From: a virus
Virus record (IMG/VR): IMGVR_UViG_3300003690_003399
Coordinates: 16,076 to 80,075 of that record
DNA length: 64,000 nucleotides
Strand: one strand, 5' to 3'
The notes below the pieces were generated by a model. It had not been told where the DNA came from, ran no database searches, and saw only the letters and a program-made list of their open reading frames with translations. Positions 1 through 64,000 of this stretch are shown here, one piece after another (the stretch's first letter is position 1; each line of letters starts with the position of its first letter). The position numbers and the translations under genes were made by a program.

Positions 1-2
1 TA

Positions 3-1040
3 TTGATTGTTGGTACTGGCACAATTGGAGAACCTCTTATTGGTCTCCTGGCAGACTTCAGAAAAAAATTAAATATTGGACATGTGATATTTCACAAGCG
101 CACCCCCCTAGTAGACGAAGTGGCAAAAGTTAATAGTTTAATAAAAAGAGGTGCGAGACTGGCTGTAAATGAGGATCTGATTCCAGCTTTTAAAGACCTG
201 GGGCACGATGTAAAATATGATTTCCAGACAGCGTTGAAGGCGGCGGATGTTGTAATTGACTGCACCCCCGCTGGCAATGAACATAAAAAGAAGCATTACG
301 TAAAATACCCAGGCAAAACTTTTATAGCACAAGGAAGCGAAAAGGGATTTGGAGTGCCATATGCACACGGCATCAATGACGAGGTACTCGATAAGAAACC
401 AGCTTTCATTCAAGTTGTTAGTTGTAACACACACAATATTGCTTCTATTTTAAATTCAATCGACCCAAGCGTTGCTAGCATAGAGCGTGGAGACTTTGTT
501 TGTATTCGGAGAGCTAACGATATAAGCCAAGAAGGGGGCTTTATACCTTCCCCACAGGTAGGCGCCCACGATTCTGAAAAATTTGGTACCCACCACGCCA
601 AAGATGCATATGACCTGTTTCGCGCGAAGGAAAAGTTTGTTAATATTTTTTCAAGCGCCCTTAAAGTTAATTCTCAATATATGCATATTATTCGCTTTAA
701 TGTGGTAGCTTATGGATACATATCAAAAGAAAATTTAATTAATCGCTTTAGAGAGAATAAGTTTGTAGCACTCACCCACAAAGAAGCTACAAATAGAGTA
801 TTTTCTTTTGGGAGAGACCATGGATATTATGGACGTATTTTTAATCAAACGGTAATATCAATACCAACCCTCGCAGTCGAGAATCTACCGGGCAAAACAA
901 AAATAAGTGGATTTTGCTTCACGCCACAAGATGGAAACTCACTTCTCAGCAGCGTTGCGGCCGCACTATACGGAATATACGAAGAAGAATATCTTTCTAA
1001 AATGAAGTTATTTGATGATTTTCTTTTTGCGGAGATCTAA
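3..1040 (+). CDS. Class II (archaeal-type) glyceraldehyde-3-phosphate dehydrogenase-like protein, probably 5'-truncated by the window edge
   Basis: Rossmann motif IVGTGTIG, VIDCTP, FIAQGSEK, catalytic VVSCNT, RRAND and HH motifs match class II GAPDH. Confidence 0.75.
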   Translation: MIVGTGTIGEPLIGLLADFRKKLNIGHVIFHKRTPLVDEVAKVNSLIKRGARLAVNEDLIPAFKDLGHDVKYDFQTALKAADVVIDCTPAGNEHKKKHYVKYPGKTFIAQGSEKGFGVPYAHGINDEVLDKKPAFIQVVSCNTHNIASILNSIDPSVASIERGDFVCIRRANDISQEGGFIPSPQVGAHDSEKFGTHHAKDAYDLFRAKEKFVNIFSSALKVNSQYMHIIRFNVVAYGYISKENLINRFRENKFVALTHKEATNRVFSFGRDHGYYGRIFNQTVISIPTLAVENLPGKTKISGFCFTPQDGNSLLSSVAAALYGIYEEEYLSKMKLFDDFLFAEI

Positions 1041-1366
1041 TGAAATTTAATCGTAGCTACGTTTGCGAACCAAATAATATATCGATAACAGCTGAAAACA
1101 CTCCCCACCACAGCAAGGGAATCAAACTTATTTTTTATTTTGACAATAAAGAAGCATTTGCCACAACACAAGGTTTACCAACATATATTCCCGATAATGA
1201 TGATATTGATAATATAGTTCGTTCCTATTGTAATTTGATAAAAGGCTGTACTAAAAGGTATATACAAGACAGATTTCCAACAGATAAAGTAATGGTAATC
1301 ATGTTAGTAAATAAATCTTTAAAGACGGTGCGCGCAAAAACTGGAAAGCTAATTTGGAGAAGCTAG
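1040..1366 (+). CDS. Hypothetical protein
   Basis: 108 aa ORF with TAATG overlap to the upstream gene. Confidence 0.6.
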   Translation: MKFNRSYVCEPNNISITAENTPHHSKGIKLIFYFDNKEAFATTQGLPTYIPDNDDIDNIVRSYCNLIKGCTKRYIQDRFPTDKVMVIMLVNKSLKTVRAKTGKLIWRS

Positions 1367-2110
1367 CTAAAGGTGATAATATTTAGCACTTTTTTCTTCA
1401 ATAAAGTCCATCAATGAGTTATAAGGTGGCCCAATAGAAATTTGAGGAAATCTTCTAAGTAACGAGTGAATTAACCCTATTAATTCAAATTTATCATTTA
1501 AAACCATTGATCCTGAAGATCCCGGCGCCGCCATCAAAGTGTAGACAGAAACGCGATCAAGGCCCCATTTGTTAGTGGCTTCTCCGTTATAAAAACCCTC
1601 ATTGATTGGCACCATTTGATAATCGAATATTCCTATGGGCGCGCCAATATTGTATATACGGGATCCAGGCAATGGCTTGTATGCCGCAACCTTTAGTGGG
1701 GGCCTACGTAAGTCTTTAGAGAAGAGCATACATATATCACTAGCATTATCTTTTGTTAATAAACGGGCTTTATATTTTTTACCATCAATATCGATCAATT
1801 TAAATGTGGTATAAAAAGCGGTGGGCGCCGAAGTGCAAACATGAGCAGCGGTTATAACTAAACTTCCATTATTGGTATTTTTTATTACAAAGCCAGATCC
1901 GATATAATGAGCAGTCTGGCCAATTTTAAAACATCTCTTAAAAAGACATATTTTACTTTCTTCCTTCACAGTCACAAACATAAAAGATTCGCGAGGTAAA
2001 TTATGAGCCGTTTCTTCTGCGGTATAGTTATAAGTATTTCTATGATGGTGGTGAGTATATGTACAAGTCATCAAAAAAAGAACTAATAAAGGCATTAGAA
2101 ATTTTTTCAT
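1367..2110 (-). CDS. Exported trypsin-like (S1) serine protease, possible lipoprotein
   Basis: Signal peptide MKKFLMPLLVLFLMTC; GSGF, TAAHV (His), DICML (Asp), PGSSG (Ser). Confidence 0.9.
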   Translation of the reverse strand: MKKFLMPLLVLFLMTCTYTHHHHRNTYNYTAEETAHNLPRESFMFVTVKEESKICLFKRCFKIGQTAHYIGSGFVIKNTNNGSLVITAAHVCTSAPTAFYTTFKLIDIDGKKYKARLLTKDNASDICMLFSKDLRRPPLKVAAYKPLPGSRIYNIGAPIGIFDYQMVPINEGFYNGEATNKWGLDRVSVYTLMAAPGSSGSMVLNDKFELIGLIHSLLRRFPQISIGPPYNSLMDFIEEKSAKYYHL

Positions 2111-2571
2111 TTCTTAGCCAACTCCAATTTCCATTTTATTTTAACACTTTTCTTCCCATTCTTATCTTTGAATTCCTTTTCTTCATATTCTGCAACCACT
2201 CTCATTCCTTTATTTGTCCACTTTGCAACCACCTTTTCAGGATCCATTTCAGGATAGCGACCCATTACTACGTCAATTATAAATTGTATACTTGCTTTAA
2301 TAAGAGCTGCATCTTCTGTTTCATATCGCGTGACTACATGCTTTTTTTTATCCTTATGAATTTTATCCAACCAAACAAGACATCTTGCAAATTTGGGTAA
2401 AATTTGCATTTTAATTGAGGCCTCCTGTGATGCGCTAACTTCATATAAAAATCCTTTAATGGCATATACCTGGTCGTTATCCATGGGGGTACAACCCTTC
2501 TCACATAAGGCGATTTTAGCTTGCGCTATAGTCGGGATAAGTAAGAATGTAACTATCAATGCTTTTTTCAT
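2107..2571 (-). CDS. Secreted hypothetical protein
   Basis: Sec signal MKKALIVTFLLIPTIAQA; AGGAG upstream on the minus strand; ATGA overlap with the protease gene. Confidence 0.75.
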   Translation of the reverse strand: MKKALIVTFLLIPTIAQAKIALCEKGCTPMDNDQVYAIKGFLYEVSASQEASIKMQILPKFARCLVWLDKIHKDKKKHVVTRYETEDAALIKASIQFIIDVVMGRYPEMDPEKVVAKWTNKGMRVVAEYEEKEFKDKNGKKSVKIKWKLELAKK

Positions 2572-2645
2572 TTTTAAAAAGTCTCCTAATAATAACTATG
2601 AATGAATTAAAACAACAGTTCTTTTTCTTATTAAAATAATTAAAA

Positions 2646-2654
2646 CTATTTATA
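2646..2654 (+). promoter_or_regulatory. Candidate phage promoter motif CTATTTATA
   Basis: CTA(A/T)TTA recurs 25-35 nt upstream of starts in several intergenic gaps. Confidence 0.4.
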
Positions 2655-2680
2655 ATGTGTATTAAATACAAATTATTTAT

Positions 2681-3997
2681 ATGGCGAAGAAAACTTATAT
2701 CCTAGACACAAGCGTGTATTTGACAGACGCTACCGCAATAACGGCTTACCACAATAATGATATAATTATTCCATTTAAAGTGTTGGAAGAAATTGATAAG
2801 CACAAAAAACGACAAGACAACGTTGGTTCTAATGCTCGAAGAACAATTCGGACGTTAGATTCACTAAGAGAACGAGGGTCTTTATATAAAGGTGTTCGTT
2901 TAGCCAAGGGCAAAGGAATCGTCTTTGTTAAAAGCTGTGATAAGATCACAAAAAATTTAGATTTATTTGTCGCAGACAATGAAATAATTACAGTTGCGTT
3001 AGAAGAACAACAACGAAACCCCCAAAGAAAAGTAATTCTTGTTTCACGCGATATTAATATGCGCGTTAAATGTGATGCGTTGGGTCTTTTAACAGAGGAT
3101 TACATTATTAATCAAGTAGTTGAAGATACGGATCATTTATATACAGGCTTTAAAACACACCTCGTTGATGAACAAACTATTGATCAATTTTATAATGGTG
3201 AAAAAATTTACTTAGATAAAGAAGAAGTTAAATTACAGCCAAATCATTTTTTGATGCTAGTTTCAAATTCGAATGAAAAGAAAACAGCACTTGCAAGATT
3301 TTATAGTTATTCGAAACCACTTAAAAGGATTAATGGAGAATACAAACAGGGAATATGGAGCGTTCGTCCCCGGAATAAAGAACAAAGCTTCGCTTTTGAA
3401 TTATTGATGGATCCAGATATACGAGTTGTAACATTAGTTGGAAAAGCCGGCAGCGGCAAAACGCTTTTGACAATTGCTGCAGGCCTTGCACAAGTTGTGG
3501 AAGAGTCAAAAGAATCTATATACAAAAGATTAATTATTTCACGCCCAATTGAACCCTTGGGCAAAGATATTGGTTATTTACCAGGAACTATGGAAGAAAA
3601 AATGATGCCATGGTTAAGCCCAATCCAAGATAATTTAAGATATTTAATGGGGAACGATAAAGAAACCTTAAGAATGTATACTTCACAAGGTATAATAGAA
3701 ATTGAAGCTTTGACTTACATAAGAGGCCGGTCAATTGCAGATGCCTTTATTATAATTGACGAAGCGCAAAACTTGACAGCACACGAATTAAAGACTATAA
3801 TTACAAGAGTGGGCGAAAACACAAAAGTTATACTAACTGGAGATATCGATCAAATTGATAATGCCTATGTTGACGAAACGTCAAATGGACTAGCATATGC
3901 AGTTGAAAAATTTAAGAGTCATAGCATAGCAGGACATATTACACTAGTTAAAGGTGAAAGATCTAAAGTTGCGACACTAGCAGCAAAAATTCTTTAA
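2681..3997 (+). CDS. phoH: PhoH-family ATPase with N-terminal PIN domain
   Basis: PIN motifs ILDTSV, EEID, DN, SRD; Walker A GKAGSGKT; GYLPG, YIRGRS, IIDEAQN, GDIDQID. Confidence 0.95.
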   Translation: MAKKTYILDTSVYLTDATAITAYHNNDIIIPFKVLEEIDKHKKRQDNVGSNARRTIRTLDSLRERGSLYKGVRLAKGKGIVFVKSCDKITKNLDLFVADNEIITVALEEQQRNPQRKVILVSRDINMRVKCDALGLLTEDYIINQVVEDTDHLYTGFKTHLVDEQTIDQFYNGEKIYLDKEEVKLQPNHFLMLVSNSNEKKTALARFYSYSKPLKRINGEYKQGIWSVRPRNKEQSFAFELLMDPDIRVVTLVGKAGSGKTLLTIAAGLAQVVEESKESIYKRLIISRPIEPLGKDIGYLPGTMEEKMMPWLSPIQDNLRYLMGNDKETLRMYTSQGIIEIEALTYIRGRSIADAFIIIDEAQNLTAHELKTIITRVGENTKVILTGDIDQIDNAYVDETSNGLAYAVEKFKSHSIAGHITLVKGERSKVATLAAKIL

Positions 3998-4002
3998 AAA
4001 AC

Positions 4003-4031
4003 TTGACAAGGTAATATATTATATATATAAT
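4003..4031 (+). promoter_or_regulatory. Sigma70-type promoter, perfect consensus
   Basis: TTGACA (4003-4008), 17 nt spacer, TATAAT (4026-4031). Confidence 0.85.
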
Positions 4032-4041
4032 GGAGATAAAT

Positions 4042-4308
4042 ATGAGTATTGAAAATGAAAATCCAGATCTGCTTAAGCCAGTAGAGAAATCGAATGAACT
4101 AAAAGAGTGGCTTGTAGACTACGTAGGAAACAAATATGATCCAGATTCTGAAGAAGTAAATGTAGAAATGATTATTAAAACAATGGCTGACGAGTTTCCT
4201 GAATTTCTTTTAATTTTAGCCGAAGAAAATTTTATACGAGGATACCAACAAGCCATGGCTGACATCGATGAAGGAGAAAAGTTGATGAGAAAAGAAGGGC
4301 TGATCTAA
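4042..4308 (+). CDS. Hypothetical acidic protein (start revised from 4030)
   Basis: ATG 4030 overlaps the -10 box; ATG 4042 follows GGAG. Confidence 0.75.
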   Translation: MSIENENPDLLKPVEKSNELKEWLVDYVGNKYDPDSEEVNVEMIIKTMADEFPEFLLILAEENFIRGYQQAMADIDEGEKLMRKEGLI

Positions 4309-4310
4309 CA

Positions 4311-5012
4311 ATGAACTATATTTCGGAAAGTGCCGAGAGGGCGAAAAATAATAGTAGAGAAAAATATATTTATGGAGATAAATTAGTTTACATAAAAGAT
4401 CAATTGCCTTATGGATTTGATTTAGATTACGTACTCAAAACAATTGAGAATTTGATTCCGCGTAATTTTTTTGAAAACATTGATTCAATTTATATAGGAA
4501 AGTTTAAAGACTTTGAAAATGGAGACCTCCCCTTTAACGCAAAATACAAAGACAACGCTTTATATGTTACAAACAAACAAGATAACGAAAATGATATGAT
4601 GGATGATATTATACATGAAGTAGCACATGCTGTCGAAGAACGTTTTGGAGACCAAATTTATTCTGATTTTACAATAGAGAATGAATTCAAAGGCAAAAAG
4701 CGCACCCTTTATCACCTTTTAGATCAGGAGGGCTATGAACCTTCTTTAGAACAATTTGATAATGTTGAATATGACAAACATTTTGATCGATATCTTTATA
4801 AAGTAGTAGAATACCCCACCCTTAGTACTTTAACGACGGGCCTATTTTATTCTCCCTATGCGATAACCTCACTTAGAGAATATTTCGCCAACGGGTTCGA
4901 GAACTACTTTTTAAGAGACAAAAGCTATTTAAAGAAAATAAGCCCAGCAGTATATAGCAATATTGCTGATTTATTAGATAAACAATTAGGAGAAGAAAAA
5001 AATGAATATTGA
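4311..5012 (+). CDS. Zincin-like metallopeptidase
   Basis: HEVAH (HExxH) plus downstream EYFA third ligand. Confidence 0.65.
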   Translation: MNYISESAERAKNNSREKYIYGDKLVYIKDQLPYGFDLDYVLKTIENLIPRNFFENIDSIYIGKFKDFENGDLPFNAKYKDNALYVTNKQDNENDMMDDIIHEVAHAVEERFGDQIYSDFTIENEFKGKKRTLYHLLDQEGYEPSLEQFDNVEYDKHFDRYLYKVVEYPTLSTLTTGLFYSPYAITSLREYFANGFENYFLRDKSYLKKISPAVYSNIADLLDKQLGEEKNEY

Positions 5013-5319
5013 GTTCATTAATGAAAATACTGTTAAAATAAATGCATCAATGCATTGGTCGGGCCAAAGACCGCCGTCACCTCAGAGGAGCTTTATAAAA
5101 AAATCTGATGTGGCTAGAAAGTTTAACGAAAAGCACCGACGCTATGAAATTAAAAATATTACCGGTCCAGACGAGATATGTAACTTTAGAGGAGAAGGGC
5201 ATTCTAAAGGTGAATGGATTCTCACCGTCGAGAAGACGACACCCAAAAAAGTTTTCCCCAGACCTACCATCACTACAGTTAAACCATCTACAAAAAAGAC
5301 CACCAAGAAAGGTGCATAG
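5002..5319 (+). CDS. Hypothetical protein with Lys/Thr-rich tail
   Basis: AGGAG upstream; overlaps both neighbours in-operon. Confidence 0.65.
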   Translation: MNIEFINENTVKINASMHWSGQRPPSPQRSFIKKSDVARKFNEKHRRYEIKNITGPDEICNFRGEGHSKGEWILTVEKTTPKKVFPRPTITTVKPSTKKTTKKGA

Positions 5320-6095
5320 TGCCACATATATCTTTTTCAGAACTGAAATTATGGAATGAGTGCCCCTGGAAACACAAATTAGTCTATTTAGATGGGATTA
5401 AAGTTTTCGAGGGCAATGAGCATACTGCTTTCGGCACTGCCGTTCATTCAACCTGTGAACAGTTAGTCGAAAACAATATTAAAAATGCGGCCGAATACTT
5501 TCAGGAACAATTTTTGAAAGAACTGAAAGAACTTCCAGAAGGCTACGATCTCAAAAAAGACCTTATAGCCAGTATGCGCATGCAAGGATGTATGCTGACT
5601 GGTCATATACTGCCTTCACTAAAAGAATATTTTGGCCAATATACTATGATTTCTGTGGAAGAGAAACTATATGAAGACATCGAAAGGTACGATGATTATA
5701 GTTTTAAAGGGTATATCGATTTAGTTTTAAAGACTTCAGATGGAAAATATCATATCATTGACTGGAAAACATGTTCGTGGGGATGGGACACGAGACGTAA
5801 AAGCGAAAGAATGACGACATATCAATTAACACTATATAAGCATTTCTTTTGCGCAAAACACAATATAAATCCATCAGATGTAACTACACATTTTGCATTG
5901 CTTAAAAGAACAGCTAAAAAAAATAATATAGAAATATTTAAGGTTACAAGCGGTAACAAAAAAACTGAAAATGCCCTTAAATTATTGAATAAATCTCTTT
6001 ATAATTTAACTAATAAAAATTATATTAAAAATCGCATGGCATGCCAAGGAAAATTTGGTCTTTGCGAATTTTTTAAATCACAAAATTGTAACTAA
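5319..6095 (+). CDS. PD-(D/E)XK nuclease, RecB/AddB/Cas4-like, with probable Fe-S cluster
   Basis: ISFS, CP, GTAVH, VEE, GYIDLV, IIDWKT, QLTLY; three C-terminal Cys; GTG start. Confidence 0.9.
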   Translation: MPHISFSELKLWNECPWKHKLVYLDGIKVFEGNEHTAFGTAVHSTCEQLVENNIKNAAEYFQEQFLKELKELPEGYDLKKDLIASMRMQGCMLTGHILPSLKEYFGQYTMISVEEKLYEDIERYDDYSFKGYIDLVLKTSDGKYHIIDWKTCSWGWDTRRKSERMTTYQLTLYKHFFCAKHNINPSDVTTHFALLKRTAKKNNIEIFKVTSGNKKTENALKLLNKSLYNLTNKNYIKNRMACQGKFGLCEFFKSQNCN

Positions 6096-6104
6096 AAGGC
6101 CAAC

Positions 6105-7373
6105 ATGAGCGAAAAAATTAAGATCATGACCATTAGTGATATGCCTTTCGCGCCTTCTGGCGTGGGCACGCAAACAAGATATATCATCGAAGGCATGTTA
6201 AAGACCGGTAAATACCAATTTGTTAGTTTAGGCGGAGCTATGAAACACCCCAATCATAATCCAATTAGGACAGAAGAGTGGGGCGATGATTGGGTCACAT
6301 TTCCTGTTGATGGATACGGTTCACAAGAGATTGTGAGATCTATCCTGCGACAGGAAAGACCCCATATTCTTTGGTTTATGACTGATCCACGTTTTTGGGG
6401 CTGGCTGTGGGAAATGGAAAATGAAATCCGCCCATTAGTTCCTATGATATATTACCACGTTTGGGATAACTACCCTTATCCCACTTATAATAAAAAGTTT
6501 TATGAATCAAACGACTTGATTGCAACCATCTCCAAAGTAACTGATGATATCGTTAAAACAGTTGCCCCCTCAGTAAAAACAATCTATTTGCCACACGCAG
6601 TTAACACGGAAGCATTTAAAAAGTATGATGAAGAAAAGGTTAAACCATTTATTATGAATAGTTTTGGCGACAAATATGATCCAGATAAATTCATTTTCTT
6701 TTGGAATAACAGAAATGCGCGCCGAAAACAAAGCGGTTCATTAATTTTTTGGTTCAAAAAGTTTTTAGATAAAGTAGGACACAATAAAGCATCTTTAGTA
6801 ATGCACACTGATATTAAAGACGCGCACGGGCAAGATCTCGAAGCCATTATTCAGCACCTAGGAATAAACAATGGAGAAGTAATGTTCTCACAACAAAAAA
6901 TAGAACCAGAAATGTTAGCGCTTTTATATAATATGGCTGATTGCACTATTAATATATCAGACGCAGAAGGCTTTGGTCTCTCAACTTTAGAATCATTAGC
7001 ATGCGAAACTCCAATAATTGTCAATATGACGGGAGGGCTTAAAGAACAAGTAACAGATGGTAAAAAATGGTTTGGTATCGGTGTAGAGCCAACATCTAAA
7101 GGAGTAATTGGTTCCCAAGAAATATCATGGATTTATGAAGATCGTCTCTCAGAAGAAGTGGTAGTCAACGCATTACTAGAAATATACAATAAACCAAAAG
7201 AAGAGAGAGATGAGCTAGGTCGTAAAGGGCGAGAGCACGTGATGACTAACTATAATTTTGATGACTTCATTCAAAAGTGGGATGAGTTATTTACGATGGT
7301 TTATGAAGAATACGGTTCTTGGGATACACGCAAACCGCATAACGACCGCTGGATTCTAAAGGAGATCGCATGA
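6105..7373 (+). CDS. Glycosyltransferase, GT4 (GT-B)
   Basis: SGVG, PHAVN, RRKQ and EGFGLSTLE (E-x7-E). Confidence 0.92.
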   Translation: MSEKIKIMTISDMPFAPSGVGTQTRYIIEGMLKTGKYQFVSLGGAMKHPNHNPIRTEEWGDDWVTFPVDGYGSQEIVRSILRQERPHILWFMTDPRFWGWLWEMENEIRPLVPMIYYHVWDNYPYPTYNKKFYESNDLIATISKVTDDIVKTVAPSVKTIYLPHAVNTEAFKKYDEEKVKPFIMNSFGDKYDPDKFIFFWNNRNARRKQSGSLIFWFKKFLDKVGHNKASLVMHTDIKDAHGQDLEAIIQHLGINNGEVMFSQQKIEPEMLALLYNMADCTINISDAEGFGLSTLESLACETPIIVNMTGGLKEQVTDGKKWFGIGVEPTSKGVIGSQEISWIYEDRLSEEVVVNALLEIYNKPKEERDELGRKGREHVMTNYNFDDFIQKWDELFTMVYEEYGSWDTRKPHNDRWILKEIA

Positions 7374-8380
7374 AAAAAAAAGTATTAGTTCGAGCCCCAG
7401 TTTTGACACGCTCTGGTTATGGAGAGCATTCTAGATTTGTTTTGCGATCTTTGCGCACACAAGAAGATAAGTTGGATATATATCTACTACCAGTCTCTTG
7501 GGGTCAGTGCGGTTGGATTTACAACGACGACGAAGAAAGACTATGGCTGGATCGCCTCATCACCAAAACCGCTCAATATCATCAACAACAAGAAAATCCT
7601 CAGTACGATATAAGCATTCAAGTTACTATACCAAATGAATGGGAAAAAATGGCACCTGTTAATATTGGTGTCACGGCTGGTATCGAAACTAATCGAACTG
7701 CTCCGATTTGGCTTGAAAAAGCGAATATGATGGATAAAGTTATAACAATTTCTAGTCATTCAAAAAATGTTTTTTTGGATACAGTATATGATGCAGTACA
7801 TAAAGAAAGTGGTCAAAAGCTTCAATTGAGGTGCAACAAACCGGTAGAAGTTGTACACTACCCTGTAAAAGAGTTTGAAAGTATAAATCTTAATTTAAAA
7901 TTGAAGACTGATTTTAACTTTTTAGCGGTTGCTCAATGGGGCCCCCGAAAAAATTTAGAAAACACAATCAGATGGTTTGTAGAAGAATTTATCGATCAGC
8001 CTGTTGGTCTCGTTGTTAAAACTTTCAGGAAAGGCAACTCTATTATTGACCGCGCGCATATTGATACCCTAATTACAAATTTATTAAAAAGCTATGAGAA
8101 CAGAGAGTGTAAGATCTATTTATTACATGGAGATATGACAGACGAAGAGTTACATTCTCTTTATAAACATCCAAAAATTAAAGCATTTATTTCGCTTGCT
8201 CACGGAGAAGGGTTCGGGCTACCACAGTTTGAAGCCGCATATTCGGGACTTCCCGTAATAGCGCCAGAATGGAGCGGCTATCTTGATTTTCTTTGCGCGC
8301 CTAAAAGAGATAAAAAGACGGGGAAAGAAAAAATTAAACCATATTTCGCATGTGTAGATCCCACAACAAGGTTCATATAA
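7370..8380 (+). CDS. Glycosyltransferase GT4, apparently frameshifted near its C-terminus
   Basis: SGYG, PRKN, EGFGLPQFE; frame ends shortly after; +1 frame is open into the 8382 ORF. Confidence 0.85.
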   Translation: MKKKVLVRAPVLTRSGYGEHSRFVLRSLRTQEDKLDIYLLPVSWGQCGWIYNDDEERLWLDRLITKTAQYHQQQENPQYDISIQVTIPNEWEKMAPVNIGVTAGIETNRTAPIWLEKANMMDKVITISSHSKNVFLDTVYDAVHKESGQKLQLRCNKPVEVVHYPVKEFESINLNLKLKTDFNFLAVAQWGPRKNLENTIRWFVEEFIDQPVGLVVKTFRKGNSIIDRAHIDTLITNLLKSYENRECKIYLLHGDMTDEELHSLYKHPKIKAFISLAHGEGFGLPQFEAAYSGLPVIAPEWSGYLDFLCAPKRDKKTGKEKIKPYFACVDPTTRFI

Positions 8381-8381
8381 A

Positions 8382-9335
8382 ATGAAGCTTCGAGAAGTTT
8401 ATAAAGATCATGGAAGATTCAAGAAACAAGCAAAAAATTTACAAAAATGGATTCTGGAAAACTTTGCAAGCGAAAAACAGTATTCATTACTTATAGAGAA
8501 TATTTTCGATAAAGAATTTTTAAAAGCTTTTGATTATAAGAAAGTCAGTATTAATGAGATCCCCAAAATAAGTTTAATCACATCGGTTTTTAAGGCCGAT
8601 GATTATATTGAACAGCTAATGGAAGATGTCACTAGACAAACCATTTTTGAAGATAAATGTGAATGGATTATTTTAAATGCTAACGAAAAGGGTCACGATT
8701 ATGAAGAAAAAGTCATTCTTAAGTATGCAGAAAAATATCCTAATAACATAATTTACAAACGATTGGAAAAAGATCCGGGCGTTTATGATACTTGGAACAT
8801 GGCAATTGAAATGTCGACCGGCGAATATATTACAAATGTTAATTGCGATGATCGTCGACGACCGGATGGTCTAGAAGAACAAGCGAAATTGCTTACATAC
8901 AATTCAGATATTGATCTAGTTTATAATGATTCTTATATTGTACGCGAACCTAATATGAAGTGGGAAGACATAAGCCTAGAAACTTCAAGGTATAATTTCG
9001 ATCAGTTCTCTAAAGAAGCGATGTTAAGAGGCAACCTTCCTCATAACAATCCCATGTGGAGAAAATCTCTTCATCAAAAGAATGGCTTTTTTAATCAAAA
9101 ATATAGATCTGCCGCTGACTGGGATTTGTGGTTAAGATGTGCGTTTAATGGCGCCAAATATTTGAAACATCCTGAAATATTAGGAGTTTATTATTATAAT
9201 CCAACTGGGGTCTCCACCAATCCAGAGCACGATTCCTGGAAAAAAGAAGAGGAAAAAGAAATATGGACGGTATACCGTAAAAAACTGCAACAAGAAAAGG
9301 AAGACGAATCAACACCAGAGAGTATTATTTTATAA
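8382..9335 (+). CDS. Glycosyltransferase GT2, preceded by a likely GT4 C-terminal remnant
   Basis: PKISLITS, QT, N..I...GEYI..NCDD, DWDLWLR. Confidence 0.88.
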   Translation: MKLREVYKDHGRFKKQAKNLQKWILENFASEKQYSLLIENIFDKEFLKAFDYKKVSINEIPKISLITSVFKADDYIEQLMEDVTRQTIFEDKCEWIILNANEKGHDYEEKVILKYAEKYPNNIIYKRLEKDPGVYDTWNMAIEMSTGEYITNVNCDDRRRPDGLEEQAKLLTYNSDIDLVYNDSYIVREPNMKWEDISLETSRYNFDQFSKEAMLRGNLPHNNPMWRKSLHQKNGFFNQKYRSAADWDLWLRCAFNGAKYLKHPEILGVYYYNPTGVSTNPEHDSWKKEEEKEIWTVYRKKLQQEKEDESTPESIIL

Positions 9336-9337
9336 AA

Positions 9338-10132
9338 ATGGTTACGACTGTAAAAGATACCCAATTGAAAGCATTAAAGGATGTTGGTGCTTTTCTTAAA
9401 AACACAGATCAGAACAATCCACAGTTAGCTTCAACAATATGGAAGTATATTAACGATAACAATATCCAAACAGTCGTGTCACAAGCGGAATCTAATGATT
9501 ATAGTGAGAATTGGTCACAAGAACTGGTAGGAAAATTACAACGAATATTCGTTAATTACCAACTTCGACAGCTTAATTTGGGAAATCCCTCCCCGGTTTT
9601 TTTTAAACTAAAAGAAGCTTTAGATGTTCTACTGGATGAAAACCTTAGCTTGTCTTTGATCGATATTGGATGCACGAGTGGTTATTACTACGATGTTATT
9701 AACTTTTATTTTTCTAATAAATTCTATTATACGGGATGTGATTATAATAAAGAATCAATTGAATTGGCCAAAGAATATTATCCTACGATTAATTTTCAAG
9801 TCGAAGACATAACAGAACTAAGCTTTAAAGACCGTGAATTCGAAGTTTCTTTATTGGCGGGCGTTATTGAACATGTTCCACAGTATAAAAAGGGATTAAA
9901 AGAGCTATGCAGAATAACGGATAAATATATTGTTTTACACAGAATTTGGCTAACAGATGATGAGACTATTTGCAAAAAAGGAACACAATATTTTGTTCCT
10001 GTGATAAGAAACATGTATAATAAAGAAGATTTTTTTCATATTTTGAAAGAAAATAGTTTTACAGTTAAATGGAGTGGCGATGTTTATGACCAGAATTGTA
10101 GAACGTATATTTTAGAGAGAACAACTGAGTAG
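9338..10132 (+). CDS. Class I SAM-dependent methyltransferase
   Basis: LIDIGCTSG, YTGCD, FEV..GVIEHV. Confidence 0.88.
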   Translation: MVTTVKDTQLKALKDVGAFLKNTDQNNPQLASTIWKYINDNNIQTVVSQAESNDYSENWSQELVGKLQRIFVNYQLRQLNLGNPSPVFFKLKEALDVLLDENLSLSLIDIGCTSGYYYDVINFYFSNKFYYTGCDYNKESIELAKEYYPTINFQVEDITELSFKDREFEVSLLAGVIEHVPQYKKGLKELCRITDKYIVLHRIWLTDDETICKKGTQYFVPVIRNMYNKEDFFHILKENSFTVKWSGDVYDQNCRTYILERTTE

Positions 10133-10139
10133 GATTTTT

Positions 10140-10961
10140 ATGCTATTACCAGTAGCTTCTGTTGTAACTAATAAGACTATTTGCGAATTTGATTTACTTA
10201 AATTAAGCTTAGAACAATATCATGAGTGTAGCTGGGTCATTTCATGCGATGAAACGGCTTATCAAAAATACAATAATGTTGAAAATATTGAGTGTTTGAA
10301 GTTAATAGAAAGCGATGATTGCGATCATAATATAGCTTCAGAAGAACAGAAAGATAATTGGATGAAAGTCATGATGACCAAGTTTGATGCTGTTGAACGT
10401 TTAATCCTAAAGTTTAATCATGCTTTATTTTTAGATTCTGATATGATTTTTGTAAACCCCATTGAAGATAGAATATTAGAAATATTTAACAATGAAAATA
10501 TTGATGCGTGTATATGTCAACATATGACTAATGATTGGCAGAATGAAGCTCAACATGGATTATATAATGGTGGAATGTTTCATGTAAGAAGCAGTGATTT
10601 TATTGCTGAATGGAAAAGTCTATCTAAACAGTATAAAAAATATGGGTTTTATTTTGAACAGCAGCCTCTAGAATTTGTACAAAGAAATTTTAATTCTTTT
10701 AATCTCCCCATAAACTATAACATTGGGTGGTGGAGATTTAACAGGCCTAGCACTCAAAATAGATTGAATTTATTAAAGAATCTCGACGACAAGATATTTT
10801 TTGGCAACAAACCAGCAATTAATTTTCATGTGCATGCTTTACGTGAAATTGGATATCAAAACTTTGGTCAGTTTTTAGTTGAGAAAATTTGCAACTTATT
10901 AGATAACACATCTAATAAAAATTATAGGACGATTTTAGGGGTTATTAGAAATGGCGTTTGA
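10140..10961 (+). CDS. GT-A fold nucleotide-diphospho-sugar transferase
   Basis: LFLDSD (DxD), YNGG, EQ..L, YNIG, FH. Confidence 0.75.
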   Translation: MLLPVASVVTNKTICEFDLLKLSLEQYHECSWVISCDETAYQKYNNVENIECLKLIESDDCDHNIASEEQKDNWMKVMMTKFDAVERLILKFNHALFLDSDMIFVNPIEDRILEIFNNENIDACICQHMTNDWQNEAQHGLYNGGMFHVRSSDFIAEWKSLSKQYKKYGFYFEQQPLEFVQRNFNSFNLPINYNIGWWRFNRPSTQNRLNLLKNLDDKIFFGNKPAINFHVHALREIGYQNFGQFLVEKICNLLDNTSNKNYRTILGVIRNGV

Positions 10962-11574
10962 TTTGGTTGGAACAAATTATGGCGGTTGGATGATTGACAT
11001 TGATTTGATACCGCACCAAAGCGTCATTATTTCTGCCGGTGTGGGAGAGGATATAAGCTTTGATTTACAATTGATAAAAATGCGGAATTGCAAGATTATT
11101 GGTATTGATCCTACTCTCAAGAGTCATAGGTTTATAGAAAACCGAAAAAATCTTGATAACTTTAAGTTAATAAAGGGCGCCCTGCACCCTGCTGATGGTG
11201 ATGTTATCAAAATATACAAAACGAAGAGAAGTGACTATGTTTCAGAATCCATTTTACCAGATCATCAAAGCGTAAATAATTTTGATTCATATTTTTCAGA
11301 AACAATCAGCTTAAATAAAATCTTCGAAGAATATGAAGAGATTTCTGTTATCAAAATGGATATTGAAGGTTCTGAATACGGGGTAATACAGGCTTTAAAA
11401 TACATTCCTGATAGCGTTAAACAATTTTGTGTTGAATTCCATCATTTTTGCACCAGCAAAACCATTGAAGACACTAAAGAAATGATTAAAATGTTAGCAG
11501 AGTTAGGCTTCAAGAATTATGTCGAAAAGCCTTCTACCCAGCATTTAAACGAATTAACGTTTTGGAGGGGCTAA
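10951..11574 (+). CDS. FkbM-family methyltransferase
   Basis: YGGW, SAGVGEDISFD, IDPT, IKMDIEGSE, VEFH. Confidence 0.9.
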   Translation: MAFDLVGTNYGGWMIDIDLIPHQSVIISAGVGEDISFDLQLIKMRNCKIIGIDPTLKSHRFIENRKNLDNFKLIKGALHPADGDVIKIYKTKRSDYVSESILPDHQSVNNFDSYFSETISLNKIFEEYEEISVIKMDIEGSEYGVIQALKYIPDSVKQFCVEFHHFCTSKTIEDTKEMIKMLAELGFKNYVEKPSTQHLNELTFWRG

Positions 11575-12369
11575 ATGGATTATTTCACTGACACAAAGAA
11601 AAAAATTATTTATGATCCAATAGAAACCATCGAGGCCCTAAAAGAATTTCATAATTTATATGCTAAACGCCCCGTTAAAAATAATTCAGGAGGGATGCAG
11701 TCTCCTCATCTTTTTAATACTTGGTATGCATTAAAAAAACTAAAACCTAAATTAGTAATTGAGAGTGGGGTGTGGAAAGGCCTCGGAACGTGGGCGATAG
11801 AGAAGGCGCTTCCCAGCGCTCAAATAATTTCAATAGATGTTGATTATTCACATTTAGAATTTAAAAGTTCAAATGCGACTTATCTAGATAAAGATATTAA
11901 AACTCATAACTGGGATAAAGTATTCAATGAACAATATCCCGATATTAAGAGAAATGAAATTGTAGTTTTTTTAGATGATCATCAAGATTTTTTAGAGCGA
12001 TTAGAATTTATTTATAATTTGGGAATAAAGCATATCTTATATGAGGATAACTATCCTTCTTCACAAGGAGACGTTCTTTCTCCTAAGAAAATTTTATCTT
12101 GTCAAGATTATATAATGGAGAGAAGAGGTATCCCCCAAATGAATCAATTTTCATATTTTGATTATGATAAATTTGTAAATTTTGTCAAAACTTATGAAGA
12201 GCTGCCCCCCATTTTTAAACTAGATAAAACTCGATGGAAAGATAAATGGGATCCCCATACTTATCCTACGATAAAAGCTTTGTTACCTTTAGAAAAACAA
12301 AATGAATTTCCTATTTTTTTTGAAGAAGCATTATCATATACATGGCTATGTTATATGGAATTAAAATAA
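11575..12369 (+). CDS. Methyltransferase-fold protein
   Basis: P..VIESGVWKG, IISID, FLDDH. Confidence 0.6.
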   Translation: MDYFTDTKKKIIYDPIETIEALKEFHNLYAKRPVKNNSGGMQSPHLFNTWYALKKLKPKLVIESGVWKGLGTWAIEKALPSAQIISIDVDYSHLEFKSSNATYLDKDIKTHNWDKVFNEQYPDIKRNEIVVFLDDHQDFLERLEFIYNLGIKHILYEDNYPSSQGDVLSPKKILSCQDYIMERRGIPQMNQFSYFDYDKFVNFVKTYEELPPIFKLDKTRWKDKWDPHTYPTIKALLPLEKQNEFPIFFEEALSYTWLCYMELK

Positions 12370-12380
12370 GATACGATTAA

Positions 12381-13199
12381 ATGAACACGATTTACATAAT
12401 GAATTTTGATGACGTAAACGACCCTGTTAAAACCGAAGAAACTATCTTCAATCAATTATGGGAGCTTAAAGACACGATTAATACAGATTATGTGTATGTT
12501 GTTTTTCCGTGGGCATTTTCCATCAATCATCATGGCATTGTCCATACCCAGAAGCTTATTGATCAAATTTGTACTCAACACTGTGATAAAAAAATGTTTT
12601 TTGTTTGCCAACATATTTTAGTGAACAAATTAAACTTTCACGGTAATTTGGTCTTTACGCCGCATGCAACTATTTTAGATTCTTATGTGCCAATTCCACA
12701 TTATTCTTGCAATTATGAGTTAGAATTAGTTAAACCCTGGGATGAAAGAGAATATGAATTTAGCTTTATTGGATCTTTTCGTACACACCCTGTAAGGCAA
12801 AAGCTTTATGAATTTTTTAAAGCAAGGAAAGATTGCTTGATTGTTGATACCGGCTCTTGGCATTTTGAAGCATCCGAAAAGAAGCAAGAAATTAATGCAA
12901 GAAAGTACATTGAAATTTTAGGTAATACGAAATATTCGCTTTGCCCTAGAGGCACAGGACCATCTACTATTAGAATATGGGAGTCTATGGCAATGGGATC
13001 CTGTCCTGTGATTGTAAGTGACTATTTAAAAATGCCTTTAGAGCGTGAATTAGATTCTACAATGTGGTTAAGAGTACTGGAAAAGTGTGATAATATAAGG
13101 GATATAGATTTTTGCTTTGATAACGAAGAGTATTGGGAGTGGTTTTCTAATGAGAATTTGTATAGGTCGATTCTCAGCGCGCTAAGGGATAAAAAGTGA
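12381..13199 (+). CDS. Exostosin-family (GT47) glycosyltransferase
   Basis: FSFIGS..THPVR, YSLCPRG, RIWESM..G..PVIVSD. Confidence 0.85.
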   Translation: MNTIYIMNFDDVNDPVKTEETIFNQLWELKDTINTDYVYVVFPWAFSINHHGIVHTQKLIDQICTQHCDKKMFFVCQHILVNKLNFHGNLVFTPHATILDSYVPIPHYSCNYELELVKPWDEREYEFSFIGSFRTHPVRQKLYEFFKARKDCLIVDTGSWHFEASEKKQEINARKYIEILGNTKYSLCPRGTGPSTIRIWESMAMGSCPVIVSDYLKMPLERELDSTMWLRVLEKCDNIRDIDFCFDNEEYWEWFSNENLYRSILSALRDKK

Positions 13200-13885
13200 C
13201 AGAAATTTTAGTTATTGGAAACAAACCTTATACTAATCTATGTCTTAACAAGGTTGTTGATCGTTTTGATATAATTTATAGATTTAATCTTGCTTATCCC
13301 GGTAAAAATAATGGTACAAAATTTGGTAAGTTGGCAATGTGTCAACATGTGTACAATAATTTTGTAAAAAATCCTATTAGCAAGGAGCAAATAATACAAA
13401 TATATGGTCGAGAGCAGGAAGCAGTATTTGTAAGTGACTGGTATGATTTCTTTCAAGAAAATAAAGAAAACTTTGATGAGATATTTCATGAAAATGAACA
13501 CAATTGGGGGGAATGGAACAGGATGCTTGAAAAATATGGCAGTCCTCATAAATTTTCAAAAATGGCGTCAACAGGATATTCAGTTATTTTTAGAAATTTA
13601 GCAGCTGGCAATAGAGTATATGTTTCGGGCTTTACTTTATGTAATAATGAAATTAGAAAAACAATAGGAGAGAAAGATGAAGTTGTCAAAGCAAAAAATC
13701 AAGGGAAAACCTGTCACTCATTTTCTGACGAAAGTCGCATCTTAGCTTGGTTGCACAACAATAAAAAGATCGACGCAACATTGTGTATGTTAGATGACAC
13801 CGACGAACTTAGTCTAAAAATCAACGAATATAACACAGAACCTTCGGAGTTCATACTTAATTTATTAAATGGGAAAATATTATGA
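13196..13885 (+). CDS. GT29 sialyltransferase-like (CMP-sugar) transferase
   Basis: Sialylmotif-L-like ILVIGN..VDRFDIIYRFN, S-like STG..VYVSGF, VS-like HSFSDE; GTG start. Confidence 0.65.
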   Translation: MTEILVIGNKPYTNLCLNKVVDRFDIIYRFNLAYPGKNNGTKFGKLAMCQHVYNNFVKNPISKEQIIQIYGREQEAVFVSDWYDFFQENKENFDEIFHENEHNWGEWNRMLEKYGSPHKFSKMASTGYSVIFRNLAAGNRVYVSGFTLCNNEIRKTIGEKDEVVKAKNQGKTCHSFSDESRILAWLHNNKKIDATLCMLDDTDELSLKINEYNTEPSEFILNLLNGKIL

Positions 13886-14232
13886 AAATACAAGGTAAAG
13901 TGTGGGGAAAGACCCAAGATATATTTAAAAACTCTAATTTTGAGCTTCATAGAATCGAGGCCAGAAAAGGCGGGTTTTGCTCAAAGCACCAACATAAGCA
14001 TAAATATAATGCTTTTTTTGTTGAAAAAGGCAAGCTAAAGATAACAATATATGAAATTGATTATGATTTGGTCGATGAAACTATCATCTCCACAGGAGAG
14101 CTAACAATAGTTAAGCCTGGAGCCTACCACAGATTTGAGGCACTCGAAGATACAATTTGTTATGAAATCTATTGGGTAGAATTGGATCATGACGACATAG
14201 AAAGGGAAGACGTTGGCGGGAACATTAAATAA
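13882..14232 (+). CDS. Cupin-fold protein (sugar isomerase-like)
   Basis: KVWG, CSKHQH..K...F.V..G, PG.YHRF. Confidence 0.8.
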   Translation: MKIQGKVWGKTQDIFKNSNFELHRIEARKGGFCSKHQHKHKYNAFFVEKGKLKITIYEIDYDLVDETIISTGELTIVKPGAYHRFEALEDTICYEIYWVELDHDDIEREDVGGNIK

Positions 14233-14923
14233 AATAGGTATCATACCAGCGAGACTACACTCAACAAGGTTTCCTAAAAAAATATTAACAGATATAAATG
14301 GAAAGCCGATGGTGATATGCACAGCCGAACAAGCGTCTAAAGCTAAAAGTTTAGATAGAGTACTTATAGCTATTGATAGTGACGAAACATATCAAGCCTT
14401 AAAAGACTTTAATTATGAATTAGTAATGACATCAAACGAGCACAAGTCAGGAACAGATAGAATTGCAGAAGTGGTAAAGCGCATTAAAAGTATTGATATA
14501 GTTGTTAATATTCAAGCAGATGAGCCTTTTATCGACCCTACACTAATTGATAAACTAACAGAAGCCCATCTTGATTCAACTGTAGAAATGTCAACACTGG
14601 TCAGCACACAACTATCAACAAAAGACTATGATAATGAAAGCATTGTCAAAGCTTTTTTAAATGAAAATAATTTCGTAACAGACTTTAAAAGAAAATCTAG
14701 GGCGCGCCATAAGCATTTAGGCATATACGGTTTTACAAGAAAAACATTATTAGATTTTATATCATTTGAACAGACAGTCAACGAAAAAAACAGAAATCTA
14801 GAGCAAATGAGAGCGCTCGATAATGGGATTAAGATTAAAGCTGTGTTAACCAGTAAAGATTCTTTATCTATTAACACATTAAATGATCTTTTATATGTTT
14901 ATAAAAAGGGCAATACGCGATGA
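14213..14923 (+). CDS. kdsB: CMP-Kdo synthetase (3-deoxy-manno-octulosonate cytidylyltransferase)
   Basis: IIPARLHSTRFPKK, GKPMV, SGTDRIAE, NIQADEP, HLGIYG, LEQMRAL; TTG start uncertain. Confidence 0.9.
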   Translation: MAGTLNKIGIIPARLHSTRFPKKILTDINGKPMVICTAEQASKAKSLDRVLIAIDSDETYQALKDFNYELVMTSNEHKSGTDRIAEVVKRIKSIDIVVNIQADEPFIDPTLIDKLTEAHLDSTVEMSTLVSTQLSTKDYDNESIVKAFLNENNFVTDFKRKSRARHKHLGIYGFTRKTLLDFISFEQTVNEKNRNLEQMRALDNGIKIKAVLTSKDSLSINTLNDLLYVYKKGNTR

Positions 14924-15831
14924 AACCCTTAGATATATCTAAAAAGTCTATGAAAAAAGGAATGAAAGACAACATAGAAAGGAAGCAGCCTTCTATAAAC
15001 GATGTCGTTAGACACAAAGGTCTCCCCTTGTTCAGCTTTATTGAATTAAATATAAATGAAATTTGTAATAGAGTATGTCCTTTTTGCCCAAGAGTGGATC
15101 CAAAAATATATCCTAATCAAAATATCCACATGGATATGGAAATAGTGGAAAAAATAGCTGAACAACTTAAAGAATTGAATTTTACTGGTATTGTGAATAT
15201 AAGCGGTACCGGGGAACCGCTACTAACCAAATATATCACTGATATTATAAATGAATTTGGAAAACGAGGAATTCATATTGAAATAGTGACCAATGGTGAT
15301 GTACTGCAAAGCCGGAAAGGGCCAGAGTTAATCAAAAATTTATATGCAGCAGGATTGCAACAGTTTGTAGTTAGCATGTATGACGGCCCTGAGCAAATAG
15401 AATCATTTAATACGTTATTTGCTAGTTGTGGTATAGATGAAAGCTTATACTCCTTAAGGGATAGGTGGTACGATGAATCAGAGGATTATGGGCTCCTGTA
15501 TACAAATAGAGCCGGTAACATAGGGTTTGAACATTTATCGGACATAGCTAAAGAAAAGTTAATAAATTCAGGCAAGTCGGCTTGTTTTTATACACATTAT
15601 TCTATGATGATTGATTGGAATGGTGATGCGTTATTGTGCTGCCAAGACATGTATAATCGTACAGTAAAATTTGGAAATGTTAAAAACAAATCTCTTATCG
15701 ATATATGGAGAGATACAAAACTAATGGAATTTAGAAATAAACTTAAAAATGGGGAGAGGTCATCATCACCCTGTAATAATTGCAATGCAAATGGTCAAAT
15801 ATTTGGAAGCAATCATGTAAAAGCATGGTAG
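14920..15831 (+). CDS. Radical SAM enzyme with SPASM/twitch domain
   Basis: CNRVCPFC, GEPLL, TNG, NRAG, C-terminal C..IDWNG...CC and CxxC. Confidence 0.92.
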   Translation: MKPLDISKKSMKKGMKDNIERKQPSINDVVRHKGLPLFSFIELNINEICNRVCPFCPRVDPKIYPNQNIHMDMEIVEKIAEQLKELNFTGIVNISGTGEPLLTKYITDIINEFGKRGIHIEIVTNGDVLQSRKGPELIKNLYAAGLQQFVVSMYDGPEQIESFNTLFASCGIDESLYSLRDRWYDESEDYGLLYTNRAGNIGFEHLSDIAKEKLINSGKSACFYTHYSMMIDWNGDALLCCQDMYNRTVKFGNVKNKSLIDIWRDTKLMEFRNKLKNGERSSSPCNNCNANGQIFGSNHVKAW

Positions 15832-15839
15832 GTCGAAAA

Positions 15840-16487
15840 ATGAATTATATTTTTAAACCAAATGGAGACAAACTAGAGTTTGTTGGCGATTTTGAGGCAC
15901 TTTATCAAAATGACAACGACCCGTGGAATCAGTCAGGAAAAGATGGAGAAATAAGCTATTACTATGCTCATAGCAGAAAGAGGCTGGTCGATCAGCTAAA
16001 GAAAATCAATCCCGACTCTTTGCTTGAAACCGGATGCGATTTGGGCTATACTACCAAGATCATTCAGAAATCTTTACCAGATTGCAATGTTGTTGGCATG
16101 GATATTAGTAGAACGGCAATAGTGAAGGCTGTAAACTTATTCCCTAATTTGGACTTCATAACTGAAGATATTGGTAGCGCAAACTTTAATTCAGATACAA
16201 AATATGATGTAGTTATTCTAAATCAATTGTTGTGGTATGTCTTAGAATCGCTTTCCGAGACATTTGAAAATTGTTTTTCTATACTAAATCCAAATGGTAG
16301 GATAATAATCAGCCAAGCATTTTTACAGGCACCACAGAAATACGGGAAAGATATTTGTGATGGGTTTGATGGGTTAATCAGTTACTTGAGCGACCACAAG
16401 TTTAATATAGAATATTCTCAATTAGATAATTCTAATTCTTTTGTCCATAATGATGGGCTGATCATATTAAAAAAGCATGATAGTTAA
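15840..16487 (+). CDS. Class I SAM-dependent methyltransferase (start revised from 15780)
   Basis: DPW, LETGCDLG, GMDIS, YDVV, LNPNG. Confidence 0.82.
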   Translation: MNYIFKPNGDKLEFVGDFEALYQNDNDPWNQSGKDGEISYYYAHSRKRLVDQLKKINPDSLLETGCDLGYTTKIIQKSLPDCNVVGMDISRTAIVKAVNLFPNLDFITEDIGSANFNSDTKYDVVILNQLLWYVLESLSETFENCFSILNPNGRIIISQAFLQAPQKYGKDICDGFDGLISYLSDHKFNIEYSQLDNSNSFVHNDGLIILKKHDS

Positions 16488-17604
16488 AAAAGCCTATAAA
16501 TGTTATATTGAAAATGATAAAGGTGTCAAGCTAATTGACACCTCAATGGGGTCAGGTGTCCAAATAATAGGACACAACAACCCGTTGATTAAAGAAATGG
16601 GCAAGCAGATAGAAAGAGGAACTATTTATACAATTCCCAACTGCCACACAGGTAAGGTAAATTCTTATTTGAAAGAACACATAAACCCCGATCTTGATGA
16701 GCAATACATATTCTGTAATTCGGGTACGGAAGCTAACATGAGGGCTATAAGATTAGCCCGTGCATACACAGGCAAAAATTTAGTTGGCAGATTCCATGGC
16801 GGCTGGCACGGCGGACTAGATGGTTTCCTAGAAGAACACCCCGACAACAAGGGTATACCTTCAGAGACTGATAGCTTGTTTAGGGTCTTGCCCTACAATG
16901 ATGATCAGTGTTTCGAGAAGATTACTCATGATATGGCTGCTGTAATAACAGAGCCCGTGCAGGGATCTAATCCTAGATCTGACGTTAAACAGTTTCTGCA
17001 AAAATTAAGAGCCCATTGCACCAAGACGGGAGTATTGTTAATATTTGATGAAGTTCTGACGGGATTTAGATTATCCGCAAAGGGTGCCGCTGGTGTTTTT
17101 AATGTGATGCCCGATATAGTAACTTATGGGAAAGTTTTAGGAGGAGGATTCCCAATTGGAGCGGTTGGCGCCAAGTCAGAAATTATAAAAACAAAAAATG
17201 TTTTTTATGGAGGAACTTTTTCTGCGAATCCATTAAGCATGTATGCCGCTATCCTAATTCTTGAAACTATAATTGATACAAAGTACATTCAATACGATAA
17301 GCTAAATTATGCTGGAAAGCTATTTAGAGGTGAATTAAATAAGTTTTTTATTGCGGAAGATAAAAAAATGAGAGTAATAGGCTGCGGCGCAGTCAATAGA
17401 ATTATCTTTACAGATAAATTTATCAAAAATAGAAAAGATAGAGATAACTTTGAGCCTAAAAATGCACAAGAAATGTTTTCTAATAAACTAAAAGAACTGG
17501 GTGTGTTTATTAATGGAAATGGACTATATCATTTTTCTATGAGTCATACACCAGAGGTTATTAAAGAACTTATTAATATAATCAAACTAGCGAGCAAAAC
17601 ATGA
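16477..17604 (+). CDS. Class III PLP aminotransferase (GSA-aminomutase-like)
   Basis: NSGTEA, ARAYTG, WHG, EPVQG, IFDEVLTGFR, TYGK (PLP Lys), GTFSANP. Confidence 0.9.
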   Translation: MIVKKAYKCYIENDKGVKLIDTSMGSGVQIIGHNNPLIKEMGKQIERGTIYTIPNCHTGKVNSYLKEHINPDLDEQYIFCNSGTEANMRAIRLARAYTGKNLVGRFHGGWHGGLDGFLEEHPDNKGIPSETDSLFRVLPYNDDQCFEKITHDMAAVITEPVQGSNPRSDVKQFLQKLRAHCTKTGVLLIFDEVLTGFRLSAKGAAGVFNVMPDIVTYGKVLGGGFPIGAVGAKSEIIKTKNVFYGGTFSANPLSMYAAILILETIIDTKYIQYDKLNYAGKLFRGELNKFFIAEDKKMRVIGCGAVNRIIFTDKFIKNRKDRDNFEPKNAQEMFSNKLKELGVFINGNGLYHFSMSHTPEVIKELINIIKLASKT

Positions 17605-18410
17605 AGATTGAAAAGTGCTGCAAAGAGGATATATTTAAATGTATAGACCTACAGGAAAATGATGTTATCTTATATTTGGGGGGAAGAATTGACGATGACG
17701 CCCTATACCCGCCGGGATACAGAGAATATTTAAAGGCTAAAATAAAAAAGTTGAAGCCAACTAAAATAATTTGTCACAACCACTGGTATGCTAAGAAATA
17801 TTATGAGAAGGGAATCTTAACCAAGCATACTAAAATAGATATGGTATTAGTTTGTTACCACCATCTTAGAAACGGTAATTTCCCATCAATTGATCCTGCG
17901 GATTATATCGATCATCGCACCTACATGAAGACATTGATAGATAAGAATCCTAGCATAGTCTATGCAATATATATAAGCCAGGGAAACAAGCCCCCCTCGG
18001 TGGATGTTAACGATGGTTGGTTTAGAGAAGATTACGATCTAAATAATGCTAAATACTTCTCTTTCGATAGAACATATTCTCCCAAGGATTTAACGGATGA
18101 GGAACTGGGTCATGGAGGACGAACAAGAAATGCTAGTGATGGGTTTGCTATGGTTGCCAATTTGGTGAAGGCGGGTTTTAAGAATATAAATATACTTGGA
18201 TTTTCTGCATTTGGATCCGATGAAGACATGTCTTATCATACTGCGTATAAGTCAGGAGACCGTAGGCTCTTCGGTCGAAAATACTTCAATCTTGGTACCT
18301 CGGAAGATCAACCAGCAGAAGCAGATATATTGCAATTTTGGGTAAAAACTAAAAAGATAAAGAACGTGGAAGATTATAGTAAATTGATGTTTCACTTAAA
18401 GGAGAAATAA
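17601..18410 (+). CDS. Hypothetical protein, possible second CMP-sugar transferase
   Basis: SDG....GFKNINILGF resembles the GT29/GT42 S-type motif; weak. Confidence 0.4.
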   Translation: MKIEKCCKEDIFKCIDLQENDVILYLGGRIDDDALYPPGYREYLKAKIKKLKPTKIICHNHWYAKKYYEKGILTKHTKIDMVLVCYHHLRNGNFPSIDPADYIDHRTYMKTLIDKNPSIVYAIYISQGNKPPSVDVNDGWFREDYDLNNAKYFSFDRTYSPKDLTDEELGHGGRTRNASDGFAMVANLVKAGFKNINILGFSAFGSDEDMSYHTAYKSGDRRLFGRKYFNLGTSEDQPAEADILQFWVKTKKIKNVEDYSKLMFHLKEK

Positions 18411-18412
18411 AT

Positions 18413-19123
18413 ATGGTAGACAAAAAAAAAAGAGAGGAGTATAACAAATCTTTGGAGTACAACGGACAAGCGTTGGCAGACAAATTTGTTTTAAATTGCA
18501 CAGGTTTTAAGAGGGGTGGTTACTTTTTAGAACTAGGATCTAGGGAGTTTAAACGGAACAACAACTCTTATATTTTAGAGAAAAGTTTTGGATGGAAAGG
18601 TGTGATGGTCGAAAAGGTCGCTACACACAAAGGAGACTATAAATCCAATAGACCGAACAGCATACCTATCATCCAAGACGCCACTCAAATAAACTATAAA
18701 AAAGTATTTGAGGATAATAATTTTCCGTCTAATTTGGATTTTTGGCAATTAGATTTAGAGGTGAGAGACAATACCGCTTTAGATACCTTAATAAAGATTA
18801 ACGAAGAAATACTGGGTTATTATAGTTTTGCAACAGTAACAATGGAACACGATATTTATAATGGTCTGCAAAATTCTGTCAATACTCGAATTAAATCAAG
18901 AGAGATTTTAGAGAGCAGAGGTTACTACTGTGTGTTTAGAGATACTATGACTTTCATGGACGGTCCGCCGAACTCTCCCTACGAAGATTGGTGGGTCCAT
19001 CCAGACTTAGTTAATATGGAATATATAAAATCCCTTCAGGAAAGAAATCAAGATAATTATTCATTAATTAATGTAAAGGGAAGAAATATAGAGTGTTTCA
19101 ACTCTGATCTGATAGAATATTAA
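18413..19123 (+). CDS. FkbM-like methyltransferase
   Basis: GYFLELGS, NNSY.LE..GWKG..VE, LDLE, EHD, EDWWVHP. Confidence 0.8.
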   Translation: MVDKKKREEYNKSLEYNGQALADKFVLNCTGFKRGGYFLELGSREFKRNNNSYILEKSFGWKGVMVEKVATHKGDYKSNRPNSIPIIQDATQINYKKVFEDNNFPSNLDFWQLDLEVRDNTALDTLIKINEEILGYYSFATVTMEHDIYNGLQNSVNTRIKSREILESRGYYCVFRDTMTFMDGPPNSPYEDWWVHPDLVNMEYIKSLQERNQDNYSLINVKGRNIECFNSDLIEY

Positions 19124-19138
19124 ATAGAGGGTAATAAA

Positions 19139-19831
19139 ATGCAACCAACCATAAAAGACCTTTTCGATAAAATTCAGAATGCAGAAGTTCAGACTGAACC
19201 GTTTGATCATCTGGTTGTAGATAATTTATTACCTGATGATTTTTTTAAAGAGCTAGCTAAAGAATTAGAGGCTGAGGACTTTCCTAGCAATTATGTAAGG
19301 GGGCCTTACGGAAATAAAGAACGCTTTGGGGTAGATTTAACAGATTATTCTGCTTGGAAAACCTCTGGAAAGAATCTTCCCATAAAGATCCACGAGGGTA
19401 ATTACAAATCATTATCATCGGGAAAGAGTGCCAATGTTCAATTCTTTGTTGACCTTCTTTTGGAAAATGAAAAGGGCTTTTATTCTTTACTTGGCTCTAA
19501 ACTGCCTACTGAGAGATTTCAAGATAACTATTTTTTTCATGTAAATATGACCAAAGATAGCGTAGGCTACACAATAGAAGCCCACACAGACGATAAAGAG
19601 AACATTTTTACTATTCTTTTCTACACTCCAGAGACAGATGTAAATAAAGAGTTCGGACTACATGTCTGTAAAGAAAAAATAGATTTTATGCCTAATAGAA
19701 TGATCATTTTTGCTCCCTCTAAACCACACAGCGAGAGGACACCCACTTGGCATGAAGTAAAGCGCTTATCAGATAAATTAATTGGAACGAGAAATTCGTT
19801 CCAAATGTTTTTTTTAAGAAATAATAGCTAA
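19139..19831 (+). CDS. 2OG-Fe(II) oxygenase
   Basis: PFDHLVVDNLL, HTD, WH.V, R.S. Confidence 0.82.
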   Translation: MQPTIKDLFDKIQNAEVQTEPFDHLVVDNLLPDDFFKELAKELEAEDFPSNYVRGPYGNKERFGVDLTDYSAWKTSGKNLPIKIHEGNYKSLSSGKSANVQFFVDLLLENEKGFYSLLGSKLPTERFQDNYFFHVNMTKDSVGYTIEAHTDDKENIFTILFYTPETDVNKEFGLHVCKEKIDFMPNRMIIFAPSKPHSERTPTWHEVKRLSDKLIGTRNSFQMFFLRNNS

Positions 19832-19835
19832 GGAT

Positions 19836-20606
19836 ATGATAAATACTAAATTCATAATAGCTGGACCATGTGTGTTAGAATCAAAAGATATGTGTCTAGA
19901 AATAGCAAAATATTGTAAATCTATTTGTGATGAATACGGCTTTACATATGTTTTTAAAGCTTCGTTTGATAAAGCAAACAGGACTTCAATAAATTCATTT
20001 AGAGGCCCCGGATTGAAGAAATCAATAGATACATTCGTTGAAATAAGAAAGCATGTAGACTTCATAACTACCGATATACACGAACCTTATCAGGCAAAAG
20101 AAATTGCTCCATATGTAGATGTAATACAAATACCTGCTTTCCTTTGTAGACAAACAGATCTGCTAGTTGCAGCAGGAGAGACTGGTAAAATTGTTAATAT
20201 TAAAAAAGCCCAATTTTTATCTGTTGATAAGATGGAGCACGCAATTAAAAAAATCTATCATACTGGTAACAAAAATGTGATGTTGACAGAACGAGGTTCC
20301 ATGCTGGGCACGGACGATTTAGTGGTTGACTTCAGGAATATACATAAATTAAAACAATTTGGCTGTCCAGTTATTATGGATGTTACGCATGCTTGTCAAA
20401 CATATAAGCAAACAAATGGTATAACTGGCGGGAATAGAATTTATGGTCCACTCTTTGCTCAGTGTGCTAAAATATTTGGTGCTGATGGCACCTTCGCAGA
20501 GGTCCACCCAAAACCAGAGGCAGCATTGAGTGATTCTGCAAATACTATGAATTTTAATATGTTTGAGAACATGGTAAAAGCATTAGCAACATTGGAGGAT
20601 GATTAA
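19836..20606 (+). CDS. kdsA: KDO-8-phosphate synthase, metal-dependent type
   Basis: AGPCVLE (Cys ligand), KASFDKANRTS, QIPAFLCRQT, NIKK, ERG, DVTH, EVHP..ALSD. Confidence 0.96.
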   Translation: MINTKFIIAGPCVLESKDMCLEIAKYCKSICDEYGFTYVFKASFDKANRTSINSFRGPGLKKSIDTFVEIRKHVDFITTDIHEPYQAKEIAPYVDVIQIPAFLCRQTDLLVAAGETGKIVNIKKAQFLSVDKMEHAIKKIYHTGNKNVMLTERGSMLGTDDLVVDFRNIHKLKQFGCPVIMDVTHACQTYKQTNGITGGNRIYGPLFAQCAKIFGADGTFAEVHPKPEAALSDSANTMNFNMFENMVKALATLEDD

Positions 20607-20926
20607 TGATTTATTACGTTGATATTGACGAAACAATTTGTGATTATGAAGGCGGCGATAAATACGCCGCAAGGGATTATGAGAACGCTAGACCAATAAA
20701 AGAAAACATTCAGAAAATAAATGATCTATTTGATGAAGGGCATACAGTGGTTTATTGGACAGCCAGAGGTAGTACCACTGGAATTGATTGGTATGATCTT
20801 ACTGGCCGCCAACTAAAAGAGTGGGGTGCTAAGCACCATAACTACAAGGTTGGAAAGCCTGCTTATGATGTTTTTATATGTGACAAAGCAATAAATTCTG
20901 AAGTTTTTTTTAAGGAAGGAGAATAG
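20606..20926 (+). CDS. Small capless HAD phosphatase
   Basis: VDIDETIC (DxD), WTARG, GKP..D...DK. Confidence 0.85.
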   Translation: MIYYVDIDETICDYEGGDKYAARDYENARPIKENIQKINDLFDEGHTVVYWTARGSTTGIDWYDLTGRQLKEWGAKHHNYKVGKPAYDVFICDKAINSEVFFKEGE

Positions 20927-20927
20927 A

Positions 20928-21479
20928 ATGAAAGAATACAATAACACTGATCGAACTGCTAGCTTAGAAAGACTCGCACCGGATTTGTTCAAATATAAAT
21001 CGGTTTTGAATATAGGCGCCCGCACTAGTCGATTTAATTATGGACAAGAATTTAGAGAAGCGGGGTATAATATTACGGTTTTGGAGCCGTTTAAACCAAA
21101 TGTAGAATATTTGCGTACATTACTGTGGATACATGAAGTTATTCAAGGAGACGTTCGTGATTTGAAAGTTTTTAAGGAAAGAGAGCAAAAATTTGATGTT
21201 GTTTTCTGGTGGCATGGCCCCGAGCATGTGATAGAAGAAGATATGATAAAGGTTATACCCGAACTAGAAAAAATTTGTAATCATCTGGTTGTGTTGGGGT
21301 GTCCATGGGGACATTGCCCGCAAGGCGAGATTCATAATAATCCATGGGAAAAGCACATTGGGCACTATTCATATTATGTGTTCGAAGAATTTGGTTATGA
21401 TGTTGAATGCTTGGGCCTACAGAGCGTCGCAGGATCTAACATTACAAGCGTGAAGAGAATAGACGGGAGAAAAAAATGA
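20928..21479 (+). CDS. Class I methyltransferase-like protein
   Basis: VLNIGA, GDV, FDVV...GPEH. Confidence 0.7.
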   Translation: MKEYNNTDRTASLERLAPDLFKYKSVLNIGARTSRFNYGQEFREAGYNITVLEPFKPNVEYLRTLLWIHEVIQGDVRDLKVFKEREQKFDVVFWWHGPEHVIEEDMIKVIPELEKICNHLVVLGCPWGHCPQGEIHNNPWEKHIGHYSYYVFEEFGYDVECLGLQSVAGSNITSVKRIDGRKK

Positions 21480-22312
21480 AAGTTGGAATTGTTGGTCAAG
21501 GATTTGTAGGACAAGCTCTTAAAAAAGGTTTTGAAAAATATTTTCATATTGAAACTTATGATAAGTTTAAGAAGAAAGAATCAAGTTGCTTAAGTTTAGA
21601 AGAGCTAACATCTAAAACAAAGATAATTTTTATTTGCGTGCCCACCCCAATGAACAAAGATGGTACGTGTAATTTAAATATAGTTAATGAAGTCGTACGG
21701 AACATTGATTTTTGTAATAATAAAAATGTTGTCGTAATCAAATCTACCATCCCACCAAACACCACCGCTATGTTAAACGCTGAGTGTAATAATATACAAG
21801 TTATTTTTAACCCAGAATTTTTAACAGAAGCTAACTTTATTGAAGATTTCAAAAATCAAACTAGAATTATTATTGGCGGTCCGCGCCCAGGTTCAACACT
21901 GGTTAAAAATTTATACAGAAAAGCATTTCCTGAGACGCCATTGATTAAAACTAGTTCAACAATTGCAGAAATGGTTAAGTATTTTACTAACTGTTTTTTA
22001 GCCACAAAAGTTAGTTTTTCTAATGAAATTAAACAAATATGTGAAAAAATTGATATAGATTATGATAAAATAGTAGAGTACGCTTTATATGATAGCCGAT
22101 TGGGGAAAACGCACTTCTCAGCTCCGGGCCCAGACGGAAAAAGTGGGTTTGGTGGATCCTGTTTTCCTAAAGATTTAAATGCGCTAATTAAAACGGCTGA
22201 AAATTTAGATATAGATCCTAAAGTTTTAAAATCAGTCTGGGAAAAGAATCTTGAAGTAAGACCAGAGAAAGACTGGGAAAAATTAAAAGGAAGAGCCGTA
22301 AGCGAATCATGA
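21476..22312 (+). CDS. UDP-glucose/GDP-mannose dehydrogenase family, short form lacking the C-terminal domain
   Basis: GQGFVG, CVPTP, IKSTIPP, NPEFL, AEMVKY..N, GFGGSCFPKD. Confidence 0.92.
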   Translation: MKVGIVGQGFVGQALKKGFEKYFHIETYDKFKKKESSCLSLEELTSKTKIIFICVPTPMNKDGTCNLNIVNEVVRNIDFCNNKNVVVIKSTIPPNTTAMLNAECNNIQVIFNPEFLTEANFIEDFKNQTRIIIGGPRPGSTLVKNLYRKAFPETPLIKTSSTIAEMVKYFTNCFLATKVSFSNEIKQICEKIDIDYDKIVEYALYDSRLGKTHFSAPGPDGKSGFGGSCFPKDLNALIKTAENLDIDPKVLKSVWEKNLEVRPEKDWEKLKGRAVSES

Positions 22313-22485
22313 AATTAGGAATTGGAGTATTGGTAAAACACACTCGACGTTGGGATTTAAGTTTGGGGCTTGTGACCAAAATTTTATATACCGAAGAAAA
22401 AACCCCTTTATACGATGTTTTATGGGCACAAGTACAAAAACGAACAAGTCGTCACTTAAAAGACGAACTACAATTAGCATATTAA
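22309..22485 (+). CDS. Small 58 aa SH3/KOW-like protein, absent from the ORF track
   Basis: ATGA overlap with upstream gene; MKLGIGVLVKHTRRWDLSLGLVTKILYTEEKTPLYDVLWAQVQKRTSRHLKDELQLAY fills the gap. Confidence 0.65.
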   Translation: MKLGIGVLVKHTRRWDLSLGLVTKILYTEEKTPLYDVLWAQVQKRTSRHLKDELQLAY

Positions 22486-22501
22486 AATATAGGAGAATAA
22501 T

Positions 22502-22738
22502 ATGTCAAAAGAAATGAATATGTCAGATCAAGCAGTGGGAGCCGTTATGATGGCTCTACAAAAGAGTTTAATGGAACAAAGCGATATTGTCCCAGTATTA
22601 AAGGCTTTTAAATTTAAACTCTCAGAGCAAGGACTAGCCGTAGTAAACCCGCCCATTGTTAAAGTCAATGAAGAAACCCAAAAGAATTTTCAAGAATGTT
22701 TAGACTTTGAAGAGCCCCCCGAAATTGTAAAATCATAA
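22502..22738 (+). CDS. Hypothetical protein
   Basis: AGGAG RBS; coupled to the next gene. Confidence 0.75.
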   Translation: MSKEMNMSDQAVGAVMMALQKSLMEQSDIVPVLKAFKFKLSEQGLAVVNPPIVKVNEETQKNFQECLDFEEPPEIVKS

Positions 22739-22992
22739 TGCCCATTTATATTTATGGTTGCGGTCACTGTGGAAGCGAAATAACAGTTAGTCACTCAATG
22801 ACTGAGACAATAGAAGACTGCGAAGTATGTGAGATCTCCGGTTCTTTAACTAGACGGCCCCCAATGTTTTCTAATATTAAGAAAAAACCACAGCACAAAC
22901 CCAAAATTGGTGATTGCGTTAAAAGCTTCATAGAGGAAGCCAAGGAAGACCTGCACCAACAAAAAGATAATTTAAGGAAGAAAAATGATTGA
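22738..22992 (+). CDS. FmdB-family zinc-ribbon protein
   Basis: MPIYxYxCxxC...CxxC. Confidence 0.85.
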   Translation: MPIYIYGCGHCGSEITVSHSMTETIEDCEVCEISGSLTRRPPMFSNIKKKPQHKPKIGDCVKSFIEEAKEDLHQQKDNLRKKND

Positions 22993-23299
22993 AATATTAC
23001 TAGGAGTATCCATTTTAGTTAGTGGATTTTTAATATGGTATGTTGTTAGGTTAATAAAGAAATTTCTTCATATTTCTGAAGAGTTAGAAAATCTTTTTAT
23101 TCTTTTAGAAGAATATGCAGACGATATAGAAAAAGTATATAATTTAGATAGATTTTATGGTGATACAACATTGGAACACCTAATGAAACAGTCTAAGTTT
23201 GTGGCCGAAACCTCTAAGAACTTCCGTGCCATTTATGATATAAATTATGATTTAGAAGAAGATGAAGAAGACGAAGAATACGAGGAAGAGGAAGAATAA
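22985..23299 (+). CDS. Small membrane-anchored protein with acidic tail
   Basis: N-terminal hydrophobic helix; Glu-rich C-terminus. Confidence 0.7.
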   Translation: MIEILLGVSILVSGFLIWYVVRLIKKFLHISEELENLFILLEEYADDIEKVYNLDRFYGDTTLEHLMKQSKFVAETSKNFRAIYDINYDLEEDEEDEEYEEEEE

Positions 23300-23302
23300 T
23301 GT

Positions 23303-23995
23303 ATGACCAGTAAAAGAAAAAAAAACCACTACTTTACTAAAGTTCATGAACAGGCAATTATAGATTATTGTTCGTCTCATGATCAAAAAGAAAGAAACCA
23401 GTTGTATAATGAGTATATTGGACCCGCTTTTAACGAAATGGTAGATAAAATCGTTTATACATATAAGTTTACCAACTTACCAAATTGTGATTATTTGAGA
23501 GAAGATTGTAAAAATTGGCTAATAACTGTATTAAACAAATACGATCCAGAAAGGGGCTCGAAAGCTTTTTCTTATTTTAGCGTTATTACAAAAAATTGGT
23601 TTATTCATAAAGTCAAAAAAAATTCACAAAGATCTAGAAGAGAGGTGGTGATCGAAGACTATTGTGCCCCGATCAGTCAACAACAAAATATGCGCCACCC
23701 CTTAGTGGTCTACAACACATATATTCAGGATAGTATAAAAAATGAATTTTGGACCTCTTTTAGAGAACAAATAAGTGATTGGGAAAAAATACCTGTTAGA
23801 AATAATGAAAAAAAAGTTATTCAAGCTGTTAAGATTCTTTTCGAAGAATCTGAAAATATAGAAATTTTTAATAAAAAAGCTATTTACTTATACATACGAG
23901 AAATTACGGGCTTGAATACCAAACAAGTTGTTAGTAGTTTGAATAGAATCAGAGTTCGGTATAGGGAATTTAAAGAAAAATGGGACAAAGAATAA
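23303..23995 (+). CDS. Phage sigma factor, T4 gp55-like
   Basis: Region-2-like KYDPERGSKAFSYFSVITKNWFI; lies just before the structural module. Confidence 0.7.
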   Translation: MTSKRKKNHYFTKVHEQAIIDYCSSHDQKERNQLYNEYIGPAFNEMVDKIVYTYKFTNLPNCDYLREDCKNWLITVLNKYDPERGSKAFSYFSVITKNWFIHKVKKNSQRSRREVVIEDYCAPISQQQNMRHPLVVYNTYIQDSIKNEFWTSFREQISDWEKIPVRNNEKKVIQAVKILFEESENIEIFNKKAIYLYIREITGLNTKQVVSSLNRIRVRYREFKEKWDKE

Positions 23996-24285
23996 AAAAT
24001 GTTGACAAGTACATTGAAGAATCACTTACCAATATAAGGGACGACCGCGCAGTAACTTCTACTCTTTTAACTGAGCTGTTAATAGAGATGAAAAAAGCTG
24101 GCGACCTTGAAACTCACAAACAGTTAGGCCTCATCGCTTCTAAATATGTTGAAACTCTCCAGCGTTCCAACGAACAATTAGTTAAAATTGCCGCGCTGCT
24201 AAATAAAAGACAGGGCGGCTCTATTGAATTAGATGAAAGCGACAAACAAGAACTTTTTGACTTAATCCAGGGAGAAGGTAATTAA
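23980..24285 (+). CDS. Hypothetical helical protein
   Basis: Overlaps both neighbours; amphipathic helices. Confidence 0.65.
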   Translation: MGQRIKNVDKYIEESLTNIRDDRAVTSTLLTELLIEMKKAGDLETHKQLGLIASKYVETLQRSNEQLVKIAALLNKRQGGSIELDESDKQELFDLIQGEGN

Positions 24286-27200
24286 TGGCCATTAATATGC
24301 GCGGCGACGCGTCGACGACTCCAGCAACGATGCATTATCGGCCGGGTACTCTAAATGTATTGGACACGCCCGAATGGGCAATTGCGATTAGCCCCAATGA
24401 CAGCGGCAAGTCTGTGCAATACTTGATTAATCAACATGTACTTACACCCAACAAGTTTGAAAGTGTTGGCACTCTGTATGGCATTTTGTTACGAGAAAAT
24501 AGTCCTTACAGCGACAATGATCCTTACACACCTTTAGATATTTTGCACGCGGCAACTTTTGCCATGCGCGGCGCCGATGGTCTCAGGTTACCCACTTATA
24601 AAGTTCGCATACCAGAACTTCATTTTATGTTACCGATTCCTAAAAATTTGAATAACCCCACACAGACTGATAAAATTATTATAGATTGTTATCCCACCAT
24701 ACAAGCAGTTGATACAAAAGTATCACGCGCACAACCCGGCGACATAGTAAAAATTGAAATGGCAAATAGAGGCACTATTTCTAGGCTTTATTATCTTGGT
24801 CCCGTTGATCCCGACAGTACAGCAAACCCATGGGTTGTTGGCCCACACAGTCCTCCTTATAACTATGGGCAACTTCTTGAAGAGTGCAAAAAGAAATATT
24901 CTAATGCTGGCTCTCGCGGAGATGTAATCGGCAGGGGTGACAATGTGGCAAAACCAAATAGTGATGTTCCCATCGTTGTTAAAGGCCTCGGCCACGGAGA
25001 AAATAAAATCATCATTGGTACGGTATATAAAAAGTGGCTTCATAAACTATTTCAAAGATTAAAGGCTGAAGACAAATATAAAGGCCTCGTGTGGCTAGGG
25101 GTGTGTAAAAACAATGGCGCAGAAGACCAAGAAAAAATGCTCACAGGCAATGGTGCAACCATAGGCCGCGGCACCGGACGTTCTACTATAATCTACATGC
25201 CGGCTAGCACAGATCCCCATTCTCCACTAGAGATAATTTATTGGTTTCATGACGCCTTGGGGTTTAAAAACAACACAAAAGAGTGGAATAAACTTTGGGT
25301 CTCCTTAAAAGCGATGTCAAAGAAAAAGAGCACACTCGACGGCGCTCGCCGCAATTTTATTCTTGTTATTCCTGAAATGTTGTGGTCCGAAGAGGCATCT
25401 GGAATATATTCTTCAAGAGAGGGAGAATTGATATTTGGCGCCTCAGCCATGCCCACAACAAACGGAGCTTTTTCAGGAGGCTACAAAAATAGAGAGTGGG
25501 CTGCATGGGGGTTTGATGGCATACCAAACGAAAAAAATATAGTATGGGAAACGTTTGGGGACAAATCTATTTCATTTGCGCCAATTTCTTACTCCGAAGC
25601 CGGCGCCCCAGTGTATACAGGTGCCGACCTCCTAAAGATCCCCGCGGGCCATTCGTCTCTTTCCATGGTCGGCAACCCTCGCCTAGGCATACCATTTGGA
25701 TTTCAACCACTTTCTTCACAAGTCGCCCCCATACCATTCGGCGATACAATTACTTGGCAGTGGGTCCAAGGTTTGCCATCGAACGTCGCCGGAGATATGG
25801 TGCTTCTTCACCAAGAAATATTAGCAATATTGAAGGATCGCTTTGGTGTCGCCACCGATACTAATAAATATGTAACGCTAGTTGGCCACAAAAAAGGAGG
25901 AATTGCAATTGCTAATTTGGCGCGCCTAAACAAGCTTGGCAAAGGCCCCGCGCAACTATATGCTTCAAAAATATCTTTCATTGACGGAGATTATGCTGGG
26001 ATGAATTATGTGTCTCCAAAAAAACTCTACGACTATGGAAAAAATTGGTATCATGGTGGCGATTTATACGAAGTTATAAGAAACATAGATGATAGTACTA
26101 CACTAGAAATACATCTTAGTTGGGGCGCAGGGACTCCCCTACGACCAAAACAGACAGCCGGCGCTTTCCTCGGCGCACTGCAACATGTCCGAACATGGGC
26201 ACTTGCACTTCCTGGTTTTAATTTTGATAAGGGGGTTGAAGCATTAGACAAATTTTATTCTTATATTTGGCCAAAATATTGGCCCAACGACTGGAGCATG
26301 ACCGGCCCAGCGTACACTTCGATTGTAACTTATCCAGTCTGGTCCAGCGCCAAGTTTTTGAAAAAAACTTATACTGAAGGATACGGAGCCATACAGGGGA
26401 AAATAAATGAGATGATACAATTACCTTCTCCTTTTTCAAATATCATTTTTAAAGGATGGCCAACCTCCGATGCCCAAGGCGCCTTAGCGTGGCTCCCCCA
26501 CAATGCACCAATGTCCGTTGCAACCGTGAAAGAAACCACACAAGATAAATTTTATAAAAAGTTTAATATAGATCCAGATATTCCATCTAATATAAAAAAT
26601 ATATTTAAAGACTTTAGAGGCAATCTCATATTATATAGATCTCAAAATGTTGGGCCCAGTAAGACTGTAGCGATATTAGAGCCATACGGTACGGCTGCAC
26701 AGGCGCCCTATGAGCTTATTTATTATTTCCATGGAGATATAGGATTAAATGGGGCAGCAAAAACATTCCAATCAGCACTAAAAAATCAATTTAATGTTAT
26801 GATAGGAAATAAACGAAATGTGATTATTGTTTTAATGGATATTGATCCATATCCTATGAGCCCATCATCAAATTTGTGGGATCTAGATCATGATCCTTCG
26901 GCAAGCTCGTTTGGTGATTTTCATCAAGAAGTTTTAAATAAAATATCTTCTATTTGGAGCGCAGATTGGCTGGACACCTTTGGTCATTTCGTATACCCCG
27001 AGTCGGACGCGCAAGAGTTAGGCCCTGTCGAGCAACAGCATTACTCGGAGAATGTACTCCCGTCCTTTGAAATGGCCACATATCCCTCGTTTATCACATT
27101 TAAGGCCCACGGTGGCGCCGGCCGAATGCTTAAACACATTATAGATCATATGAATAATAACGATATCACTTCTACTTGGCAGACAACAACTAAATGGAAA

Positions 27201-28619
27201 TATGACCCCCTCACCGGCGTACCCCTTCCTGACCCGACCACATATTCAATTACGACCCCCCTTCGAAGAATAGATTTTTGGGACGCAAATTGGGGCCCCG
27301 AATATGGGATATTTAATAAAATATATTATACTTGGCCAGCCGCAACACTAGGACCGGCCCAAATGAAAATTAACCCGGGTACAAATTTTGAGATTCAAAT
27401 GGTAGCAACTCCCCGTACATTCCCTCCACACAAGGTAACAGCAATCCAGCGCGCCAAAAAATATATGGCAGGCGAAAAAGATGCAAAACCAGGTCTCTGG
27501 GTTGAACAGACAATTGCCGCTCATGGCACACTTCCTTTTAAGTTTTTTTCAAAACCAAGCAAACTTGATAAATATGTTCCTCCAACGCCACCCGCAGGGG
27601 CTCTGGAAAACAAGGAATATGGAGGATCCCCCCCTGGCGAAGGAGCTAAAAATGTTCCACCCGTGCCCTTGAAATTCGACAATAAAGGGAAAGCATATAC
27701 CCTAGATGGAGAAAAAATGCCGGCCTATGATTTAAAAAAGGCAGCAGCTTTTATTAAAGGCCTCTTGAAAAATCATATCCCGTCAACAGAACAAATCGGA
27801 GGAACCATGGGTTGCGAAGTGGGCTCAAGAAAAACCTATGGTATTACAAAAATCCCATCCATGTCACCAGTCGGAGGAGAGATGTATAAATGCAAAACAA
27901 ATCCGCTTGGATTAGTGGAATATGAGACATCACAGTTTGCTAGCATCAATATAAGCCCAACCAGATCGGGATATTCGTGGGGCTCTAGTGAACTAGACAG
28001 TTATTTAAAGGGGATAGATAATATTTTTTGGACCACGACTTCCCCACCGACCACCTGGGTTGTCAAAGATATATCGCCCCAAGGAGTTAATGGTATCGAC
28101 AAAGTCCGAGGACACGATTCTCATAGAGAGGGTATAGACGTTGATATACTGTTGCCACAATTAAATATTGATACATCACCCCCAACCCCAACCGGAAAAC
28201 CAAATGAGAAAAAAAAGGTGGTTACAGTAAAAGAATTTAATGTTGATAAGGCGCTTATATTTATAATGTTATCTAAATTTTATGGCGCAAAAGTAATCTT
28301 TTTAGATAAAAAGTTTTTTAAGCGCATACGAGATCGAGCAATCTTTATAGCAACAGATGGCACCCCAACGGGCTCTTCTGACAAGTTTTTAAAAGTAGAT
28401 AAAGCATATAAATCATTTTTAAAAGAAAATTTATTTGGAAAGTTAGATTTTGTTAATCAATTGATGCGCCTTCTTAAACACAAAAAACATCATGAGAACC
28501 ATTTTCATGTAAGAATCGGGCGTGAGTGGGGCTCTCATGAAACAAGTGATTATCCTAAATGGGCACTCCAGCGTCTAAAAAGCTTGGGATGTGATTATAA
28601 AAATTCAAGCATTATATAA
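24285..28619 (+). CDS. Large tail-associated protein with C-terminal MepA-like murein endopeptidase and two degenerate alpha/beta-hydrolase-like modules
   Basis: GHDSHREGIDVD and HENHFHVRI (LAS/M74 Zn motifs); LEIIYWFH and YELIYYFHG; N-terminal YKVRIP suggests a gp5-like OB fold. Confidence 0.7.
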   Translation: MAINMRGDASTTPATMHYRPGTLNVLDTPEWAIAISPNDSGKSVQYLINQHVLTPNKFESVGTLYGILLRENSPYSDNDPYTPLDILHAATFAMRGADGLRLPTYKVRIPELHFMLPIPKNLNNPTQTDKIIIDCYPTIQAVDTKVSRAQPGDIVKIEMANRGTISRLYYLGPVDPDSTANPWVVGPHSPPYNYGQLLEECKKKYSNAGSRGDVIGRGDNVAKPNSDVPIVVKGLGHGENKIIIGTVYKKWLHKLFQRLKAEDKYKGLVWLGVCKNNGAEDQEKMLTGNGATIGRGTGRSTIIYMPASTDPHSPLEIIYWFHDALGFKNNTKEWNKLWVSLKAMSKKKSTLDGARRNFILVIPEMLWSEEASGIYSSREGELIFGASAMPTTNGAFSGGYKNREWAAWGFDGIPNEKNIVWETFGDKSISFAPISYSEAGAPVYTGADLLKIPAGHSSLSMVGNPRLGIPFGFQPLSSQVAPIPFGDTITWQWVQGLPSNVAGDMVLLHQEILAILKDRFGVATDTNKYVTLVGHKKGGIAIANLARLNKLGKGPAQLYASKISFIDGDYAGMNYVSPKKLYDYGKNWYHGGDLYEVIRNIDDSTTLEIHLSWGAGTPLRPKQTAGAFLGALQHVRTWALALPGFNFDKGVEALDKFYSYIWPKYWPNDWSMTGPAYTSIVTYPVWSSAKFLKKTYTEGYGAIQGKINEMIQLPSPFSNIIFKGWPTSDAQGALAWLPHNAPMSVATVKETTQDKFYKKFNIDPDIPSNIKNIFKDFRGNLILYRSQNVGPSKTVAILEPYGTAAQAPYELIYYFHGDIGLNGAAKTFQSALKNQFNVMIGNKRNVIIVLMDIDPYPMSPSSNLWDLDHDPSASSFGDFHQEVLNKISSIWSADWLDTFGHFVYPESDAQELGPVEQQHYSENVLPSFEMATYPSFITFKAHGGAGRMLKHIIDHMNNNDITSTWQTTTKWKYDPLTGVPLPDPTTYSITTPLRRIDFWDANWGPEYGIFNKIYYTWPAATLGPAQMKINPGTNFEIQMVATPRTFPPHKVTAIQRAKKYMAGEKDAKPGLWVEQTIAAHGTLPFKFFSKPSKLDKYVPPTPPAGALENKEYGGSPPGEGAKNVPPVPLKFDNKGKAYTLDGEKMPAYDLKKAAAFIKGLLKNHIPSTEQIGGTMGCEVGSRKTYGITKIPSMSPVGGEMYKCKTNPLGLVEYETSQFASINISPTRSGYSWGSSELDSYLKGIDNIFWTTTSPPTTWVVKDISPQGVNGIDKVRGHDSHREGIDVDILLPQLNIDTSPPTPTGKPNEKKKVVTVKEFNVDKALIFIMLSKFYGAKVIFLDKKFFKRIRDRAIFIATDGTPTGSSDKFLKVDKAYKSFLKENLFGKLDFVNQLMRLLKHKKHHENHFHVRIGREWGSHETSDYPKWALQRLKSLGCDYKNSSII

Positions 28620-28634
28620 GGAGAATATTAAAAC

Positions 28635-29774
28635 ATGAGCGAGACATACACGACAACAAGACAGAAGCCACCAAAAAAGACCCTTAGCCGTACAAGAATC
28701 GATGGAAATGAAACACGCACCTCTAATTTATCGAAAGATCAGGAAGTAGAAGCAAATTCTGGAATCGATGGTGCCAAACTTAATGAAAAATTACCTAAAT
28801 TAAAATATCCTACCACCTCAACGGTGATTGGCAATGGACAAGATTTCGGCCGCTGTCACATAGAATTTGGTCGAGACCGAATAAATGAAAGAGACGATAA
28901 GTTTGGCACCTTTAAATACGGAAGTGGGAATGGAGGCCTCGGAGCTATGGCATCTGGCTGCGTACGCATAACCGCAGGATTAGCTTCTTATGATCAATGT
29001 CGAGGAAATGTACCCTCTGAGCCTGTAAATCCGAGCACTGACCGAGACGCAGCGATGTGCTATATTTCTCAAAACGCAAATGTTGATGACGAATTCGATT
29101 GTTCGGGGATAAATGTGAAAAACAGGTCATGTGTAGCTATCAAAGCCGATGAACTTAGATTCCTGGCAAGAGGTACTCTTAAACTTATAACAACGAATGA
29201 TAAGTTTAATTCGAAAGGGCGCGAATTAGGATCGGTGGGAGACATTCATCTTATTGCTGGAAACCAAGACGTAACAGACGAAGACGGCGAGTATACATTA
29301 TTAGAGGGCGCCGTCCGTATGGGTAATCCCCTCGCCGGCGAACCCCCCATCCCGTTACCCGTCCCCACAGGTCAAAATCCATATTTCAAAGTTTTGCAAC
29401 CAGTCCCGAGAGGAGATCTTTTAGTAGCGGCTTTAGATGAGGTGGTAGAAAGACTGGCAGTTTTTTCAGATCTTATGTATGATATGTGGAACGCACAAAT
29501 GACCTTTAACAGTGCAGTAAAATCTCACAACCACCATTGCCCAGGAACCATAGGTCTTGGCGGGATGGTGGGGCAACCCCTCGGATTGAATGGCGGCAAA
29601 AGCTACATGTCTCCAGGCCTTCAAATAAAGGGAGTTTTTACTGGTATAAAACAGCACATAGTACAAATCAAAAAACAAGGTCCTTTCCATGTTACTTTAC
29701 AAGCCGTAAGACAAGAGTATTTAACAACAGGCGCCGCAAAGAGTATATTGAGCACAAACGTAAAAACAACTTAA
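28635..29774 (+). CDS. Putative baseplate spike (gp5/gpV C-terminal-like)
   Basis: Beta-rich middle followed by SHNHH (HxH apex-type motif); baseplate context. Confidence 0.5.
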   Translation: MSETYTTTRQKPPKKTLSRTRIDGNETRTSNLSKDQEVEANSGIDGAKLNEKLPKLKYPTTSTVIGNGQDFGRCHIEFGRDRINERDDKFGTFKYGSGNGGLGAMASGCVRITAGLASYDQCRGNVPSEPVNPSTDRDAAMCYISQNANVDDEFDCSGINVKNRSCVAIKADELRFLARGTLKLITTNDKFNSKGRELGSVGDIHLIAGNQDVTDEDGEYTLLEGAVRMGNPLAGEPPIPLPVPTGQNPYFKVLQPVPRGDLLVAALDEVVERLAVFSDLMYDMWNAQMTFNSAVKSHNHHCPGTIGLGGMVGQPLGLNGGKSYMSPGLQIKGVFTGIKQHIVQIKKQGPFHVTLQAVRQEYLTTGAAKSILSTNVKTT

Positions 29775-29787
29775 AAGAGAACAAAAC

Positions 29788-32700
29788 ATGGCTGAACAAC
29801 CAAATATAGATAACTTTTTAGATGAAGAATTAGAAAAATTATACGAGAGACTTAAAGAATTTCCTGAGATGGGATGGTGGCCAACCGACCCCCCCTTAAA
29901 AGAAGATTGGATCGCAGAAAAAAAAGAAGCTTTTGATAGTTTAGCAGTAGAAACCCCTCCGGTATCTGCATGGAAATTTATAGTTGATTTATACGATCAG
30001 TACGGAGTCGCACCGGCATCAACTATTATTGATGAAAATCAATATGAGACTATTGCATCTCAATTCTCTTTGAAAAATCGCTGGTACCAGAATACAACCA
30101 CTCATCTCTCAAAAGATAGAAAATATTACATAGTTCCGATAGTTTATGAAAGATTGATTAACAATCCAGGTTTAAAGCCATTTATTTCGACCACAACTGG
30201 CAAGTTAAATATCACCGAATTGCTTGAAAACATAACTCTCTCTTCATATGTATTTTTAAAAGCTGCAAAAAGATGGGCCCTCGAAAAAGCCGCCTCTGAT
30301 TTGGCGAAAGCTATTAGTTTAGACCATCAAGAAAAAGCTGAAACGATGGGTTTTTTCCCAAAGAATTCTCAAGGTATCGACGGCACAGAACCAATTGCTG
30401 CCGAGGCCTGGTATATCGATCCCAGGCCGCCAGAATACCAAAATTTGTTTTTAAAAGCGATGTTTCCAAGAGACTGGATAGATAGTTTGCCGAATAAAAT
30501 TGAGCCTTGTCCCGTCGGCGGAGCGACCCGGACTGTTATTCTCCATACAGACACATTAAAAAAAGATTTGGCTCACCTTCGAGAAATATTAAGACATTTT
30601 AATTATCAGATACAAAACACACCAGTACATATAGATTTTGATGGTATATGTTTTGCACAAAAAGTTTCGAAAATTTTTGAACTTTTAAATAATGTATTAA
30701 CATTAAATGAAAAGACAAATTTAAATATATCTTTAACCGGAGGAGCACTCCAGCTTGGTTTCACCGAAAACATGCAATTAAAATATATAGCCCACAGTGA
30801 AATTCCAGATTGCTTATGCGATGAAAAAAATATTAACGCGTATACATTAAAAAAAGGTGTTCATAAATTAAAGACTACTCCCCCTTTTGATTCTCCAACT
30901 GTTAACGGCCTTTTATTTTATCTTCCAGAAATTATAAGAAAATACGCTCCCTACCTGAAAGGCAATAAACGTATGTATCTATTTGCGGCTCAAGAATCGT
31001 GGCTTCACTTCATAAAATCTTATATATTTCCCAAGCCTGAAATAACATACGATACATCCGAAACAGAGGGAGAATTTTTTGTTAAAAAAATAACAGCGAT
31101 TGGCGACTTAACAAAATCTATAGGAAGTGTTACCAAAAATATTTTATATACCAGAGATCCCACTGTTCTTATGGCGCCCGATATACGGCAACGAATTCTG
31201 GGCGCCGTTAGCCAGGAAATGATATATGGCGGCGACAAAGTGATGTTGGATGCTTTAACTTCTGAGATACTTTCTATGACCGCTCTTTATGATAATTTAC
31301 TTAATAAAGTACCAATAACAGAATTAATTAAATTAGCTCTCAGTGCTCTTGTTAAGTGTGTATCAGACGATGATCTTAAGAAGAAGATGTGCGATTCAAT
31401 TTTAAGAGCAATGCCCGGCTCCGAAATAAAAACAAAGGTTATTCCATGCCTACGCGCATCAGGAGCTGATGATGCGATTGCTCATATGGAATCTTTGATG
31501 TTAACACGACGCAGCCTTGTATATCGGCAGGCCCAAGCGCGCGCGCCTGAAAAATTTACAAAAACAGTTGCGGACGCAATGAAATCAGAACTTGATATGG
31601 CCGCCGTCAATGAGCTTTATTGTTCGGACCCAGAATTTCAAGATATCCTCGGGCGCCCAGCTGACGATTTTTCTGAAGAAATGCTTCTTGCGAGGGAGCA
31701 AGATAAAGATGACGCAATTTGCGAATGCATATTATCAGTTTATGGCCCAGTGGAACAAATATTTGGGTTTATAGAAGAGGCAAAAGATACCGGTGGAGAT
31801 ATTTTAGATATACTAGTATCCAATAGAGCACAAGCCATTCAACAATCAAGGTCGGATGTAATAGATCGTATCTTGAGGGTATTTCGAACTTCCGACCAAC
31901 GAACTTTATCAGGTATGGCCACAAGCATCATGACAGCTCTCGTAGAATCATACGTTGCCGTTGTGCTCGCCGCTATGCTAATTGTTTTGCAGCATGTCAA
32001 GAGCACGGTACTTGGAGGTTTAGCTACAGATATCTGCGCAGCACCCGCAAACCCATTTTCAGAGAAAAATTTTAGTAAAATGGTTATGAACTCAACTCTC
32101 TATAAAGATAATGATTTCAATAAGTTAAGAAAAAATTTCAATAAGTTAAAAACCTTGGCTGGCCTCAGCGGAGACATTAATGCCATAATAACAGCATGCG
32201 ATGAGTTAGGTCGACAATTTACCCCTACCGAGTTTAAACGGATCTTTACTACACCATGCAGTGACAATTCCGCTGATGATTTATACAAGCAAATACATTT
32301 TCCAGGTATCACATACGATCCCAAGAAAACCGGAGACGCCCCCTTCGGATCTTCTTTGGAGTACATTCAAGAAATATATTATGGAAGCGCCACGGCGACA
32401 GCGGAAGCCGCGCTTGCTTTAGACGAGGGAGAGTCGTTGGATGGAATAGTAACTTCTTTTTGTGATATGGATAACGAAGGAGGAAGAGGGGGACTCCCTA
32501 TCGACGCTAAACATACTTTGCTGTACAGCTTTGGCTCGCAGGTTGATGATTCTTTTTATGATGAGATTATAAATGATCATGAAGACCTAAAAGCAGAACT
32601 AGCTAATTTTTGTGATCCAGAATCCATCGAAATTTTTTCAAAAACTTTAGGTTCTAGTGACATCGCCGCCCATGCGCAAAAAGGCAAAGAGGATATACTC

Positions 32701-35700
32701 GAAGATATTGTTTCGATATTGCCGCTTTTAGACAAAGATAAATTAATGGACATGATGCCGCCTCTATTTTGTGGCCCTTGTAATCCACGAAAAGTTGGCC
32801 AAAAGCCCCTAATAGAAAATCAGATTCCTGGGCCTCTTTTAGACACATTCGATGAATTGAACAAAGATACGCTTAATACAATTAACAACATGTTTAATAA
32901 CACGGTTGATTCTTATAAGCCAATTTTGCTCGGTCAAACAGATGCCCATTCCGACATGATTGATGCCATTGTCCAAGCAGCAGACGACGCTATGCAGGTA
33001 AAAGAGAAGGACAAAGACGGGAAGTTGGTTTATGATGAAGATGGCAAAACAATACCTACCGGTGTATATTACAAAGGCCCCGCCGCGTTCGGCGCATCCG
33101 GCAACGCCCAACAAGAGTTAATGGAAAGTCTCGCTACGTACGCTCAAGACAATGTCAAGGACGCCGATAAAATCATTTCAAAAAATTTGTTAACCGCACT
33201 AGAAACAGCGACCACTACAGACTTTGTTGCATATGAATATGGCGCCTTTAAAGTTTTCGTGTATACGGTGCCACCAGTTGAAGGAAAAAGCCCCGCAAAA
33301 ACAATATATTTATTATTTAACAAAACGGATAGCTCGAAATCGTATCAAAATCGTATGGTGGGCCCGGGCCAAATAAAAATTGTTGTACAAGAAACGGGCT
33401 CAGATGTTCCACTATATGAATGGCCACCACCCAACAACAATATTGATTTTATGATTGGGGGGGGATCTTCCACTGGTACTGAAATTACTCAAGGGCTCGA
33501 AAAGATGGGGCTCGGTCTTGATTTCGCTGACGTCAGCACTTATGATGGTTATTTTATTAATATTATCCAACTATTGCTTGAAACTATTTTTCTTGAAGGG
33601 ACCAAACATGATATGTTTAATGGGGTTGTTTTTAATAAAATACCGTTAACTGATTTAGAGGCATTACAATCTTGTAACTCCGACGTGGGACGTACACCTC
33701 TTTTAAATATCGAACAAATTCTTAGCGACCTGAGAGATACACAAAAAGCTTTAGAATGTGTGGTAAGCAGGTTTGATACGCCCAGCGCGTTTGAAATAAC
33801 AGCCGTGTATGGGGTATGCAAAGCCTTATTTAAGAGCTGTATAGTAGAAGAATATTTAAAAAATATATTTATTTTTGGTTTTTTAAGAATTGAAGATATT
33901 ATGCAATCCAGCGCTTACATGAAACTGTTATTAGACAACGTAGTTAATTCTTTGCAATCAGCAGTTGGTGCCGATAGCTATGAAGATGTTTTAGATTATT
34001 CATCAAAAATTATTAATGGACGCATGCAACTGGGGGAAACTTTCCCCAACCCCCCCGGCTCTTCAGCCGAAGAGTCGCCGGCTAGCGGTCCGCTAGGAGA
34101 AATGCAGGTATTGAGATCTTCCGAGGATTGTTTAAAGATTTTAATTTTGGAAAGCGCGACCGAAATCAGTGATATTCTCGATAATCGAATACAATCAGTT
34201 GTCGACCCATCCTGGCAGAAAAAATTTAACAAATTTGGCGACGCAGACGGCGCCGCAGCAGAGATAAAGGACACTCTCTCAGAGCGGCTTTTAAATTATG
34301 TGGCATCTTCATCGCCAGAATATTGGTCTCCAAATATATTTCCTTTCGATTATGGAAATGAAGTTAGTCCTTTTGGCAATCTTTGTCCAATGCGTATTGC
34401 CCGCGCGTGGGAAAATAATTCGAAGGCATCGATTCCATGGCCTCTTCAATTTGGTGTTGGCGGCACCAGCGCCGGGGAAAAAGATTCAAGCGAAAGATTC
34501 ACTAACATGGAGGACTTTTTTAACAACACGGGCTGGCCGAACAGAGGCGCCGAAAATGATGAGCCATGGTCAGGAGGCTTCTTTTTTCAACCATATGTAA
34601 AGATTATTCCACGAGTATTTGCGTACGCTGGGCAGCAGTACCACACGTTGGGTGATGTCGTCATGTCAGACTTAGCAGACAATCTCCAAGTTTTTTGGGA
34701 GACTTTTAAAGAATCTTATAAATACTACGCGCCTGACGTCATCAATGAAAACAAGCCGCAAATCTCCGGTAATGCGCCCAAAAATGAATTAATTGATCTT
34801 ATAATAAAACAAGTTGAATACGAGGCGACTCCGGACGGATTGTTCGAGACTGTCGAAGGAACCGACGGCAAACCCACGTCTTGGGTCATCGGCGGCACCC
34901 TCGAAAAGTTTTTTAAGCTTTTCTTTTCGCCGTACGATAATGTCTCAGAAAGCATAGATTCACAGAAATATAGTAGATCTCTTTTTATGAGATTGGTTTC
35001 TTCTTTTGTGCCCAGCAAAGTAGATAATACTTTTACCGACTGGAAAGAAGGGTATTACTATTGGGAAGACCATCCAAGCGGTGCTGGAAACGCACAAAAA
35101 TGGAATTGGATTAACAGGGGTACCACATCAGTCAATCTTGCCTCTGGAGAGCCTTTGGGGATGAAAAATTCACAATTAATGGAAGGACGAGATGGAAGTA
35201 CAATCAGTATGTTTGGCTTTGCTAAAGAATTGAAAGCCCCAGATGCTCCTAATTTTTATGATAAACTAATTGCATTTGCTACCGAGATGGGTAGTGGAGA
35301 ATTCGGTGGAGAAGATGAGGTTATAGCCGATGGCGATGGCGGAACGACCATAGTTCCTTACGCATATGAAACAGAAAAAAACTTTTGGTATGAAATCAGA
35401 GATATAATTTTTGATAGTCCATCTCATTATTGGTTTGATTTTAAAATAGGCATGCGCTTAAATCTGATAGTTAAAATTAATAATTTAGACTCAGAAGTAA
35501 ATACTATTGATTCAGTTACATCGGCGATGGATAACTTTAATTTAAAAAAATATAATGAAGAAAAAGTCTTTATATGGCAAAAAACTGCGGATGAAGCATA
35601 TTATTGCTTCCCTCTTGAAAGCGAAGAACAAGAGGCACGGGACATGTTTAGTGGGCTAGTAAATAACTGGCATTGGACATCGAAGTTGGCACCTGCGAAA

Positions 35701-37155
35701 GTAATATCCCATCCCTCACAAGCGCCTTGCTTGTGGGCTATCAGCCGTGCGATAAACCAAAGACTAGACCATGACAACCAAAGCCAAACTTTAGAAAATT
35801 TAAAATTAAAATTATTAAAAAAACTAAAAACGTCAGAATTGCTAACTAAGGCATTTTCTTTTAAAGACTTGGCAGTTCTAGTCGCCATAATATATCGACA
35901 CTACATGCAATCAGCATATCCGTCTATTGATAGATTGTTTATACCCCTAAAGAACACCATTAATAGATATATAGCAGCCACAACTGCAGCAATTAATGGC
36001 GATTATCAATATGCCGACCCACTAGCCGAAGAAACGAACCCTCTCGCCGAACTTCAGGCCGCCGTACCTGATTTTAATGAATTAAAGAAAAAGTTTACAA
36101 TAATGTGTATTCAAATGGCTGCTAATATTGTTGACCCCACTTGGGTAACTCAATGGTTTCTGCCCGGGCCCATTACGCCGATTGGTATAATTGCTAAGAC
36201 CTTATCTACCAAGTGGACAGAAGACAAAGAAGGCCCCGAAGATATTACGACAGAGCTTTGCCCACCCCCCGATTGGGACACTGTGTCTAAGGAATCTGAA
36301 GAATATAAAACAGAGCTGCAGGCCAAGGAAGCTGAAGAGTTTTTCTCTAGTGATGACGCTGTTGAAGGTACCACACTTGAAGCGTGGATAACTATGCTTG
36401 AACATACTCAGGATCCCCTTGTGAATGAGGAAAGATGGAACAGTGTATTAACTAAATGGACTTTCAATATTCGTTATGCGCTTGGCCAAGCACCCCTCCT
36501 CGGGCCATCGCTGTCCGAATCGATGATCTCTCACGATATGAATGGATTAACCTTAAAGATTGACTTCAAACATGAGTTATCCCCCCTCTCGGAAATACAC
36601 ACATATGAAGCTGCCCTTGACACAAGTTTAAATTCATACGAGTCTTCCATCACCCGTATTGGTGTAAAAGATATAGTCGACAATTGCATCGATGGGGCCA
36701 CAGGGTGTCAGGCACAAATCGGCTCAGATATACTCTTAGGCCAGGCTATAGTACAAAGTATCCAGGCCTTTATAAATAGCATCGAGTGGCCACCCATCCT
36801 TGCACCGCTAGTAACAACTACTTGGGGCCTCTCGGAGATTGCGCAAGCGGTGGGCGGCGCGGGTAATGTCCATGACGTCTACGGCACTGCTGTTTACATG
36901 CAAGGTTTAATTATAAAGCCTCCATATGGAACACTTATTACTACCACCGAAGGACGTCAGCGGCTGACCTACGGCTACCACAATCACGTTTGGACCCCAC
37001 AGGATATCGTCGCGACGCCTCCGCCCGATGAGAGTGGGTACCTTAAGTGGGAGTGTGTACCCTGGGACCACAATATAACATCTTGTGATGACCTTTGGTT
37101 TATTAATTTCACTAACATGAAATACCTTAAAAACAAACCCGTCGGAGTACCTTAA
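29788..37155 (+). CDS. Giant 2455 aa putative virion protein
   Basis: Uninterrupted ORF between spike-like and gp25-like genes; Cys-containing helical core with a hydrophobic segment. Confidence 0.6.
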   Translation: MAEQPNIDNFLDEELEKLYERLKEFPEMGWWPTDPPLKEDWIAEKKEAFDSLAVETPPVSAWKFIVDLYDQYGVAPASTIIDENQYETIASQFSLKNRWYQNTTTHLSKDRKYYIVPIVYERLINNPGLKPFISTTTGKLNITELLENITLSSYVFLKAAKRWALEKAASDLAKAISLDHQEKAETMGFFPKNSQGIDGTEPIAAEAWYIDPRPPEYQNLFLKAMFPRDWIDSLPNKIEPCPVGGATRTVILHTDTLKKDLAHLREILRHFNYQIQNTPVHIDFDGICFAQKVSKIFELLNNVLTLNEKTNLNISLTGGALQLGFTENMQLKYIAHSEIPDCLCDEKNINAYTLKKGVHKLKTTPPFDSPTVNGLLFYLPEIIRKYAPYLKGNKRMYLFAAQESWLHFIKSYIFPKPEITYDTSETEGEFFVKKITAIGDLTKSIGSVTKNILYTRDPTVLMAPDIRQRILGAVSQEMIYGGDKVMLDALTSEILSMTALYDNLLNKVPITELIKLALSALVKCVSDDDLKKKMCDSILRAMPGSEIKTKVIPCLRASGADDAIAHMESLMLTRRSLVYRQAQARAPEKFTKTVADAMKSELDMAAVNELYCSDPEFQDILGRPADDFSEEMLLAREQDKDDAICECILSVYGPVEQIFGFIEEAKDTGGDILDILVSNRAQAIQQSRSDVIDRILRVFRTSDQRTLSGMATSIMTALVESYVAVVLAAMLIVLQHVKSTVLGGLATDICAAPANPFSEKNFSKMVMNSTLYKDNDFNKLRKNFNKLKTLAGLSGDINAIITACDELGRQFTPTEFKRIFTTPCSDNSADDLYKQIHFPGITYDPKKTGDAPFGSSLEYIQEIYYGSATATAEAALALDEGESLDGIVTSFCDMDNEGGRGGLPIDAKHTLLYSFGSQVDDSFYDEIINDHEDLKAELANFCDPESIEIFSKTLGSSDIAAHAQKGKEDILEDIVSILPLLDKDKLMDMMPPLFCGPCNPRKVGQKPLIENQIPGPLLDTFDELNKDTLNTINNMFNNTVDSYKPILLGQTDAHSDMIDAIVQAADDAMQVKEKDKDGKLVYDEDGKTIPTGVYYKGPAAFGASGNAQQELMESLATYAQDNVKDADKIISKNLLTALETATTTDFVAYEYGAFKVFVYTVPPVEGKSPAKTIYLLFNKTDSSKSYQNRMVGPGQIKIVVQETGSDVPLYEWPPPNNNIDFMIGGGSSTGTEITQGLEKMGLGLDFADVSTYDGYFINIIQLLLETIFLEGTKHDMFNGVVFNKIPLTDLEALQSCNSDVGRTPLLNIEQILSDLRDTQKALECVVSRFDTPSAFEITAVYGVCKALFKSCIVEEYLKNIFIFGFLRIEDIMQSSAYMKLLLDNVVNSLQSAVGADSYEDVLDYSSKIINGRMQLGETFPNPPGSSAEESPASGPLGEMQVLRSSEDCLKILILESATEISDILDNRIQSVVDPSWQKKFNKFGDADGAAAEIKDTLSERLLNYVASSSPEYWSPNIFPFDYGNEVSPFGNLCPMRIARAWENNSKASIPWPLQFGVGGTSAGEKDSSERFTNMEDFFNNTGWPNRGAENDEPWSGGFFFQPYVKIIPRVFAYAGQQYHTLGDVVMSDLADNLQVFWETFKESYKYYAPDVINENKPQISGNAPKNELIDLIIKQVEYEATPDGLFETVEGTDGKPTSWVIGGTLEKFFKLFFSPYDNVSESIDSQKYSRSLFMRLVSSFVPSKVDNTFTDWKEGYYYWEDHPSGAGNAQKWNWINRGTTSVNLASGEPLGMKNSQLMEGRDGSTISMFGFAKELKAPDAPNFYDKLIAFATEMGSGEFGGEDEVIADGDGGTTIVPYAYETEKNFWYEIRDIIFDSPSHYWFDFKIGMRLNLIVKINNLDSEVNTIDSVTSAMDNFNLKKYNEEKVFIWQKTADEAYYCFPLESEEQEARDMFSGLVNNWHWTSKLAPAKVISHPSQAPCLWAISRAINQRLDHDNQSQTLENLKLKLLKKLKTSELLTKAFSFKDLAVLVAIIYRHYMQSAYPSIDRLFIPLKNTINRYIAATTAAINGDYQYADPLAEETNPLAELQAAVPDFNELKKKFTIMCIQMAANIVDPTWVTQWFLPGPITPIGIIAKTLSTKWTEDKEGPEDITTELCPPPDWDTVSKESEEYKTELQAKEAEEFFSSDDAVEGTTLEAWITMLEHTQDPLVNEERWNSVLTKWTFNIRYALGQAPLLGPSLSESMISHDMNGLTLKIDFKHELSPLSEIHTYEAALDTSLNSYESSITRIGVKDIVDNCIDGATGCQAQIGSDILLGQAIVQSIQAFINSIEWPPILAPLVTTTWGLSEIAQAVGGAGNVHDVYGTAVYMQGLIIKPPYGTLITTTEGRQRLTYGYHNHVWTPQDIVATPPPDESGYLKWECVPWDHNITSCDDLWFINFTNMKYLKNKPVGVP

Positions 37156-37207
37156 TAAGCACTTAGAGATTAATATAAAAGCTTAAGAGGAATAATTGTT
37201 TTAATTT

Positions 37208-37216
37208 CTAATTATT
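37208..37216 (+). promoter_or_regulatory. Candidate late promoter CTAATTATT
   Basis: 25 nt upstream of the gp25-like ATG, followed by AAGGA. Confidence 0.45.
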
Positions 37217-37232
37217 AAAAAGGAATAAAAAT

Positions 37233-37643
37233 ATGGCAGTTGGCTTTTCTCCCAGTTTACCCTTACGATATGATTCTATTGATGGTTTTTATAAATTAAA
37301 TAAAACTTTGGGCGATGTCGCAAAACAAAATTTAAAGACAGTTGTACTCACCGCCCCTGGCGAGAGAATAATGCATCCGGATTTTGGCGTGGGCGCCCGT
37401 AATTACTTATTTGACCAAACCGAAGGCACATACCAAGACCTTAGTACAAAAATAATTGAACAGGTCCGGAAGTATGTTCCTTTTATTAAAATTATTAATA
37501 TTGCTATAGTGGATGTAAATTTAGATGAGACTCGGAAGTACGATTATAAAGACACTCAATATTTAGGTATCGAAATTATATATTATATTCCAAATTTAAA
37601 TTTAAACGAAACTTTAAAAATAATTGTTTCTAGCATCAGCTAA
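37233..37643 (+). CDS. Baseplate wedge protein, gp25/GPW-like
   Basis: QNLK..VLT.PGERIMHPDFG, I..YVP. Confidence 0.92.
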   Translation: MAVGFSPSLPLRYDSIDGFYKLNKTLGDVAKQNLKTVVLTAPGERIMHPDFGVGARNYLFDQTEGTYQDLSTKIIEQVRKYVPFIKIINIAIVDVNLDETRKYDYKDTQYLGIEIIYYIPNLNLNETLKIIVSSIS

Positions 37644-37663
37644 CCAAGAAGGAAAAACTAAAG

Positions 37664-39454
37664 ATGCCAAAAATGAAACCATCCATAAATTACACTAGTC
37701 GAGATTTCGAATCCATTAGGGCAGATTTAGAAGCTTACACAAAAAGATACTACCCTGACAATTTTAAAGACTTTACAGAAGCTTCTTTTGGTTCCTTAAT
37801 GTTGGACACCGTTGCGTACGTTGGAGACATGTTATCTTTTTACACAGATTATCAAGCTAATGAATCATTTTTAGATACAGCAATGGAATTTAATAATATC
37901 TTAAAATTAAGCAGCGAATTAGGTTATAAATATAAACCTTATCCATCTTCATTTGGTATCTGTAATTTTTATATAACTGTACCGGCGCAATCTAATTATC
38001 CAGCACCAGATAACACCTATAAGCCGATATTAAAGAAAGGCTCGACTTTCTTTTCTACAGCGAATACAATTTTTACTTTATTAGAAGATGTGGATTTTTC
38101 AAAAAGTACCTATCCCATTGTAGTGGCCGACCAAAATTCAAATACAGGCGCACCTCTTTCATATGCGATACGAGCGGCAGGACAAGTAGTATCGGGCGAG
38201 CTGGCAATTCAAGAAATTTCAATTGGAGAGTTCCAAAAATTCTTAAGAATTAGATTAGATGGCCAAAATATCAGTGAAATAATTTCTATTTTTGACGATA
38301 ATGGAAATCAATATTATGAAGTAGATTATCTCACACAAAACATTTTGCAGGTTCCTGTTTTGAACAAAGGGGATAATTCAAATACAGTCCCTTATATATT
38401 AAAACCTGTCTCAGTTTCCAGGCGCTTTGTGGTCGAGAGCACACCAACAGGTGTGTTTTTGCAATTTGGGTATGGCAGTGAAGAAACACCTGTTTCTTTA
38501 CAAGATCCTTCAGAGGTCATCCTCCAGTTGCATGGAAAAGACTATACCACCGCTACTTCATTTGATCCATCGATATTAAATGAAACTGACAAACTTGGAG
38601 TAGTACCGGCTAATACTATTTTAACGATAATTTATAGAATTAACACAAATGAAAATACAAATGCCGCAGCCAATACTGTAACAAGAGTCGGTACCGCCAA
38701 TTTCCAATTTAATGCCCCCGAAAGTTTAAATCAGGGTAAGAGAAATAGTGTTACAAATAGTTTGGCTACTTTAAACGAAGAGCCGATTATTGGTAACGTG
38801 ACCATAGCCACTGCGGACGAAATCAAACAAAGAGCCAGAGGGAACTTCGCGGCTCAATATCGAGCGGTCACAAAAGAAGACTATATTAGTCTTGCTTATA
38901 ATATGCCTTCAAAATTTGGAAAATTTAAGAGAGTAACAATAGAATTAGATTCCGACTCGTATAATCAGAGAAATCTAAATTTGTATACTATTTCGGAAAA
39001 CACAGATGGAACTTTGATTAAAAGCAATGGCACTCTTAAAAATAATTTGAAAACATGGATAACTCAGTATAAGATGATTAATGACACAATGGACATATTA
39101 GATGCCAAGATTGCTAATATAGGAATTGAGTTTAAAGCCCTAGCTTTCCCCGGGGTCAACAAGTATGATCTTTTAAACGAGGCAGTTACAACTTTACAAG
39201 TTGCCTTCGATCAAACATTTTATATTGGAGAACCATTTTTAATTACTGATGTATACCAAAATTTAAAATCGATTCCAAACTTAATGGACGTAATCGACGT
39301 CAATATTATAATTAAAAGCGGCGCCGCGTACGCGGATTCTCCAATTAGCATCGAAGAGTCATTGTCGGCAGATGGAAGATATGTTATTCCACCAATGGAC
39401 ACAATCTTTGAAATCAAATTTCCAAATTCAGATATAATGGGGACAATACTCTAA
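37664..39454 (+). CDS. Baseplate wedge subunit, T4 gp6/baseplate J-like
   Basis: YTSRDFESI, DF..S.G..LD..AYVGD.LSFY.D.Q.NE.FL.TA, LGYK, RAVTKEDY. Confidence 0.9.
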   Translation: MPKMKPSINYTSRDFESIRADLEAYTKRYYPDNFKDFTEASFGSLMLDTVAYVGDMLSFYTDYQANESFLDTAMEFNNILKLSSELGYKYKPYPSSFGICNFYITVPAQSNYPAPDNTYKPILKKGSTFFSTANTIFTLLEDVDFSKSTYPIVVADQNSNTGAPLSYAIRAAGQVVSGELAIQEISIGEFQKFLRIRLDGQNISEIISIFDDNGNQYYEVDYLTQNILQVPVLNKGDNSNTVPYILKPVSVSRRFVVESTPTGVFLQFGYGSEETPVSLQDPSEVILQLHGKDYTTATSFDPSILNETDKLGVVPANTILTIIYRINTNENTNAAANTVTRVGTANFQFNAPESLNQGKRNSVTNSLATLNEEPIIGNVTIATADEIKQRARGNFAAQYRAVTKEDYISLAYNMPSKFGKFKRVTIELDSDSYNQRNLNLYTISENTDGTLIKSNGTLKNNLKTWITQYKMINDTMDILDAKIANIGIEFKALAFPGVNKYDLLNEAVTTLQVAFDQTFYIGEPFLITDVYQNLKSIPNLMDVIDVNIIIKSGAAYADSPISIEESLSADGRYVIPPMDTIFEIKFPNSDIMGTIL

Positions 39455-41253
39455 TGGCTATTAAAAGATATACAGCGGATGCAGACACAACAATAACAAA
39501 CGCCTTCAAATCAAACTTGTCTACTCGCGGTGTGAGTGGAAATATGGGCCAATCAGATATTCTTGAAGTCTTTTCGATTTACGCGCAAGCTTCAACAGCA
39601 TCGTCGGAGCTAGAAAGAGTTTTAATAAAGTTTCCCGCTAGCGGCACAGCCGCTGGCTATATTTCTTATGATCGATCACAGGGGGACATACCAGCCTCCG
39701 GGAGTGTTTCATTCTATTTAAGAATGTTCGATGCACCTCATTCGCAAACTACCCCTAAAGATTTCAATTTAATTATTTCTGCTGTTTCTCAGTCTTGGCA
39801 AGAAGGGCTCGGTCTCGATATGGAAGAATATTCCGACGAAGACGAGGCCAATTGGCTCTATGCAACCGACACCAAAATTCAAGCTAGTGCCTCGATTACA
39901 GTAAGGGCAAATACTGCCGCAAACACAATTACTTTTACTGGCTCAAACTCGAATTATTTATTTACATCTATTGATGATGCAACGCCAGCCCCAAATTATT
40001 TTCATATTGGTGCGAACACCAGCGCATGCGCTACAAATATAAAAACAATAATCGATGCATCTGCAAGCGCTGACTTTAGCGCATCTGTGGATTCTGCAGT
40101 TGTCACTATATACGCATTTACCGCTGGGACATCTGGAAATTCAGATTCTCTATCTTCAAGTTTAGCTAGCGTTTTTGATGTAACCGGAAGTGATAGTGTT
40201 GCCAACAGCGGTCTAAGTGGAACTTTTGCAGGGGGAGCCAACTTTACTTCATGGATAGCGGAAGGAGGCGATTATTTAACAGACGCTTCTTCTTCTTTTA
40301 CTGCATCTTTTGACACAGGGTTTGAAGATGTAGAATTAGATATTACTCCACTGGTTGAACAATGGATTAATAGCGCAGGCAATGAAGCAGTCTTAGGTGC
40401 TAGAGGGTCACAATTTTTCTTTAGGCGCCCCTACATAGAAGCGCGTTGGGATTCTTCCACTCAAGACAATCGAGGAAGTTTTTATTATAGTAGTTCATTG
40501 GCACCCGCAGCAGACAATTTAAACACTATTTATCTATATAATTATGTACGCGGGCAATTGAAAAACATCCCAGATATTGGAACAGGCAATATTTATATTA
40601 GGGCCTATTCTGGTTCGGCTGCTAATTCTGCCCCCTCGGGATCCAAATTACAATTAAGTATTGGCGGGGGTGTGATATCAACTGATCTTTATAATATCAC
40701 TGGAGGATATGTATCTCCCGGCGTCTACTCTGCATCCTTTGCGTTCACAGGATCCACCTCTTTAACACGAATATTCGATGTGTGGCATAGCGGGAGTACA
40801 CAATATTTTACCGGGACCATCAATCCAGCTAGCTTAACTCAAGTTTGGCCAGGCCAAGCATATAATCCAAATCAACAATACGTGTCTAGTATCACAAACT
40901 TAAAACCCTCGTATTCAAATCAAAATACAACTGCTAGATTCCGGTTATACACAAGAAAGAAAAATTGGAACCCAAACATTTATAGTGTGGCATCCGTAGC
41001 GGCACCCCTTGATTTGGTAGAGAGTGCTTATTATAGGATATACCGCGTAACTGATGACCTAAATATTATTTCTTATGGCACTGGTAGTGATAATAATACT
41101 AAACTATCTTATGATGATAGCGGCAGTTATTTTGATTTAGACATGTCGTTACTTGAAGCAGATAACGCATATGGGATCAAGTTTGTATATTATCTAAACG
41201 GCCAGTATAATCAACAGCCAGAAAAATTTATATTTAGAGTAGAAAAAGCATGA
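39454..41253 (+). CDS. Ser/Thr-rich virion structural protein
   Basis: In the baseplate operon; beta-rich; many SGS/TGS/SAS tripeptides. Confidence 0.65.
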   Translation: MAIKRYTADADTTITNAFKSNLSTRGVSGNMGQSDILEVFSIYAQASTASSELERVLIKFPASGTAAGYISYDRSQGDIPASGSVSFYLRMFDAPHSQTTPKDFNLIISAVSQSWQEGLGLDMEEYSDEDEANWLYATDTKIQASASITVRANTAANTITFTGSNSNYLFTSIDDATPAPNYFHIGANTSACATNIKTIIDASASADFSASVDSAVVTIYAFTAGTSGNSDSLSSSLASVFDVTGSDSVANSGLSGTFAGGANFTSWIAEGGDYLTDASSSFTASFDTGFEDVELDITPLVEQWINSAGNEAVLGARGSQFFFRRPYIEARWDSSTQDNRGSFYYSSSLAPAADNLNTIYLYNYVRGQLKNIPDIGTGNIYIRAYSGSAANSAPSGSKLQLSIGGGVISTDLYNITGGYVSPGVYSASFAFTGSTSLTRIFDVWHSGSTQYFTGTINPASLTQVWPGQAYNPNQQYVSSITNLKPSYSNQNTTARFRLYTRKKNWNPNIYSVASVAAPLDLVESAYYRIYRVTDDLNIISYGTGSDNNTKLSYDDSGSYFDLDMSLLEADNAYGIKFVYYLNGQYNQQPEKFIFRVEKA

Positions 41254-44200
41254 GCACAGACTATAGTAAGATATTTGGTCAAAAAGATATTATTTTGACT
41301 AATACAGATAGAGACACGTTAGCAGCATCAGCAGAATCTGTCAACTACATGACAGAATATTTTAATAAAAAACAAAGATTTGTACCGCCAGTAAACTTTT
41401 CAAACCCAAAATATTTTGCTAGATTTGGGTCTGCTGAAAAGTATTATATTGATGCTATCGATAGAATCTATAAAACATATCCCTACGATGGCTCGCTAAA
41501 AGAGCGAGTACAGTGGGAACTTAGTTCTTCCTACCTGGATCTTCACGTTTTTGAAAATGGTTACCCTCGCACAAATGGGTATGTCTTATTTTCTGCTGAA
41601 GGGTGGGGAACTCAAGTTGCGACTTCAGATGGTTATGGTGCACCAGCCACTTCTTCTTATGAATATATCTTATCTAAAGGCGGCCCCAACACATCTTATC
41701 GTAGCCAGGGAAAAAACATCAGAGATCAGACTGGAGACTATAAAGACGGGTATGCTAATGTTTGGGATGTCGACAAAAATAGAGAATCTAATCTAAAAAT
41801 TGGCGGTATCGATGGCAATACAGTTGAATTTTGGTTAAAGAAAGGTGAGTTCTTAGGATCTTCTCTCACCAACCAAGAAGTCTTATTCGACCTTCATACG
41901 AGCGAGTTCATTTCATCTAGTTTGAACTACGGGCGCCTAACAGTTGAGCTAACTGCATCCACTAGCGGAAGCCCATTCAGAGTCACTTATATGTCCGGGA
42001 CCGCCGGCTTTTCTTACGAAACTATCGGAAGCGGTATAGATACATCTTCTGTAGCAGACGACTCTTGGCACCACTATGCCTTTACTTTAAAAAACACAGA
42101 AAGCGCAGTAGAGGTTAACTTTTTTGTCGATGGCGCGTGTAACCACACAATTATTACTGGTTCTTCAATTAGTTATGTAAGTGGCAACATTAATGCAACA
42201 CTCGGCGCCTTAGCAACAGCACCATCGGGCACGTTTACCCCAACATTAGGGTGGGGTGGTCTATCTGGTTCTATGGATGAATTCAGATTTTGGAAATCCG
42301 AAAGAACTTCCCAACAAATAGGGCTCCAATATATTGAGCCAGTTGGCGGGGGCACCAATACTGACGACGCAAATACTACTCTTGGCGTTTATTATAAATT
42401 TAATGAAGGCATTACACTCACCGCTTCAATCGATAAAACCATTTTAGATTATTCCGGAAGAATTAGCAACGGCAACTTTGTAGGATACAATTCCTCAGCT
42501 AGAAATATTAATTCGGCCATGGTGCAATCTGGCAAAGTCGATAGAGAATTTAAAGATCCCATTTTGTATAACTTCCACCCAGAAGTGGTTTCGTATTATG
42601 GCACAAAAAAAGAGGAGGGGAGACAATATGATTATTCTAATAATTCATCAATCTATTTTACATTACCAGCATGGATTTTAGAAGAAGATGAAATCAAAGA
42701 ATACTCTCCATTAAGAAATTTTACACAAGTGATCGGCAGCTATTTTGATTCACTTGCTAGCCAAATTGAAGCCATTTCCAAATTAAAGCATAAAAATTAT
42801 TTAAGTTCAAGTTATAAATCATATCCTTTTTCTGACAGATTGTTGGAATCTGTTGGGTTTACTTATTTTCCAGAGTTGTTTTCTGACGCTACGGCACTAG
42901 AACAGTTTAGGAACAGAGACGATAAGAAGCTTTTTCAGCAAAAATTATATGATACAAAAAATCGTATTTATCAAAATATTTATAACAACATAGTTTACAT
43001 TTACAAAACAAAAGGAACGGAAAAGTCTTTTAGAAATCTTATTCGTTGTTTTGGCTTTGATGATGAGATTTATAAAATTAATCTATATGGTAATCGGGTT
43101 ACATACCAATTAAAAGATAACTACTCGTCTGTAGCAGAATCAAAAAATTATGTTAATTTTGCATTAACAGGCACACAAAAAGCAACAGTCCATTCATTCT
43201 CTTCGAGCGGCAATCCAAATTCTACATCATTTATTTCGAATGTCACCCCGAAAATGAACTACTTTGGTTTTACAATGGAAACAGAAGTTGCCTTTCCTAG
43301 GCGCTACAGTGTCGCAGATTCAAACATTACAGTACAATCGAATAAGGGAACAAGCAAAACTTTTAGAGCCTATGTACCTTTTAAGACAGCTTCTCTTTTC
43401 GGGATGCACCAAGTAAACGGAACTACCGAGAATGATTTAACATGGGCAACCACTGATTCCGCAAATTTTCAAGTTTATGCTATCAGAGACGAAGACCATT
43501 CAAAAAGATGCCGGTTTAAACTAACCGGCGTCGGAGCTACGGTCATACCAACATTGACGAGCAGCTATTTTGATGAAGTTTTTGATGATACTCGTTGGAT
43601 CTTTTCCGTCTCAGTAAAGCCAAAGATGTATCCACAAGCAGATTTACCATACTTGACCAGTGTTGCTGTCTCCACCGGCCCGGAACGTGGCTACACAGTA
43701 GAGTTTTATGGTGTGGAGAAGATATTAGATACTATTAAAAATGAATTTTTATTAACCGGCTCGATTACTTATAGCGACGGCCTCGCGCTATTAAATAATG
43801 CAAAAAGTATTTATATCGGAGCCCATCGTACCAACTTTTCTGGGTCCCTCCAAGAAAAATCTGATGGACACATTTCTTCTACGCGCGTTTGGCTAATGCC
43901 GCTCACTACGGGAACAATACAACAACACGCACAAGATGCTAAAAATTACGGAGTACCAAGCCCATATAGAAGTGGATATTTATACCAAACTTCAATGACG
44001 GGTACCCGCGTCCCCGAAATACATACATTAGTATTAAATTGGGTATTTGATACTTTAACTGGATCAGATTCTAGTGGAGAATTTGTCGGACAAGACTTCT
44101 CATCTGGCTCAACGAGTTTACAAAATCGCTATAACTGGATTGGGAATATTGTTGGCAAACAATATTTGCCAAAAGGTATTAATTTTCCACCTTCATTTTC

Positions 44201-47200
44201 CAAAACTCTAAATAAAAAATATGTTTATTCAGCAAAGAAACAATTACCAGAGTTTATTAATAGTTCAAACATGGTTAATGTCATGACCGATGATGACATA
44301 TTCTTTAATAAAGTTGATCTACTGAGACCTACAAACTATTATCTTCACATTGAAAAAAGCATGTATCAAACAATCTCTGAAGAAATGATAAGAATGTTTT
44401 CCTCAATTAAAGATTTTAATAATTTAATTGGGGAGCCAGTAAACAAATATCGTAGCAAATACAAACACATGGAAAAACTTCGTCAACTTTTCTTTGAGAG
44501 AGTAGGGAATACACCGGACCTAGATAAGTATATCGATTTTTATAAATGGGTTGACATCACATTAGATGTCCTCTTGGGGTACCTTGTACCAGCTTCAGCA
44601 GATATTGGTGATCAGTATGGCAGCAATATTCGTACATTAGTAGAAAATCATGTGCTTGCGCGCAATAAATATAAGTGGCAGTTCCCAACGATAGAAGACA
44701 AAACTCCAGACATAGAAGGTCATATTCTTAGTATTAACGAGCTTTTATATGGCTGGGAGTTCGGTCACAACCCGACAAGTAGTCTTCAGGCCGATAATTG
44801 TCTTTGGTGGAAAGAACGCGCAGAAAGAACCGACGCGCTAGCAAGTGGCGACTCAAATGTTAATAACGATAAACAAGCAATACTTAACTCTATTAACAAC
44901 GAGACGAATGCTAAGAACTACATGCTATATGATAGTGCAACTAGCACAACTTATTCTGGTTCTACGTTTGCAATCCGCCGATTAGCTAAACCATACAAAT
45001 TTAAAGTCGACGAATCTCGTACAACTAAGGGTGGTACAAATTATTATCCAAATAAAAAAGTGGACATCATTCGAACGGAAACCAATTTAGAAACTTCTAC
45101 AAATTTTCTTGCAGCTCCCGCAGCCAATGTAGAATCATTTAAAGATTGTAATGATGGACTTGATCTGATCACAAAACGTAAATATTCGTTTAATGCTCTT
45201 TTAAGAAGTGAATTAACAACAGCGACCGAGAAAAACTATTTCAACGCAAAGGGCGCCCTGTTTGCCCCATTCAGTATGTATAGTGCCTCCATTTCAGGGG
45301 GTTATTATGATACAGTTTCCAATAATTTTAAAACTTCTTTAGATATTACTAACTTACATGAAGATACCTATGGAACTTTATACGGTGTACCAGTACAGGG
45401 TCCGTTTACTGACAAGTATGTTGGAGGTCTTCAATCTCGTCATGTCGCCTTGACCGTTAATCCGGCACTGACAAGCTCCGCTAACCGCCCTGAAGGATGG
45501 TCTTTATCGTTTAGTAGCAATATCTTAACAATGTCAGGCCCAGCTGTGGGGGTCGAAGGCAGTCGTCCGAAAGCAACGCGGCTTAGAGACGAAACTGCTA
45601 AGCGCCCCATTAATGTGAGAAACATTCAACAAACAACAGGCTCTACAATAATTGGTAACTATACCAAAGATTATGATTTGTTGATGATCGGTGGTCGCTC
45701 AATTAATAATCGCTTTTTTGTCAAAAACGAAGGCGTTTCCGCAAGCTCGATAAATTCTCAAGCTGTAAGTGGTGTTTTAGATTATGATTTACCAGGTGCT
45801 GCACAGTCACAAAGAGATCGACAAGAAGTTGTTATAAATGGTTTGACTTCATCTGCACGCAATGATTATATTATTGTCAACAGATTCTCTGCACCTGGAG
45901 ACCCTTCAACGATGGGGTTTGCTTATTTAGATATCGAGGCGCAGGAATACTCAATTTATAATTCCTTACCATGGCGCAACTTAATTGTTCGCGACAGCCT
46001 CCAAGAATTATATACAGATCATGCAAAACAATTTGGGTATTTTAGTGATGCACAAAATTCAGCAAGCTATGTGTTGGCTGGCATGCCCTATCCTGGAACG
46101 AGCGGATCTGTAAACGCTCTAGATTATGCTGGAAGCGCGTCGTTTCACAAGGTTAATAGAAACCCGAGAAGAATTATTAAAAGCACAGGAGTAGAGTACG
46201 CCAGTTCATATGCTAGTGGAGTCATTTATGATAATTGGCACGTACAACATCAGATCCCACAATCTGATTTACAGTATGCGTGGATTACAGCTAGTGTAAT
46301 TGAAGGATATACCGGCTCAGCATATTATGGCTTTGAGCAACCAAATTTCAGCAATGCAAGTCTAGCTTCTACCGATATTACATTTTGTAGTGCTAGTGAC
46401 TTTGGCTCTTATTGGAAATCAGCATGGGGATTACGACTTTTTGGTGGTACATATGCTGAATTCGGATCGGATCAATTTGTTCCGACTGATTTTGCTGGCA
46501 TAAATTCTAATGTTTATGAGCCTATAACGTCGTCTTTGAACATTTTGGGATATCCATCAGGAGTAGGATCTTATGCCAACTGCTGTGTCACCCCTGGCAC
46601 CTTTCTTGGCTCATCCTACTATCCCCAACTTCTTAACGCTTTGATTCTCCACCGCCAAGGCCCATACGGGTGGCCTTCTTGGAAACAAATTAGAGGTGAA
46701 AGTCACCCTGTAATTAGAAATCATCGGAAAACTAATCGACAATCATTTTTGAAGCTAGAAAAAATTTCTAATGATACAGACGGTCAACCCCGAGATAAGA
46801 AAGTTTTAATTTCTCAAATAGAGCCGCCAGTAAGTTCAAAATATAAGCCGTTAATTCATAGTCTTTTCTTTAAACAAAACATCGATCCAAACAAGAATAA
46901 TTGGTGGAAAAATTCTGAAGAAATTATTATTGACCACACATATGCAAATGAAAAATGTTATTTTCCCCAAGTCGTTTCGGGCACAAAGGCGCTTATTGAT
47001 GGAAATATAGACTTAAATAAGATAGATTCTATTTCCACTTTGGCTGGGAGTATTTCTCAAGATGATAAAACTTTAATTTATGATTCTCTAAATAAGTTTA
47101 TTTTTGGAGACACAATGCAACCTGCGAACCCAATTAGCCAATTTAACTATCTTAAAATTAAAGAGGTTATTTATCCTCGTGAACACTATACGTATCTAAG

Positions 47201-50132
47201 TGGTACCCGAGAGCGCACGAACTTTGCAAATAATTTCTGGCGCGATACACGGAATGCGAGAGACACCGAAGGATCTCCAGATGGAGGTCCATGGGCCAAC
47301 TCACAAGGCTACATTGTTACCCAAAGTATGTGGCCACTAGACTGCCGCTCTGACACAAGTGTTCCCCCCATACCCAACTACTCTAATTTTACAGCATCTG
47401 CAGGTATGGAAGGGGAGCTACAAAATGGATATAGTTTGTTCTTCTCCTCCTCGAACACGGGCCCATTCGCGGCCGCCACCTATCTGCGCCGTGTACCCGA
47501 TAGTGCGTCAGAGGGAATACTGTATGCTGGTGATACCTTGTGGGAAGCAAACACACAAGCAGGAGTAAACCCATTTTATAATAATTATGCAGAATATATT
47601 GAAGAGGCAAAGAGGATTGGGAAAGATTATGGGATCCTACCAGAATTTAGAATTAGCGAACATATGGATTATTATATTAATAGTAATCCGGACGGCAATC
47701 CAAACTTTTTAGTAACCCCACAGCCACCAGGCTTATTCACATTGACTGGTTCGGTTCTTTCTAGTAGTGCCGACGAAGGATTTTATACTGTGTATTCATA
47801 CAGTGATTTTATGAAGTTTTTTGAGCTAGTTAAAAATGATTATATTAGTACGCCAATACCGCAAAAGGAAGCAGACGAGGACGCCGCCATAAGCACCATG
47901 GTCTCATATCCATCTGAATTAACTCTTGAATGCAAAGTTTTGAAAAAGTTTCTTCCATATGACGGATTTTACCCCGCGGAAAGAACAGTTCAATTAGCAA
48001 AATTATTTAGCCAATCTTATGGAGACTCAGTTATACACGCTGAAGGCGCTAACCCAAATTGGAGAACAATGTTGGCGCCATTATTTGCACCCGGACTATT
48101 ATATAATTCCATCAAATCTGGCATTGCAGTAGACTACCCAATCGTCAATGACACTCTTAGTGATGCTACTATAACTTTTACAGGATCTTCCGTTAATAAT
48201 TCGGCCGACTCAGGCGATGCACGCCTATCGGGAACATTTGGCGCCAGGCTTCCGTTTGAAGCTCTGGCTAGCCCAAAAACCTTTTTAGAGGGGACACACC
48301 TTGTCGACGCAGAGCCTAATCCACAAGCTTTTATTGATAGTAGTGGTAGTTTTATTGCCGCGGCAAACCCGCTGTTTATGTACGCAATGAATAACTTTTT
48401 AGCAGAAATTCCTTCATTCTTTTTGGAAAATAACTCATTAAGCACCTTGACCTCTTATGGAGACGTTAGCGCGGCGCCAACGATGGGCGAGGACGTGACA
48501 TATAAAATGAGAATTGTTCTTTCGAACGGCCAGTTTGATACTCTCCATACATTACAAAATGTTGAGAAGGGGTTTCCACCGGCCCTGGAACGAAGTGATA
48601 ACACTGCGTCGTTTATATACAACACTCCGGAAGTCACAATGTACAATCGCTCTTTTGATAGAAACTCCCCGGCCCGTTATTCCGCAAGCTTTGTAGGCGA
48701 CAACAATGCCACACTAGCTTACGGCTCTTCGTTTGGGCCACCTTGCGAGGCCTCGTCTTCTGTCAATGGGCACGAGGCTAGCTTTGAGCCATTTACACCT
48801 CCTTACTATAACGGCTACAGCCACATTGAAGTTTCTTTCCTCTCTGCGGTAGGCGGTGCAATGGAAATGTCCGATATTCTTGCGGCATGCCGGGAGAACG
48901 CAACTTATTTTAGAGAAACCACCAGATCTGGAAGTCGAGAAAGTTCTACGGCCGGAATTAATGCGATGCAAGCCAATGCGTCTTTAAATTGGGATCAACT
49001 AGTGGTTGACGAAGACGGAAGTGAAAGATGGGTAATTCAGCCGAAATGGGAATGTCCTATATTAGATTTTACTACTTCTGATATTACGTTGCCGGAAGGA
49101 GGAGGCTCCGGCTCCGTGGCAAAAGGCATGTGGCATCAATATGGTTCTATCCCATCCGCCGATAACGGTATATACTTATCAGTTCAAGATGTTATGGACC
49201 CAGAAGGAGGGTGGCAGCCTTCTTTGAAAAAACTACTTGGCTATTCCGATGATAATAGTAGAGTAAAATTAGGCGGTTTGGCTAAAAGCAAAACAATTAG
49301 TGAAGCCGTTGTTGCAATCCCGTTTAGGGCGGATCCCCAAAGCCCAAAAAAGAGGAAATATTTTAATATTAATCCGACGGTCATCGACAGCGCGCTGAAC
49401 CCGAATCCCGGCGCCGACATTCCCGATCCGGCTCCCGTTGCCCCTTCCCAAGGGGTTCTAGATATGGTTGAAAAAATGAAAAAATATGTAATTCCCCCAA
49501 CTTTTGATTTTATAACCAATGCTGAAGAGATCCCACCAATGGCCATGTTAATTTTTGAGTTTGAAACAAACTTAAGCCAGAAAGATTTAAGAAATATATG
49601 GCAGAATTTGCCACCAAATGATCAAGGGGATGCAAAAATAAGCAAAAGCCAAGCAGTTATCCCAGCAATGAAAGATATGATTTTTCCTCTCTTTGCAACG
49701 AGTCCTGGCAGCATGTTTGATCACTATGATAAAATACTTGGATTTCCAACCGATGTACAATGGCTCGTTTTTAAAGTAAAACAAAAAGCAAAAACTAATT
49801 ATTTTGATATAACAGCAAAAGATGAATCTTTAAAAGGCGAGACCATCGATGCCCCTTGGCAAACACAAATATCATCTGAGATACCAAACTATAGTTTTAA
49901 TTGGCCATATGATTTCTTCTCCATGATAGAATTAGCCAAACTAGAGATCACATATAAAATAGATCCGCATGGGGATCCGACCCCAAGCGATGGTGGCGCG
50001 CCGCCGACGGATCCCGAGTTTGGAGATGCTGTAGATAATCAACGTGATAACGCGCCCGGCAAAGAAAAGACTCCCGAGAAAGATGGCCCAACGGTGCGGG
50101 AAACAGCGGTTGTGATAGCCCGAACCGATTGA
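41250..50132 (+). CDS. Giant 2960 aa baseplate protein with LamG/ConA-like domains
   Basis: TVEFWLK, WHHYAF, GSMDEFRFW (LamG); YKTKGT resembles gp7/gpI wedge motif. Confidence 0.7.
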   Translation: MSTDYSKIFGQKDIILTNTDRDTLAASAESVNYMTEYFNKKQRFVPPVNFSNPKYFARFGSAEKYYIDAIDRIYKTYPYDGSLKERVQWELSSSYLDLHVFENGYPRTNGYVLFSAEGWGTQVATSDGYGAPATSSYEYILSKGGPNTSYRSQGKNIRDQTGDYKDGYANVWDVDKNRESNLKIGGIDGNTVEFWLKKGEFLGSSLTNQEVLFDLHTSEFISSSLNYGRLTVELTASTSGSPFRVTYMSGTAGFSYETIGSGIDTSSVADDSWHHYAFTLKNTESAVEVNFFVDGACNHTIITGSSISYVSGNINATLGALATAPSGTFTPTLGWGGLSGSMDEFRFWKSERTSQQIGLQYIEPVGGGTNTDDANTTLGVYYKFNEGITLTASIDKTILDYSGRISNGNFVGYNSSARNINSAMVQSGKVDREFKDPILYNFHPEVVSYYGTKKEEGRQYDYSNNSSIYFTLPAWILEEDEIKEYSPLRNFTQVIGSYFDSLASQIEAISKLKHKNYLSSSYKSYPFSDRLLESVGFTYFPELFSDATALEQFRNRDDKKLFQQKLYDTKNRIYQNIYNNIVYIYKTKGTEKSFRNLIRCFGFDDEIYKINLYGNRVTYQLKDNYSSVAESKNYVNFALTGTQKATVHSFSSSGNPNSTSFISNVTPKMNYFGFTMETEVAFPRRYSVADSNITVQSNKGTSKTFRAYVPFKTASLFGMHQVNGTTENDLTWATTDSANFQVYAIRDEDHSKRCRFKLTGVGATVIPTLTSSYFDEVFDDTRWIFSVSVKPKMYPQADLPYLTSVAVSTGPERGYTVEFYGVEKILDTIKNEFLLTGSITYSDGLALLNNAKSIYIGAHRTNFSGSLQEKSDGHISSTRVWLMPLTTGTIQQHAQDAKNYGVPSPYRSGYLYQTSMTGTRVPEIHTLVLNWVFDTLTGSDSSGEFVGQDFSSGSTSLQNRYNWIGNIVGKQYLPKGINFPPSFSKTLNKKYVYSAKKQLPEFINSSNMVNVMTDDDIFFNKVDLLRPTNYYLHIEKSMYQTISEEMIRMFSSIKDFNNLIGEPVNKYRSKYKHMEKLRQLFFERVGNTPDLDKYIDFYKWVDITLDVLLGYLVPASADIGDQYGSNIRTLVENHVLARNKYKWQFPTIEDKTPDIEGHILSINELLYGWEFGHNPTSSLQADNCLWWKERAERTDALASGDSNVNNDKQAILNSINNETNAKNYMLYDSATSTTYSGSTFAIRRLAKPYKFKVDESRTTKGGTNYYPNKKVDIIRTETNLETSTNFLAAPAANVESFKDCNDGLDLITKRKYSFNALLRSELTTATEKNYFNAKGALFAPFSMYSASISGGYYDTVSNNFKTSLDITNLHEDTYGTLYGVPVQGPFTDKYVGGLQSRHVALTVNPALTSSANRPEGWSLSFSSNILTMSGPAVGVEGSRPKATRLRDETAKRPINVRNIQQTTGSTIIGNYTKDYDLLMIGGRSINNRFFVKNEGVSASSINSQAVSGVLDYDLPGAAQSQRDRQEVVINGLTSSARNDYIIVNRFSAPGDPSTMGFAYLDIEAQEYSIYNSLPWRNLIVRDSLQELYTDHAKQFGYFSDAQNSASYVLAGMPYPGTSGSVNALDYAGSASFHKVNRNPRRIIKSTGVEYASSYASGVIYDNWHVQHQIPQSDLQYAWITASVIEGYTGSAYYGFEQPNFSNASLASTDITFCSASDFGSYWKSAWGLRLFGGTYAEFGSDQFVPTDFAGINSNVYEPITSSLNILGYPSGVGSYANCCVTPGTFLGSSYYPQLLNALILHRQGPYGWPSWKQIRGESHPVIRNHRKTNRQSFLKLEKISNDTDGQPRDKKVLISQIEPPVSSKYKPLIHSLFFKQNIDPNKNNWWKNSEEIIIDHTYANEKCYFPQVVSGTKALIDGNIDLNKIDSISTLAGSISQDDKTLIYDSLNKFIFGDTMQPANPISQFNYLKIKEVIYPREHYTYLSGTRERTNFANNFWRDTRNARDTEGSPDGGPWANSQGYIVTQSMWPLDCRSDTSVPPIPNYSNFTASAGMEGELQNGYSLFFSSSNTGPFAAATYLRRVPDSASEGILYAGDTLWEANTQAGVNPFYNNYAEYIEEAKRIGKDYGILPEFRISEHMDYYINSNPDGNPNFLVTPQPPGLFTLTGSVLSSSADEGFYTVYSYSDFMKFFELVKNDYISTPIPQKEADEDAAISTMVSYPSELTLECKVLKKFLPYDGFYPAERTVQLAKLFSQSYGDSVIHAEGANPNWRTMLAPLFAPGLLYNSIKSGIAVDYPIVNDTLSDATITFTGSSVNNSADSGDARLSGTFGARLPFEALASPKTFLEGTHLVDAEPNPQAFIDSSGSFIAAANPLFMYAMNNFLAEIPSFFLENNSLSTLTSYGDVSAAPTMGEDVTYKMRIVLSNGQFDTLHTLQNVEKGFPPALERSDNTASFIYNTPEVTMYNRSFDRNSPARYSASFVGDNNATLAYGSSFGPPCEASSSVNGHEASFEPFTPPYYNGYSHIEVSFLSAVGGAMEMSDILAACRENATYFRETTRSGSRESSTAGINAMQANASLNWDQLVVDEDGSERWVIQPKWECPILDFTTSDITLPEGGGSGSVAKGMWHQYGSIPSADNGIYLSVQDVMDPEGGWQPSLKKLLGYSDDNSRVKLGGLAKSKTISEAVVAIPFRADPQSPKKRKYFNINPTVIDSALNPNPGADIPDPAPVAPSQGVLDMVEKMKKYVIPPTFDFITNAEEIPPMAMLIFEFETNLSQKDLRNIWQNLPPNDQGDAKISKSQAVIPAMKDMIFPLFATSPGSMFDHYDKILGFPTDVQWLVFKVKQKAKTNYFDITAKDESLKGETIDAPWQTQISSEIPNYSFNWPYDFFSMIELAKLEITYKIDPHGDPTPSDGGAPPTDPEFGDAVDNQRDNAPGKEKTPEKDGPTVRETAVVIARTD

Positions 50133-50193
50133 CCGGCGCCTCGGGCAGTGGCTCTGATGACCCATACGGAAGATAACTTATGAGGATATATAA

Positions 50194-51255
50194 ATGGAAT
50201 TTTTAGACGCCAAAGAACAAGTTATTAATTTAGAGTTGACTTCATACGGAAGATTTTTGCTCTCCCAGGGGAAGTTTAATCCAAAAATATATGCTTTTTT
50301 TGATAGTGATATCGTTTATGATTATCGTTTTACGCAGAGCGGCTCGGCCACTAAAACCAAAGAATTACAAAACGACACAGAAGGCCGGATACAAGAAAAT
50401 ACTCCTCGCCTTGCAGCGCAAACTCTTTATAGAGGATCAGAGCTTGGAGTTTTCTCTGCAGAGCCAAATTTAATTTATAATTTGATGCCAGGAGTCTTAG
50501 CAGACAAGAATAATTTAGTAGTAAATTTAACTCAAACGCCTGATAAATCTTATATCTTCCAGGAACCAATCGGTAACTCGGCATATAATTCTAACAATAT
50601 CGCCGCGTGGAACATAGGATTTTATAAGGCTCCCCTTTCTAGTTCAAGCACTGTTTGGACTGGCTCAAGCGACGATATCCCTACCACTTTTATTCCACAG
50701 CTATCTTGTTCTATACAATATGGCCTAGAAACATATGATGTACCAATAGACAATCAAAGCTCAACCAACAGTTGGAAAGACATGGGCGACAAAAGCTTTA
50801 AAGACTTAGAAAGTAAAAAAACAGTTTTGTATGACCCTTCTACGCCAATTATATTTGATGGCGACGGCTACATGATTTATAAAGATGATTTCGCTTTATT
50901 AAAAATAGAGGAAGTAAATACTGAATTTTTAAAAGAGAATTTTGAATTAGAAGTGTTTCGAGTTCATAAGTTAGAGGGCACTGTCAAGGGAGAAACAACT
51001 TATACTGAGACCCTAGAAAAGTTATATTTTGAAGGCTCAGATGTTAAAGAAACAAATCGTGTCGATTATTATTTTGATATTAATTATGATTTTGAAATAA
51101 ATGAAGAAGAATATTGCAAGCTGGCCAGCACCGTAGACAAAGTTAAAAATATTTATCTTGATCAAGTATTTAATTGTGAGAGCAAAAAAGAAATATTGCA
51201 TTCATTAAATATTTATGAAACTGGAGAGAACCAAGAAGAAGAGGATGTGTGCTAA
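50194..51255 (+). CDS. Putative virion protein; N-terminus paralogous to the 58492 protein
   Basis: MEFLD..LTSYGR..L..G.F...YAF.D vs MGFLD..LTDAGR..L..G.F...YAF.D. Confidence 0.65.
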   Translation: MEFLDAKEQVINLELTSYGRFLLSQGKFNPKIYAFFDSDIVYDYRFTQSGSATKTKELQNDTEGRIQENTPRLAAQTLYRGSELGVFSAEPNLIYNLMPGVLADKNNLVVNLTQTPDKSYIFQEPIGNSAYNSNNIAAWNIGFYKAPLSSSSTVWTGSSDDIPTTFIPQLSCSIQYGLETYDVPIDNQSSTNSWKDMGDKSFKDLESKKTVLYDPSTPIIFDGDGYMIYKDDFALLKIEEVNTEFLKENFELEVFRVHKLEGTVKGETTYTETLEKLYFEGSDVKETNRVDYYFDINYDFEINEEEYCKLASTVDKVKNIYLDQVFNCESKKEILHSLNIYETGENQEEEDVC

Positions 51256-54200
51256 TGAATTATGAATTTAATGGGCTCCTAGATTCTATTCTACCTAATA
51301 TCTATATTAATAGGATTACCTTAGAACAAAAAAACACACAACCACTCTCAAATAATAAATATGATATGACGCCACATATCAACCAAACCATAATCCCAGA
51401 CAACGCCACATCTTTGACCCCAGATTATGGTGGTTTTGAAGACAAATTGAAAGTCACTTTTGATTTATTTTTAGAAATTCCAAATATTGATAGTAATGAT
51501 TTCTGGAAAGAAATATTATCTCAGGAGTTTTCAAAGTATTTACAAGTGCACATAGTGCTTTTTAAAGACAATAAGGCCAAAGAATATTATAAAAAACTAT
51601 TAGGGCAAAGCAGTACCGCGTGGCCGGGCACCACCGTCACGCCCAACGCCCAAGACATGATTTATTTTTTGCAAACAGGTGTTTCCCCCCACGGCGATCT
51701 CGGGCCAAACGCCACGTGGAGTTTTTGGGATCTCACTCAAGGGGTTGATTATGAATATATTAAGATTAGCAATATATTTAGCCACTTAATTGCATCCGTG
51801 GGCGGCAGTGATATAATGTCGAGTAAAGAAAAATTCCACCATATTAAAGAAAAATATACAAAAATATTACCAGACGGGACGATTGTACATAAGGTACCTA
51901 TTCAGATGTCGACAGAAATCAATGGTGCGTTTCCATCTGATTTGGCCGCGATTGCATACTCTGCGCCACTCGCATCTGAGTTTTCGGAGGTTCTAACCAT
52001 GTATGGCGTAGAAAATATGTCCAGTCCAGTCGCCGGCGACGATAACGCTGTCCCCACCCACCCCACGGGCCGACTCGCGACCGAAGTAATTATTCAAAAT
52101 GGTAAAATTCAAGATAGGGGGATGATTTTCTTTGTTTCAGCCAAGCAAGATAGTCTAGAATTTAAGCATATGGAGGGACAACTTTGGTTTGGCGGAGTAC
52201 ATAAAAATATTGACAACGATGGGAATAATAGATATGCAGCCGGCAATGAACATTCAGAGTTCTCACATCCTTATTTAGATTATATTATTGTACCTAATCA
52301 GAGAATACAAGATTTTAGACAAATAGCAATAATGCAAAAACATGTTGCTAATTTCAACCCTATTACACAATTAATATTTGGAGGAGATTATATTGATTTA
52401 AGATCAAATACCGCAGCTGCAAGCTTTGATAATTATGGAACATTTTCTAATCTTTTAACTGCAGTTGACAAGGGCAAATATGTAAAATTATTTTTTAGTA
52501 TTGATTGGGGGAAGTTGCTTAAAAAGCACTGTGCGGTACCAGCATTAATGGACAAACTCGCATCCGACCAAACAGACGAAAGTACAAATGAACTAAAAAT
52601 GATGATGAATGCCACCGCTACACCAGTTTCATTTAAAGTATTCAGAGAAAGAATTGGAGGCCCCACCGAAACAAGAGTGGTAGATACAAAAAATAATGCT
52701 AGTATTATGATAAACCGATTAGGAAGAGAATTAATTTATGATAATTATCCAGCACTCTATTATTTTAAAAACAAAAAAGATCCAGCTAACAATGCTGCGT
52801 CTTCTTTATTGCCCATTAAGCTTAGTCCAACTTTCCACAGTTTTAATGGATTTGCAAAAAGTTATTCTTTAACAGATTATGATATAGGAGCAATATCTAG
52901 TGGCCTTTTTAAATATTCAGTTGAGATCGGAATAAAAGATCCAACAATTAGTTTTTTTGTACTCGGGCTTGACGTCATGCGCGCCGGCACGAAAGCGCTG
53001 AAAAAATATATGTATCTAGCTAATGGAACTGGTACCGAATTAGGAAAGGCGGCACAATTGAATTATTGGAATTCTTATTTAGGAAAATTTGAAAGTGGTT
53101 TTATAGAAAAGGCTACCGACGCGACCGGTGCCTACGGGTTCAGCATAGCACCAAACGATGATCCTCTTTTGAATTTGCCATTAAGCATCCAGTACGCGCT
53201 CACTGCCTTTGATTTTATGATGAAACTTTCTAAAAAAGACTGGACCTCTCTTAAAGTCGACATCAGCACAGAAGATACTCCAACGCTCTCGTCTGAATGG
53301 AAAATAGCAATTGCTAATATGTTGAACCCCGACACAGCAAGCCCCGCTTCTATCACAGCGGTCTATGAAATATTTGATACATTAACTTCCCATCTAAATA
53401 ATTTTATTAATTCTTTCTCTACAGCAAAGATGCCCAAAGTGGACAGCGGAGAATTTTACGAAGTCGACGATGCCGGGAACACAGTTTCTTTCTCGGGAAG
53501 CCCCCTTCTTCTCACCAATTCCCCAGTGTCTTCGGGAACGCCACAGAAAAATATTATTGTTACTCACACCTTTGAAGATCCCACGGAATTAGTGAATACA
53601 ACAAATTTTGATGCCGGGTATGATGTATTCGCGAACATCAAAAATAAAATGAATTTCAGTAATGGACTCAAAGTTATGCAACTTTCATTATTGTCGGCTA
53701 GATCACATCAAGAATATGAAAAATATTTTAAAGCAAACGGCACTTTAGACGTACCTTTCCATACCAAGGCCCCAGACCCTTTCGGCGGGGGCGAATACGT
53801 CGCGAATCTTTCCGACGCCATAGATGATGGTGGATTAGTTCCTACATCTGTTTTTACGGTAGCAATGAATGAATATGTGCAAGGTAAGTGGACACAATAT
53901 ACAAGACTTCCTTTAGCCATCAAAGATTTAAATGAAGAAAACGAGTATTGGAAATTAATAAATAACATAATCCGCTATAAGCTTAATTTAGCCGGAAACC
54001 CGGGCGACGAATCGTGGTTAGGTTACGGTGGCCCCGGGGGAAAATCAAAGGATCAAATACCGGGAAGCCAATTTATCAGCAATACGATGGAAAGAATTCT
54101 AAAAGAATACCAATCATTAGCTTATTTGGGTGCCAATTTTATTCATGAGCACAAAGCATTTTGGGGTGAAGGCGAAGAAGGACCCAAGGGGGGCAAAGGC

Positions 54201-54980
54201 GCTTTTCAAAAAGGTGTTGAAGGACTTCCTTATGCCGCAAACTATGCGGAACTCCAGGAATTAGAAAAAAATGGTACTTTGGTGCCATGGGCAAAGAACG
54301 TTAAACAAGAAAGATTTTTATTATCATTGGCTATTCAAGATTATTGTAATTTAAAATATTTTGATAAAAAACTTGGGTCTTATAATGCAGGGACTAAGAA
54401 TTCTCGGATAAACAAATTTCTTAAACTAGATCCAAGCGTCGTTTTACACGCGCTCCCCCTTCAAATTAAAGTTTTGGTGGCTTGTCACAATACCATCAAT
54501 CATACGCTCATACAGTGGGATAAAAATTATTCTACTGATAATAATCTTTATATAGGTGAAGTGGCCCCGAACGCCCCACTCGACGCCGCTAATAATAAAA
54601 GTTTACTTTTAGATAAATTTGGAGATTTTTGGTATAACCACCAAAATTTATTTGCAGTAGAATACTTATCAGGGTACAAAACAATAACACCACCATCTGT
54701 CCCAGGCCTGGTTCCACCTTCCACAAAATTTGAAAATATTTATAACTCTACTATTAAAACACCAGTTTGGAGTCCACTACCTACAGGTCTGCAGTATACC
54801 GGAATTTTATTATGTCGAATTAAAAAATTGAGATTTTCCTTTTTCAACCAAGGTCTCTATGATCTTTTCGATATGCCTCTTTATGACGAATATTTCTTTT
54901 TAAATTCAGGAAATATTCCTAACAATTGGGTAAATCAAACTAAGGGACAACAAATAACGTCAGACGTGGGATGGGCTTAA
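51249..54980 (+). CDS. Large putative virion protein
   Basis: 1243 aa ORF inside the structural operon; real start may be ATG 51255. Confidence 0.6.
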   Translation: MLMNYEFNGLLDSILPNIYINRITLEQKNTQPLSNNKYDMTPHINQTIIPDNATSLTPDYGGFEDKLKVTFDLFLEIPNIDSNDFWKEILSQEFSKYLQVHIVLFKDNKAKEYYKKLLGQSSTAWPGTTVTPNAQDMIYFLQTGVSPHGDLGPNATWSFWDLTQGVDYEYIKISNIFSHLIASVGGSDIMSSKEKFHHIKEKYTKILPDGTIVHKVPIQMSTEINGAFPSDLAAIAYSAPLASEFSEVLTMYGVENMSSPVAGDDNAVPTHPTGRLATEVIIQNGKIQDRGMIFFVSAKQDSLEFKHMEGQLWFGGVHKNIDNDGNNRYAAGNEHSEFSHPYLDYIIVPNQRIQDFRQIAIMQKHVANFNPITQLIFGGDYIDLRSNTAAASFDNYGTFSNLLTAVDKGKYVKLFFSIDWGKLLKKHCAVPALMDKLASDQTDESTNELKMMMNATATPVSFKVFRERIGGPTETRVVDTKNNASIMINRLGRELIYDNYPALYYFKNKKDPANNAASSLLPIKLSPTFHSFNGFAKSYSLTDYDIGAISSGLFKYSVEIGIKDPTISFFVLGLDVMRAGTKALKKYMYLANGTGTELGKAAQLNYWNSYLGKFESGFIEKATDATGAYGFSIAPNDDPLLNLPLSIQYALTAFDFMMKLSKKDWTSLKVDISTEDTPTLSSEWKIAIANMLNPDTASPASITAVYEIFDTLTSHLNNFINSFSTAKMPKVDSGEFYEVDDAGNTVSFSGSPLLLTNSPVSSGTPQKNIIVTHTFEDPTELVNTTNFDAGYDVFANIKNKMNFSNGLKVMQLSLLSARSHQEYEKYFKANGTLDVPFHTKAPDPFGGGEYVANLSDAIDDGGLVPTSVFTVAMNEYVQGKWTQYTRLPLAIKDLNEENEYWKLINNIIRYKLNLAGNPGDESWLGYGGPGGKSKDQIPGSQFISNTMERILKEYQSLAYLGANFIHEHKAFWGEGEEGPKGGKGAFQKGVEGLPYAANYAELQELEKNGTLVPWAKNVKQERFLLSLAIQDYCNLKYFDKKLGSYNAGTKNSRINKFLKLDPSVVLHALPLQIKVLVACHNTINHTLIQWDKNYSTDNNLYIGEVAPNAPLDAANNKSLLLDKFGDFWYNHQNLFAVEYLSGYKTITPPSVPGLVPPSTKFENIYNSTIKTPVWSPLPTGLQYTGILLCRIKKLRFSFFNQGLYDLFDMPLYDEYFFLNSGNIPNNWVNQTKGQQITSDVGWA

Positions 54981-55002
54981 AATAACATATTTGTTATTAA
55001 AA

Positions 55003-55011
55003 CTAATTAAT
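55003..55011 (+). promoter_or_regulatory. Candidate late promoter CTAATTAAT
   Basis: 25 nt upstream of ATG 55028, followed by AGGA. Confidence 0.45.
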
Positions 55012-55027
55012 TATAGGAAATTTAAAT

Positions 55028-55327
55028 ATGGCAATTAGAGTAACACAATTATACAATTCAAACTTTTTTTCACAAGTAGGCAATGAATACATTTGCACCG
55101 GGTACATGTTTGATGAAGATCTTCAAAAAGAGCCCATGGACATTCAATTAGAAAAAGCCAGTATTTTCATGGCCAATCAAGTAATGATTGATCCAAACAC
55201 TGGAGAGGTTTTAACGGGCGCCACCGCCAACGTAGCAGCTGCAGCAGCCACAGCCAAGTCTACCGGGGGCGCATCAGCGCCTGGTGCTTCGTCAATGGGC
55301 GGCGCAACACAAGGCAGCAATTATTAA
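55028..55327 (+). CDS. Small hypothetical protein with Ala/Gly-rich tail
   Basis: AGGA RBS; 99 aa. Confidence 0.65.
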   Translation: MAIRVTQLYNSNFFSQVGNEYICTGYMFDEDLQKEPMDIQLEKASIFMANQVMIDPNTGEVLTGATANVAAAAATAKSTGGASAPGASSMGGATQGSNY

Positions 55328-55329
55328 AA

Positions 55330-58300
55330 ATGGCTTATATTGATCCAAAAACTGGCGACGTTTTAGGCGAAGACAGCCCCGAAGTTGAAAGTGCTATATT
55401 AAACTCAATAATAAAGGGTGCTCAATCACAATTAATTTGTATACCTTTTGGCATACCGTATGCGTGTCCCGAAGGGTATACTTGCCCAGGAATACCCTTG
55501 GGATCCCAGGCCTGGATGCCCGGCGTCCTTGATTCTTCTGATTTCGCTGAGAATTGGGCTCTTCAACTACTCGATACAGTCGTGTCGAATATGACGCCTT
55601 ATAATTATGATTTTTCAATCGGTGGCAATGGCAATTCCGCGGGCTGGAACGCACACCCAGGATCTTTCGCGCCACTTGCGCAGGATGTTCATGACTTAGA
55701 CAAATTAAGAGGGCTTGTTTTTTCCAGAATTAAAGATACTAGATATGATACAAACTCCTCAAATGCCCCTAAAATTTTTATAGAAGAGCGTTCCGCTGAT
55801 TATCTAAATTATTCATATAGCCCGTACGCGCTGACGATGCAAAACGAAGGCGGCATGGGAATCAGCCAGGAAAACCTTAAGTTTTTGTCGGGCTGGATAC
55901 CAGACCCACAAGAGGCAGCGATTGGACAAGATAAAGGCCACGATACCTTGGGCTTGCTTTTATTAAAGATGGCGCTCACGGTCCCAGCCAATTCTTATCT
56001 AGATGCGACTTTTAGAATACAAAAATCTTTTGCCGAAACGGCGTATACTGAAGCTGCTGGGGAGGCGCTTGGAATTTCAGATCCTGTAAAAGTTAAAGCG
56101 CATTATAATTTTTATATACAACCATATGAAAAGATAATTAAAGACTTACACAAACTTCCACTCGGTTCGACTGATATATTGATGACAGAAGTAATAATAC
56201 CTAATTTATATGCGTTAATGATTGATATGCCCAAACTTGGAAATCCAGGATTAACATCAGAGTTCGACCTCGAACATGGAGATCAGTGGCAATATCATGG
56301 CGACGACGAGGTGATATACACCAATGCAGCTTTTAGTTCTGGATACGCCCATGCAGCAGCCACCATCACCCCAGGCATAGTGTACACCCCAAAGGCGAAG
56401 TCCGGGCCGGTCGAAACCTTCAATGAGTATTTAAACAAATTTGCAGAAGCTTTGAAAAAAACTGCCGAAAGCCACACTGGCGACGTACCTTATTCTTTGA
56501 GCCTCACTCTTCCAGAGAAAAGAAAATATGATACTATTGGGGTATCGGCATATAAAATACAAGATTATATGGATGAAGCGGATAAGATTAAGAAGTTTTT
56601 TCCAATGCATGTTGATATAGAGATTCCGGCAGAGAATGGCGGTAAGATTGGAAAAATACTTTATGAAGCTTCATTATTTGATGAGTTTATGCAATTAATA
56701 ATTGCAGCCATGTTTCCGCGCGGCACCAACAACAACGTGGATTTCCACTGGCCGACAACTATAATTAAGAAGGATTCCTCTATCTATGATGATCCTCTTA
56801 CACAGGGGGTTGATCTCGCAAAAGAGAAAGACACTCTTTATCGCGAACCTTTAATTAATCTATGGCTGAATGATATCTTGAACGACGCCTCGATGCCAGA
56901 TTTAGATAATTTTAAAACCAATACTCTAGGCACTCTCATTGATGATGGCCCCACACTCAACTTTTTGAAGAAGATCAACCCCTCATTGTCCGCGCCCTTT
57001 ATTAGACCTATTATTTTTGGAAAGAAAAAAACAAGCAGTATGCCATTCATTACTAATTTAAAATGGGCCGCCGCAAAAAAGAAAATTTTAAATTTTATTA
57101 GCCAGAAAACAAGAGCAGTAAGTGATATATATGATGGCAAGCTAGCTTATTCTGAAATACTTTTCTACGAAGTGGTAAAGTTCCGCCGCACCGGGACCCC
57201 CACAGATTTTGGAGGAACATTTGTGCAAAATATTTTCTTACCAAACACACCCAATATGGCAGTTTTAAAGTACATTGATACGCAGGTTAAATACGACAGT
57301 GATTATTATTATCAAGTATATGCGCACACAGTTGTTATTGGTACACAATATGACTTTGCGAACATATCTAAAAGTGAAGATGTCCTTACATTGGACGACA
57401 ACACCGAAGCAACAGAGACCCATATTTCCTATTTGTACACCCCATCGGTCTTTTTGATGCGCGTGCCTTACTATAACACATATGTCACAATGAGCGATGT
57501 CCTTACTGCCGAAGAAACAGGCCAAGACTTCACTGTAGATACAATGGATATAGATAAGAATGCAGCCAAGCTAGAAGAAACTCCTATTGTTTCTCACCCA
57601 CCAGTTTTCCCGGATGCTGTCTTTATCCCCCTTTCTGGTGAAAAGAATAAAATATTACTAAATGCAGCCTTAAATATAGGAGAATATGATTTAGTTCCGG
57701 AGTCTATTGAGGATAACGGAGACTGGGCAAGCGACTTGGAAAGAATTAAAAAAAATCAAAAAAAGATCGGCACCAAAACAAAAATAACTTATAAAGAAGA
57801 TGATTATTGTGGCCAAATAGAGATTTTAAGAATAGAAAATCGGCCTCTGGCGTGGGCAGACTTTGCTCCAATAAGCAATTATTTAATAGGCTACGCTGGG
57901 GGCTCTTCCAATTTTGGACAGATCATCGAGCAACAGCCCAACAAAGACTATTACTATACCGTGAGAGCTATCGATGTGCATGGATATTATTCTAATCCAT
58001 CGCCGATCTATCAAGTAAGAATAGTTAATAAAGTTGGTGAGGCACCCTATACTATAGTCAACATGTTTTTTATCGATGAAGAGCCAGAGAAGAAAACAGT
58101 AGGAAAAAAAGATTTAATGAAGTATATACGAATTCAGCCAGCTTTTAAGCAATCATATCTTGACGATAAATCAATCACAGAAGATTATAATTCTGTAGAA
58201 GATTTTACAGCTGCCATAAGCAATGGAACCGCCGTCTTGTATAATTTCATTGGAGACCAAACCTTAGAGGAGGATAAAGAAGTATTTGGTCATGAATTTA

Positions 58301-58434
58301 AATTTAGATTTACTAGCAAAAAAACTGGAAGAAAGTTTGATTTGAACCTTTCTATCGATGAGCCGTACACAACAGCAGGAACTGGCGAAAGTACACTAGG
58401 CGTAACAGATAGCTATAGCTCAGGAAAATGTTAA
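55330..58434 (+). CDS. Putative virion protein with FN3-like C-terminal domains
   Basis: YIDTQVKY...YYYQVYA and PNKDYYYTVRAIDVHG..SNPS. Confidence 0.65.
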   Translation: MAYIDPKTGDVLGEDSPEVESAILNSIIKGAQSQLICIPFGIPYACPEGYTCPGIPLGSQAWMPGVLDSSDFAENWALQLLDTVVSNMTPYNYDFSIGGNGNSAGWNAHPGSFAPLAQDVHDLDKLRGLVFSRIKDTRYDTNSSNAPKIFIEERSADYLNYSYSPYALTMQNEGGMGISQENLKFLSGWIPDPQEAAIGQDKGHDTLGLLLLKMALTVPANSYLDATFRIQKSFAETAYTEAAGEALGISDPVKVKAHYNFYIQPYEKIIKDLHKLPLGSTDILMTEVIIPNLYALMIDMPKLGNPGLTSEFDLEHGDQWQYHGDDEVIYTNAAFSSGYAHAAATITPGIVYTPKAKSGPVETFNEYLNKFAEALKKTAESHTGDVPYSLSLTLPEKRKYDTIGVSAYKIQDYMDEADKIKKFFPMHVDIEIPAENGGKIGKILYEASLFDEFMQLIIAAMFPRGTNNNVDFHWPTTIIKKDSSIYDDPLTQGVDLAKEKDTLYREPLINLWLNDILNDASMPDLDNFKTNTLGTLIDDGPTLNFLKKINPSLSAPFIRPIIFGKKKTSSMPFITNLKWAAAKKKILNFISQKTRAVSDIYDGKLAYSEILFYEVVKFRRTGTPTDFGGTFVQNIFLPNTPNMAVLKYIDTQVKYDSDYYYQVYAHTVVIGTQYDFANISKSEDVLTLDDNTEATETHISYLYTPSVFLMRVPYYNTYVTMSDVLTAEETGQDFTVDTMDIDKNAAKLEETPIVSHPPVFPDAVFIPLSGEKNKILLNAALNIGEYDLVPESIEDNGDWASDLERIKKNQKKIGTKTKITYKEDDYCGQIEILRIENRPLAWADFAPISNYLIGYAGGSSNFGQIIEQQPNKDYYYTVRAIDVHGYYSNPSPIYQVRIVNKVGEAPYTIVNMFFIDEEPEKKTVGKKDLMKYIRIQPAFKQSYLDDKSITEDYNSVEDFTAAISNGTAVLYNFIGDQTLEEDKEVFGHEFKFRFTSKKTGRKFDLNLSIDEPYTTAGTGESTLGVTDSYSSGKC

Positions 58435-58463
58435 TTAAAGAACGAAAAAACAAATAAAACTTA

Positions 58464-58478
58464 CTAATTATATAAATA
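58464..58478 (+). promoter_or_regulatory. Candidate late promoter CTAATTA followed by TATAAATA
   Basis: 28 nt upstream of ATG 58492; AAGGAG RBS follows. Confidence 0.5.
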
Positions 58479-58491
58479 AAGGAGTATTATT

Positions 58492-59466
58492 ATGGGATTT
58501 TTAGATAATAGTGGTGACATTATTTTAGATGCAGTGTTGACCGACGCTGGCCGCAAAAGACTAGCAGAGGGAAATGGCTCATTTAAAATTACTAAATACG
58601 CTTTTGGCGACGACGAGATTAACTATGGTAATTATGATCCCACTAACACCAACGGCAGCGCATACTATGATTTACAAATTCTACAAACCCCCATACTAGA
58701 AGCCTTTACAAACAACACCGCAACAATGAAATCAAAATTGATGACCTTAACCAATAACAATATTCTTTATTTACCCGTAATCATTGTAAGTCAGGCCATC
58801 TCAAGATACCAACTTAATAATATTATAGGATCCGGCTCAGTTGTAGTACCAGTAGATATCACAACTGTTAACAAATTCACTGATGTCGACAGCGCACCCG
58901 GGCTCGGCATGGGGCCTTATATTGATGGCACGAACCCTGGTGGATCTACGAGTCAAGATATTAGATGTGATCAAGGTCTAAACACATTAGAAATACCAGC
59001 AACATATAAGCTTGATGCTGAACTGACAGAACATCAATATATTGTAGAAATAGATAATCGTTTTGGACAAATTACAGCCGGCACATTAGCCGGCACCGGC
59101 CAAGTGGGACAAGTTAAACAATCATATTCTTTTATTGATGATGATAATGTTGCTAGCTATTATTTGTCAACAGCAGTATACGTTGATGATATCAAAGCAA
59201 AATCCACAACGGGCATCAGCAACGCCGAAGAACAATCGAATGACGCCCTCAAAGGCCCACGTGGCACCAAGTTAGAAATTAGAATTAGAGCCTCCACAAA
59301 TTTGAGGACTAGCACGTATCTATTTGAAAGATTGGGAAGCACTTTTTCTTTTACTATCAACGGCGTCGTCACCGATTTTTATGCCATTGATACAATTGTC
59401 AGAATCACCGGCGCAACTACAGGATATAAATTGGACCTCCCAGTTAAATTTGTGAAACAACAGTAA
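58492..59466 (+). CDS. Putative baseplate/fibre-attachment protein
   Basis: LTDAGRKRLA...ITKYAFGD resembles the N-terminus of P2 gpH-type tail-collar fibre domains. Confidence 0.6.
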   Translation: MGFLDNSGDIILDAVLTDAGRKRLAEGNGSFKITKYAFGDDEINYGNYDPTNTNGSAYYDLQILQTPILEAFTNNTATMKSKLMTLTNNNILYLPVIIVSQAISRYQLNNIIGSGSVVVPVDITTVNKFTDVDSAPGLGMGPYIDGTNPGGSTSQDIRCDQGLNTLEIPATYKLDAELTEHQYIVEIDNRFGQITAGTLAGTGQVGQVKQSYSFIDDDNVASYYLSTAVYVDDIKAKSTTGISNAEEQSNDALKGPRGTKLEIRIRASTNLRTSTYLFERLGSTFSFTINGVVTDFYAIDTIVRITGATTGYKLDLPVKFVKQQ

Positions 59467-59482
59467 TTAAAGGAAGAAACAT

Positions 59483-60547
59483 ATGGCTACTACATTTAAA
59501 ACGTTTTTGAATAACGACATTGCAACAACAAGAACCTTGTTGCACGAAGCAATCCCCATAACGGGAACCATTGTATCGGGGACATATAGTGATAATAATA
59601 TTAAAAACTACACTCATGGAATGTTTCAATCTGTTTATGATTATCCATATTTAAGTTCTTCCGCAAACCATATTTTTGATCTTACGGTTGGAATGGGCGC
59701 CAATAGTTTCTTTTCTTCTTCTAAAGTTAGTCAACAATTTACCAAAAAGAGAAATGTTTATGACCAAATGGCACAAGTTTTAGTTCCCTATGATATTAGC
59801 GGCAATATTCAGGCGTTTGACCAGGACGGCAAAATCCAAGATGGTGGTAACAAATTCAATGATGCCTTTTTCATTAATTTTGCTCGCCTCTTAAACAAAG
59901 ACGAAGTTAAAAAAGGATCCTTTACCATAGCCTTCTTAACGGGAGGAGTTGGAGGAGACACCACTAATTCATTAACAATATCAGATTATGGCGCCACAAG
60001 CAGCTTTAAAGTGAACAGCCCCACTGGTGAATACGGGTTGCTTTACACAAGTTCTGCCACCCCAGCCACAGACAGCGCGGTCGGGCATATTTATTATCAA
60101 GCCGGAATCGCAGTTATAACCGCTAGCATTTTTAGTAATAATTACTTAACCCCAACAGATTTTTGTGAATTCGGGGCCCCCGGAGCTACTTACGATACAG
60201 GCAGCTACCAAGCCGTTTTATCAGCTTCTACAATTCAATCCTTTGCGGACGGCTTAAGAAACAGATTATATAATATTCAATTTAATAATACAACTGAATT
60301 AAATTCAACAATTTACTTCTGTCGCGCAAATACAGGCGATTATAATTACTCTTCAAACCCGACATATATAAGCTCTAGTAAAATTGTGGTGAAAGCTAAT
60401 ATGCCTTTCAATGAACCCATTTCATATATAACAACAATTGGTCTATATTCTCCTCAAAATGAACTTTTGGCCGTAGCTAAAGTATCAGAGCCATTGAAGA
60501 AGACTCCTAGCAATGAGCTTACGTTGCGCGTCAGATTAGATTACTAA
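59483..60547 (+). CDS. Putative baseplate/tail structural protein
   Basis: C-terminal YITTIGLY...ELLAVAK..P.KK shared with the next gene. Confidence 0.65.
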   Translation: MATTFKTFLNNDIATTRTLLHEAIPITGTIVSGTYSDNNIKNYTHGMFQSVYDYPYLSSSANHIFDLTVGMGANSFFSSSKVSQQFTKKRNVYDQMAQVLVPYDISGNIQAFDQDGKIQDGGNKFNDAFFINFARLLNKDEVKKGSFTIAFLTGGVGGDTTNSLTISDYGATSSFKVNSPTGEYGLLYTSSATPATDSAVGHIYYQAGIAVITASIFSNNYLTPTDFCEFGAPGATYDTGSYQAVLSASTIQSFADGLRNRLYNIQFNNTTELNSTIYFCRANTGDYNYSSNPTYISSSKIVVKANMPFNEPISYITTIGLYSPQNELLAVAKVSEPLKKTPSNELTLRVRLDY

Positions 60548-60551
60548 TGTT

Positions 60552-61724
60552 ATGCCTTATTATGAATTTAAAGACAAAGACATCCTTAGAAATACTTTAA
60601 AGACACATCCAGAATATCAATTTAATATTTATAGTGGAAGCATTTATTTAAATAATCAATATAATATATCTGGCGCCCATGTAAATAATGTAACTATGGT
60701 ACCCTCTGGCTTTGTTAGCTTATACGAATTAAACATTGATAGAACTTCCGATGATAAAATTTATCCTTTTATCACAAAGGATGGTAATTTTACATCTATT
60801 GGAACAGTTACAAATGCTGAGTATAATAGTAGCTTTCAATATGGAGACGTGATCAGCGGCTCTTATCCAATGTCGGCTAGTATTGTACGGCAAAGATTTG
60901 TCACTGGTCATGGTGATTCAGCTACTTCTCGGATTACAGCCTTAAAAAACACTTTAAATTATTATACATATCTCAGCCCCGCTTATCAATATAGTTCTTC
61001 CTTGGGAGATAAAGCTCAACAAGAAATTAATTTGATAAGTATTCCATCTATCTTTTTTGATAGTGGAATAAAGCCTGGTTCTGTTGATTTAAAGTTTTAT
61101 ATTACTGGCACTCTTGTTGCACAAGCCACCGATAAAAATAAAAATGGTGAATTATTTCAAGTAACAGGAAGTACATATGCACAAGCTAACGGTTCAAACT
61201 CTGTGGCTGGAGTTGTTTTATATAATGAGGGCTTTGTTCTGTTAACTGGAAGTTGGGATATAACAGAAGCTAGCTATGATTTTGGAGACATCACTCGTGT
61301 AGCTTCTTGGCGAGATTTCGCAGCCGGCGCCAACGATAATCAAGATACCACACTCACTCTTTCGGCCAGTTTCCAATTTAATTTTAAAGGAACGAATGAA
61401 ATCTCCACACTAGCTATGTATGCAATTGCGCCCAAGGGCAACTTAAACCATTCAAGTAATCCAACTTATCGTTTATATGAGAGTGCCTCTTTGGCACCTC
61501 GCTCGGAGCGCCATGCTTATGTAGAGTCTCCAAACATCCCAATGGCAAATACAATAAGCAGTTCATTCTGCAATTTTTCTGCGTCCTTTAAAAAACAAAC
61601 ATTTATTAGTAAAATAGGGATATATGATGACGATAGAAATCTTATAGCGGTAGCAAATTTGGCCACCCCTGTAAAGAAGACTGAAGATCGAGCGCTCACT
61701 TTCAAATTAAAACTAGACATTTAG
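60552..61724 (+). CDS. Putative baseplate/tail structural protein, paralog of 59483
   Basis: IKPGS, G.V.Y..G, N.S.NPTY, FISKIGIYD..NLIAVA..PVKK. Confidence 0.65.
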   Translation: MPYYEFKDKDILRNTLKTHPEYQFNIYSGSIYLNNQYNISGAHVNNVTMVPSGFVSLYELNIDRTSDDKIYPFITKDGNFTSIGTVTNAEYNSSFQYGDVISGSYPMSASIVRQRFVTGHGDSATSRITALKNTLNYYTYLSPAYQYSSSLGDKAQQEINLISIPSIFFDSGIKPGSVDLKFYITGTLVAQATDKNKNGELFQVTGSTYAQANGSNSVAGVVLYNEGFVLLTGSWDITEASYDFGDITRVASWRDFAAGANDNQDTTLTLSASFQFNFKGTNEISTLAMYAIAPKGNLNHSSNPTYRLYESASLAPRSERHAYVESPNIPMANTISSSFCNFSASFKKQTFISKIGIYDDDRNLIAVANLATPVKKTEDRALTFKLKLDI

Positions 61725-61736
61725 AGAATCAAACAT

Positions 61737-62309
61737 ATGATATTAGGACTAGACATCTCAACCAGTATCACTGGCTATACAGTGGTAGACCATGAAGGCA
61801 AAATAATTCGCTGCGATGCGTGGGACATGCGTAATAAAAAGATATTTAAAGATCATTTTGAAAAGGCAAAATCTATAAAAGATGACCTTTGTTTTTTAAA
61901 AGCCCAGTACCCCATTAGTCAAATTTATATTGAAGAGCCATTTATGTTTTTTAACTCGGGTGGCTCTTCAGCAAAAACCATGGCGGTCCTTCAAAAGTTT
62001 AATGGGATTGTTTCATGGATTTGTTATGATATATTTACTCTCACACCAAATTATGTGAGAGCCGGCGAAGCACGGAAGCTTTGTGGAATAAAAGTACATA
62101 GAGGACAGAAAGCAAAGAAAGTTGTCATTCAATGGCTACTTGACAATGAGCCAGATTTTAAGGTAGAATATACATCAAAAAACAATCCGAAGCCTAAATA
62201 TTATGATATGGCGGACTCAGTGGTAATTGCTAAAGCTGGCTACTATTTATTCAAGAAGCAGAACCCACAAGTTTGTTATAACAAGGACTTACCAAATGAA
62301 ACTAACTAA
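61737..62309 (+). CDS. ruvC: RuvC-like Holliday junction resolvase
   Basis: ILGLDIS..TG, IYIEE, DMADS catalytic acidic residues. Confidence 0.82.
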   Translation: MILGLDISTSITGYTVVDHEGKIIRCDAWDMRNKKIFKDHFEKAKSIKDDLCFLKAQYPISQIYIEEPFMFFNSGGSSAKTMAVLQKFNGIVSWICYDIFTLTPNYVRAGEARKLCGIKVHRGQKAKKVVIQWLLDNEPDFKVEYTSKNNPKPKYYDMADSVVIAKAGYYLFKKQNPQVCYNKDLPNETN

Positions 62310-62712
62310 ATCAAAACTTAAGCAACTAATCAAAGAAGTCTTTGAGGGCGAAAGCAAAGGAACCGACGCATACCCCCAATATGAATATCTTTTAGATGAA
62401 TTAGTTGACGCCGCCAGAAACGCTATAATGCCACTGGCAGTTGAAAAACTAAAAGAGGTGGGGGCCTTGAGCGAAGAAGAGGGAAGAGGTTTAACTTATA
62501 ACGATGTTGAATTAGAAATTGAAGAACCCTTAATGGATGCGCTTAAGCCACTAGCTAAATTAATTCAAGATAAAGTAGATCATGCCCCGGGCCGAGAGGA
62601 TGAAGAAGAATACGAAGAAGAGGAAGAGAAATACGCGCCTTCTACGGAATATACGAGTCCGAGTTTTCGCACGGCGCGAATGCAAAGCGGCTATTTCCAA
62701 GGAAAAAATTAA
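62296..62712 (+). CDS. Acidic protein with MKLTKSKLKQLIKE leader, copy 1 (start revised from 62227)
   Basis: AAGGA upstream; leader shared with the next three genes. Confidence 0.8.
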   Translation: MKLTKSKLKQLIKEVFEGESKGTDAYPQYEYLLDELVDAARNAIMPLAVEKLKEVGALSEEEGRGLTYNDVELEIEEPLMDALKPLAKLIQDKVDHAPGREDEEEYEEEEEKYAPSTEYTSPSFRTARMQSGYFQGKN

Positions 62713-63075
62713 ATGAAACTAACTAAATCAAAACTTAAGCAACTCATTAAAGAAGCATTCGAAGAAGAACTCGATGAGCCAGGTACCGGCGAAGAACGGT
62801 ACAACAATCGAGGGCCCCACCCGGAAGGTGCGCTTCCAGGCCAAGGCCCCGGGGAAAAGGACTGGTGGGTCCCTGTAATGAGTCAGCTGATTCATGATGC
62901 AGCGGCCTTGTTTAAAAACGTGCCCGGCCGCGGCAAGGAGCTTTTAATAGAAAATTTCGAAATGACCGCTGAAGCATGGAAGAAAGACCTAGGTGGCTAT
63001 GAGACAAAATGGAAAGCAGAACTAGGAGCTGACCACCCAGAAGAGGAATACGACGAAGAAGAGAGAGAAATCTAA
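62713..63075 (+). CDS. Acidic protein with leader, copy 2
   Basis: MKLTKSKLKQLIKE; abuts the upstream stop. Confidence 0.85.
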   Translation: MKLTKSKLKQLIKEAFEEELDEPGTGEERYNNRGPHPEGALPGQGPGEKDWWVPVMSQLIHDAAALFKNVPGRGKELLIENFEMTAEAWKKDLGGYETKWKAELGADHPEEEYDEEEREI

Positions 63076-63458
63076 TGAAACTTACTAACTCAAAACTTAA
63101 ACAACTTATTAAAGAAATAGCAGAAGAAAGCGAATGGGATGTTAGCAAGCGCACCTCGTTTCCTCGCGTCGTAGCCCAGATCTTAAGCGCCCTAAGAGAA
63201 GCACAAGACATTCTCGAAGGTGGCCACCTAGATGAAGAAGCGCCAGTTTCTTCTTCCACTATAGAAAATATACAAAAGATATTAGATCATCCCGCGCTTG
63301 CGGCGATGGAAGAAATGGTACCTCCCGAGGAAGATGAATATGAAGCATCTGTTTATGACAAAGAAGAATCTGCTGCTCGCCGAGAAGGCCCGTCAACTCC
63401 GATGACACCAGAAGACAGCGCGCCCCTTTGGGACGACGATGACGAAGAGGGCTGGTAA
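63075..63458 (+). CDS. Acidic protein with leader, copy 3
   Basis: MKLTNSKLKQLIKE; TAATG coupling. Confidence 0.85.
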   Translation: MKLTNSKLKQLIKEIAEESEWDVSKRTSFPRVVAQILSALREAQDILEGGHLDEEAPVSSSTIENIQKILDHPALAAMEEMVPPEEDEYEASVYDKEESAARREGPSTPMTPEDSAPLWDDDDEEGW

Positions 63459-63459
63459 A

Positions 63460-63795
63460 ATGAAACTAACAAAATCACAACTAAAGCAAATCATTAAAGA
63501 AGAGCTTCAAAAAGTATTGCAAGAACGGCAGCGGCGGCCAGCCGAAACCATCGGAGGGACGAAGGAGTACCCCTATGTCCCGGACATAGAACCCACACCG
63601 GAAGATTATGAATGCACAGACGTAAGCGATTGCTATGAAATATTTCCCTCTGTGGCCGGCCAGTGTGATGAAATCGTTTGTCTAGAGTGCCGGCCACCGG
63701 CCAATCGCATGCCTTGGCCAACGCACCGGCCGCGCGGTCGGTGTTACGACAAAGTAACCAAGGAGTACTGGGATGAGGATTACGAGACGTCTTAA
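63460..63795 (+). CDS. Cys-rich protein with leader, copy 4 (start revised from 63439)
   Basis: MKLTKSQLKQIIKEE; six Cys in the body. Confidence 0.8.
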   Translation: MKLTKSQLKQIIKEELQKVLQERQRRPAETIGGTKEYPYVPDIEPTPEDYECTDVSDCYEIFPSVAGQCDEIVCLECRPPANRMPWPTHRPRGRCYDKVTKEYWDEDYETS

Positions 63796-63812
63796 AATGC
63801 CATAGTAAAGTT

Positions 63813-63830
63813 ATGAACCTAACTAAATAA
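63813..63830 (+). pseudogene. Dead fifth leader copy (MNLTK*)
   Basis: ATGAACCTAACTAAATAA vs ATGAAACTAACTAAATCA, 16/18 nt, TCA to TAA. Confidence 0.6.
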
Positions 63831-63834
63831 ACCC

Positions 63835-63863
63835 TTGACATATTAAATTACATTTGATAATAT
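63835..63863 (+). promoter_or_regulatory. Sigma70-type promoter with extended -10
   Basis: TTGACA (63835-63840), 17 nt spacer, TGn-TAATAT (63858-63863). Confidence 0.7.
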
Positions 63864-63869
63864 TTATAC

Positions 63870-64000
63870 ATGCACTTTGACAAACTTCGAATCCTCGAAG
63901 AAATACTAGGAAACAATTACCGATCAAACGATGAACACTTATTCTTTTGTCCGTTTTGCAAACACCACAAAAGAAAGATGTCAATAAATATATCTAAAAA
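63870..64000 (+). CDS. DNA primase N-terminal zinc-binding domain, runs off the window
   Basis: MHFDKLRILEEILGNNYRSNDEHLFFCPFCKHHKRKMSINISK; absent from the ORF track. Confidence 0.7.
   Translation, partial: MHFDKLRILEEILGNNYRSNDEHLFFCPFCKHHKRKMSINISK

Follow-up and report, generated by a model that had tools for sequence, protein, structure and literature searches.

Which sugar acid does a phage make, and what transfers it, when genes for CMP-Kdo synthesis lie in one stretch with genes for proteins that resemble GT29 sialyltransferases? The window, a stretch of 64,000 nucleotides, is part of an 80,075-bp record (CheckV completeness ~45%) from an uncultured marine T4-like myovirus, and the segment discussed here forms the centre of a phage glycan island of 16 kb. 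All the parts that a sequence-only reading had listed were found where it placed them, on the + strand. Eleven genes between positions 13196 and 20926, all on the + strand, overlap by 1-52 nt or are separated by gaps of no more than 15 nt; they therefore form one operon. On balance we lean towards a reading in which this operon supplies CMP-Kdo by way of a cupin and a mini-HAD phosphatase, tailors it to an amino sugar, and transfers it by a pair of GT29-like proteins.

The synthase and the synthetase of the pathway were assigned with curated models. KdsA (Kdo-8-phosphate synthase; 19836..20606, +) scored 325.3 bits against NF003543 (cut-off 242) and matched Pfam DAHP_synth_1 with an E value of 4e-58; against TIGR01362 it fell just under the cut-off (313.3 versus 314 bits). 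KdsB (CMP-Kdo synthetase; 14213..14923, +) scored 221.2 bits against NF003952 (cut-off 193) and 155.3 bits against TIGR00466 (cut-off 155.2), and matched CTP_transf_3 (E 1e-39). By these profile scores both are true members of their families, and the near-complete CMP-Kdo pathway proposed earlier is borne out by these two enzymes.

The last gene of the operon (20606..20926, +) encodes a cap-less mini-HAD phosphatase of 106 aa, in which the DxDxT motif is visible. Its start overlaps the kdsA stop by 1 nt, and it is translationally coupled to kdsA. The protein matches phrog_1238 (E 1e-25), and its closest solved relative is 9iqw, a 'capsule biosynthesis protein' and capsule sugar-phosphate phosphatase (E 1e-10). 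It follows KdsA in the window and in two further loci (L016 and L017); of 51 viral KdsA records, only 8, one of them the window's, contain a strong match. Membership of the KdsC family was rejected: the KdsC model TIGR01670 matched nothing in this record and nothing in the 50 other viral KdsA records. The earlier assignment of a KdsC role to this gene stands as to a phosphatase gene beside kdsA, a candidate for that role, and fails as to KdsC family membership.

The isomerase step is where the cupin enters. It was proposed earlier that the window lacks kdsD and that the cupin might take its place; the SIS domain of KdsD (PF01380) is in fact absent from the whole 80,075-bp record, although, because this record is only ~45% complete, KdsD could sit in the missing half. 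The cupin (13882..14232, +) is a small metal cupin of 116 aa, with invariant residues H36, H38, and H83. At the sequence level it is just a generic Cupin_2 protein (30 bits), slightly below the cut-off for MannoseP_isomer (21.4 bits), and it belongs to a viral family with minor PMI and lyxose-isomerase labels. Among 80 viral KdsA loci, a cupin homolog occurs in 55, on the same strand in every case, adjoining KdsA or KdsB in 28 loci and lying within 1.5 kb in 46. A SIS isomerase was found in just three of the 80, all three cupin-less. The SIS gene directly adjoins KdsA in each, upstream in two loci, in the slot where cupin-KdsA loci have the cupin, and immediately downstream in the third. The mutual exclusion of cupin and SIS has a P of ~0.03, for loci that are not independent of one another. 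Three phage genomes that are 100% complete and carry cupin and KdsA have no SIS gene. These patterns make the cupin a good and well-supported candidate for a non-orthologous arabinose-5-phosphate isomerase in the KdsD role; we found no paper describing a cupin in place of KdsD or GmhA.

The same cupin could instead be a tailoring enzyme, an epimerase or keto-isomerase of the FdtA/WbuC/Cap5F kind that works with the radical-SAM dehydrogenase and the aminotransferase described below, with arabinose-5-phosphate coming from a host KdsD. In five loci, cupins 80-91% identical to that of the window are placed between the genes for the GT29-like protein and the radical SAM enzyme, and the three KdsA-less records among these that were searched whole contain no KdsA; the isomerase role is harder to explain in such loci. 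The cupin also weakly matches WbuC (24 bits) as well as the cupin domain of Cap5F, and FdtA-type cupins are found with distant relatives of the GT29-like protein. A further point against the isomerase reading is that distant cupin homologs of cyanophages are located in heptose-type clusters. However, most KdsA-linked cupins (e.g., in L031 and L035-L040) are paired with KdsA alone, with no gene nearby that is closely homologous to the radical SAM enzyme or the aminotransferase, the FdtA cupins (in L010 and L012) fall into another Pfam family, and the exclusion between cupin and SIS, which directly adjoins KdsA where it is found, also speaks against a tailoring role. We regard the tailoring role as unlikely, and retain the cupin as the candidate KdsD substitute. 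The operon very probably directs synthesis of Kdo, a bacterial sugar acid, with the cupin and the mini-phosphatase replacing two standard enzymes.

The first gene of the operon (13196..13885, +) encodes a soluble, compact protein of 229 aa without a transmembrane segment, here called ST1, a candidate inverting transferase of a CMP-ulosonic acid (Kdo or amino-Kdo). Its AlphaFold (AF2) model (pLDDT 93) is predicted to have the GT-A variant fold of sialyltransferases: all of the top 23 matching chains belong to sialyltransferases, and another fold first appears at Z 6.0. Matches to GT29 enzymes score Z 8.2-10.8, the best being ST6GalNAc2 (VIA Z 10.8, rmsd 3.2, 166 aligned residues), whereas GT42 enzymes score Z 7-8.3; the Foldseek probability is 1.00. 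At the sequence level, ST1 has no match in Pfam (E<=0.01), NCBIfam, or PHROG, including the Glyco_transf_29 profile, and a sequence profile search of the PDB found no sialyltransferase. The link to Glyco_transf_29 (PF00777) is transitive only, through 5 of 55 diverse relatives that match the profile (best E 4.4e-6). In the sequence, conserved motifs resemble the L (GNK..D..D..R.N) and S (STGYS...VSGF) sialylmotifs, and a conserved H174-x4-E179 has the spacing of the catalytic His in motif VS; neither sialylmotif III nor the cysteine pair of the L-S disulfide was recognised at this level. H174, N31, and D193 are invariant in the 55 relatives.

A second soluble protein of the same predicted fold, ST2 (269 aa; 17601..18410, +), is divergent, and its profile similarity to ST1 is weak (hhalign E 1.4e-3). 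Its AF2 model (pLDDT 94.7) has VIA Z 10.2 to ST6GalNAc2 and to ST8SiaIII, and its top 13 matches are all GT29 (Z 9.1-10.2). The position aligned with H174 of ST1 is T or E, and across 32 homologs no His is invariant in the C-terminal part. ST2 occurs in just three other viral loci, each time together with ST1. The sequence-only reading had called ST1 a GT29-like transferase, to which the model comparison agrees, and ST2 a possible second CMP-sugar transferase, for which the GT29-type fold is recovered and the C-terminal His of ST1 is missing. The models thus support ST1 and ST2 as sialyltransferase-fold proteins, both nearest to GT29 and with GT42 scoring lower. We found no paper describing phage GT29-like cassettes.

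Besides ST2, five genes lie between kdsB and kdsA: a radical SAM enzyme, a methyltransferase, an aminotransferase, a protein without assigned function, and a 2OG-oxygenase-like protein. The sequence-only reading was silent on these five. The radical SAM enzyme (14920..15831, +) carries Radical_SAM and SPASM domains and a CxxxCxxC motif (CNRVCPFC). Its sole significant solved relative is BtrN (4m7t; E 6e-22 over residues 36-289, about 250 residues), and with a radical SAM core, a SPASM domain, and BtrN homology it is assigned, by sequence, to the BtrN type, as a candidate O2-independent sugar alcohol dehydrogenase. The class I SAM methyltransferase that follows (15780..16487, +; Methyltransf_12/31/23, E 1e-11 to 4e-13) is a putative tailoring enzyme; translation probably begins at a later ATG near 15828, and the gene is kept in related loci L006, L008, and L024. 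The class III (HemL-like) PLP aminotransferase (16477..17604, +; Aminotran_3, E 4e-49) falls below every HemL cut-off, and its PDB matches include GSA aminomutases and the gentamicin C-6' aminotransferase. Copies 69-81% identical follow the radical SAM gene in eight related loci, always in this order, and the protein is a candidate aminating partner of the dehydrogenase. The protein at 18413..19123 (+; 236 aa) is conserved, with homologs 50-59% identical in the same cassette of related loci L004 and L006; searches of Pfam, NCBIfam, and PHROG gave no match, and no function is assigned. The 2OG-Fe(II) oxygenase-like protein (19139..19831, +) is a lead only: the nearest Atlas clusters are so named (score 0.94), an HxD...H pattern is visible, and phrog_274 matches (E 3e-10), whereas a PDB sequence search gave no match. 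The tailoring genes suggest an aminated or methylated Kdo.

Does ST1 then depend on the Kdo genes beside it? The ST1 family occurs in just 1 of the 50 other viral KdsA records. In six related loci, ST1 relatives are accompanied by the radical SAM enzyme and the aminotransferase, and in five of these the cupin is present too; the records of four of the six, one of which is 86% complete, were searched whole and contain no KdsA and no clear KdsB. ST1 therefore needs no phage Kdo genes, its donor is not fixed by context, and the donor of ST1 and ST2 may be host CMP-Kdo, modified Kdo, or another CMP-sugar. Of the viral Kdo-transferase system proposed earlier, the CMP-Kdo supply line holds, while Kdo transfer by the GT29-like proteins is not established; a GT29-Kdo pairing is plausible for this phage, but not general. 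Likewise, that the GT29-like gene appears instead of WaaA is true and not special: neither WaaA (GT30, PF04413) nor KpsC/KpsS (GT107, PF05159) has a match in the 80-kb record, and among the 50 other viral KdsA records WaaA was found in none and KpsC/S exceeded the cut-off in none. The data support CMP-Kdo supply by the phage without a canonical KdsD, KdsC, or WaaA.

These distributions also bear on the possibility that the two sets of genes are functionally separate, with KdsA, KdsB, the cupin, and the HAD phosphatase acting as auxiliary metabolic genes that top up host CMP-Kdo for the host's own LPS or capsule, and ST1 and ST2 transferring a different CMP-sugar (either a nonulosonic acid from the host or some amino acid-sugar to which the radical SAM enzyme and the aminotransferase contribute). 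The rarity of ST1 among KdsA records and its cassettes without KdsA and KdsB would fit such a division. Distant ST1 relatives moreover adjoin an HMGL-like aldolase and a non-KdsB cytidylyltransferase, so that the donors of the family differ by lineage. However, in the window and in L006 the genes for ST1, cupin, KdsB, radical SAM enzyme, aminotransferase, ST2, and KdsA are interspersed with one another within a single operon of overlapping genes, and the window's record has no second cytidylyltransferase and no further sugar-acid synthase (NeuB). As indirect evidence for a CMP-activated donor, a CTP_transf_3 cytidylyltransferase lies 0.5-7 kb from ST1 relatives in 6 of 12 records; NeuB is absent from all 12. 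CMP-Kdo is the sole CMP-sugar supplied by any Gram-negative host, which would explain the relatives without Kdo genes. We consider a functional separation rather unlikely. GT29-type transfer of Kdo has a possible precedent, in that the plant GT29 protein RCKT1 is a putative CMP-beta-Kdo transferase (PMC11288761), and Kdo is also transferred by Lst and Maf (PMC8092323, PMC11339370).

The upstream half of the island (6105..13199, +) encodes, by Pfam, two GT4, one GT2, one Nucleotid_trans, and one GT47/exostosin-like glycosyltransferase, with two recognised methyltransferases and one unknown protein, all soluble in a hydropathy scan. The island ends (20928..22312, +) with Pfam matches to a methyltransferase-like protein and a short UDP-glucose/GDP-mannose dehydrogenase homolog. 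The island totals seven transferases and about six methyltransferases; genes for a membrane component, a flippase, or a polymerase are lacking.

T4-like phages glycosylate their DNA, some by way of an arabinose-5-phosphate isomerase (PMC13326640), and the island might accordingly decorate phage DNA through sugar hypermodification rather than a glycan or protein. But no thymidylate-synthase-like hydroxymethylase was found in the record, the number of transferases and methyltransferases far exceeds the needs of any known DNA modification, and DNA arabinosylation, where known, relies on a SIS isomerase and NDP-sugars rather than on KdsA and KdsB (PMC13326640). We consider DNA decoration very improbable. 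The T4-like baseplate and gp55-like genes of this phage, and the hosts of its nearest isolates (Microcystis and Flavobacterium), make a Gram-negative host likely, as the sequence-only reading had it; its argument from the Kdo genes does not hold as proof because giant viruses of protists also carry them (PMC9614988).

In the favoured reading, the cupin would convert ribulose-5-P to arabinose-5-P in place of the SIS enzyme KdsD. KdsA, by its family assignment, would form Kdo-8-P from arabinose-5-P and PEP, the kdsA-coupled mini-HAD would release Kdo in place of KdsC, and KdsB, again by its family, would produce CMP-Kdo. The BtrN-like dehydrogenase would oxidise one sugar hydroxyl and the class III aminotransferase would turn the carbonyl into an amine; the methyltransferase and the 2OG-oxygenase-like protein may decorate the product further. 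ST1 and ST2 would then transfer the CMP-activated acid with inversion onto a glycan built by the island's five other soluble transferases. With neither a flippase nor a polymerase nor any membrane component in the island, this acceptor would be either a host glycolipid that faces the cytoplasm or a protein of the phage virion. Kdo is probably turned into an amino sugar and then attached by two compact enzymes resembling animal sialyltransferases.

The bacterial KdsD-KdsA-KdsC-KdsB pathway with WaaA (GT30) shares KdsA, KdsB, and the proposed four-step chemistry with the phage, which, however, lacks the SIS KdsD, KdsC (TIGR01670), and WaaA, and has a cupin, a cap-less mini-HAD, and GT29-like-fold candidate transferases instead. 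In butirosin synthesis (BtrN/BtrS), as proposed here, an alcohol dehydrogenase is followed by a PLP aminotransferase (hydroxyl to carbonyl to amine), and the phage radical SAM enzyme is a sequence relative of BtrN. KdnB and KdnA, which form Kdo8N in Shewanella, likewise convert a sugar hydroxyl to an amine by a dehydrogenase and then a PLP aminotransferase. The phage aminotransferase is of class III (HemL-like), not of the BtrS/KdnA type.

The giant viruses CroV and Fadolivirus also encode a Kdo pathway in a larger glycan island with several glycosyltransferases and methyltransferases (PMC9614988), and the fold neighbours of ST1 include one from Fadolivirus; these viruses have retained the canonical SIS isomerase and a phosphatase of the KdsC type, both within fusion proteins, whereas the phage would replace both. 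Cyanophage S-SCSM2R (PMC12801897) and a TARA viral genome (PMC5332604) are marine and T4-like, with kdsA in both and kdsB in S-SCSM2R among cell-wall genes (KdsA 45% identical in this comparison), but S-SCSM2R has no homolog of ST1 or ST2, and its cupin, with 29% identity, is encoded at a distance of 11 kb. Campylobacter Cst-I/Cst-II (GT42) and the Maf flagellin glycosyltransferases are small bacterial enzymes with the same GT-A variant fold that use CMP-ulosonic acids, and Maf can transfer Kdo onto protein Ser/Thr (PMC11339370); no Pfam link to ST1 was found, and their structural scores (GT42 as above, Maf Z 5.5-6.5) are below those of GT29. The plant protein RCKT1/MGP2 of rhamnogalacturonan II (PMC11288761) is a Golgi membrane protein and a clear GT29 sequence member, whereas ST1 is a soluble core linked to that family through its relatives. 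The two share a GT29-type fold found with a Kdo pathway, and inverting transfer from CMP-beta-Kdo would be expected.

Every part named in the sequence-only reading (kdsA, a HAD protein, kdsB, the two predicted GT29-like transferases, and the cupin) was found in the window. KdsA (19836-20606) matched NF003543 with 325 bits (cut-off 242), and KdsB (14213-14923) matched NF003952 with 221 bits (cut-off 193). The kdsA stop codon overlaps by one base with the gene for a minimal HAD protein of 106 aa (20606-20926), which carries a DxDxT motif, falls into phrog_1238 (E 1e-25), and has as its best solved relative a 134-aa 'capsule biosynthesis protein' (9iqw, E 1e-10). This mini-HAD does not belong to the KdsC family, as the KdsC model had no match in the record. 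KdsA contains an N-terminal AGPC motif, which we take to be the mark of the metal-dependent Kdo-8-P synthases (Aquifex type), not of the E. coli type. Two names used in PHROG and GenBank look wrong: the members of phrog_1238, labelled 'phosphoheptose isomerase', are mini-HAD phosphatases, and those of phrog_7851, labelled 'cysteine dioxygenase', are small cupins.

No SIS domain, KdsC, WaaA, or KpsC/S was found in the whole 80-kb record. The earlier observation that the window contains no kdsD was therefore borne out, and the absence of the SIS domain extends to the entire record, itself 45% complete as estimated by CheckV. Likewise, the 50 viral KdsA records searched (from loci L016-L095) contained no KdsC, WaaA, or KpsC/S above cut-off. 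The candidate for the missing arabinose-5-P isomerase is the small cupin encoded at 13882.

KdsA homologs were present in at least 148 viral stretches, and 80 of these loci were examined. A homolog of the cupin (45-91% identity to that of the window) was present in 55 of the 80, always on the same strand as KdsA. It abuts KdsA or KdsB in 28 loci and lies at most 1.5 kb away in 46; the usual gene orders are cupin-KdsA and cupin-KdsB-KdsA. SIS domains were detected in only three of the 80 KdsA records, all of them cupin-less. In all three the SIS gene abuts KdsA: in two it is located upstream, the slot that the cupin occupies in loci such as L036, and in the third just downstream. The probability that all three SIS loci would fall among the 25 cupin-less ones by chance is about 0.03, a figure that is only indicative, since many of the loci are related. 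Three complete phage genomes with cupin and KdsA contain no SIS gene. A pairing with KdsA only would be expected of an enzyme making the KdsA substrate.

Conservation in the cupin family is strong: several basic residues are invariant, and H36, H38, and H83 probably bind the metal. The family is purely viral in the Atlas, where a minority of labels read mannose-6-P isomerase or lyxose isomerase. Aldose-ketose isomerisation is established cupin chemistry, as in phosphomannose isomerase and the cupin-type phosphoglucose isomerase. The proposal of a KdsD-like role is supported by the linkage in 55 of the 80 loci and by the confinement of SIS domains to cupin-less loci; however, the sequence is that of a generic Cupin_2 protein, and close copies of the cupin are also present in KdsA-less cassettes around the first transferase. 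Sequence and profile searches against the PDB retrieved generic cupins only (E of at least 0.01) and gave no functional resolution. Cyanophage homologs with about 30% identity are found in heptose-type clusters, beside the same mini-HAD, which would suit a wider function of the cupin in phages, as a sugar-phosphate isomerase. In Synechococcus phage S-CAM1 (L099:4682-5342), the cupin and mini-HAD genes are adjacent and lie beside heptose nucleotidyltransferase and epimerase genes, an arrangement that suggests that cupin and HAD also work as a pair in phage heptose synthesis.

The putative transferases ST1 (13196) and ST2 (17601) had no match in Pfam, NCBIfam, or PHROG, and single-sequence and profile searches of the PDB retrieved no sialyltransferase; their sialyltransferase kinship is seen only in the folds and in distant family members. 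The structures were predicted with pLDDT 93 for ST1 (34 metagenomic homologs aligned) and 94.7 for ST2 (32 homologs). The 23 best structural matches of the ST1 model were all sialyltransferases, with GT29 first (Z 8.2-10.8; for ST6GalNAc2, Z 10.8 and rmsd 3.2 over 166 residues), Campylobacter GT42 second (Z 7-8.3), and the next fold at only Z 6.0. The 13 best matches of the ST2 model were GT29 enzymes (Z 9.1-10.2). The anticipated GT29 affinity was thereby confirmed for both models, GT29 leading GT42, and ST1 has the sialyltransferase fold.

Homologs of ST1 keep an N-terminal GNK...D..D..R.N, a central STGYS...VSGF, and a C-terminal H174-x4-E179, which resemble sialylmotifs L, S, and VS. An HMM scan of 1.84 billion cluster representatives recovered 243 relatives. 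A set of 55 diverse relatives (20-40% identity) shares just three invariant residues, N31, H174, and D193; five of the 55 gave a direct match to Pfam Glyco_transf_29, with E 4.4e-6 at best, and no member matched a GT42 family. The neighbours of ST1 among predicted viral structures are giant-virus proteins of about 220 aa, one already labelled GT29 and one from Fadolivirus, a giant virus known for its Kdo genes (PMC9614988). ST1 has no TM segment, and its model identifies it as a stripped-down, soluble member of a GT29-like superfamily, itself outside Pfam GT29. ST2 shares the predicted fold; the match between the two in hhalign was weak (probability 18%, E 1.4e-3), which excludes them as close paralogs. 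ST2 lacks the conserved C-terminal histidine, and its predicted transferase activity is less certain than that of ST1. In 11 of the 55 diverse ST1 relatives (P0202, P0213, P0214, and others; 410-515 aa) a PhyH-type 2OG dioxygenase domain is fused to the transferase, which hints that hydroxylation may be coupled to transfer.

The neighbourhoods of the ST1 relatives, annotated from ORF calls and Pfam, are mixed. A tblastn search with ST1 and ST2 against isolate phages (50,697 records) had no match, and no cultured phage has them. Fourteen viral loci contained ST1 relatives; KdsA and KdsB were both present in a single one of these, L006, which is fully syntenic with the window. In six others (L001-L005 and L008) the ST1 relative is accompanied by the radical SAM and aminotransferase genes, in five of the six by the cupin, and in L003 and L008 also by an ST2 homolog. 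The fetched stretches of these six contain neither KdsA nor KdsB. The records of L001, L003, L004, and L008, one of them 86% complete, were searched whole and yielded no KdsA, with a weak cytidylyltransferase match in one. A CTP_transf_3 cytidylyltransferase is encoded 0.5-7 kb from the transferase in six of 12 records with ST1 relatives; NeuB is absent from all 12. The expected pairing of a GT29-like transferase with Kdo genes is present in the window and L006, but the ST1-family profile found a member in only one of 50 other viral KdsA records. Kdo is the sole CMP-activated ulosonic acid for which genes are present here, and the tie of an ST1-type transferase to Kdo genes is confined to the lineage of the window.

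Distant relatives of ST1 (32-60% identity) in L007:10672-12279, L010:11123-12710, and L012:12019-13630 lie beside an HMGL-like aldolase, likely a pyruvate aldolase, and a CTP_transf_3 cytidylyltransferase. In L007 aldolase and cytidylyltransferase form one fusion; in L010 and L012 an SDR follows, and an FdtA cupin and a DegT aminotransferase are encoded upstream. The juxtaposition of aldolase and cytidylyltransferase points to another 2-keto-3-deoxy acid, and in these loci a separate CMP-(2-keto-3-deoxy)-acid pathway, so far undescribed, seems to supply the same transferase family. Given the mixed neighbourhoods, the ST1 family looks like one of CMP-ulosonic-acid transferases whose donor varies by lineage. 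Phages with ST1 but without Kdo genes could, we infer, use the CMP-Kdo of the host, a compound made by all Gram-negative cells. Among 185,579 GTDB species genomes, the only ST1 relative was on a 9.4-kb contig in a Promethearchaeota MAG bin (L015:3932-4582), where cellular context is absent; another relative (L013:1809-2474) is in a giant-virus MAG bin. Both contigs may be mis-binned phage DNA.

Four of the genes between kdsB and kdsA read as a tailoring set. The radical SAM/SPASM protein (14920) had a single significant solved relative, BtrN (E 6e-22, about 250 residues), the radical-SAM dehydrogenase of the butirosin pathway, which turns a hydroxyl into a ketone ahead of transamination. Downstream of the radical SAM gene, in the window (16477) and in eight related loci, lies a class III aminotransferase gene; 16477 is also similar to gentamicin C-6' aminotransferase. 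Its identification as a HemL tetrapyrrole auxiliary gene was rejected, because it falls well short of the HemL cut-offs and invariably accompanies the radical SAM gene. Together with the methyltransferase (15780) and a probable 2OG oxygenase (19139), the pair would convert a sugar hydroxyl to a possibly methylated amine. By BLAST, 19139 is not similar to the PhyH domains that some ST1 relatives carry. Locus L024 has the order cupin-KdsB-radical SAM-aminotransferase-methyltransferase-HAD; ST1 is absent there and KdsA lies 3 kb upstream, so that the tailoring pair, too, is linked to Kdo genes. By analogy to Shewanella Kdo8N, our preferred guess for the product is an amino-Kdo. BtrN-like radical SAM proteins 27-29% identical to 14920 are also encoded by the T4-like Campylobacter phages CP20, CPt10, and CJLB-12 (hits H43-H48).

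The source record is an IMG/VR viral contig of 80,075 bp, of which the window comprises bases 16076-80075; all genes are on the plus strand, and the window contains no tRNA genes. A gp6-like baseplate wedge, PhoH, and a late sigma factor that is gp55-like by PHROG identify the phage as a T4-like myovirus. It is distant from every isolate: the wedge protein has at most 32% identity to Microcystis phage Mel-JY01 and the Flavobacterium 'immuto' phages, and neither megablast with the region nor tblastn with the 1444-aa protein gave a match among 50,697 phage records. The stretch was present in full in one sequencing run only, a hydrothermal vent metagenome that is probably its source, and in small shares in seawater runs; no RNA data set was among the runs containing it. 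Outside the island discussed below, a 233-aa protein (4311-5012) weakly matches an ATLF zinc-metallopeptidase-like domain (26.6 bits, just below the cut-off of 27.4).

The Kdo genes are part of a low-GC island (6105-22312; 0.32-0.36, versus 0.38-0.44 in the structural genes) that is dense in glycan genes by Pfam and lies directly upstream of the late-factor gene and very large virion genes. Two of the island's transferases (10140-10961 and 12381-13199) come from families that are usually seen in plants and algae, Nucleotid_trans (PF03407) and an exostosin/GT47-like domain whose C-terminal match is to RXYLT1. A 278-aa homolog of UDP-glucose/GDP-mannose dehydrogenases (21476-22312) has a partial N-terminal and a central domain and no C-terminal domain match. 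DNA hypermodification was considered as the role of the island and rejected. No island protein has a TM segment, and the island encodes no flippase, polymerase, or polyprenyl-phosphate transferase. Its seven transferase-like proteins must work in the cytoplasm, with host lipid-linked intermediates or phage proteins as their targets.

The sequence-only interpretation is thus partly upheld: the absence of SIS, KdsC, and WaaA, the GT29-like folds, and the cupin linkage speak for it, but the tie between transferase and Kdo is limited to one lineage. In the most far-reaching reading, the large, exclusively viral family of cupins of about 115 aa would be a structurally new type of arabinose-5-phosphate isomerase, or perhaps of sugar-phosphate isomerase more broadly, and would have taken the place of the SIS enzyme in the majority of Kdo modules in phages; the compact, soluble GT29-like enzymes would be phage transferases for Kdo or a new amino-Kdo; and the amino-Kdo would arise by an oxygen-independent radical-SAM/class III aminotransferase route and coat the host surface or the virion. 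The combination is tentative, and we consider it doubtful that all three claims hold together.

Kdo synthesis is usually viewed as a fixed four-enzyme pathway and an antibiotic target. If the cupin does act in the KdsD role, the first committed step would have gained a new class of enzyme, and the seeming gaps in dozens of phage Kdo modules would be accounted for. To our knowledge, very little work has been done on GT29-type enzymes beyond those of eukaryotes and eukaryotic viruses; phage GT29-like transferases for Kdo or amino-Kdo, if real, would connect the making of RG-II in plants with animal sialylation and phage glycobiology, and would be small soluble catalysts for glyco-engineering. 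The tailoring pair suggests an oxygen-independent amino-sugar route in marine and vent phages, and the choice between host-surface remodelling and virion glycosylation bears on superinfection and recognition in large marine phages.

The literature searched contained no report of a cupin that acts as arabinose-5-P isomerase or of a mini-HAD that acts as Kdo-8-P phosphatase, nor of a Kdo operon with phage GT29-like transferases or with the BtrN-like/class III aminotransferase pair. Viral Kdo genes as such are already known, from CroV and Fadolivirus (PMC9614988), a TARA viral genome (PMC5332604), and cyanophage S-SCSM2R (PMC12801897). Kdo transfer is possible by gonococcal Lst and clostridial Maf (PMC8092323, PMC11339370), and GT29 Kdo transferases have already been proposed in plants, where RCKT1 is a putative CMP-beta-Kdo transferase (PMC11288761).

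Follow-up and report, generated by a model that had tools for sequence, protein, structure and literature searches.

Introduction

Large glycosyltransferase (GT) islands are common in aquatic phage genomes; to our knowledge, their targets are mostly unknown. Chloroviruses, which are eukaryotic giant viruses, carry N-linked glycans on Asn within non-canonical sequons. In mycobacteriophages of the Che8 type, phage-encoded GTs are believed to act in the cytoplasm on structural proteins of the same phage and to give the particle a glycan coat, the glycans being carried at the C-termini of capsid and tail-tube subunits, in the account of Freeman et al. 2023 given in PMC12619734. The heptosyltransferases Aah and TibC carry out cytoplasmic O-glycosylation of many Ser/Thr residues in the beta-rich proteins AIDA-I and TibA; no sequence consensus has been reported for Aah, whose substrates are bacterial adhesins with 19-residue repeats (PMC3835316). 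In the GtfA/GtfB system of serine-rich-repeat proteins, an adjacent GT-B pair starts O-glycosylation of Ser inside the cell, after which other, variable transferases elongate the glycan. GtfB is the non-catalytic partner of this pair, and the acceptors are long, low-complexity Ser-rich repeats; in SlpA of Lactobacillus buchneri, the sequon is Ser-Ser-Ala (PMC5796085).

In this study, we analyzed a stretch of 64,000 nucleotides (the window) from an abundant Far-T4-type marine myovirus with a gp23-type MCP, a gp25/gp6-like baseplate, and a T4-type portal and terminase closest to those of RM378 relatives. The Far-T4 clade (RM378-like, T4 superfamily) has been described previously (PMC4360716). 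Phages of this type span genome sizes of 130 kb (thermophile phages) to 320 kb (jumbo phages). Like the mycobacteriophages, this phage encodes GTs (two GT4, GT2, GT-A, and GT47-like enzymes). However, it belongs to another phage lineage with another host range; its candidate pentapeptides lie scattered in the interior of sequences from the baseplate, fibres, sheath, and capsid I-domain region, and tube orthologues show no enrichment. As with Aah/TibC, beta-rich surface proteins are proposed to be O-glycosylated on many Ser/Thr residues in the cytoplasm; unlike those enzymes (BAHT), the phage pair belongs to GT4 (Pfam family Glycos_transf_1) and has no Pfam match to a heptosyltransferase family, and, unlike the case of Aah, the phage proteins show a clear pentapeptide motif. 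With GtfA/GtfB the phage shares an adjacent GT pair, which is conserved in all relatives and whose joint action is putative, and S-A-S-type candidate acceptor sequences. In contrast to GtfA/GtfB, neither phage enzyme matches the N-terminal domain DUF1975 in Pfam (E 0.01), both GT4 proteins keep the EX7E motif, whereas GtfB is non-catalytic, and the candidate acceptor motifs are isolated, hydrophobic-flanked, and located inside folded domains. As in the chloroviruses, soluble transferases encoded by the virus itself are proposed to glycosylate its capsid proteins with no need of a host ER or of lipid carriers; the present virus differs in being a phage and in its proposed hydroxyl acceptors.

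Excess of a hydroxyl tripeptide in five virion proteins

An earlier note on this DNA reported that [S/T]-[G/A/S]-[S/T] tripeptides are concentrated in a subset of virion proteins, and all of its hand counts were exact on recount. The gp6-like baseplate wedge (596 aa, 37664..39454, + strand) has 1 site with 3.0 expected and serves as an internal negative control; its orthologues are also all flat. Just downstream, a 599-aa protein with beta-sandwich (Ig/FN3-like) domains (39454..41253, +) carries 22 sites versus 9.0 expected from shuffles (z 4.6); a tblastn search against cultured phages gave no match to it. A giant baseplate or fibre-type protein of 2960 aa (41250..50132, +), which has a ConA/LamG-like lectin domain at aa 190-357, carries 57 sites along its whole length (21.4 expected, z 7.7). 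Further downstream are a 354-aa protein (59483..60547, +) with 11 sites (3.9 expected, z 3.8) and a beta-rich 390-aa protein (60552..61724, +) with 12 (3.7 expected, z 4.5); the C-terminal half of the former is paralogous to the latter (blastp E 1.5e-10). The weakest carrier is a 353-aa protein (50194..51255, +), with 7 sites versus 1.3 expected. Its score derives partly from an SSSST run, since four overlapping matches (aa 149, 150, 151, 156) come from one SSSSTVWTGS stretch, and [ST][GA][ST] occurs only 3 times versus 0.8. Pooled, the five carriers have 109 sites versus 39.7 expected (z 11.6), and enrichment is absent from the remaining 46 ORFs of the window. Some tail-region proteins, namely those of 1243, 1034, and 324 aa, are not enriched in the motif.

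Since S, T, G, and A are more abundant in the carriers than in other proteins, the excess might be taken for an artefact of composition or chance in such fibre proteins. This explanation is already refuted, and its probability is practically nil. The excess over shuffles persists when residues are shuffled only within local windows of 40 and 20 aa: for [ST][GA][ST], z is 5-7 in the proteins at 39454, 41250, and 60552, and 2.1-2.6 in those at 50194 and 59483. The permuted order [ST][ST][GA] is flat (z -1.6 to 1.1) and [GA][ST][ST] is at most weakly enriched (z 2.7 or less); the tripeptide excess depends on residue order. The S/T/G/A-rich fibre proteins of the control phage MED4-213 do not reproduce it either.

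The motif can be defined more sharply than as a tripeptide. Between two hydroxyl residues, only G (46 versus 10.8), A (30 versus 10.8), and S (33 versus 16.7) are over-represented, and Ser is strongly preferred at position 3. An aromatic or aliphatic residue precedes 44 of 76 sites (24 expected), as had been noticed before, and a hydrophobic residue follows 38 of the 76. The sites are indeed dispersed rather than of low complexity, with a median spacing of 15-35 residues and no repeats. The extended motif is thus PHI-[S/T]-[G>A>S]-[S>>T]-PHI, where PHI is hydrophobic. It occurs 42 times in the five carriers versus 3.6 expected (pooled z 22) and 0 times versus 2.5 expected in nine neighbouring structural ORFs (7,710 aa). 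The earlier comparison with the N-x-S/T sequon holds only loosely: the middle residue is confined to small residues, the hydrophobic flanks matter, and N-x(not P)-[ST] itself is not enriched in the carriers (53 versus 57.1 expected), unlike what would be looked for in cytoplasmic N-glycosylation of the HMW1C/NGT type. The Bacteroidetes O-glycosylation motif D-[S/T]-[A/I/L/V/M/T] showed 25 matches versus 17.6 (z 1.8), which falls short of enrichment. General O-glycosylation in Bacteroidetes acts on exported proteins outside the cytoplasm, where assembling virions are not present.

Origin and maintenance of the motif

A shared repeated domain is ruled out, as paralogy is limited to the 354-aa and 390-aa proteins and no internal repeats were found. 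A DNA-level motif was also ruled out, since Ser and Gly codon usage inside the motif equals usage elsewhere. The carriers being otherwise non-homologous, without internal repeats, and of ordinary codon usage, the motif arose convergently. Judged from the sequences, such an origin would be expected if a trans-acting factor recognizes the motif.

Enrichment is maintained in homologues of the carriers. It was found in all of the 120 best homologues of the 599-aa protein (median z 4.3), and in the orthologues of the 2960-aa protein from the relatives G001 (3233 aa; 46 sites versus 15 expected) and G011 (17 versus 4.3 expected). In the 599-aa family, S and T interchange freely at motif positions 1 and 3, and near-invariant sites are SGS 39697-39705, SSS 40489-40497, SGS 40609-40617, and TGS 41080-41088. 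Motif S/T residues are retained as S/T in 0.78 of homologues versus 0.60 for other S/T (p 1.5e-4), and the regions around them are conserved below average. Purifying selection acts on the motif hydroxyls. Between homologues with 23-28% identity, just 1-5 sites in each pair fall in a common column, and enrichment is still present (for example, 13 versus 2.0 expected in G011). At about 25% identity, most sites have moved and their density has been maintained.

Occurrence in related phages

In every relative examined, the two GT4 genes adjoin each other and precede a glycan island that varies in content and lacks export genes. In these phages the motif excess falls on the outer domains of the sheath, the region of the capsid I-domain, baseplate proteins that follow the wedge, and fibres; it is missing from portal, terminase, tube, tape measure, and enzymes, and the sheath and MCP of RM378 are not enriched. 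In the GT4-pair genomes scanned, the genome-wide ratio of observed to expected tripeptides is 1.4-2.2, with 5-14 enriched ORFs each. In four T4-like phages without the pair, the ratio is 1.0-1.34 with 0, 0, 0, and 3 enriched ORFs, and these three lack the flank and Ser signature. Across five GT4-pair genomes, the extended motif occurs 136 times versus 16.5 expected, or 6.3 per 1000 aa in carriers, versus 0.43-0.48 per 1000 aa elsewhere and in controls. The four control genomes rule out a general property of myovirus tail or fibre proteins.

Enrichment thus co-occurs with GT genes across relatives and is absent from the four T4-like phages without them, an outcome in favour of the earlier note's reading. 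The motif-bearing genomes all belong to a single MCP lineage (even the jumbo relatives have 42-56% identity), so the co-occurrence may be a single inherited state rather than repeated co-evolution. No relative without the GT pair was found within the motif lineage among those checked, nor was a second, unrelated phage lineage with the pair, the jumbo-phage carriers belonging to the same MCP lineage. P0382, a distant GT representative, yielded no viral locus, and the MCP neighbourhood of LR756508 is a stretch without tail genes.

Position in predicted structures

Fold searches with predicted models of the 599-aa and 390-aa proteins gave only generic beta-sandwich (Ig/FN3-like) matches, with no specific fold match for the latter; both models are of moderate confidence (pLDDT 66 and 61). 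In these moderate-quality models, 9 of the 17 sites placed with confidence span a boundary between strand and coil (5.0 expected, p 0.04). In the relative G001, all 12 sheath sites lie outside the conserved core (p 0.005), and 8 of 10 MCP sites lie in the segment that matches the T4 I-domain and linkers by position (p 0.004). The T4 I-domain protrudes from the capsid surface. Outer regions of virion proteins are richer in Ser and Thr anyway. As far as the models can be relied on, the mapping suggested by the earlier note places the sites preferentially where strands meet loops and in domains that face outward or vary between lineages.

This placement bears on a reading without any modification, in which the motif is a structural element (a strand-end cap, a tight beta-hairpin turn of the form PHI-S/T-G-S/T-PHI, or a strand whose small residue faces inward) that this phage lineage favours in its surface beta-sandwich domains, and the GT island has another purpose. 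We regard this as rather unlikely. It would fit the beta-rich nature and generic fold matches of the carriers, the mild excess (1.4-1.6-fold) of the extended motif in background proteins, and the G-centred sites, which lie at beta-hairpin turns and strand termini in both predicted models (three clear hairpin cases in the 390-aa model, which is of moderate quality). The PHI-x-small-x-PHI alternation, together with such placement, speaks for a purely structural turn or cap and against modification. The same is true of the 390-aa family, where 6-7 of the 12 sites are nearly invariant as whole pentapeptides, hydrophobic flanks included (for example, ISGSY 60855-60863, ITGTL 61104-61112, LTGSW 61245-61253, and ISSSF 61557-61565), as would also be expected of a structural element. 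However, similarly beta-rich sheath, capsid, and fibre proteins of the four other T4-like phages have no excess, the carriers lack homology among themselves, and A and S are enriched in the middle position despite being poor turn formers. The shifting of most sites at constant density and the free swapping of S and T also argue against it.

The hydroxyls might instead act unmodified, with pairs of them binding polysaccharide, mucus-like gels, or ordered water, like T-x-T ice-binding or carbohydrate-binding surfaces, and thereby aiding adsorption. The alternation would put both hydroxyls on one strand face, the carriers face outward, and the giant protein has its lectin-like domain. Against this, the sites are scattered singly and form no flat arrays, the motif-bearing phages range from RM378, a phage of a thermophile, to phages of various other hosts in the sea and in fresh water, and the hydrophobic flanks and the Ser preference at position 3 are left unexplained. 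We consider such surface chemistry very unlikely.

Glycosyltransferase genes

Two adjoining genes encode the conserved pair. GT4 no. 1 (6105..7373, +), the proposed initiating transferase, is a core gene of the lineage with an invariant E288-x7-E296, present in 11 of 11 metagenomic relatives checked, G011 included. Its best PDB sequence match is B736L of chlorovirus NY-2A (3oy2; E 3.4e-8), a modest similarity that says nothing about the acceptor. The GT4-like no. 2 (7370..8380, +) always adjoins no. 1; the window copy has a C-terminus about 75 aa shorter than in orthologues, and EX7E is kept in four of five genomes, the second Glu being lost in RM378 only. The pair is also found in the cultured phages immuto, Mel-JY01, and RM378. 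No independent cellular context was found for the GT family, as all matches in genome collections were MAG contigs resembling phage DNA. Relatives of 800-900 aa, considered as natural fusions of the two GTs and as a sign of joint action, proved to be GT4 no. 1 with an intein-like insertion.

The variable glycan island (8382..22312, +) contains GT2, GT-A, and GT47-like genes, several methyltransferases, a KdsB-like cytidylyltransferase, a radical SAM enzyme, a class III aminotransferase, a KdsA-like synthase, a cupin, a HAD protein, and a UDP-sugar dehydrogenase. By Pfam it holds no flippase, polymerase, or polyprenyl-phosphate transferase, and thus no lipid-carrier or export genes. Its content differs among relatives, and in RM378 the GT4 pair is all that accompanies the motif. 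DNA was also considered as the GT target. Classical glycosylation of hydroxymethyl pyrimidines is disfavoured, because a ThyA/hydroxymethylase-family gene is missing in three of four complete genomes (G001, RM378, and Mel-JY01). The 5-hydroxycytosine route also needs a ThyA-family homologue (PMC13326640).

The motif could be a site for a lineage-specific factor other than the GT4 pair, either an enzyme of phosphorylation, acylation, or phosphoglycosylation, or an assembly chaperone that binds extended PHI-x-small-x-PHI peptides. Convergence, selection, and turnover point to recognition in trans and do not identify the enzyme, and the lineage has many conserved genes without known function. However, the annotated part of the window showed no kinase or acyltransferase, and among modification-type enzymes only the GT4 pair was found to be conserved in every relative, with RM378 carrying little else of this kind. 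Another factor seems improbable.

Discussion

In this study, we propose that PHI-[S/T]-[G/A/S]-S-PHI signals where outward-facing virion proteins of the phage itself accept O-linked glycans in the cytoplasm, a reading to which we assign a probability of roughly one half on the sequence evidence. The earlier note took the tripeptides as acceptor sites for the glycan island. Enrichment, placement, and co-occurrence with GTs agree with this; on the other side, the link is correlative and shared ancestry is possible. The likelier partner is the conserved GT4 pair, and the remaining island may be a variable extension. A promiscuous cytoplasmic transferase might impose avoidance of the motif in non-virion proteins, and no avoidance was seen in those of the GT4-pair phages, which speaks against modification. 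Further points against it are the lack of enrichment in some tail-region proteins (1243, 1034, and 324 aa) and in the RM378 sheath and MCP, and the generally higher Ser and Thr content of outer regions.

If the motif is modified at all, and if the GT4 pair (6105-8380) is the enzyme, then late in infection the pair would add the first sugar to a motif Ser or Thr at a beta-strand end or hairpin tip, whichever hydroxyl is used. Soluble island enzymes (for a Kdo-type acid sugar with amino and methyl tailoring) would extend this first sugar. The outcome would be a lineage-specific glycan coat on the baseplate periphery, fibres, sheath outer domains, and capsid I-domain, which may serve in shielding, adhesion, or stability. 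More tentatively, an abundant, global marine and freshwater Far-T4 lineage may coat its virions in general by sequon-directed O-glycosylation, in which the GT4 pair reads a pentapeptide at strand-loop junctions and swappable cassettes provide sugar serotypes.

A defined acceptor motif would make the question of what GT islands target directly testable. The motif predicts which residues in which proteins carry sugar, and three cultured phages are available, namely Flavobacterium phage immuto, Rhodothermus phage RM378, and Microcystis phage Mel-JY01. Should the proposal be false, a structural explanation is needed for what is still a strong and unusual sequence signature of this lineage. If it is true, bacteriophages would have their first defined sequon for protein glycosylation, and phage particles could bear a genetically encoded, variable glycan coat. 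Such a coat would bear on adsorption, particle stability, marine grazing and aggregation, recognition by host defences, and the annotation of structural proteins in viromes.

Enrichment and form of the motif

The tripeptide [ST][GAS][ST] was counted in the translations of every ORF in the window and compared with the expectation from 1000 shuffles. An excess was found in the 599-aa protein at 39454 (22 versus 9.0 expected, z 4.6), the 2960-aa protein at 41250 (57 versus 21.4, z 7.7), the 354-aa protein at 59483 (11 versus 3.9, z 3.8) and the 390-aa protein at 60552 (12 versus 3.7, z 4.5). It was also found in the 353-aa protein at 50194 (7 versus 1.3), whose score is due in part to one SSSST run. 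The gp6-like wedge at 37664 contained 1 tripeptide versus 3.0 expected, and the shuffle test revealed no excess in the remaining 46 window ORFs. In the same structural region, the 1444-, 2455-, 1243- and 1034-aa proteins were not enriched. An earlier note had proposed these tripeptides as an O-glycosylation sequon for the glycan island of the window; its hand counts were reproduced exactly on translation of all window ORFs. The 2960-aa protein contains a ConA/LamG-like lectin domain (41817-42320, aa 190-357) with 8 motif sites inside it. The 1444-aa protein (24285-28619) has a weak Peptidase_M74-like (murein endopeptidase) segment at about residues 1231-1296, and is possibly a tail-associated lysin.

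A composition effect was ruled out by local shuffles and permuted-order controls. Shuffling within windows of 40 or 20 residues left the expectation almost unaltered, with z of 5-7 for [ST][GA][ST] in the three proteins of clearest signal (39454, 41250 and 60552), and the permuted orders [ST][ST][GA] and [GA][ST][ST] were flat or weak at most (z ≤2.7). Between the two hydroxyl residues only G (46 versus 10.8 expected), A (30 versus 10.8) and S (33 versus 16.7) were in excess, the other residues reaching at most about 1.5-fold of expectation or falling under it; no such preference was seen in the control structural proteins. Ser strongly outweighs Thr at position 3. A hydrophobic residue precedes the motif at 44 of 76 sites versus 24 expected, in agreement with the aromatic or aliphatic residue remarked on earlier, and follows it at 38 of 76. 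Upstream, Lys and Arg are scarcer than expected; a Gly directly after the motif is never seen. The resulting pentapeptide PHI-[S/T]-[G>A>S]-S-PHI (PHI, hydrophobic) occurs 42 times in the five carrier proteins versus 3.6 expected (z 22), and not once in the 7,710 residues of nine neighbouring structural-region ORFs, where 2.5 were expected. The sites are dispersed, as had been claimed, with a median spacing of 15-35 residues and no internal repeats in the five carriers. No similarity is detectable among these proteins, save that the 354- and 390-aa proteins are paralogues. Ser and Gly codon usage is the same within and outside the motif.

Motif-bearing proteins in related phages

The window is the final 64 kb of an 80-kb viral contig and encodes gp25-like and gp6-like baseplate proteins. 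Among cultured phages, Flavobacterium phage immuto, Microcystis phage Mel-JY01 and Rhodothermus phage RM378 are the closest to it. A complete metagenomic relative, G001 (186 kb, with terminal repeats), encodes a gp23-type capsid protein, a portal of T4 type, a terminase and a sheath. The phage and these relatives belong to the Far-T4 group, which was described from viromes in a paper that makes no mention of glycosyltransferases (PMC4360716). For each of the 599-aa and 390-aa proteins, over 4,000 relatives are present in metagenomes, many of which come from ocean surveys.

Genome-wide scans of G001, immuto, Mel-JY01, RM378 and G011, a 322-kb jumbo relative, gave a like picture. Proteins directly behind the gp6-like wedge, giant baseplate or fibre proteins, and immuto proteins annotated as tail fibres or spikes were enriched, as was the sheath (10 versus 5.0, 13 versus 5.5 and 10 versus 3.4 expected). 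The capsid protein was enriched more weakly (9 versus 2.6, 5 versus 2.4 and 7 versus 2.7; z 4.1, 1.7 and 2.7). Portal, terminase, tube, tape measure, gp6-like wedge, replication enzymes and the glycosyltransferases themselves were never enriched in these scans. Pooled over five genomes with the GT pair (G000, G001, immuto, Mel-JY01 and RM378), the pentapeptide occurs 136 times in enriched proteins versus 16.5 expected, or 6.3 per 1000 residues versus 0.43 in other proteins and 0.48 in controls.

In G001, the conserved C-terminal core of the sheath contains none of its 12 sites (p 0.005), and 8 of 10 capsid sites lie in residues 129-325 (p 0.004), a segment flanked by the blocks alignable to T4 gp23. 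The site-bearing regions have a somewhat higher Ser and Thr content, which partly explains this clustering. The segment of the G001 major capsid protein (L081:11586-13340) at the position of the gp23 I-domain exceeds that of T4 by about 100 residues and is not alignable with that of immuto; it is a predicted hypervariable surface insertion.

Conservation and predicted structure of the sites

Enrichment was present in each of the top 120 homologues of the 599-aa protein (median z 4.3, versus 0.8 for permuted controls). In an alignment of 70 sequences, 5 sites are near-invariant, 10 are shared by 50-80% of sequences, and in 74 columns fewer than 20% hold the motif, with free Ser/Thr interchange. 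Motif hydroxyls remain Ser/Thr in 0.78 of homologues versus 0.60 for the other Ser/Thr of the protein (p 1.5e-4), and the surroundings of the motif are conserved below average. Orthologues at 23-28% identity share no more than 1-5 sites per pair in a common column, slightly above chance and subject to possible alignment error, and each retains a strong excess (13 versus 2.0 in G011, for example). Turnover of sites at steady density is the behaviour of modification sequons, with alignment error as a caveat at this identity.

The strongest competitor of the O-glycosylation reading is a structural turn or cap specific to this lineage, which we consider rather unlikely. It is favoured by invariant pentapeptides, of which the 390-aa family has 6-7 near-invariant examples, and by the hairpin placement of sites. 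Beta-rich models were obtained for the 599- and 390-aa proteins (pLDDT 66 and 61); their only fold matches are generic Ig/FN3-like sandwiches. According to their secondary-structure strings, G-centred sites occupy tight hairpin turns (Y-SGS-I, I-TGT-L, L-TGS-W) or strand ends, and sites centred on A or S fall inside strands more often. Within confident regions, 9 of 17 sites straddle a strand-coil junction versus 5.0 expected (p 0.04). This lends modest support to a surface location. Because the motif is short, order-specific, convergent in unrelated proteins, selected, shifting in position and confined to outward-facing parts, a trans-acting factor is the best explanation.

Glycan genes and the GT4 pair

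The glycan genes (6105-22312) comprise two adjacent GT4 genes (6105..7373 and 7370..8380, both on the plus strand), one GT2, one GT-A and one GT47-like protein, several methyltransferases, a KdsB-like cytidylyltransferase, a KdsA-like synthase, a radical SAM enzyme, a class III aminotransferase, a cupin, a HAD phosphatase and a UDP-sugar dehydrogenase. No flippase, polymerase or polyprenyl-phosphate transferase turned up in Pfam searches of this region, so glycan assembly is presumably cytoplasmic. The order PD-(D/E)XK nuclease, GT4, GT4-like is kept in immuto, Mel-JY01 and RM378. The downstream content differs among the three and is lacking in RM378, which keeps the GT4 pair as its sole glycan gene content at the locus. 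The first GT4 was found in 11 of 11 metagenomic relatives examined (40-72% identity) with an invariant EX7E signature; in the second, EX7E is kept except in RM378, where the second Glu is lost. The pair is the sole modification-type enzyme found in every relative.

Several further features of the locus were observed. The second GT4 of the window (336 aa) lacks about 75 C-terminal residues relative to its orthologues (409-455 aa), and the first GT4 of Mel-JY01 is annotated as two ORFs. Many relatives of the first GT4, P0242 among them, reach 800-900 aa through an insertion of about 450 aa right behind the EX7E 'AEGFGL' segment; beginning with Cys and ending in VHN ahead of Ser, it looks like an intein within the catalytic motif. 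Contigs with this gene (L218-L227) occur in MAGs assigned to Pelagibacter, Woesearchaeota, Saccharibacteria, Flavobacteriales, Ignavibacteria and further groups; these contigs probably represent phage DNA, and one of 184.7 kb may be a whole phage genome. Just upstream of the nuclease and GT pair, a 233-aa protein (4311-5012) gives a weak, below-cut-off match to ATLF/M90 zinc-metallopeptidase families. In G011 (C1:236967-249971) only some 3.5 kb separate the pair from the gp6-like wedge and motif-rich proteins downstream of it, a far shorter distance than in the window.

Four T4-like phages, none with a relative of the first GT4, served as controls. Genome-wide observed/expected ratios were 1.1 in Escherichia phage C6, 1.0 in Vibrio phage K489 and 1.23 in Rhizobium phage RL2RES, with no enriched ORFs, versus 1.4-2.2 and 5-14 enriched ORFs in GT-pair genomes. 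Prochlorococcus phage MED4-213 (HQ634174.1) showed a mild [ST][GA][ST] excess (1.34-fold, 3 ORFs) without the pair. Its few matches lack hydrophobic flanks and Ser preference, and its fibre proteins, very rich in Ser/Thr/Gly/Ala, showed no order-specific enrichment; the excess is apparently a different, compositional effect.

Discussion

The excess follows the GT pair as the sequon proposal anticipated, but all motif carriers, jumbo relatives included, belong to one capsid lineage, so the co-occurrence may be a single inherited state. This is the main weakness of the O-glycosylation reading; no natural loss of the pair was found among relatives, and a search for carriers outside this lineage yielded nothing but deeper branches of it. 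A classical role in DNA glycosylation is disfavoured because no hydroxymethylase of the thymidylate synthase family is encoded by G001, RM378 or Mel-JY01. Given this, the evidence for trans-acting recognition and the presence of the GT4 pair in every relative, we favour the motif as a candidate O-glycosylation acceptor signal, with a probability of about one half.

Virion glycosylation is known in mycobacteriophages, where, according to work cited in PMC12619734, capsid and tube subunits carry the glycans C-terminally; the motifs of the window are dispersed rather than in C-terminal tails. The GtfA/GtfB pair initiates intracellular Ser glycosylation, and SlpA of L. buchneri is glycosylated within Ser-Ser-Ala repeats (PMC5796085), whereas the phage pair has no DUF1975 domain in Pfam searches and its putative acceptors are not repeats. 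The phage enzymes also differ from BAHT enzymes in being GT4. Neither N-x-S/T nor the Bacteroidetes motif D-[ST]-[AILVMT] is enriched in the five carrier proteins; the likeness to N-x-S/T drawn in the earlier note is a loose one. The system of this phage shows a partial likeness to each known system and is a member of none.

Follow-up and report, generated by a model that had tools for sequence, protein, structure and literature searches.

Four adjacent genes of an uncultured marine T4-like phage, here named g1 to g4, all begin with the same tag, MKLT[KN]S[KQ]LKQ[LI]IKE, as read from the listing of open reading frames and from the sequence itself. We consider this leader most probably a capsid-targeting propeptide (probability about 0.6), similar in function to the capsid-targeting sequence (CTS) of the T4 internal proteins and unrelated to it in sequence. 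On this reading, g1 to g4 would encode small cargo proteins, each headed by an amphipathic-helical propeptide of some 16-22 residues, MKLTKS(K/Q)LKQ(L/I)IKE-E-(L/I), often followed by a hydrophobic-x-E near residue 22. During prohead assembly in a T4-superfamily myovirus, the helix would dock the cargo into the scaffolding core, and a gp21-type protease would remove the leader after Glu14 of I-K-E, after the second hydrophobic-x-E, or after both. The mature body would stay in the head, from which it may exit with the DNA or be ejected in the manner of core proteins. Being short, self-sufficient and the same on all genes, the tag could also act as a homology patch through which cassettes are gained, lost, fused into polyproteins and swapped between phages.

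The features of the array and its surroundings are listed in Table 1. The first-pass annotation described four translationally coupled genes that share a leader and recur every 350-420 nt, and both points were confirmed. The ATG of g1 lies 14 nt inside the 3' end of the RuvC-like gene, the following junctions read TAAATG for g1/g2, TAATG for g2/g3 and TAA-A-ATG for g3/g4, and successive starts are 417, 362 and 385 nt apart. A six-frame scan of the window, by which we mean the entire 64,000-nt stretch of DNA analysed, found leader copies in g1 to g4 only; the 80-kb contig carries a fifth copy away from the array. A second motif of the same kind occupies residues 20-22 in g2 (L-D-E) and in g4 (L-x-E, within ELQKVLQE). 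Both g4 and the fifth leader copy are Cys-rich.

Table 1. Coordinates of the leader genes and neighbouring features in the window
Feature	Position	Strand	Description
RuvC-like Holliday junction resolvase	61737..62309	+	phrog_159, E=3.5e-11; conserved left anchor, overlaps g1 start
g1	62296..62712	+	138 aa; leader 62296-62337 and 122-aa acidic body
g2	62713..63075	+	120 aa; leader 62713-62754 and 104-aa acidic body, mostly disordered
g3	63075..63458	+	127 aa; leader 63075-63116 (K5N), helical body and conserved acidic tail module
g4	63460..63795	+	111 aa; leader 63460-63501, MKLTKSQLKQIIKE, then ELQKVLQE and 7-Cys body, pI 4.9
Fifth-leader remnant ATGAACCTAACTAAATAA	63813..63830	+	16/18 nt of leader start; Ser codon changed to stop
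Putative sigma-70-like promoter	63835..63863	+	TTGACA, 17 nt, TAATAT, with TG; sole non-coding gap
Match to T4 late-promoter consensus TATAAATA	58471..58478	+	14 nt 5' of gene at 58492

The peptide, rather than the underlying DNA, appears to be what selection preserves. The five copies on the contig differ by 33 synonymous versus 12 non-synonymous pairwise codon changes (pS 0.415 and pN 0.040 over codons 2-14; pN/pS about 0.1), as expected from the earlier claim that most differences are synonymous. Among 107 copies Glu14 was invariant (107/107), followed by Leu8 (106/107), Thr4 (104/107) and I12 (103/107), figures that are partly ascertained because the copies were gathered with a peptide-based pattern. 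In the same set conservation dropped sharply beyond residue 16, and synonymous codons varied freely. The leader ends in I-K-E, as first described, and matches the T4 L/I-x-E motif; the presence of the motif makes this a candidate cleavage site. A second [LIVM]xE occurred by residue 40 in 98 of 114 copies, most commonly ending at residue 22. The leader is predicted to form an amphipathic helix.

Searched against 1.84 billion metagenomic representatives, a 32-position leader profile matched 9,477 clusters at 50% identity (E<=1e-3), of which the best 150 were viewed. A degenerate leader pattern gave 0 matches among 185,579 cellular species genomes. In the loci that were fetched, 152 of 158 leader copies were N-terminal, with an ATG or GTG start, and the remaining copies were confined to multi-tag, polyprotein-like ORFs. 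Some internal copies lack Met and lie in uninterrupted ORFs, for example one of 576 aa with 4 copies (locus L050); a function tied to start codons is therefore ruled out, and the arrangement fits cargo jointed by protease sites. The 118 non-redundant bodies from these loci fell into 90 BLAST clusters. Together with the 9,477 clusters, this bears out the proposal of a portable, selected N-terminal tag on interchangeable bodies.

The carrier contigs all fall within a single clade of 'far-T4' myoviruses with genomes of ~180 kb, and have genes for baseplate, portal and terminase. Of 20 large leader proteins, 19 had no Pfam domain, and the remaining one matched DUF5661. No enzyme was found among these 20, and occurrence of the leader on clearly non-virion enzymes is therefore unsupported in that sample. 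Mel-JY01 and RM378, the closest cultured relatives by capsid protein, lack the leader. The leader peptide string was not found in the searchable literature, and blastn of positions 59000-64000 against phage records returned no match. A cultured carrier was identified in Flavobacterium phage vB_FspM_immuto_3-5A (protein immuto35A_190, MKKSQLRQIIKEALD...).

The bodies were reported to be acidic, GC-rich and unrelated to one another. The first two properties held: body pI is 4.2-4.9 in g1 to g4, and GC content is 0.43-0.54 in the bodies versus 0.36-0.40 in neighbouring genes and 0.21-0.24 in the leader, with GC3 likewise raised in g2 and g4. Across leader proteins overall the bodies have a median pI of 5.0, and 63% lie below pI 5.5. 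The third property held by sequence. Compared by BLAST, no two of the four bodies were similar at E<0.01, and profiles of the g1 and g3 families, which aligned with E=4e-7 in hhalign when the leader was included, gave E=0.05 and a probability of 1% once it was removed, so that paralogy of g1 and g3 is not demonstrable by sequence. AlphaFold, however, predicted one architecture for both, namely a leader helix, a helical hairpin and a disordered acidic tail (g1, with a linker ahead of a two-helix hairpin: mean pLDDT 70, helices H5-17, H28-54 and H68-95; g3: mean pLDDT 66, helices H5-18, H23-47 and H60-79), and 'unrelated' is therefore true of these bodies at the level of sequence only.

No Pfam or PHROG match was obtained for any of the four proteins. 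The g1 body family comprises 21 homologs, all 21 with the leader. For g2 a single homologous cluster was found among 5.8 billion proteins, together with a local BLAST link to a protein of contig G001 (41% identity). The tail of g3 ends DDDDEEGW, and its tail module (ARREGPSTPMTPEE...W) was also found on other bodies. ESM Atlas yielded no relatives of g4 and nothing usable for g2. A Foldseek search of the PDB with the g1 model returned no match at E<=0.001; a likeness to the DNA mimic GamS of lambda had an E-value of only about 4 and was not taken as evidence.

The link to capsid assembly comes from the head module. The T4 gp21 protease family (Peptidase S77, PF03420) was detected in 20 of 49 carrier contigs (E 1e-25 to 1e-35); the four with a completeness of 89% or more all encode it. 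For the window the protease link is drawn through related phages, since its contig, at 45% completeness, lacks the head module; the closest relative with such a module, G037 (RuvC 71% identical), has the protease. The gene directly 3' of the protease gene starts with the tag or a variant of it in 11 of 17 protease loci, or 7 of 12 distinct loci, and overlaps or abuts the protease gene. The canonical leader occurs at this position in loci L082/84, L083 and L087/88, and the variants there are VKITKLRLRRIIKEE, MGITREQLEQIIREE, MKLSREDLERMIKEE and ..KSIKRVIKEE. The bodies of these post-protease genes differ and range from 109 to 362 aa. In addition, a conserved head-module protein of ~141 aa, starting MKKSELKKVLKPIIKECIRE, aligns with the leader over 22 residues that include the final hydrophobic-x-E. 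Cleavage logic like that of T4 appears to be retained in the clade: a conserved L-R-E precedes the mature domain of the capsid protein, at 57-59, an L-x-E lies at residues 6-8 of the protease, compared with LIE-9 in T4 gp21 (PMC9026906), and the scaffold-like acidic protein (344 aa) is LxE-rich.

The capsid packaging proposed in the first-pass annotation is supported by circumstance only, through the protease, the position in the head module, the related N-terminus and the invariant Glu14. That annotation also raised ejected anti-defence proteins or DNA mimics as possible cargo. Several observations count against packaging. [LI]xE is a common tripeptide, and a Glu occupies the P1' position of the candidate Glu14 cut in 87% of copies. 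The bodies are mostly acidic, unlike the basic T4 internal proteins, the array lies outside the head module on a contig that has none, and Mel-JY01 and RM378 do without the leader.

A sub-variant of the capsid-targeting reading, which we consider unlikely, is that the tagged proteins are accessory components of the prohead core that are degraded and expelled before DNA packaging, as are T4 gp22, gp67 and gp68, and never reach the host. In their acidity and their helical or disordered character the bodies resemble the scaffold-like protein of the clade and the T4 core proteins, and both the leader genes and the leader-like 141-aa protein sit between the protease and scaffold genes. However, [LI]xE is not enriched in the bodies (163 observed versus 170 expected from composition-matched shuffles, z=-0.6), and multi-site degradation is therefore not signalled; we regard it as unsupported. 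Thousands of rapidly exchanged bodies in variable copy number also fit accessory payloads better than a scaffold.

Slightly less probable again is that the leader is a docking helix for a partner outside the capsid, such as a host protein, a phage chaperone or a polymerase, which the bodies would modulate, the I-x-E being incidental. The predicted amphipathic helix and the location of the array beside recombination and replication genes suit such a role, and the support for packaging is indirect. It would, however, leave unexplained the post-protease placement in 7 of 12 distinct loci, the related N-terminus of a conserved head-module protein, the strict N-terminal position, the invariant Glu14 and the stop in conservation after I-K-E-E.

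A common N-terminal leader on hypervariable 'cores' is also the pattern of RiPPs, and the window contains one radical-SAM gene (at about 15049) in addition to the Cys-rich proteins. Recognition of the leader by a modifying enzyme of the RiPP or radical-SAM/SPASM kind is nevertheless improbable, and we rejected it: the window's radical-SAM gene belongs to a sugar-biosynthesis cluster 47 kb from the array, the radical-SAM domain PF04055 is absent from G002, G003 and G043 (89-100% complete), three of the four near-complete carriers, the bodies, at 60-600 aa, greatly exceed the size of RiPP cores, and cellular genomes lack the tag. We give least credence to a role for the repeat at the nucleotide level, for example in enhancing translation initiation or as a recombination site, with peptide conservation as a by-product, since the A-rich and AT-rich composition of the leader (GC 0.21-0.24) and the codon skew at some positions (GAA:GAG 99:8 at codon 14 versus 47:46 at codon 15) are set against pN/pS of about 0.1 with synonymous sites 41% diverged, free variation of the Leu, Thr, Ser and Ile codons, and in-frame internal copies that retain the peptide far from start codons.

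Gain and loss of cassettes at the leader, as the first-pass annotation anticipated, agreed with the comparison of related loci. With the RuvC gene as a synteny anchor in seven of them, array content was 4, 2 and 1 genes where RuvC identity was 100%, 90% and 71%, respectively. Across the seven loci there were 4, 2 or 1 genes after RuvC, or 2-3 after the next gene, and in more distant relatives arrays occupied another slot. The partial leader copy downstream of g4, which ends where the studied interval ends, looks like the scar of a deleted cassette; the closest relative, L028, lacks it together with its 33-nt carrier stretch and otherwise shares the downstream promoter region. The jump in GC content at the joint between leader and body is a further sign of exchange. 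Variable content across the seven loci and a leader scar are features of a hypervariable locus.

In T4, internal proteins IPI-III are basic and DNA-associated, and IPI is an anti-restriction protein. An Asp in place of the final Glu of the T4 cleavage motif prevents processing and leaves targeting intact. The T4 internal proteins are diverse, with more than 30 variants in hypervariable loci, and have in common only a CTS of 10-19 aa that is cut at L/I-x-E (PMC9026906, PMC3012670, PMC2839356). The clade resembles this system (IPI, IPII, IPIII and Alt, cut by gp21) in that a short N-terminal propeptide ending in I-x-E is all that dissimilar small proteins share, in encoding an S77 protease of the gp21 family, in having head genes ordered as in T4, and in carrying the genes in hypervariable loci that differ between close relatives. 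The sequences themselves, MKLTKSQLKQIIKEEL versus the CTS MKTYQEFIAE (PMC9026906), are unrelated, and by eye only MK... and I-x-E are in common. When 50,697 phage records were searched by tblastn with the leader, there was a single weak match, in a 484-kb uncultured phage, and none in a T-even phage; the two peptides are therefore either functional analogues or homologs diverged beyond recognition. The leader is also longer (16-22 aa), often with two candidate cut sites, the bodies are mostly acidic rather than basic, and there are thousands of clusters compared with about 30 in T4. Multi-leader polyprotein ORFs, and leader genes often directly 3' of the protease gene, further distinguish the clade, in which packaging and cleavage are putative.

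Ejection and inner-body proteins of the giant phages phiKZ and SPN3US have propeptides cut at S/A-x-E by diverged gp21 homologs. There, as proposed for the leader clade, many head-internal proteins are processed after Glu by a gp21-type protease, and the propeptides have redundant cut sites (PMC9026906, PMC5694885). Their propeptides, unlike the leader, are not one portable tag, their proteins were confirmed by virion mass spectrometry, and phiKZ is no relative of the leader clade. Encapsulin cargo-loading peptides likewise send diverse cargo into an HK97-fold shell by means of a short terminal peptide. These mostly sit at the C-terminus, are not cleaved off by a protease and belong to cellular operons, whereas the leader occurs in tailed phages that encode a portal, a terminase and a protease; with 0 matches in the 185,579 cellular genomes and myoviruses as carriers, an encapsulin peptide was rejected. 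In the CDI/Rhs 'orphan' modules of polymorphic toxins, payloads are joined at a conserved motif, in tandem arrays with truncated remnants. As proposed for the leader genes, a conserved delivery part is combined with hypervariable payloads and the junction serves as a recombination handle. The conserved part of the leader genes, however, is only 16 aa and phage-borne, and neither immunity genes nor toxin domains were detected (the Pfam search of 20 large leader proteins left 19 without a domain).

If the leader is a capsid address, one short peptide marks thousands of marine-phage proteins that are injected with the DNA, and leader proteins would join the class of T4 IPI. The CTS principle, seen in three coliphage proteins, would then also apply in a deep-branching marine lineage and would operate with an unrelated tag sequence, acidic cargo and polyproteins. 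More tentatively, and at somewhat less than even odds, MKLTKSQLKQIIKEEL may serve an abundant uncultured marine far-T4 clade as its universal 'load into the head' address, with the largest known virion-delivered repertoire (~10^4 families, nearly all domainless), polyproteins cut by the head protease and often a C-terminal acidic tail ending in Trp. The tag could in that case double as a packaging handle and as a means of finding first-strike anti-defence effectors. Almost no leader protein has a known fold or function. The cultured carrier protein immuto35A_190 and a protease/substrate pair that can be co-expressed are test objects at hand; one clade protease is encoded at L062:17536-18144 on the minus strand.

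Genes from the 58492 region to 63795 are tightly packed on a single strand. The late-promoter motif ahead of them is a single match and gives weak indication of a late promoter; at 23303-23995 the window encodes a late sigma factor resembling gp55 (phrog_234). At the other end, the sigma-70-like promoter, near-identical in L028, putatively marks the end of the array transcription unit and the start of the next gene, as judged by consensus and conservation. That gene encodes a zinc-finger, primase-like protein.

Four genes were found directly 3' of the resolvase gene, without gaps, their products each opening MKLT(K/N)S(K/Q)LKQ(L/I)IKE. ORF calling and a six-frame scan thus bore out the common leader on coupled genes described in the first-pass annotation, and the scan detected no further copy in the window. 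A degenerate DNA pattern located a fifth copy on the same contig, 1.7 kb before the window, on a basic, Cys-rich protein.

The degenerate leader pattern matched 52 IMG/VR loci and none of 185,579 species genomes of bacteria and archaea. When the retrieved related loci were scanned with a leader HMM, 158 copies were recovered, 152 of them at an ATG or GTG. The remaining six were internal, within uninterrupted ORFs bearing two to four leaders; these look like cargo polyproteins or fused array genes. The Met is often missing from the internal copies, as in the L050 ORF, and E-N-K frequently stands just before them. The 118 non-redundant bodies (proteins minus leader) fell into 90 BLAST clusters, 79 of them singletons, and a 32-column leader profile gave 9,477 matches (E<=1e-3) among 1.84 billion cluster representatives, the best 150 of which were all unnamed metagenomic proteins. 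The earlier proposal of a portable tag on interchangeable cargo is therefore well supported. The peptide string did not occur in searchable papers.

Locations of the array, leader copies and associated features (window coordinates unless stated)
Feature	Location	Product or remark
Array	62296-63795	four genes, g1-g4
g1	start 62296	138 aa
g2	start 62713	120 aa
g3	start 63075	127 aa
g4	start 63460	111 aa
g3 tail module	63330-63455	alignments A4, A5
Leader remnant	63813-63830	ATGAACCTAACTAAATAA
Post-array gene	63870-64000; L028 oriented region 1514-2443	about 310 aa
Giant ORFs	29788-37155; 41250-50132	2455 aa; 2960 aa
Fifth leader copy	contig position 14321	114 aa
ENWR-tagged genes (own contig, before window)	G000:C1:1262-5494, starts 1262, 2181, 3329	313, 383, 721 aa
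Multi-leader ORF	L050:2997-4808 (- strand)	576 aa
Multi-leader ORF	G001 about 142289-142631	
Multi-leader ORFs, other loci	L035; L045	
Multi-leader ORFs, library proteins		P0001, P0006, P0008, P0027
bS21-like gene	L058:123-356 (- strand)	about 77 aa
bS21-like equivalents	L060, L061, L085, L086, L093	
bS21-like gene, Mel-JY01	L098:5143-5370	annotated RpsU
LR756508.1 leader-like match	around 189655	
LR756508.1 capsid gene	171952-173517	

The window encodes baseplate wedge proteins like gp25 and gp6, a late sigma factor like gp55 and the RuvC-like resolvase; judged by these genes, its phage is a myovirus of the T4 superfamily. The contig (80,075 bp, with the window at bases 16076-80075) was estimated to be 45% complete, and every carrier contig scales to roughly 175-190 kb. 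Their capsid protein resembles gp23 (phrog_138, E=7e-70); among cultured phages its closest relatives (37-49% identity) are those of Microcystis phage Mel-JY01, Flavobacterium phage vB_FspM_immuto and Rhodothermus phage RM378. In immuto a single protein, immuto35A_190, carries a clear leader variant; it opens MKKSQLRQIIKEALD and bears DUF5661. Neither Mel-JY01 nor RM378 has any.

A T4 gp21-family prohead protease (PF03420) was present on 20 of 49 carrier contigs, among them all four with a completeness of 89% or more. At 11 of the 17 protease loci, or 7 of 12 when only distinct loci are counted, the gene abutting or overlapping the 3' end of the protease gene opens with the leader, in canonical form or as a recognisable variant, on unrelated bodies of 109 to 362 aa. 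The next gene on encodes a conserved head-module protein of about 141 aa, opening MKKSELKKVLKPIIKECIRE, which aligns to the leader across 22 residues, terminal hydrophobic-x-E included. The clade's capsid protein keeps L-R-E at 57-59, just N-terminal of the mature domain, its protease has L-x-E at residues 6-8, and its scaffold-like protein is acidic and LxE-rich, all paralleling T4, whose gp21 has LIE-9 (PMC9026906). T4 internal proteins are diverse, with more than 30 variants known in hypervariable loci, and have in common only a 10-19-residue capsid targeting sequence (CTS) that gp21 removes at L/I-x-E (PMC9026906, PMC3012670, PMC2839356).

The best explanation, at a probability of roughly 0.6, is that the leader would target proteins to the capsid and then be removed by the protease. 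Circumstantial support for this first-pass claim comes from the gp21-type protease, the post-protease leader genes and the related head-module N-terminus. The principle would be that of the T4 CTS, but the tag is longer and unrelated in sequence, and the clade differs in its mostly acidic cargo, polyprotein forms and far larger repertoire. That the tagged proteins are expelled core proteins and not ejected cargo seems unlikely; the bodies showed no enrichment of LxE (z=-0.6), a mild argument against degradation at multiple sites. Docking of the leader to a partner outside the capsid is also unlikely; it leaves unexplained both the position 3' of the protease gene and the head-module protein's leader-related N-terminus.

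The leader copies differ mostly synonymously, as first noted (pS 0.415 vs pN 0.040, codons 2-14, five contig copies). In a set of 107 non-redundant copies taken from related contigs, codon choice varied freely at Leu, Thr, Ser and Ile, and Glu14, the E of I-K-E, was present in all 107; because copies were gathered with peptide-based patterns, conservation within the tag is partly by construction, with synonymous divergence not affected. Information content dropped from roughly 4 bits to less than 1 past residue 16, where a weaker signal was seen (hydrophobic at 19-20, Glu at 22 in 50/107 copies). A purely nucleotide-level element is contradicted by the pN/pS of about 0.1 and by internal copies that stay in frame. 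A radical-SAM/RiPP-type tag was rejected, as 3/4 near-complete carrier genomes lack any radical-SAM gene.

Leader proteins had a median length of 115 aa, and 19 of 20 large ones had no Pfam domain. Body pI had a median of 5.0 and was below 5.5 in 63%, vs 29% of background ORFs. The description of the four bodies as unrelated held in that BLAST found no similarity among them, but g1 and g3 may be very remote paralogs, because AlphaFold predicts one layout for both (a leader helix, then a helical hairpin and a disordered acidic tail). Their family alignment gave E=4e-7 with the leader and E=0.05 without it. g2 is largely disordered and g4 Cys-rich. Modules shuffle within bodies as well: the g3 tail (ARREGPSTPMTPEE...DDDDEEGW), a conserved C-terminal module (YDKEEAAARREGPSTPMTPEESAALWDDDDEEGW), was found on other, differing bodies too. 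In many family members an acidic run, then Trp, closes the C-terminus. SSB and T7 gp2.5 have acidic, aromatic-ended tails, which this ending recalls.

As first described, bodies are more GC-rich (0.43-0.54, GC3 up to 0.56) than neighbouring genes (0.36-0.40), and the leader is at 0.21-0.24; these differences suggest that bodies were imported, then joined to a resident tag. The leader remnant is identical to the leader start at 16/18 nt, with a Ser codon changed to a stop. Exactly this stretch is absent in the closest relative (L028), the downstream promoter-like sequence being common to both, and it looks like the scar of a lost cassette. Seven related loci have the order structural gene, RuvC, zinc-finger (primase-like) gene and Mre11-like nuclease gene. 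In three, leader genes directly follow RuvC: four in the window, two in L028 (RuvC 90% identical) and one in L044 (71%). More distant relatives carry two to three per locus after the zinc-finger gene. With array content differing in gene number and slot, the scar, and the GC difference between leader and body, the suggested role of the leader as a recombination handle is well supported.

On weak evidence, the array probably ends a late transcription unit, because a TATAAATA motif lies 14 nt upstream of the gene at 58492, genes are contiguous on one strand from there to 63795, and past the array comes a sigma-70-like promoter that is conserved in L028. Behind this promoter lies a gene for a conserved zinc-finger protein, possibly a primase, opening MHFDKLRILEEILG...CPFCKHHKRK. 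In relatives, the next gene encodes a Mre11/Rad50-like fusion protein of roughly 1050 aa.

A second common N-terminal tag, (L)(L/I)(F/M)ENWR, was observed on three consecutive larger proteins, with LL(L/I)E-G near residue 20 in two of them; P0219, a g3-family relative, opens MKELFEGWR. The phage may have, in this tag, another class of propeptide for head targeting. A gene whose product resembles ribosomal protein bS21 lies within the clade's head-morphogenesis module, two genes past the prohead protease. Within the phage collection, the closest capsid protein (39% identity) is that of the 484-kb uncultured phage LR756508.1, which also has the collection's sole leader-like tblastn match, 16 kb off the capsid gene. 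Two giant ORFs without a PHROG match flank the baseplate wedge genes and presumably encode tail-fibre or baseplate-associated proteins.
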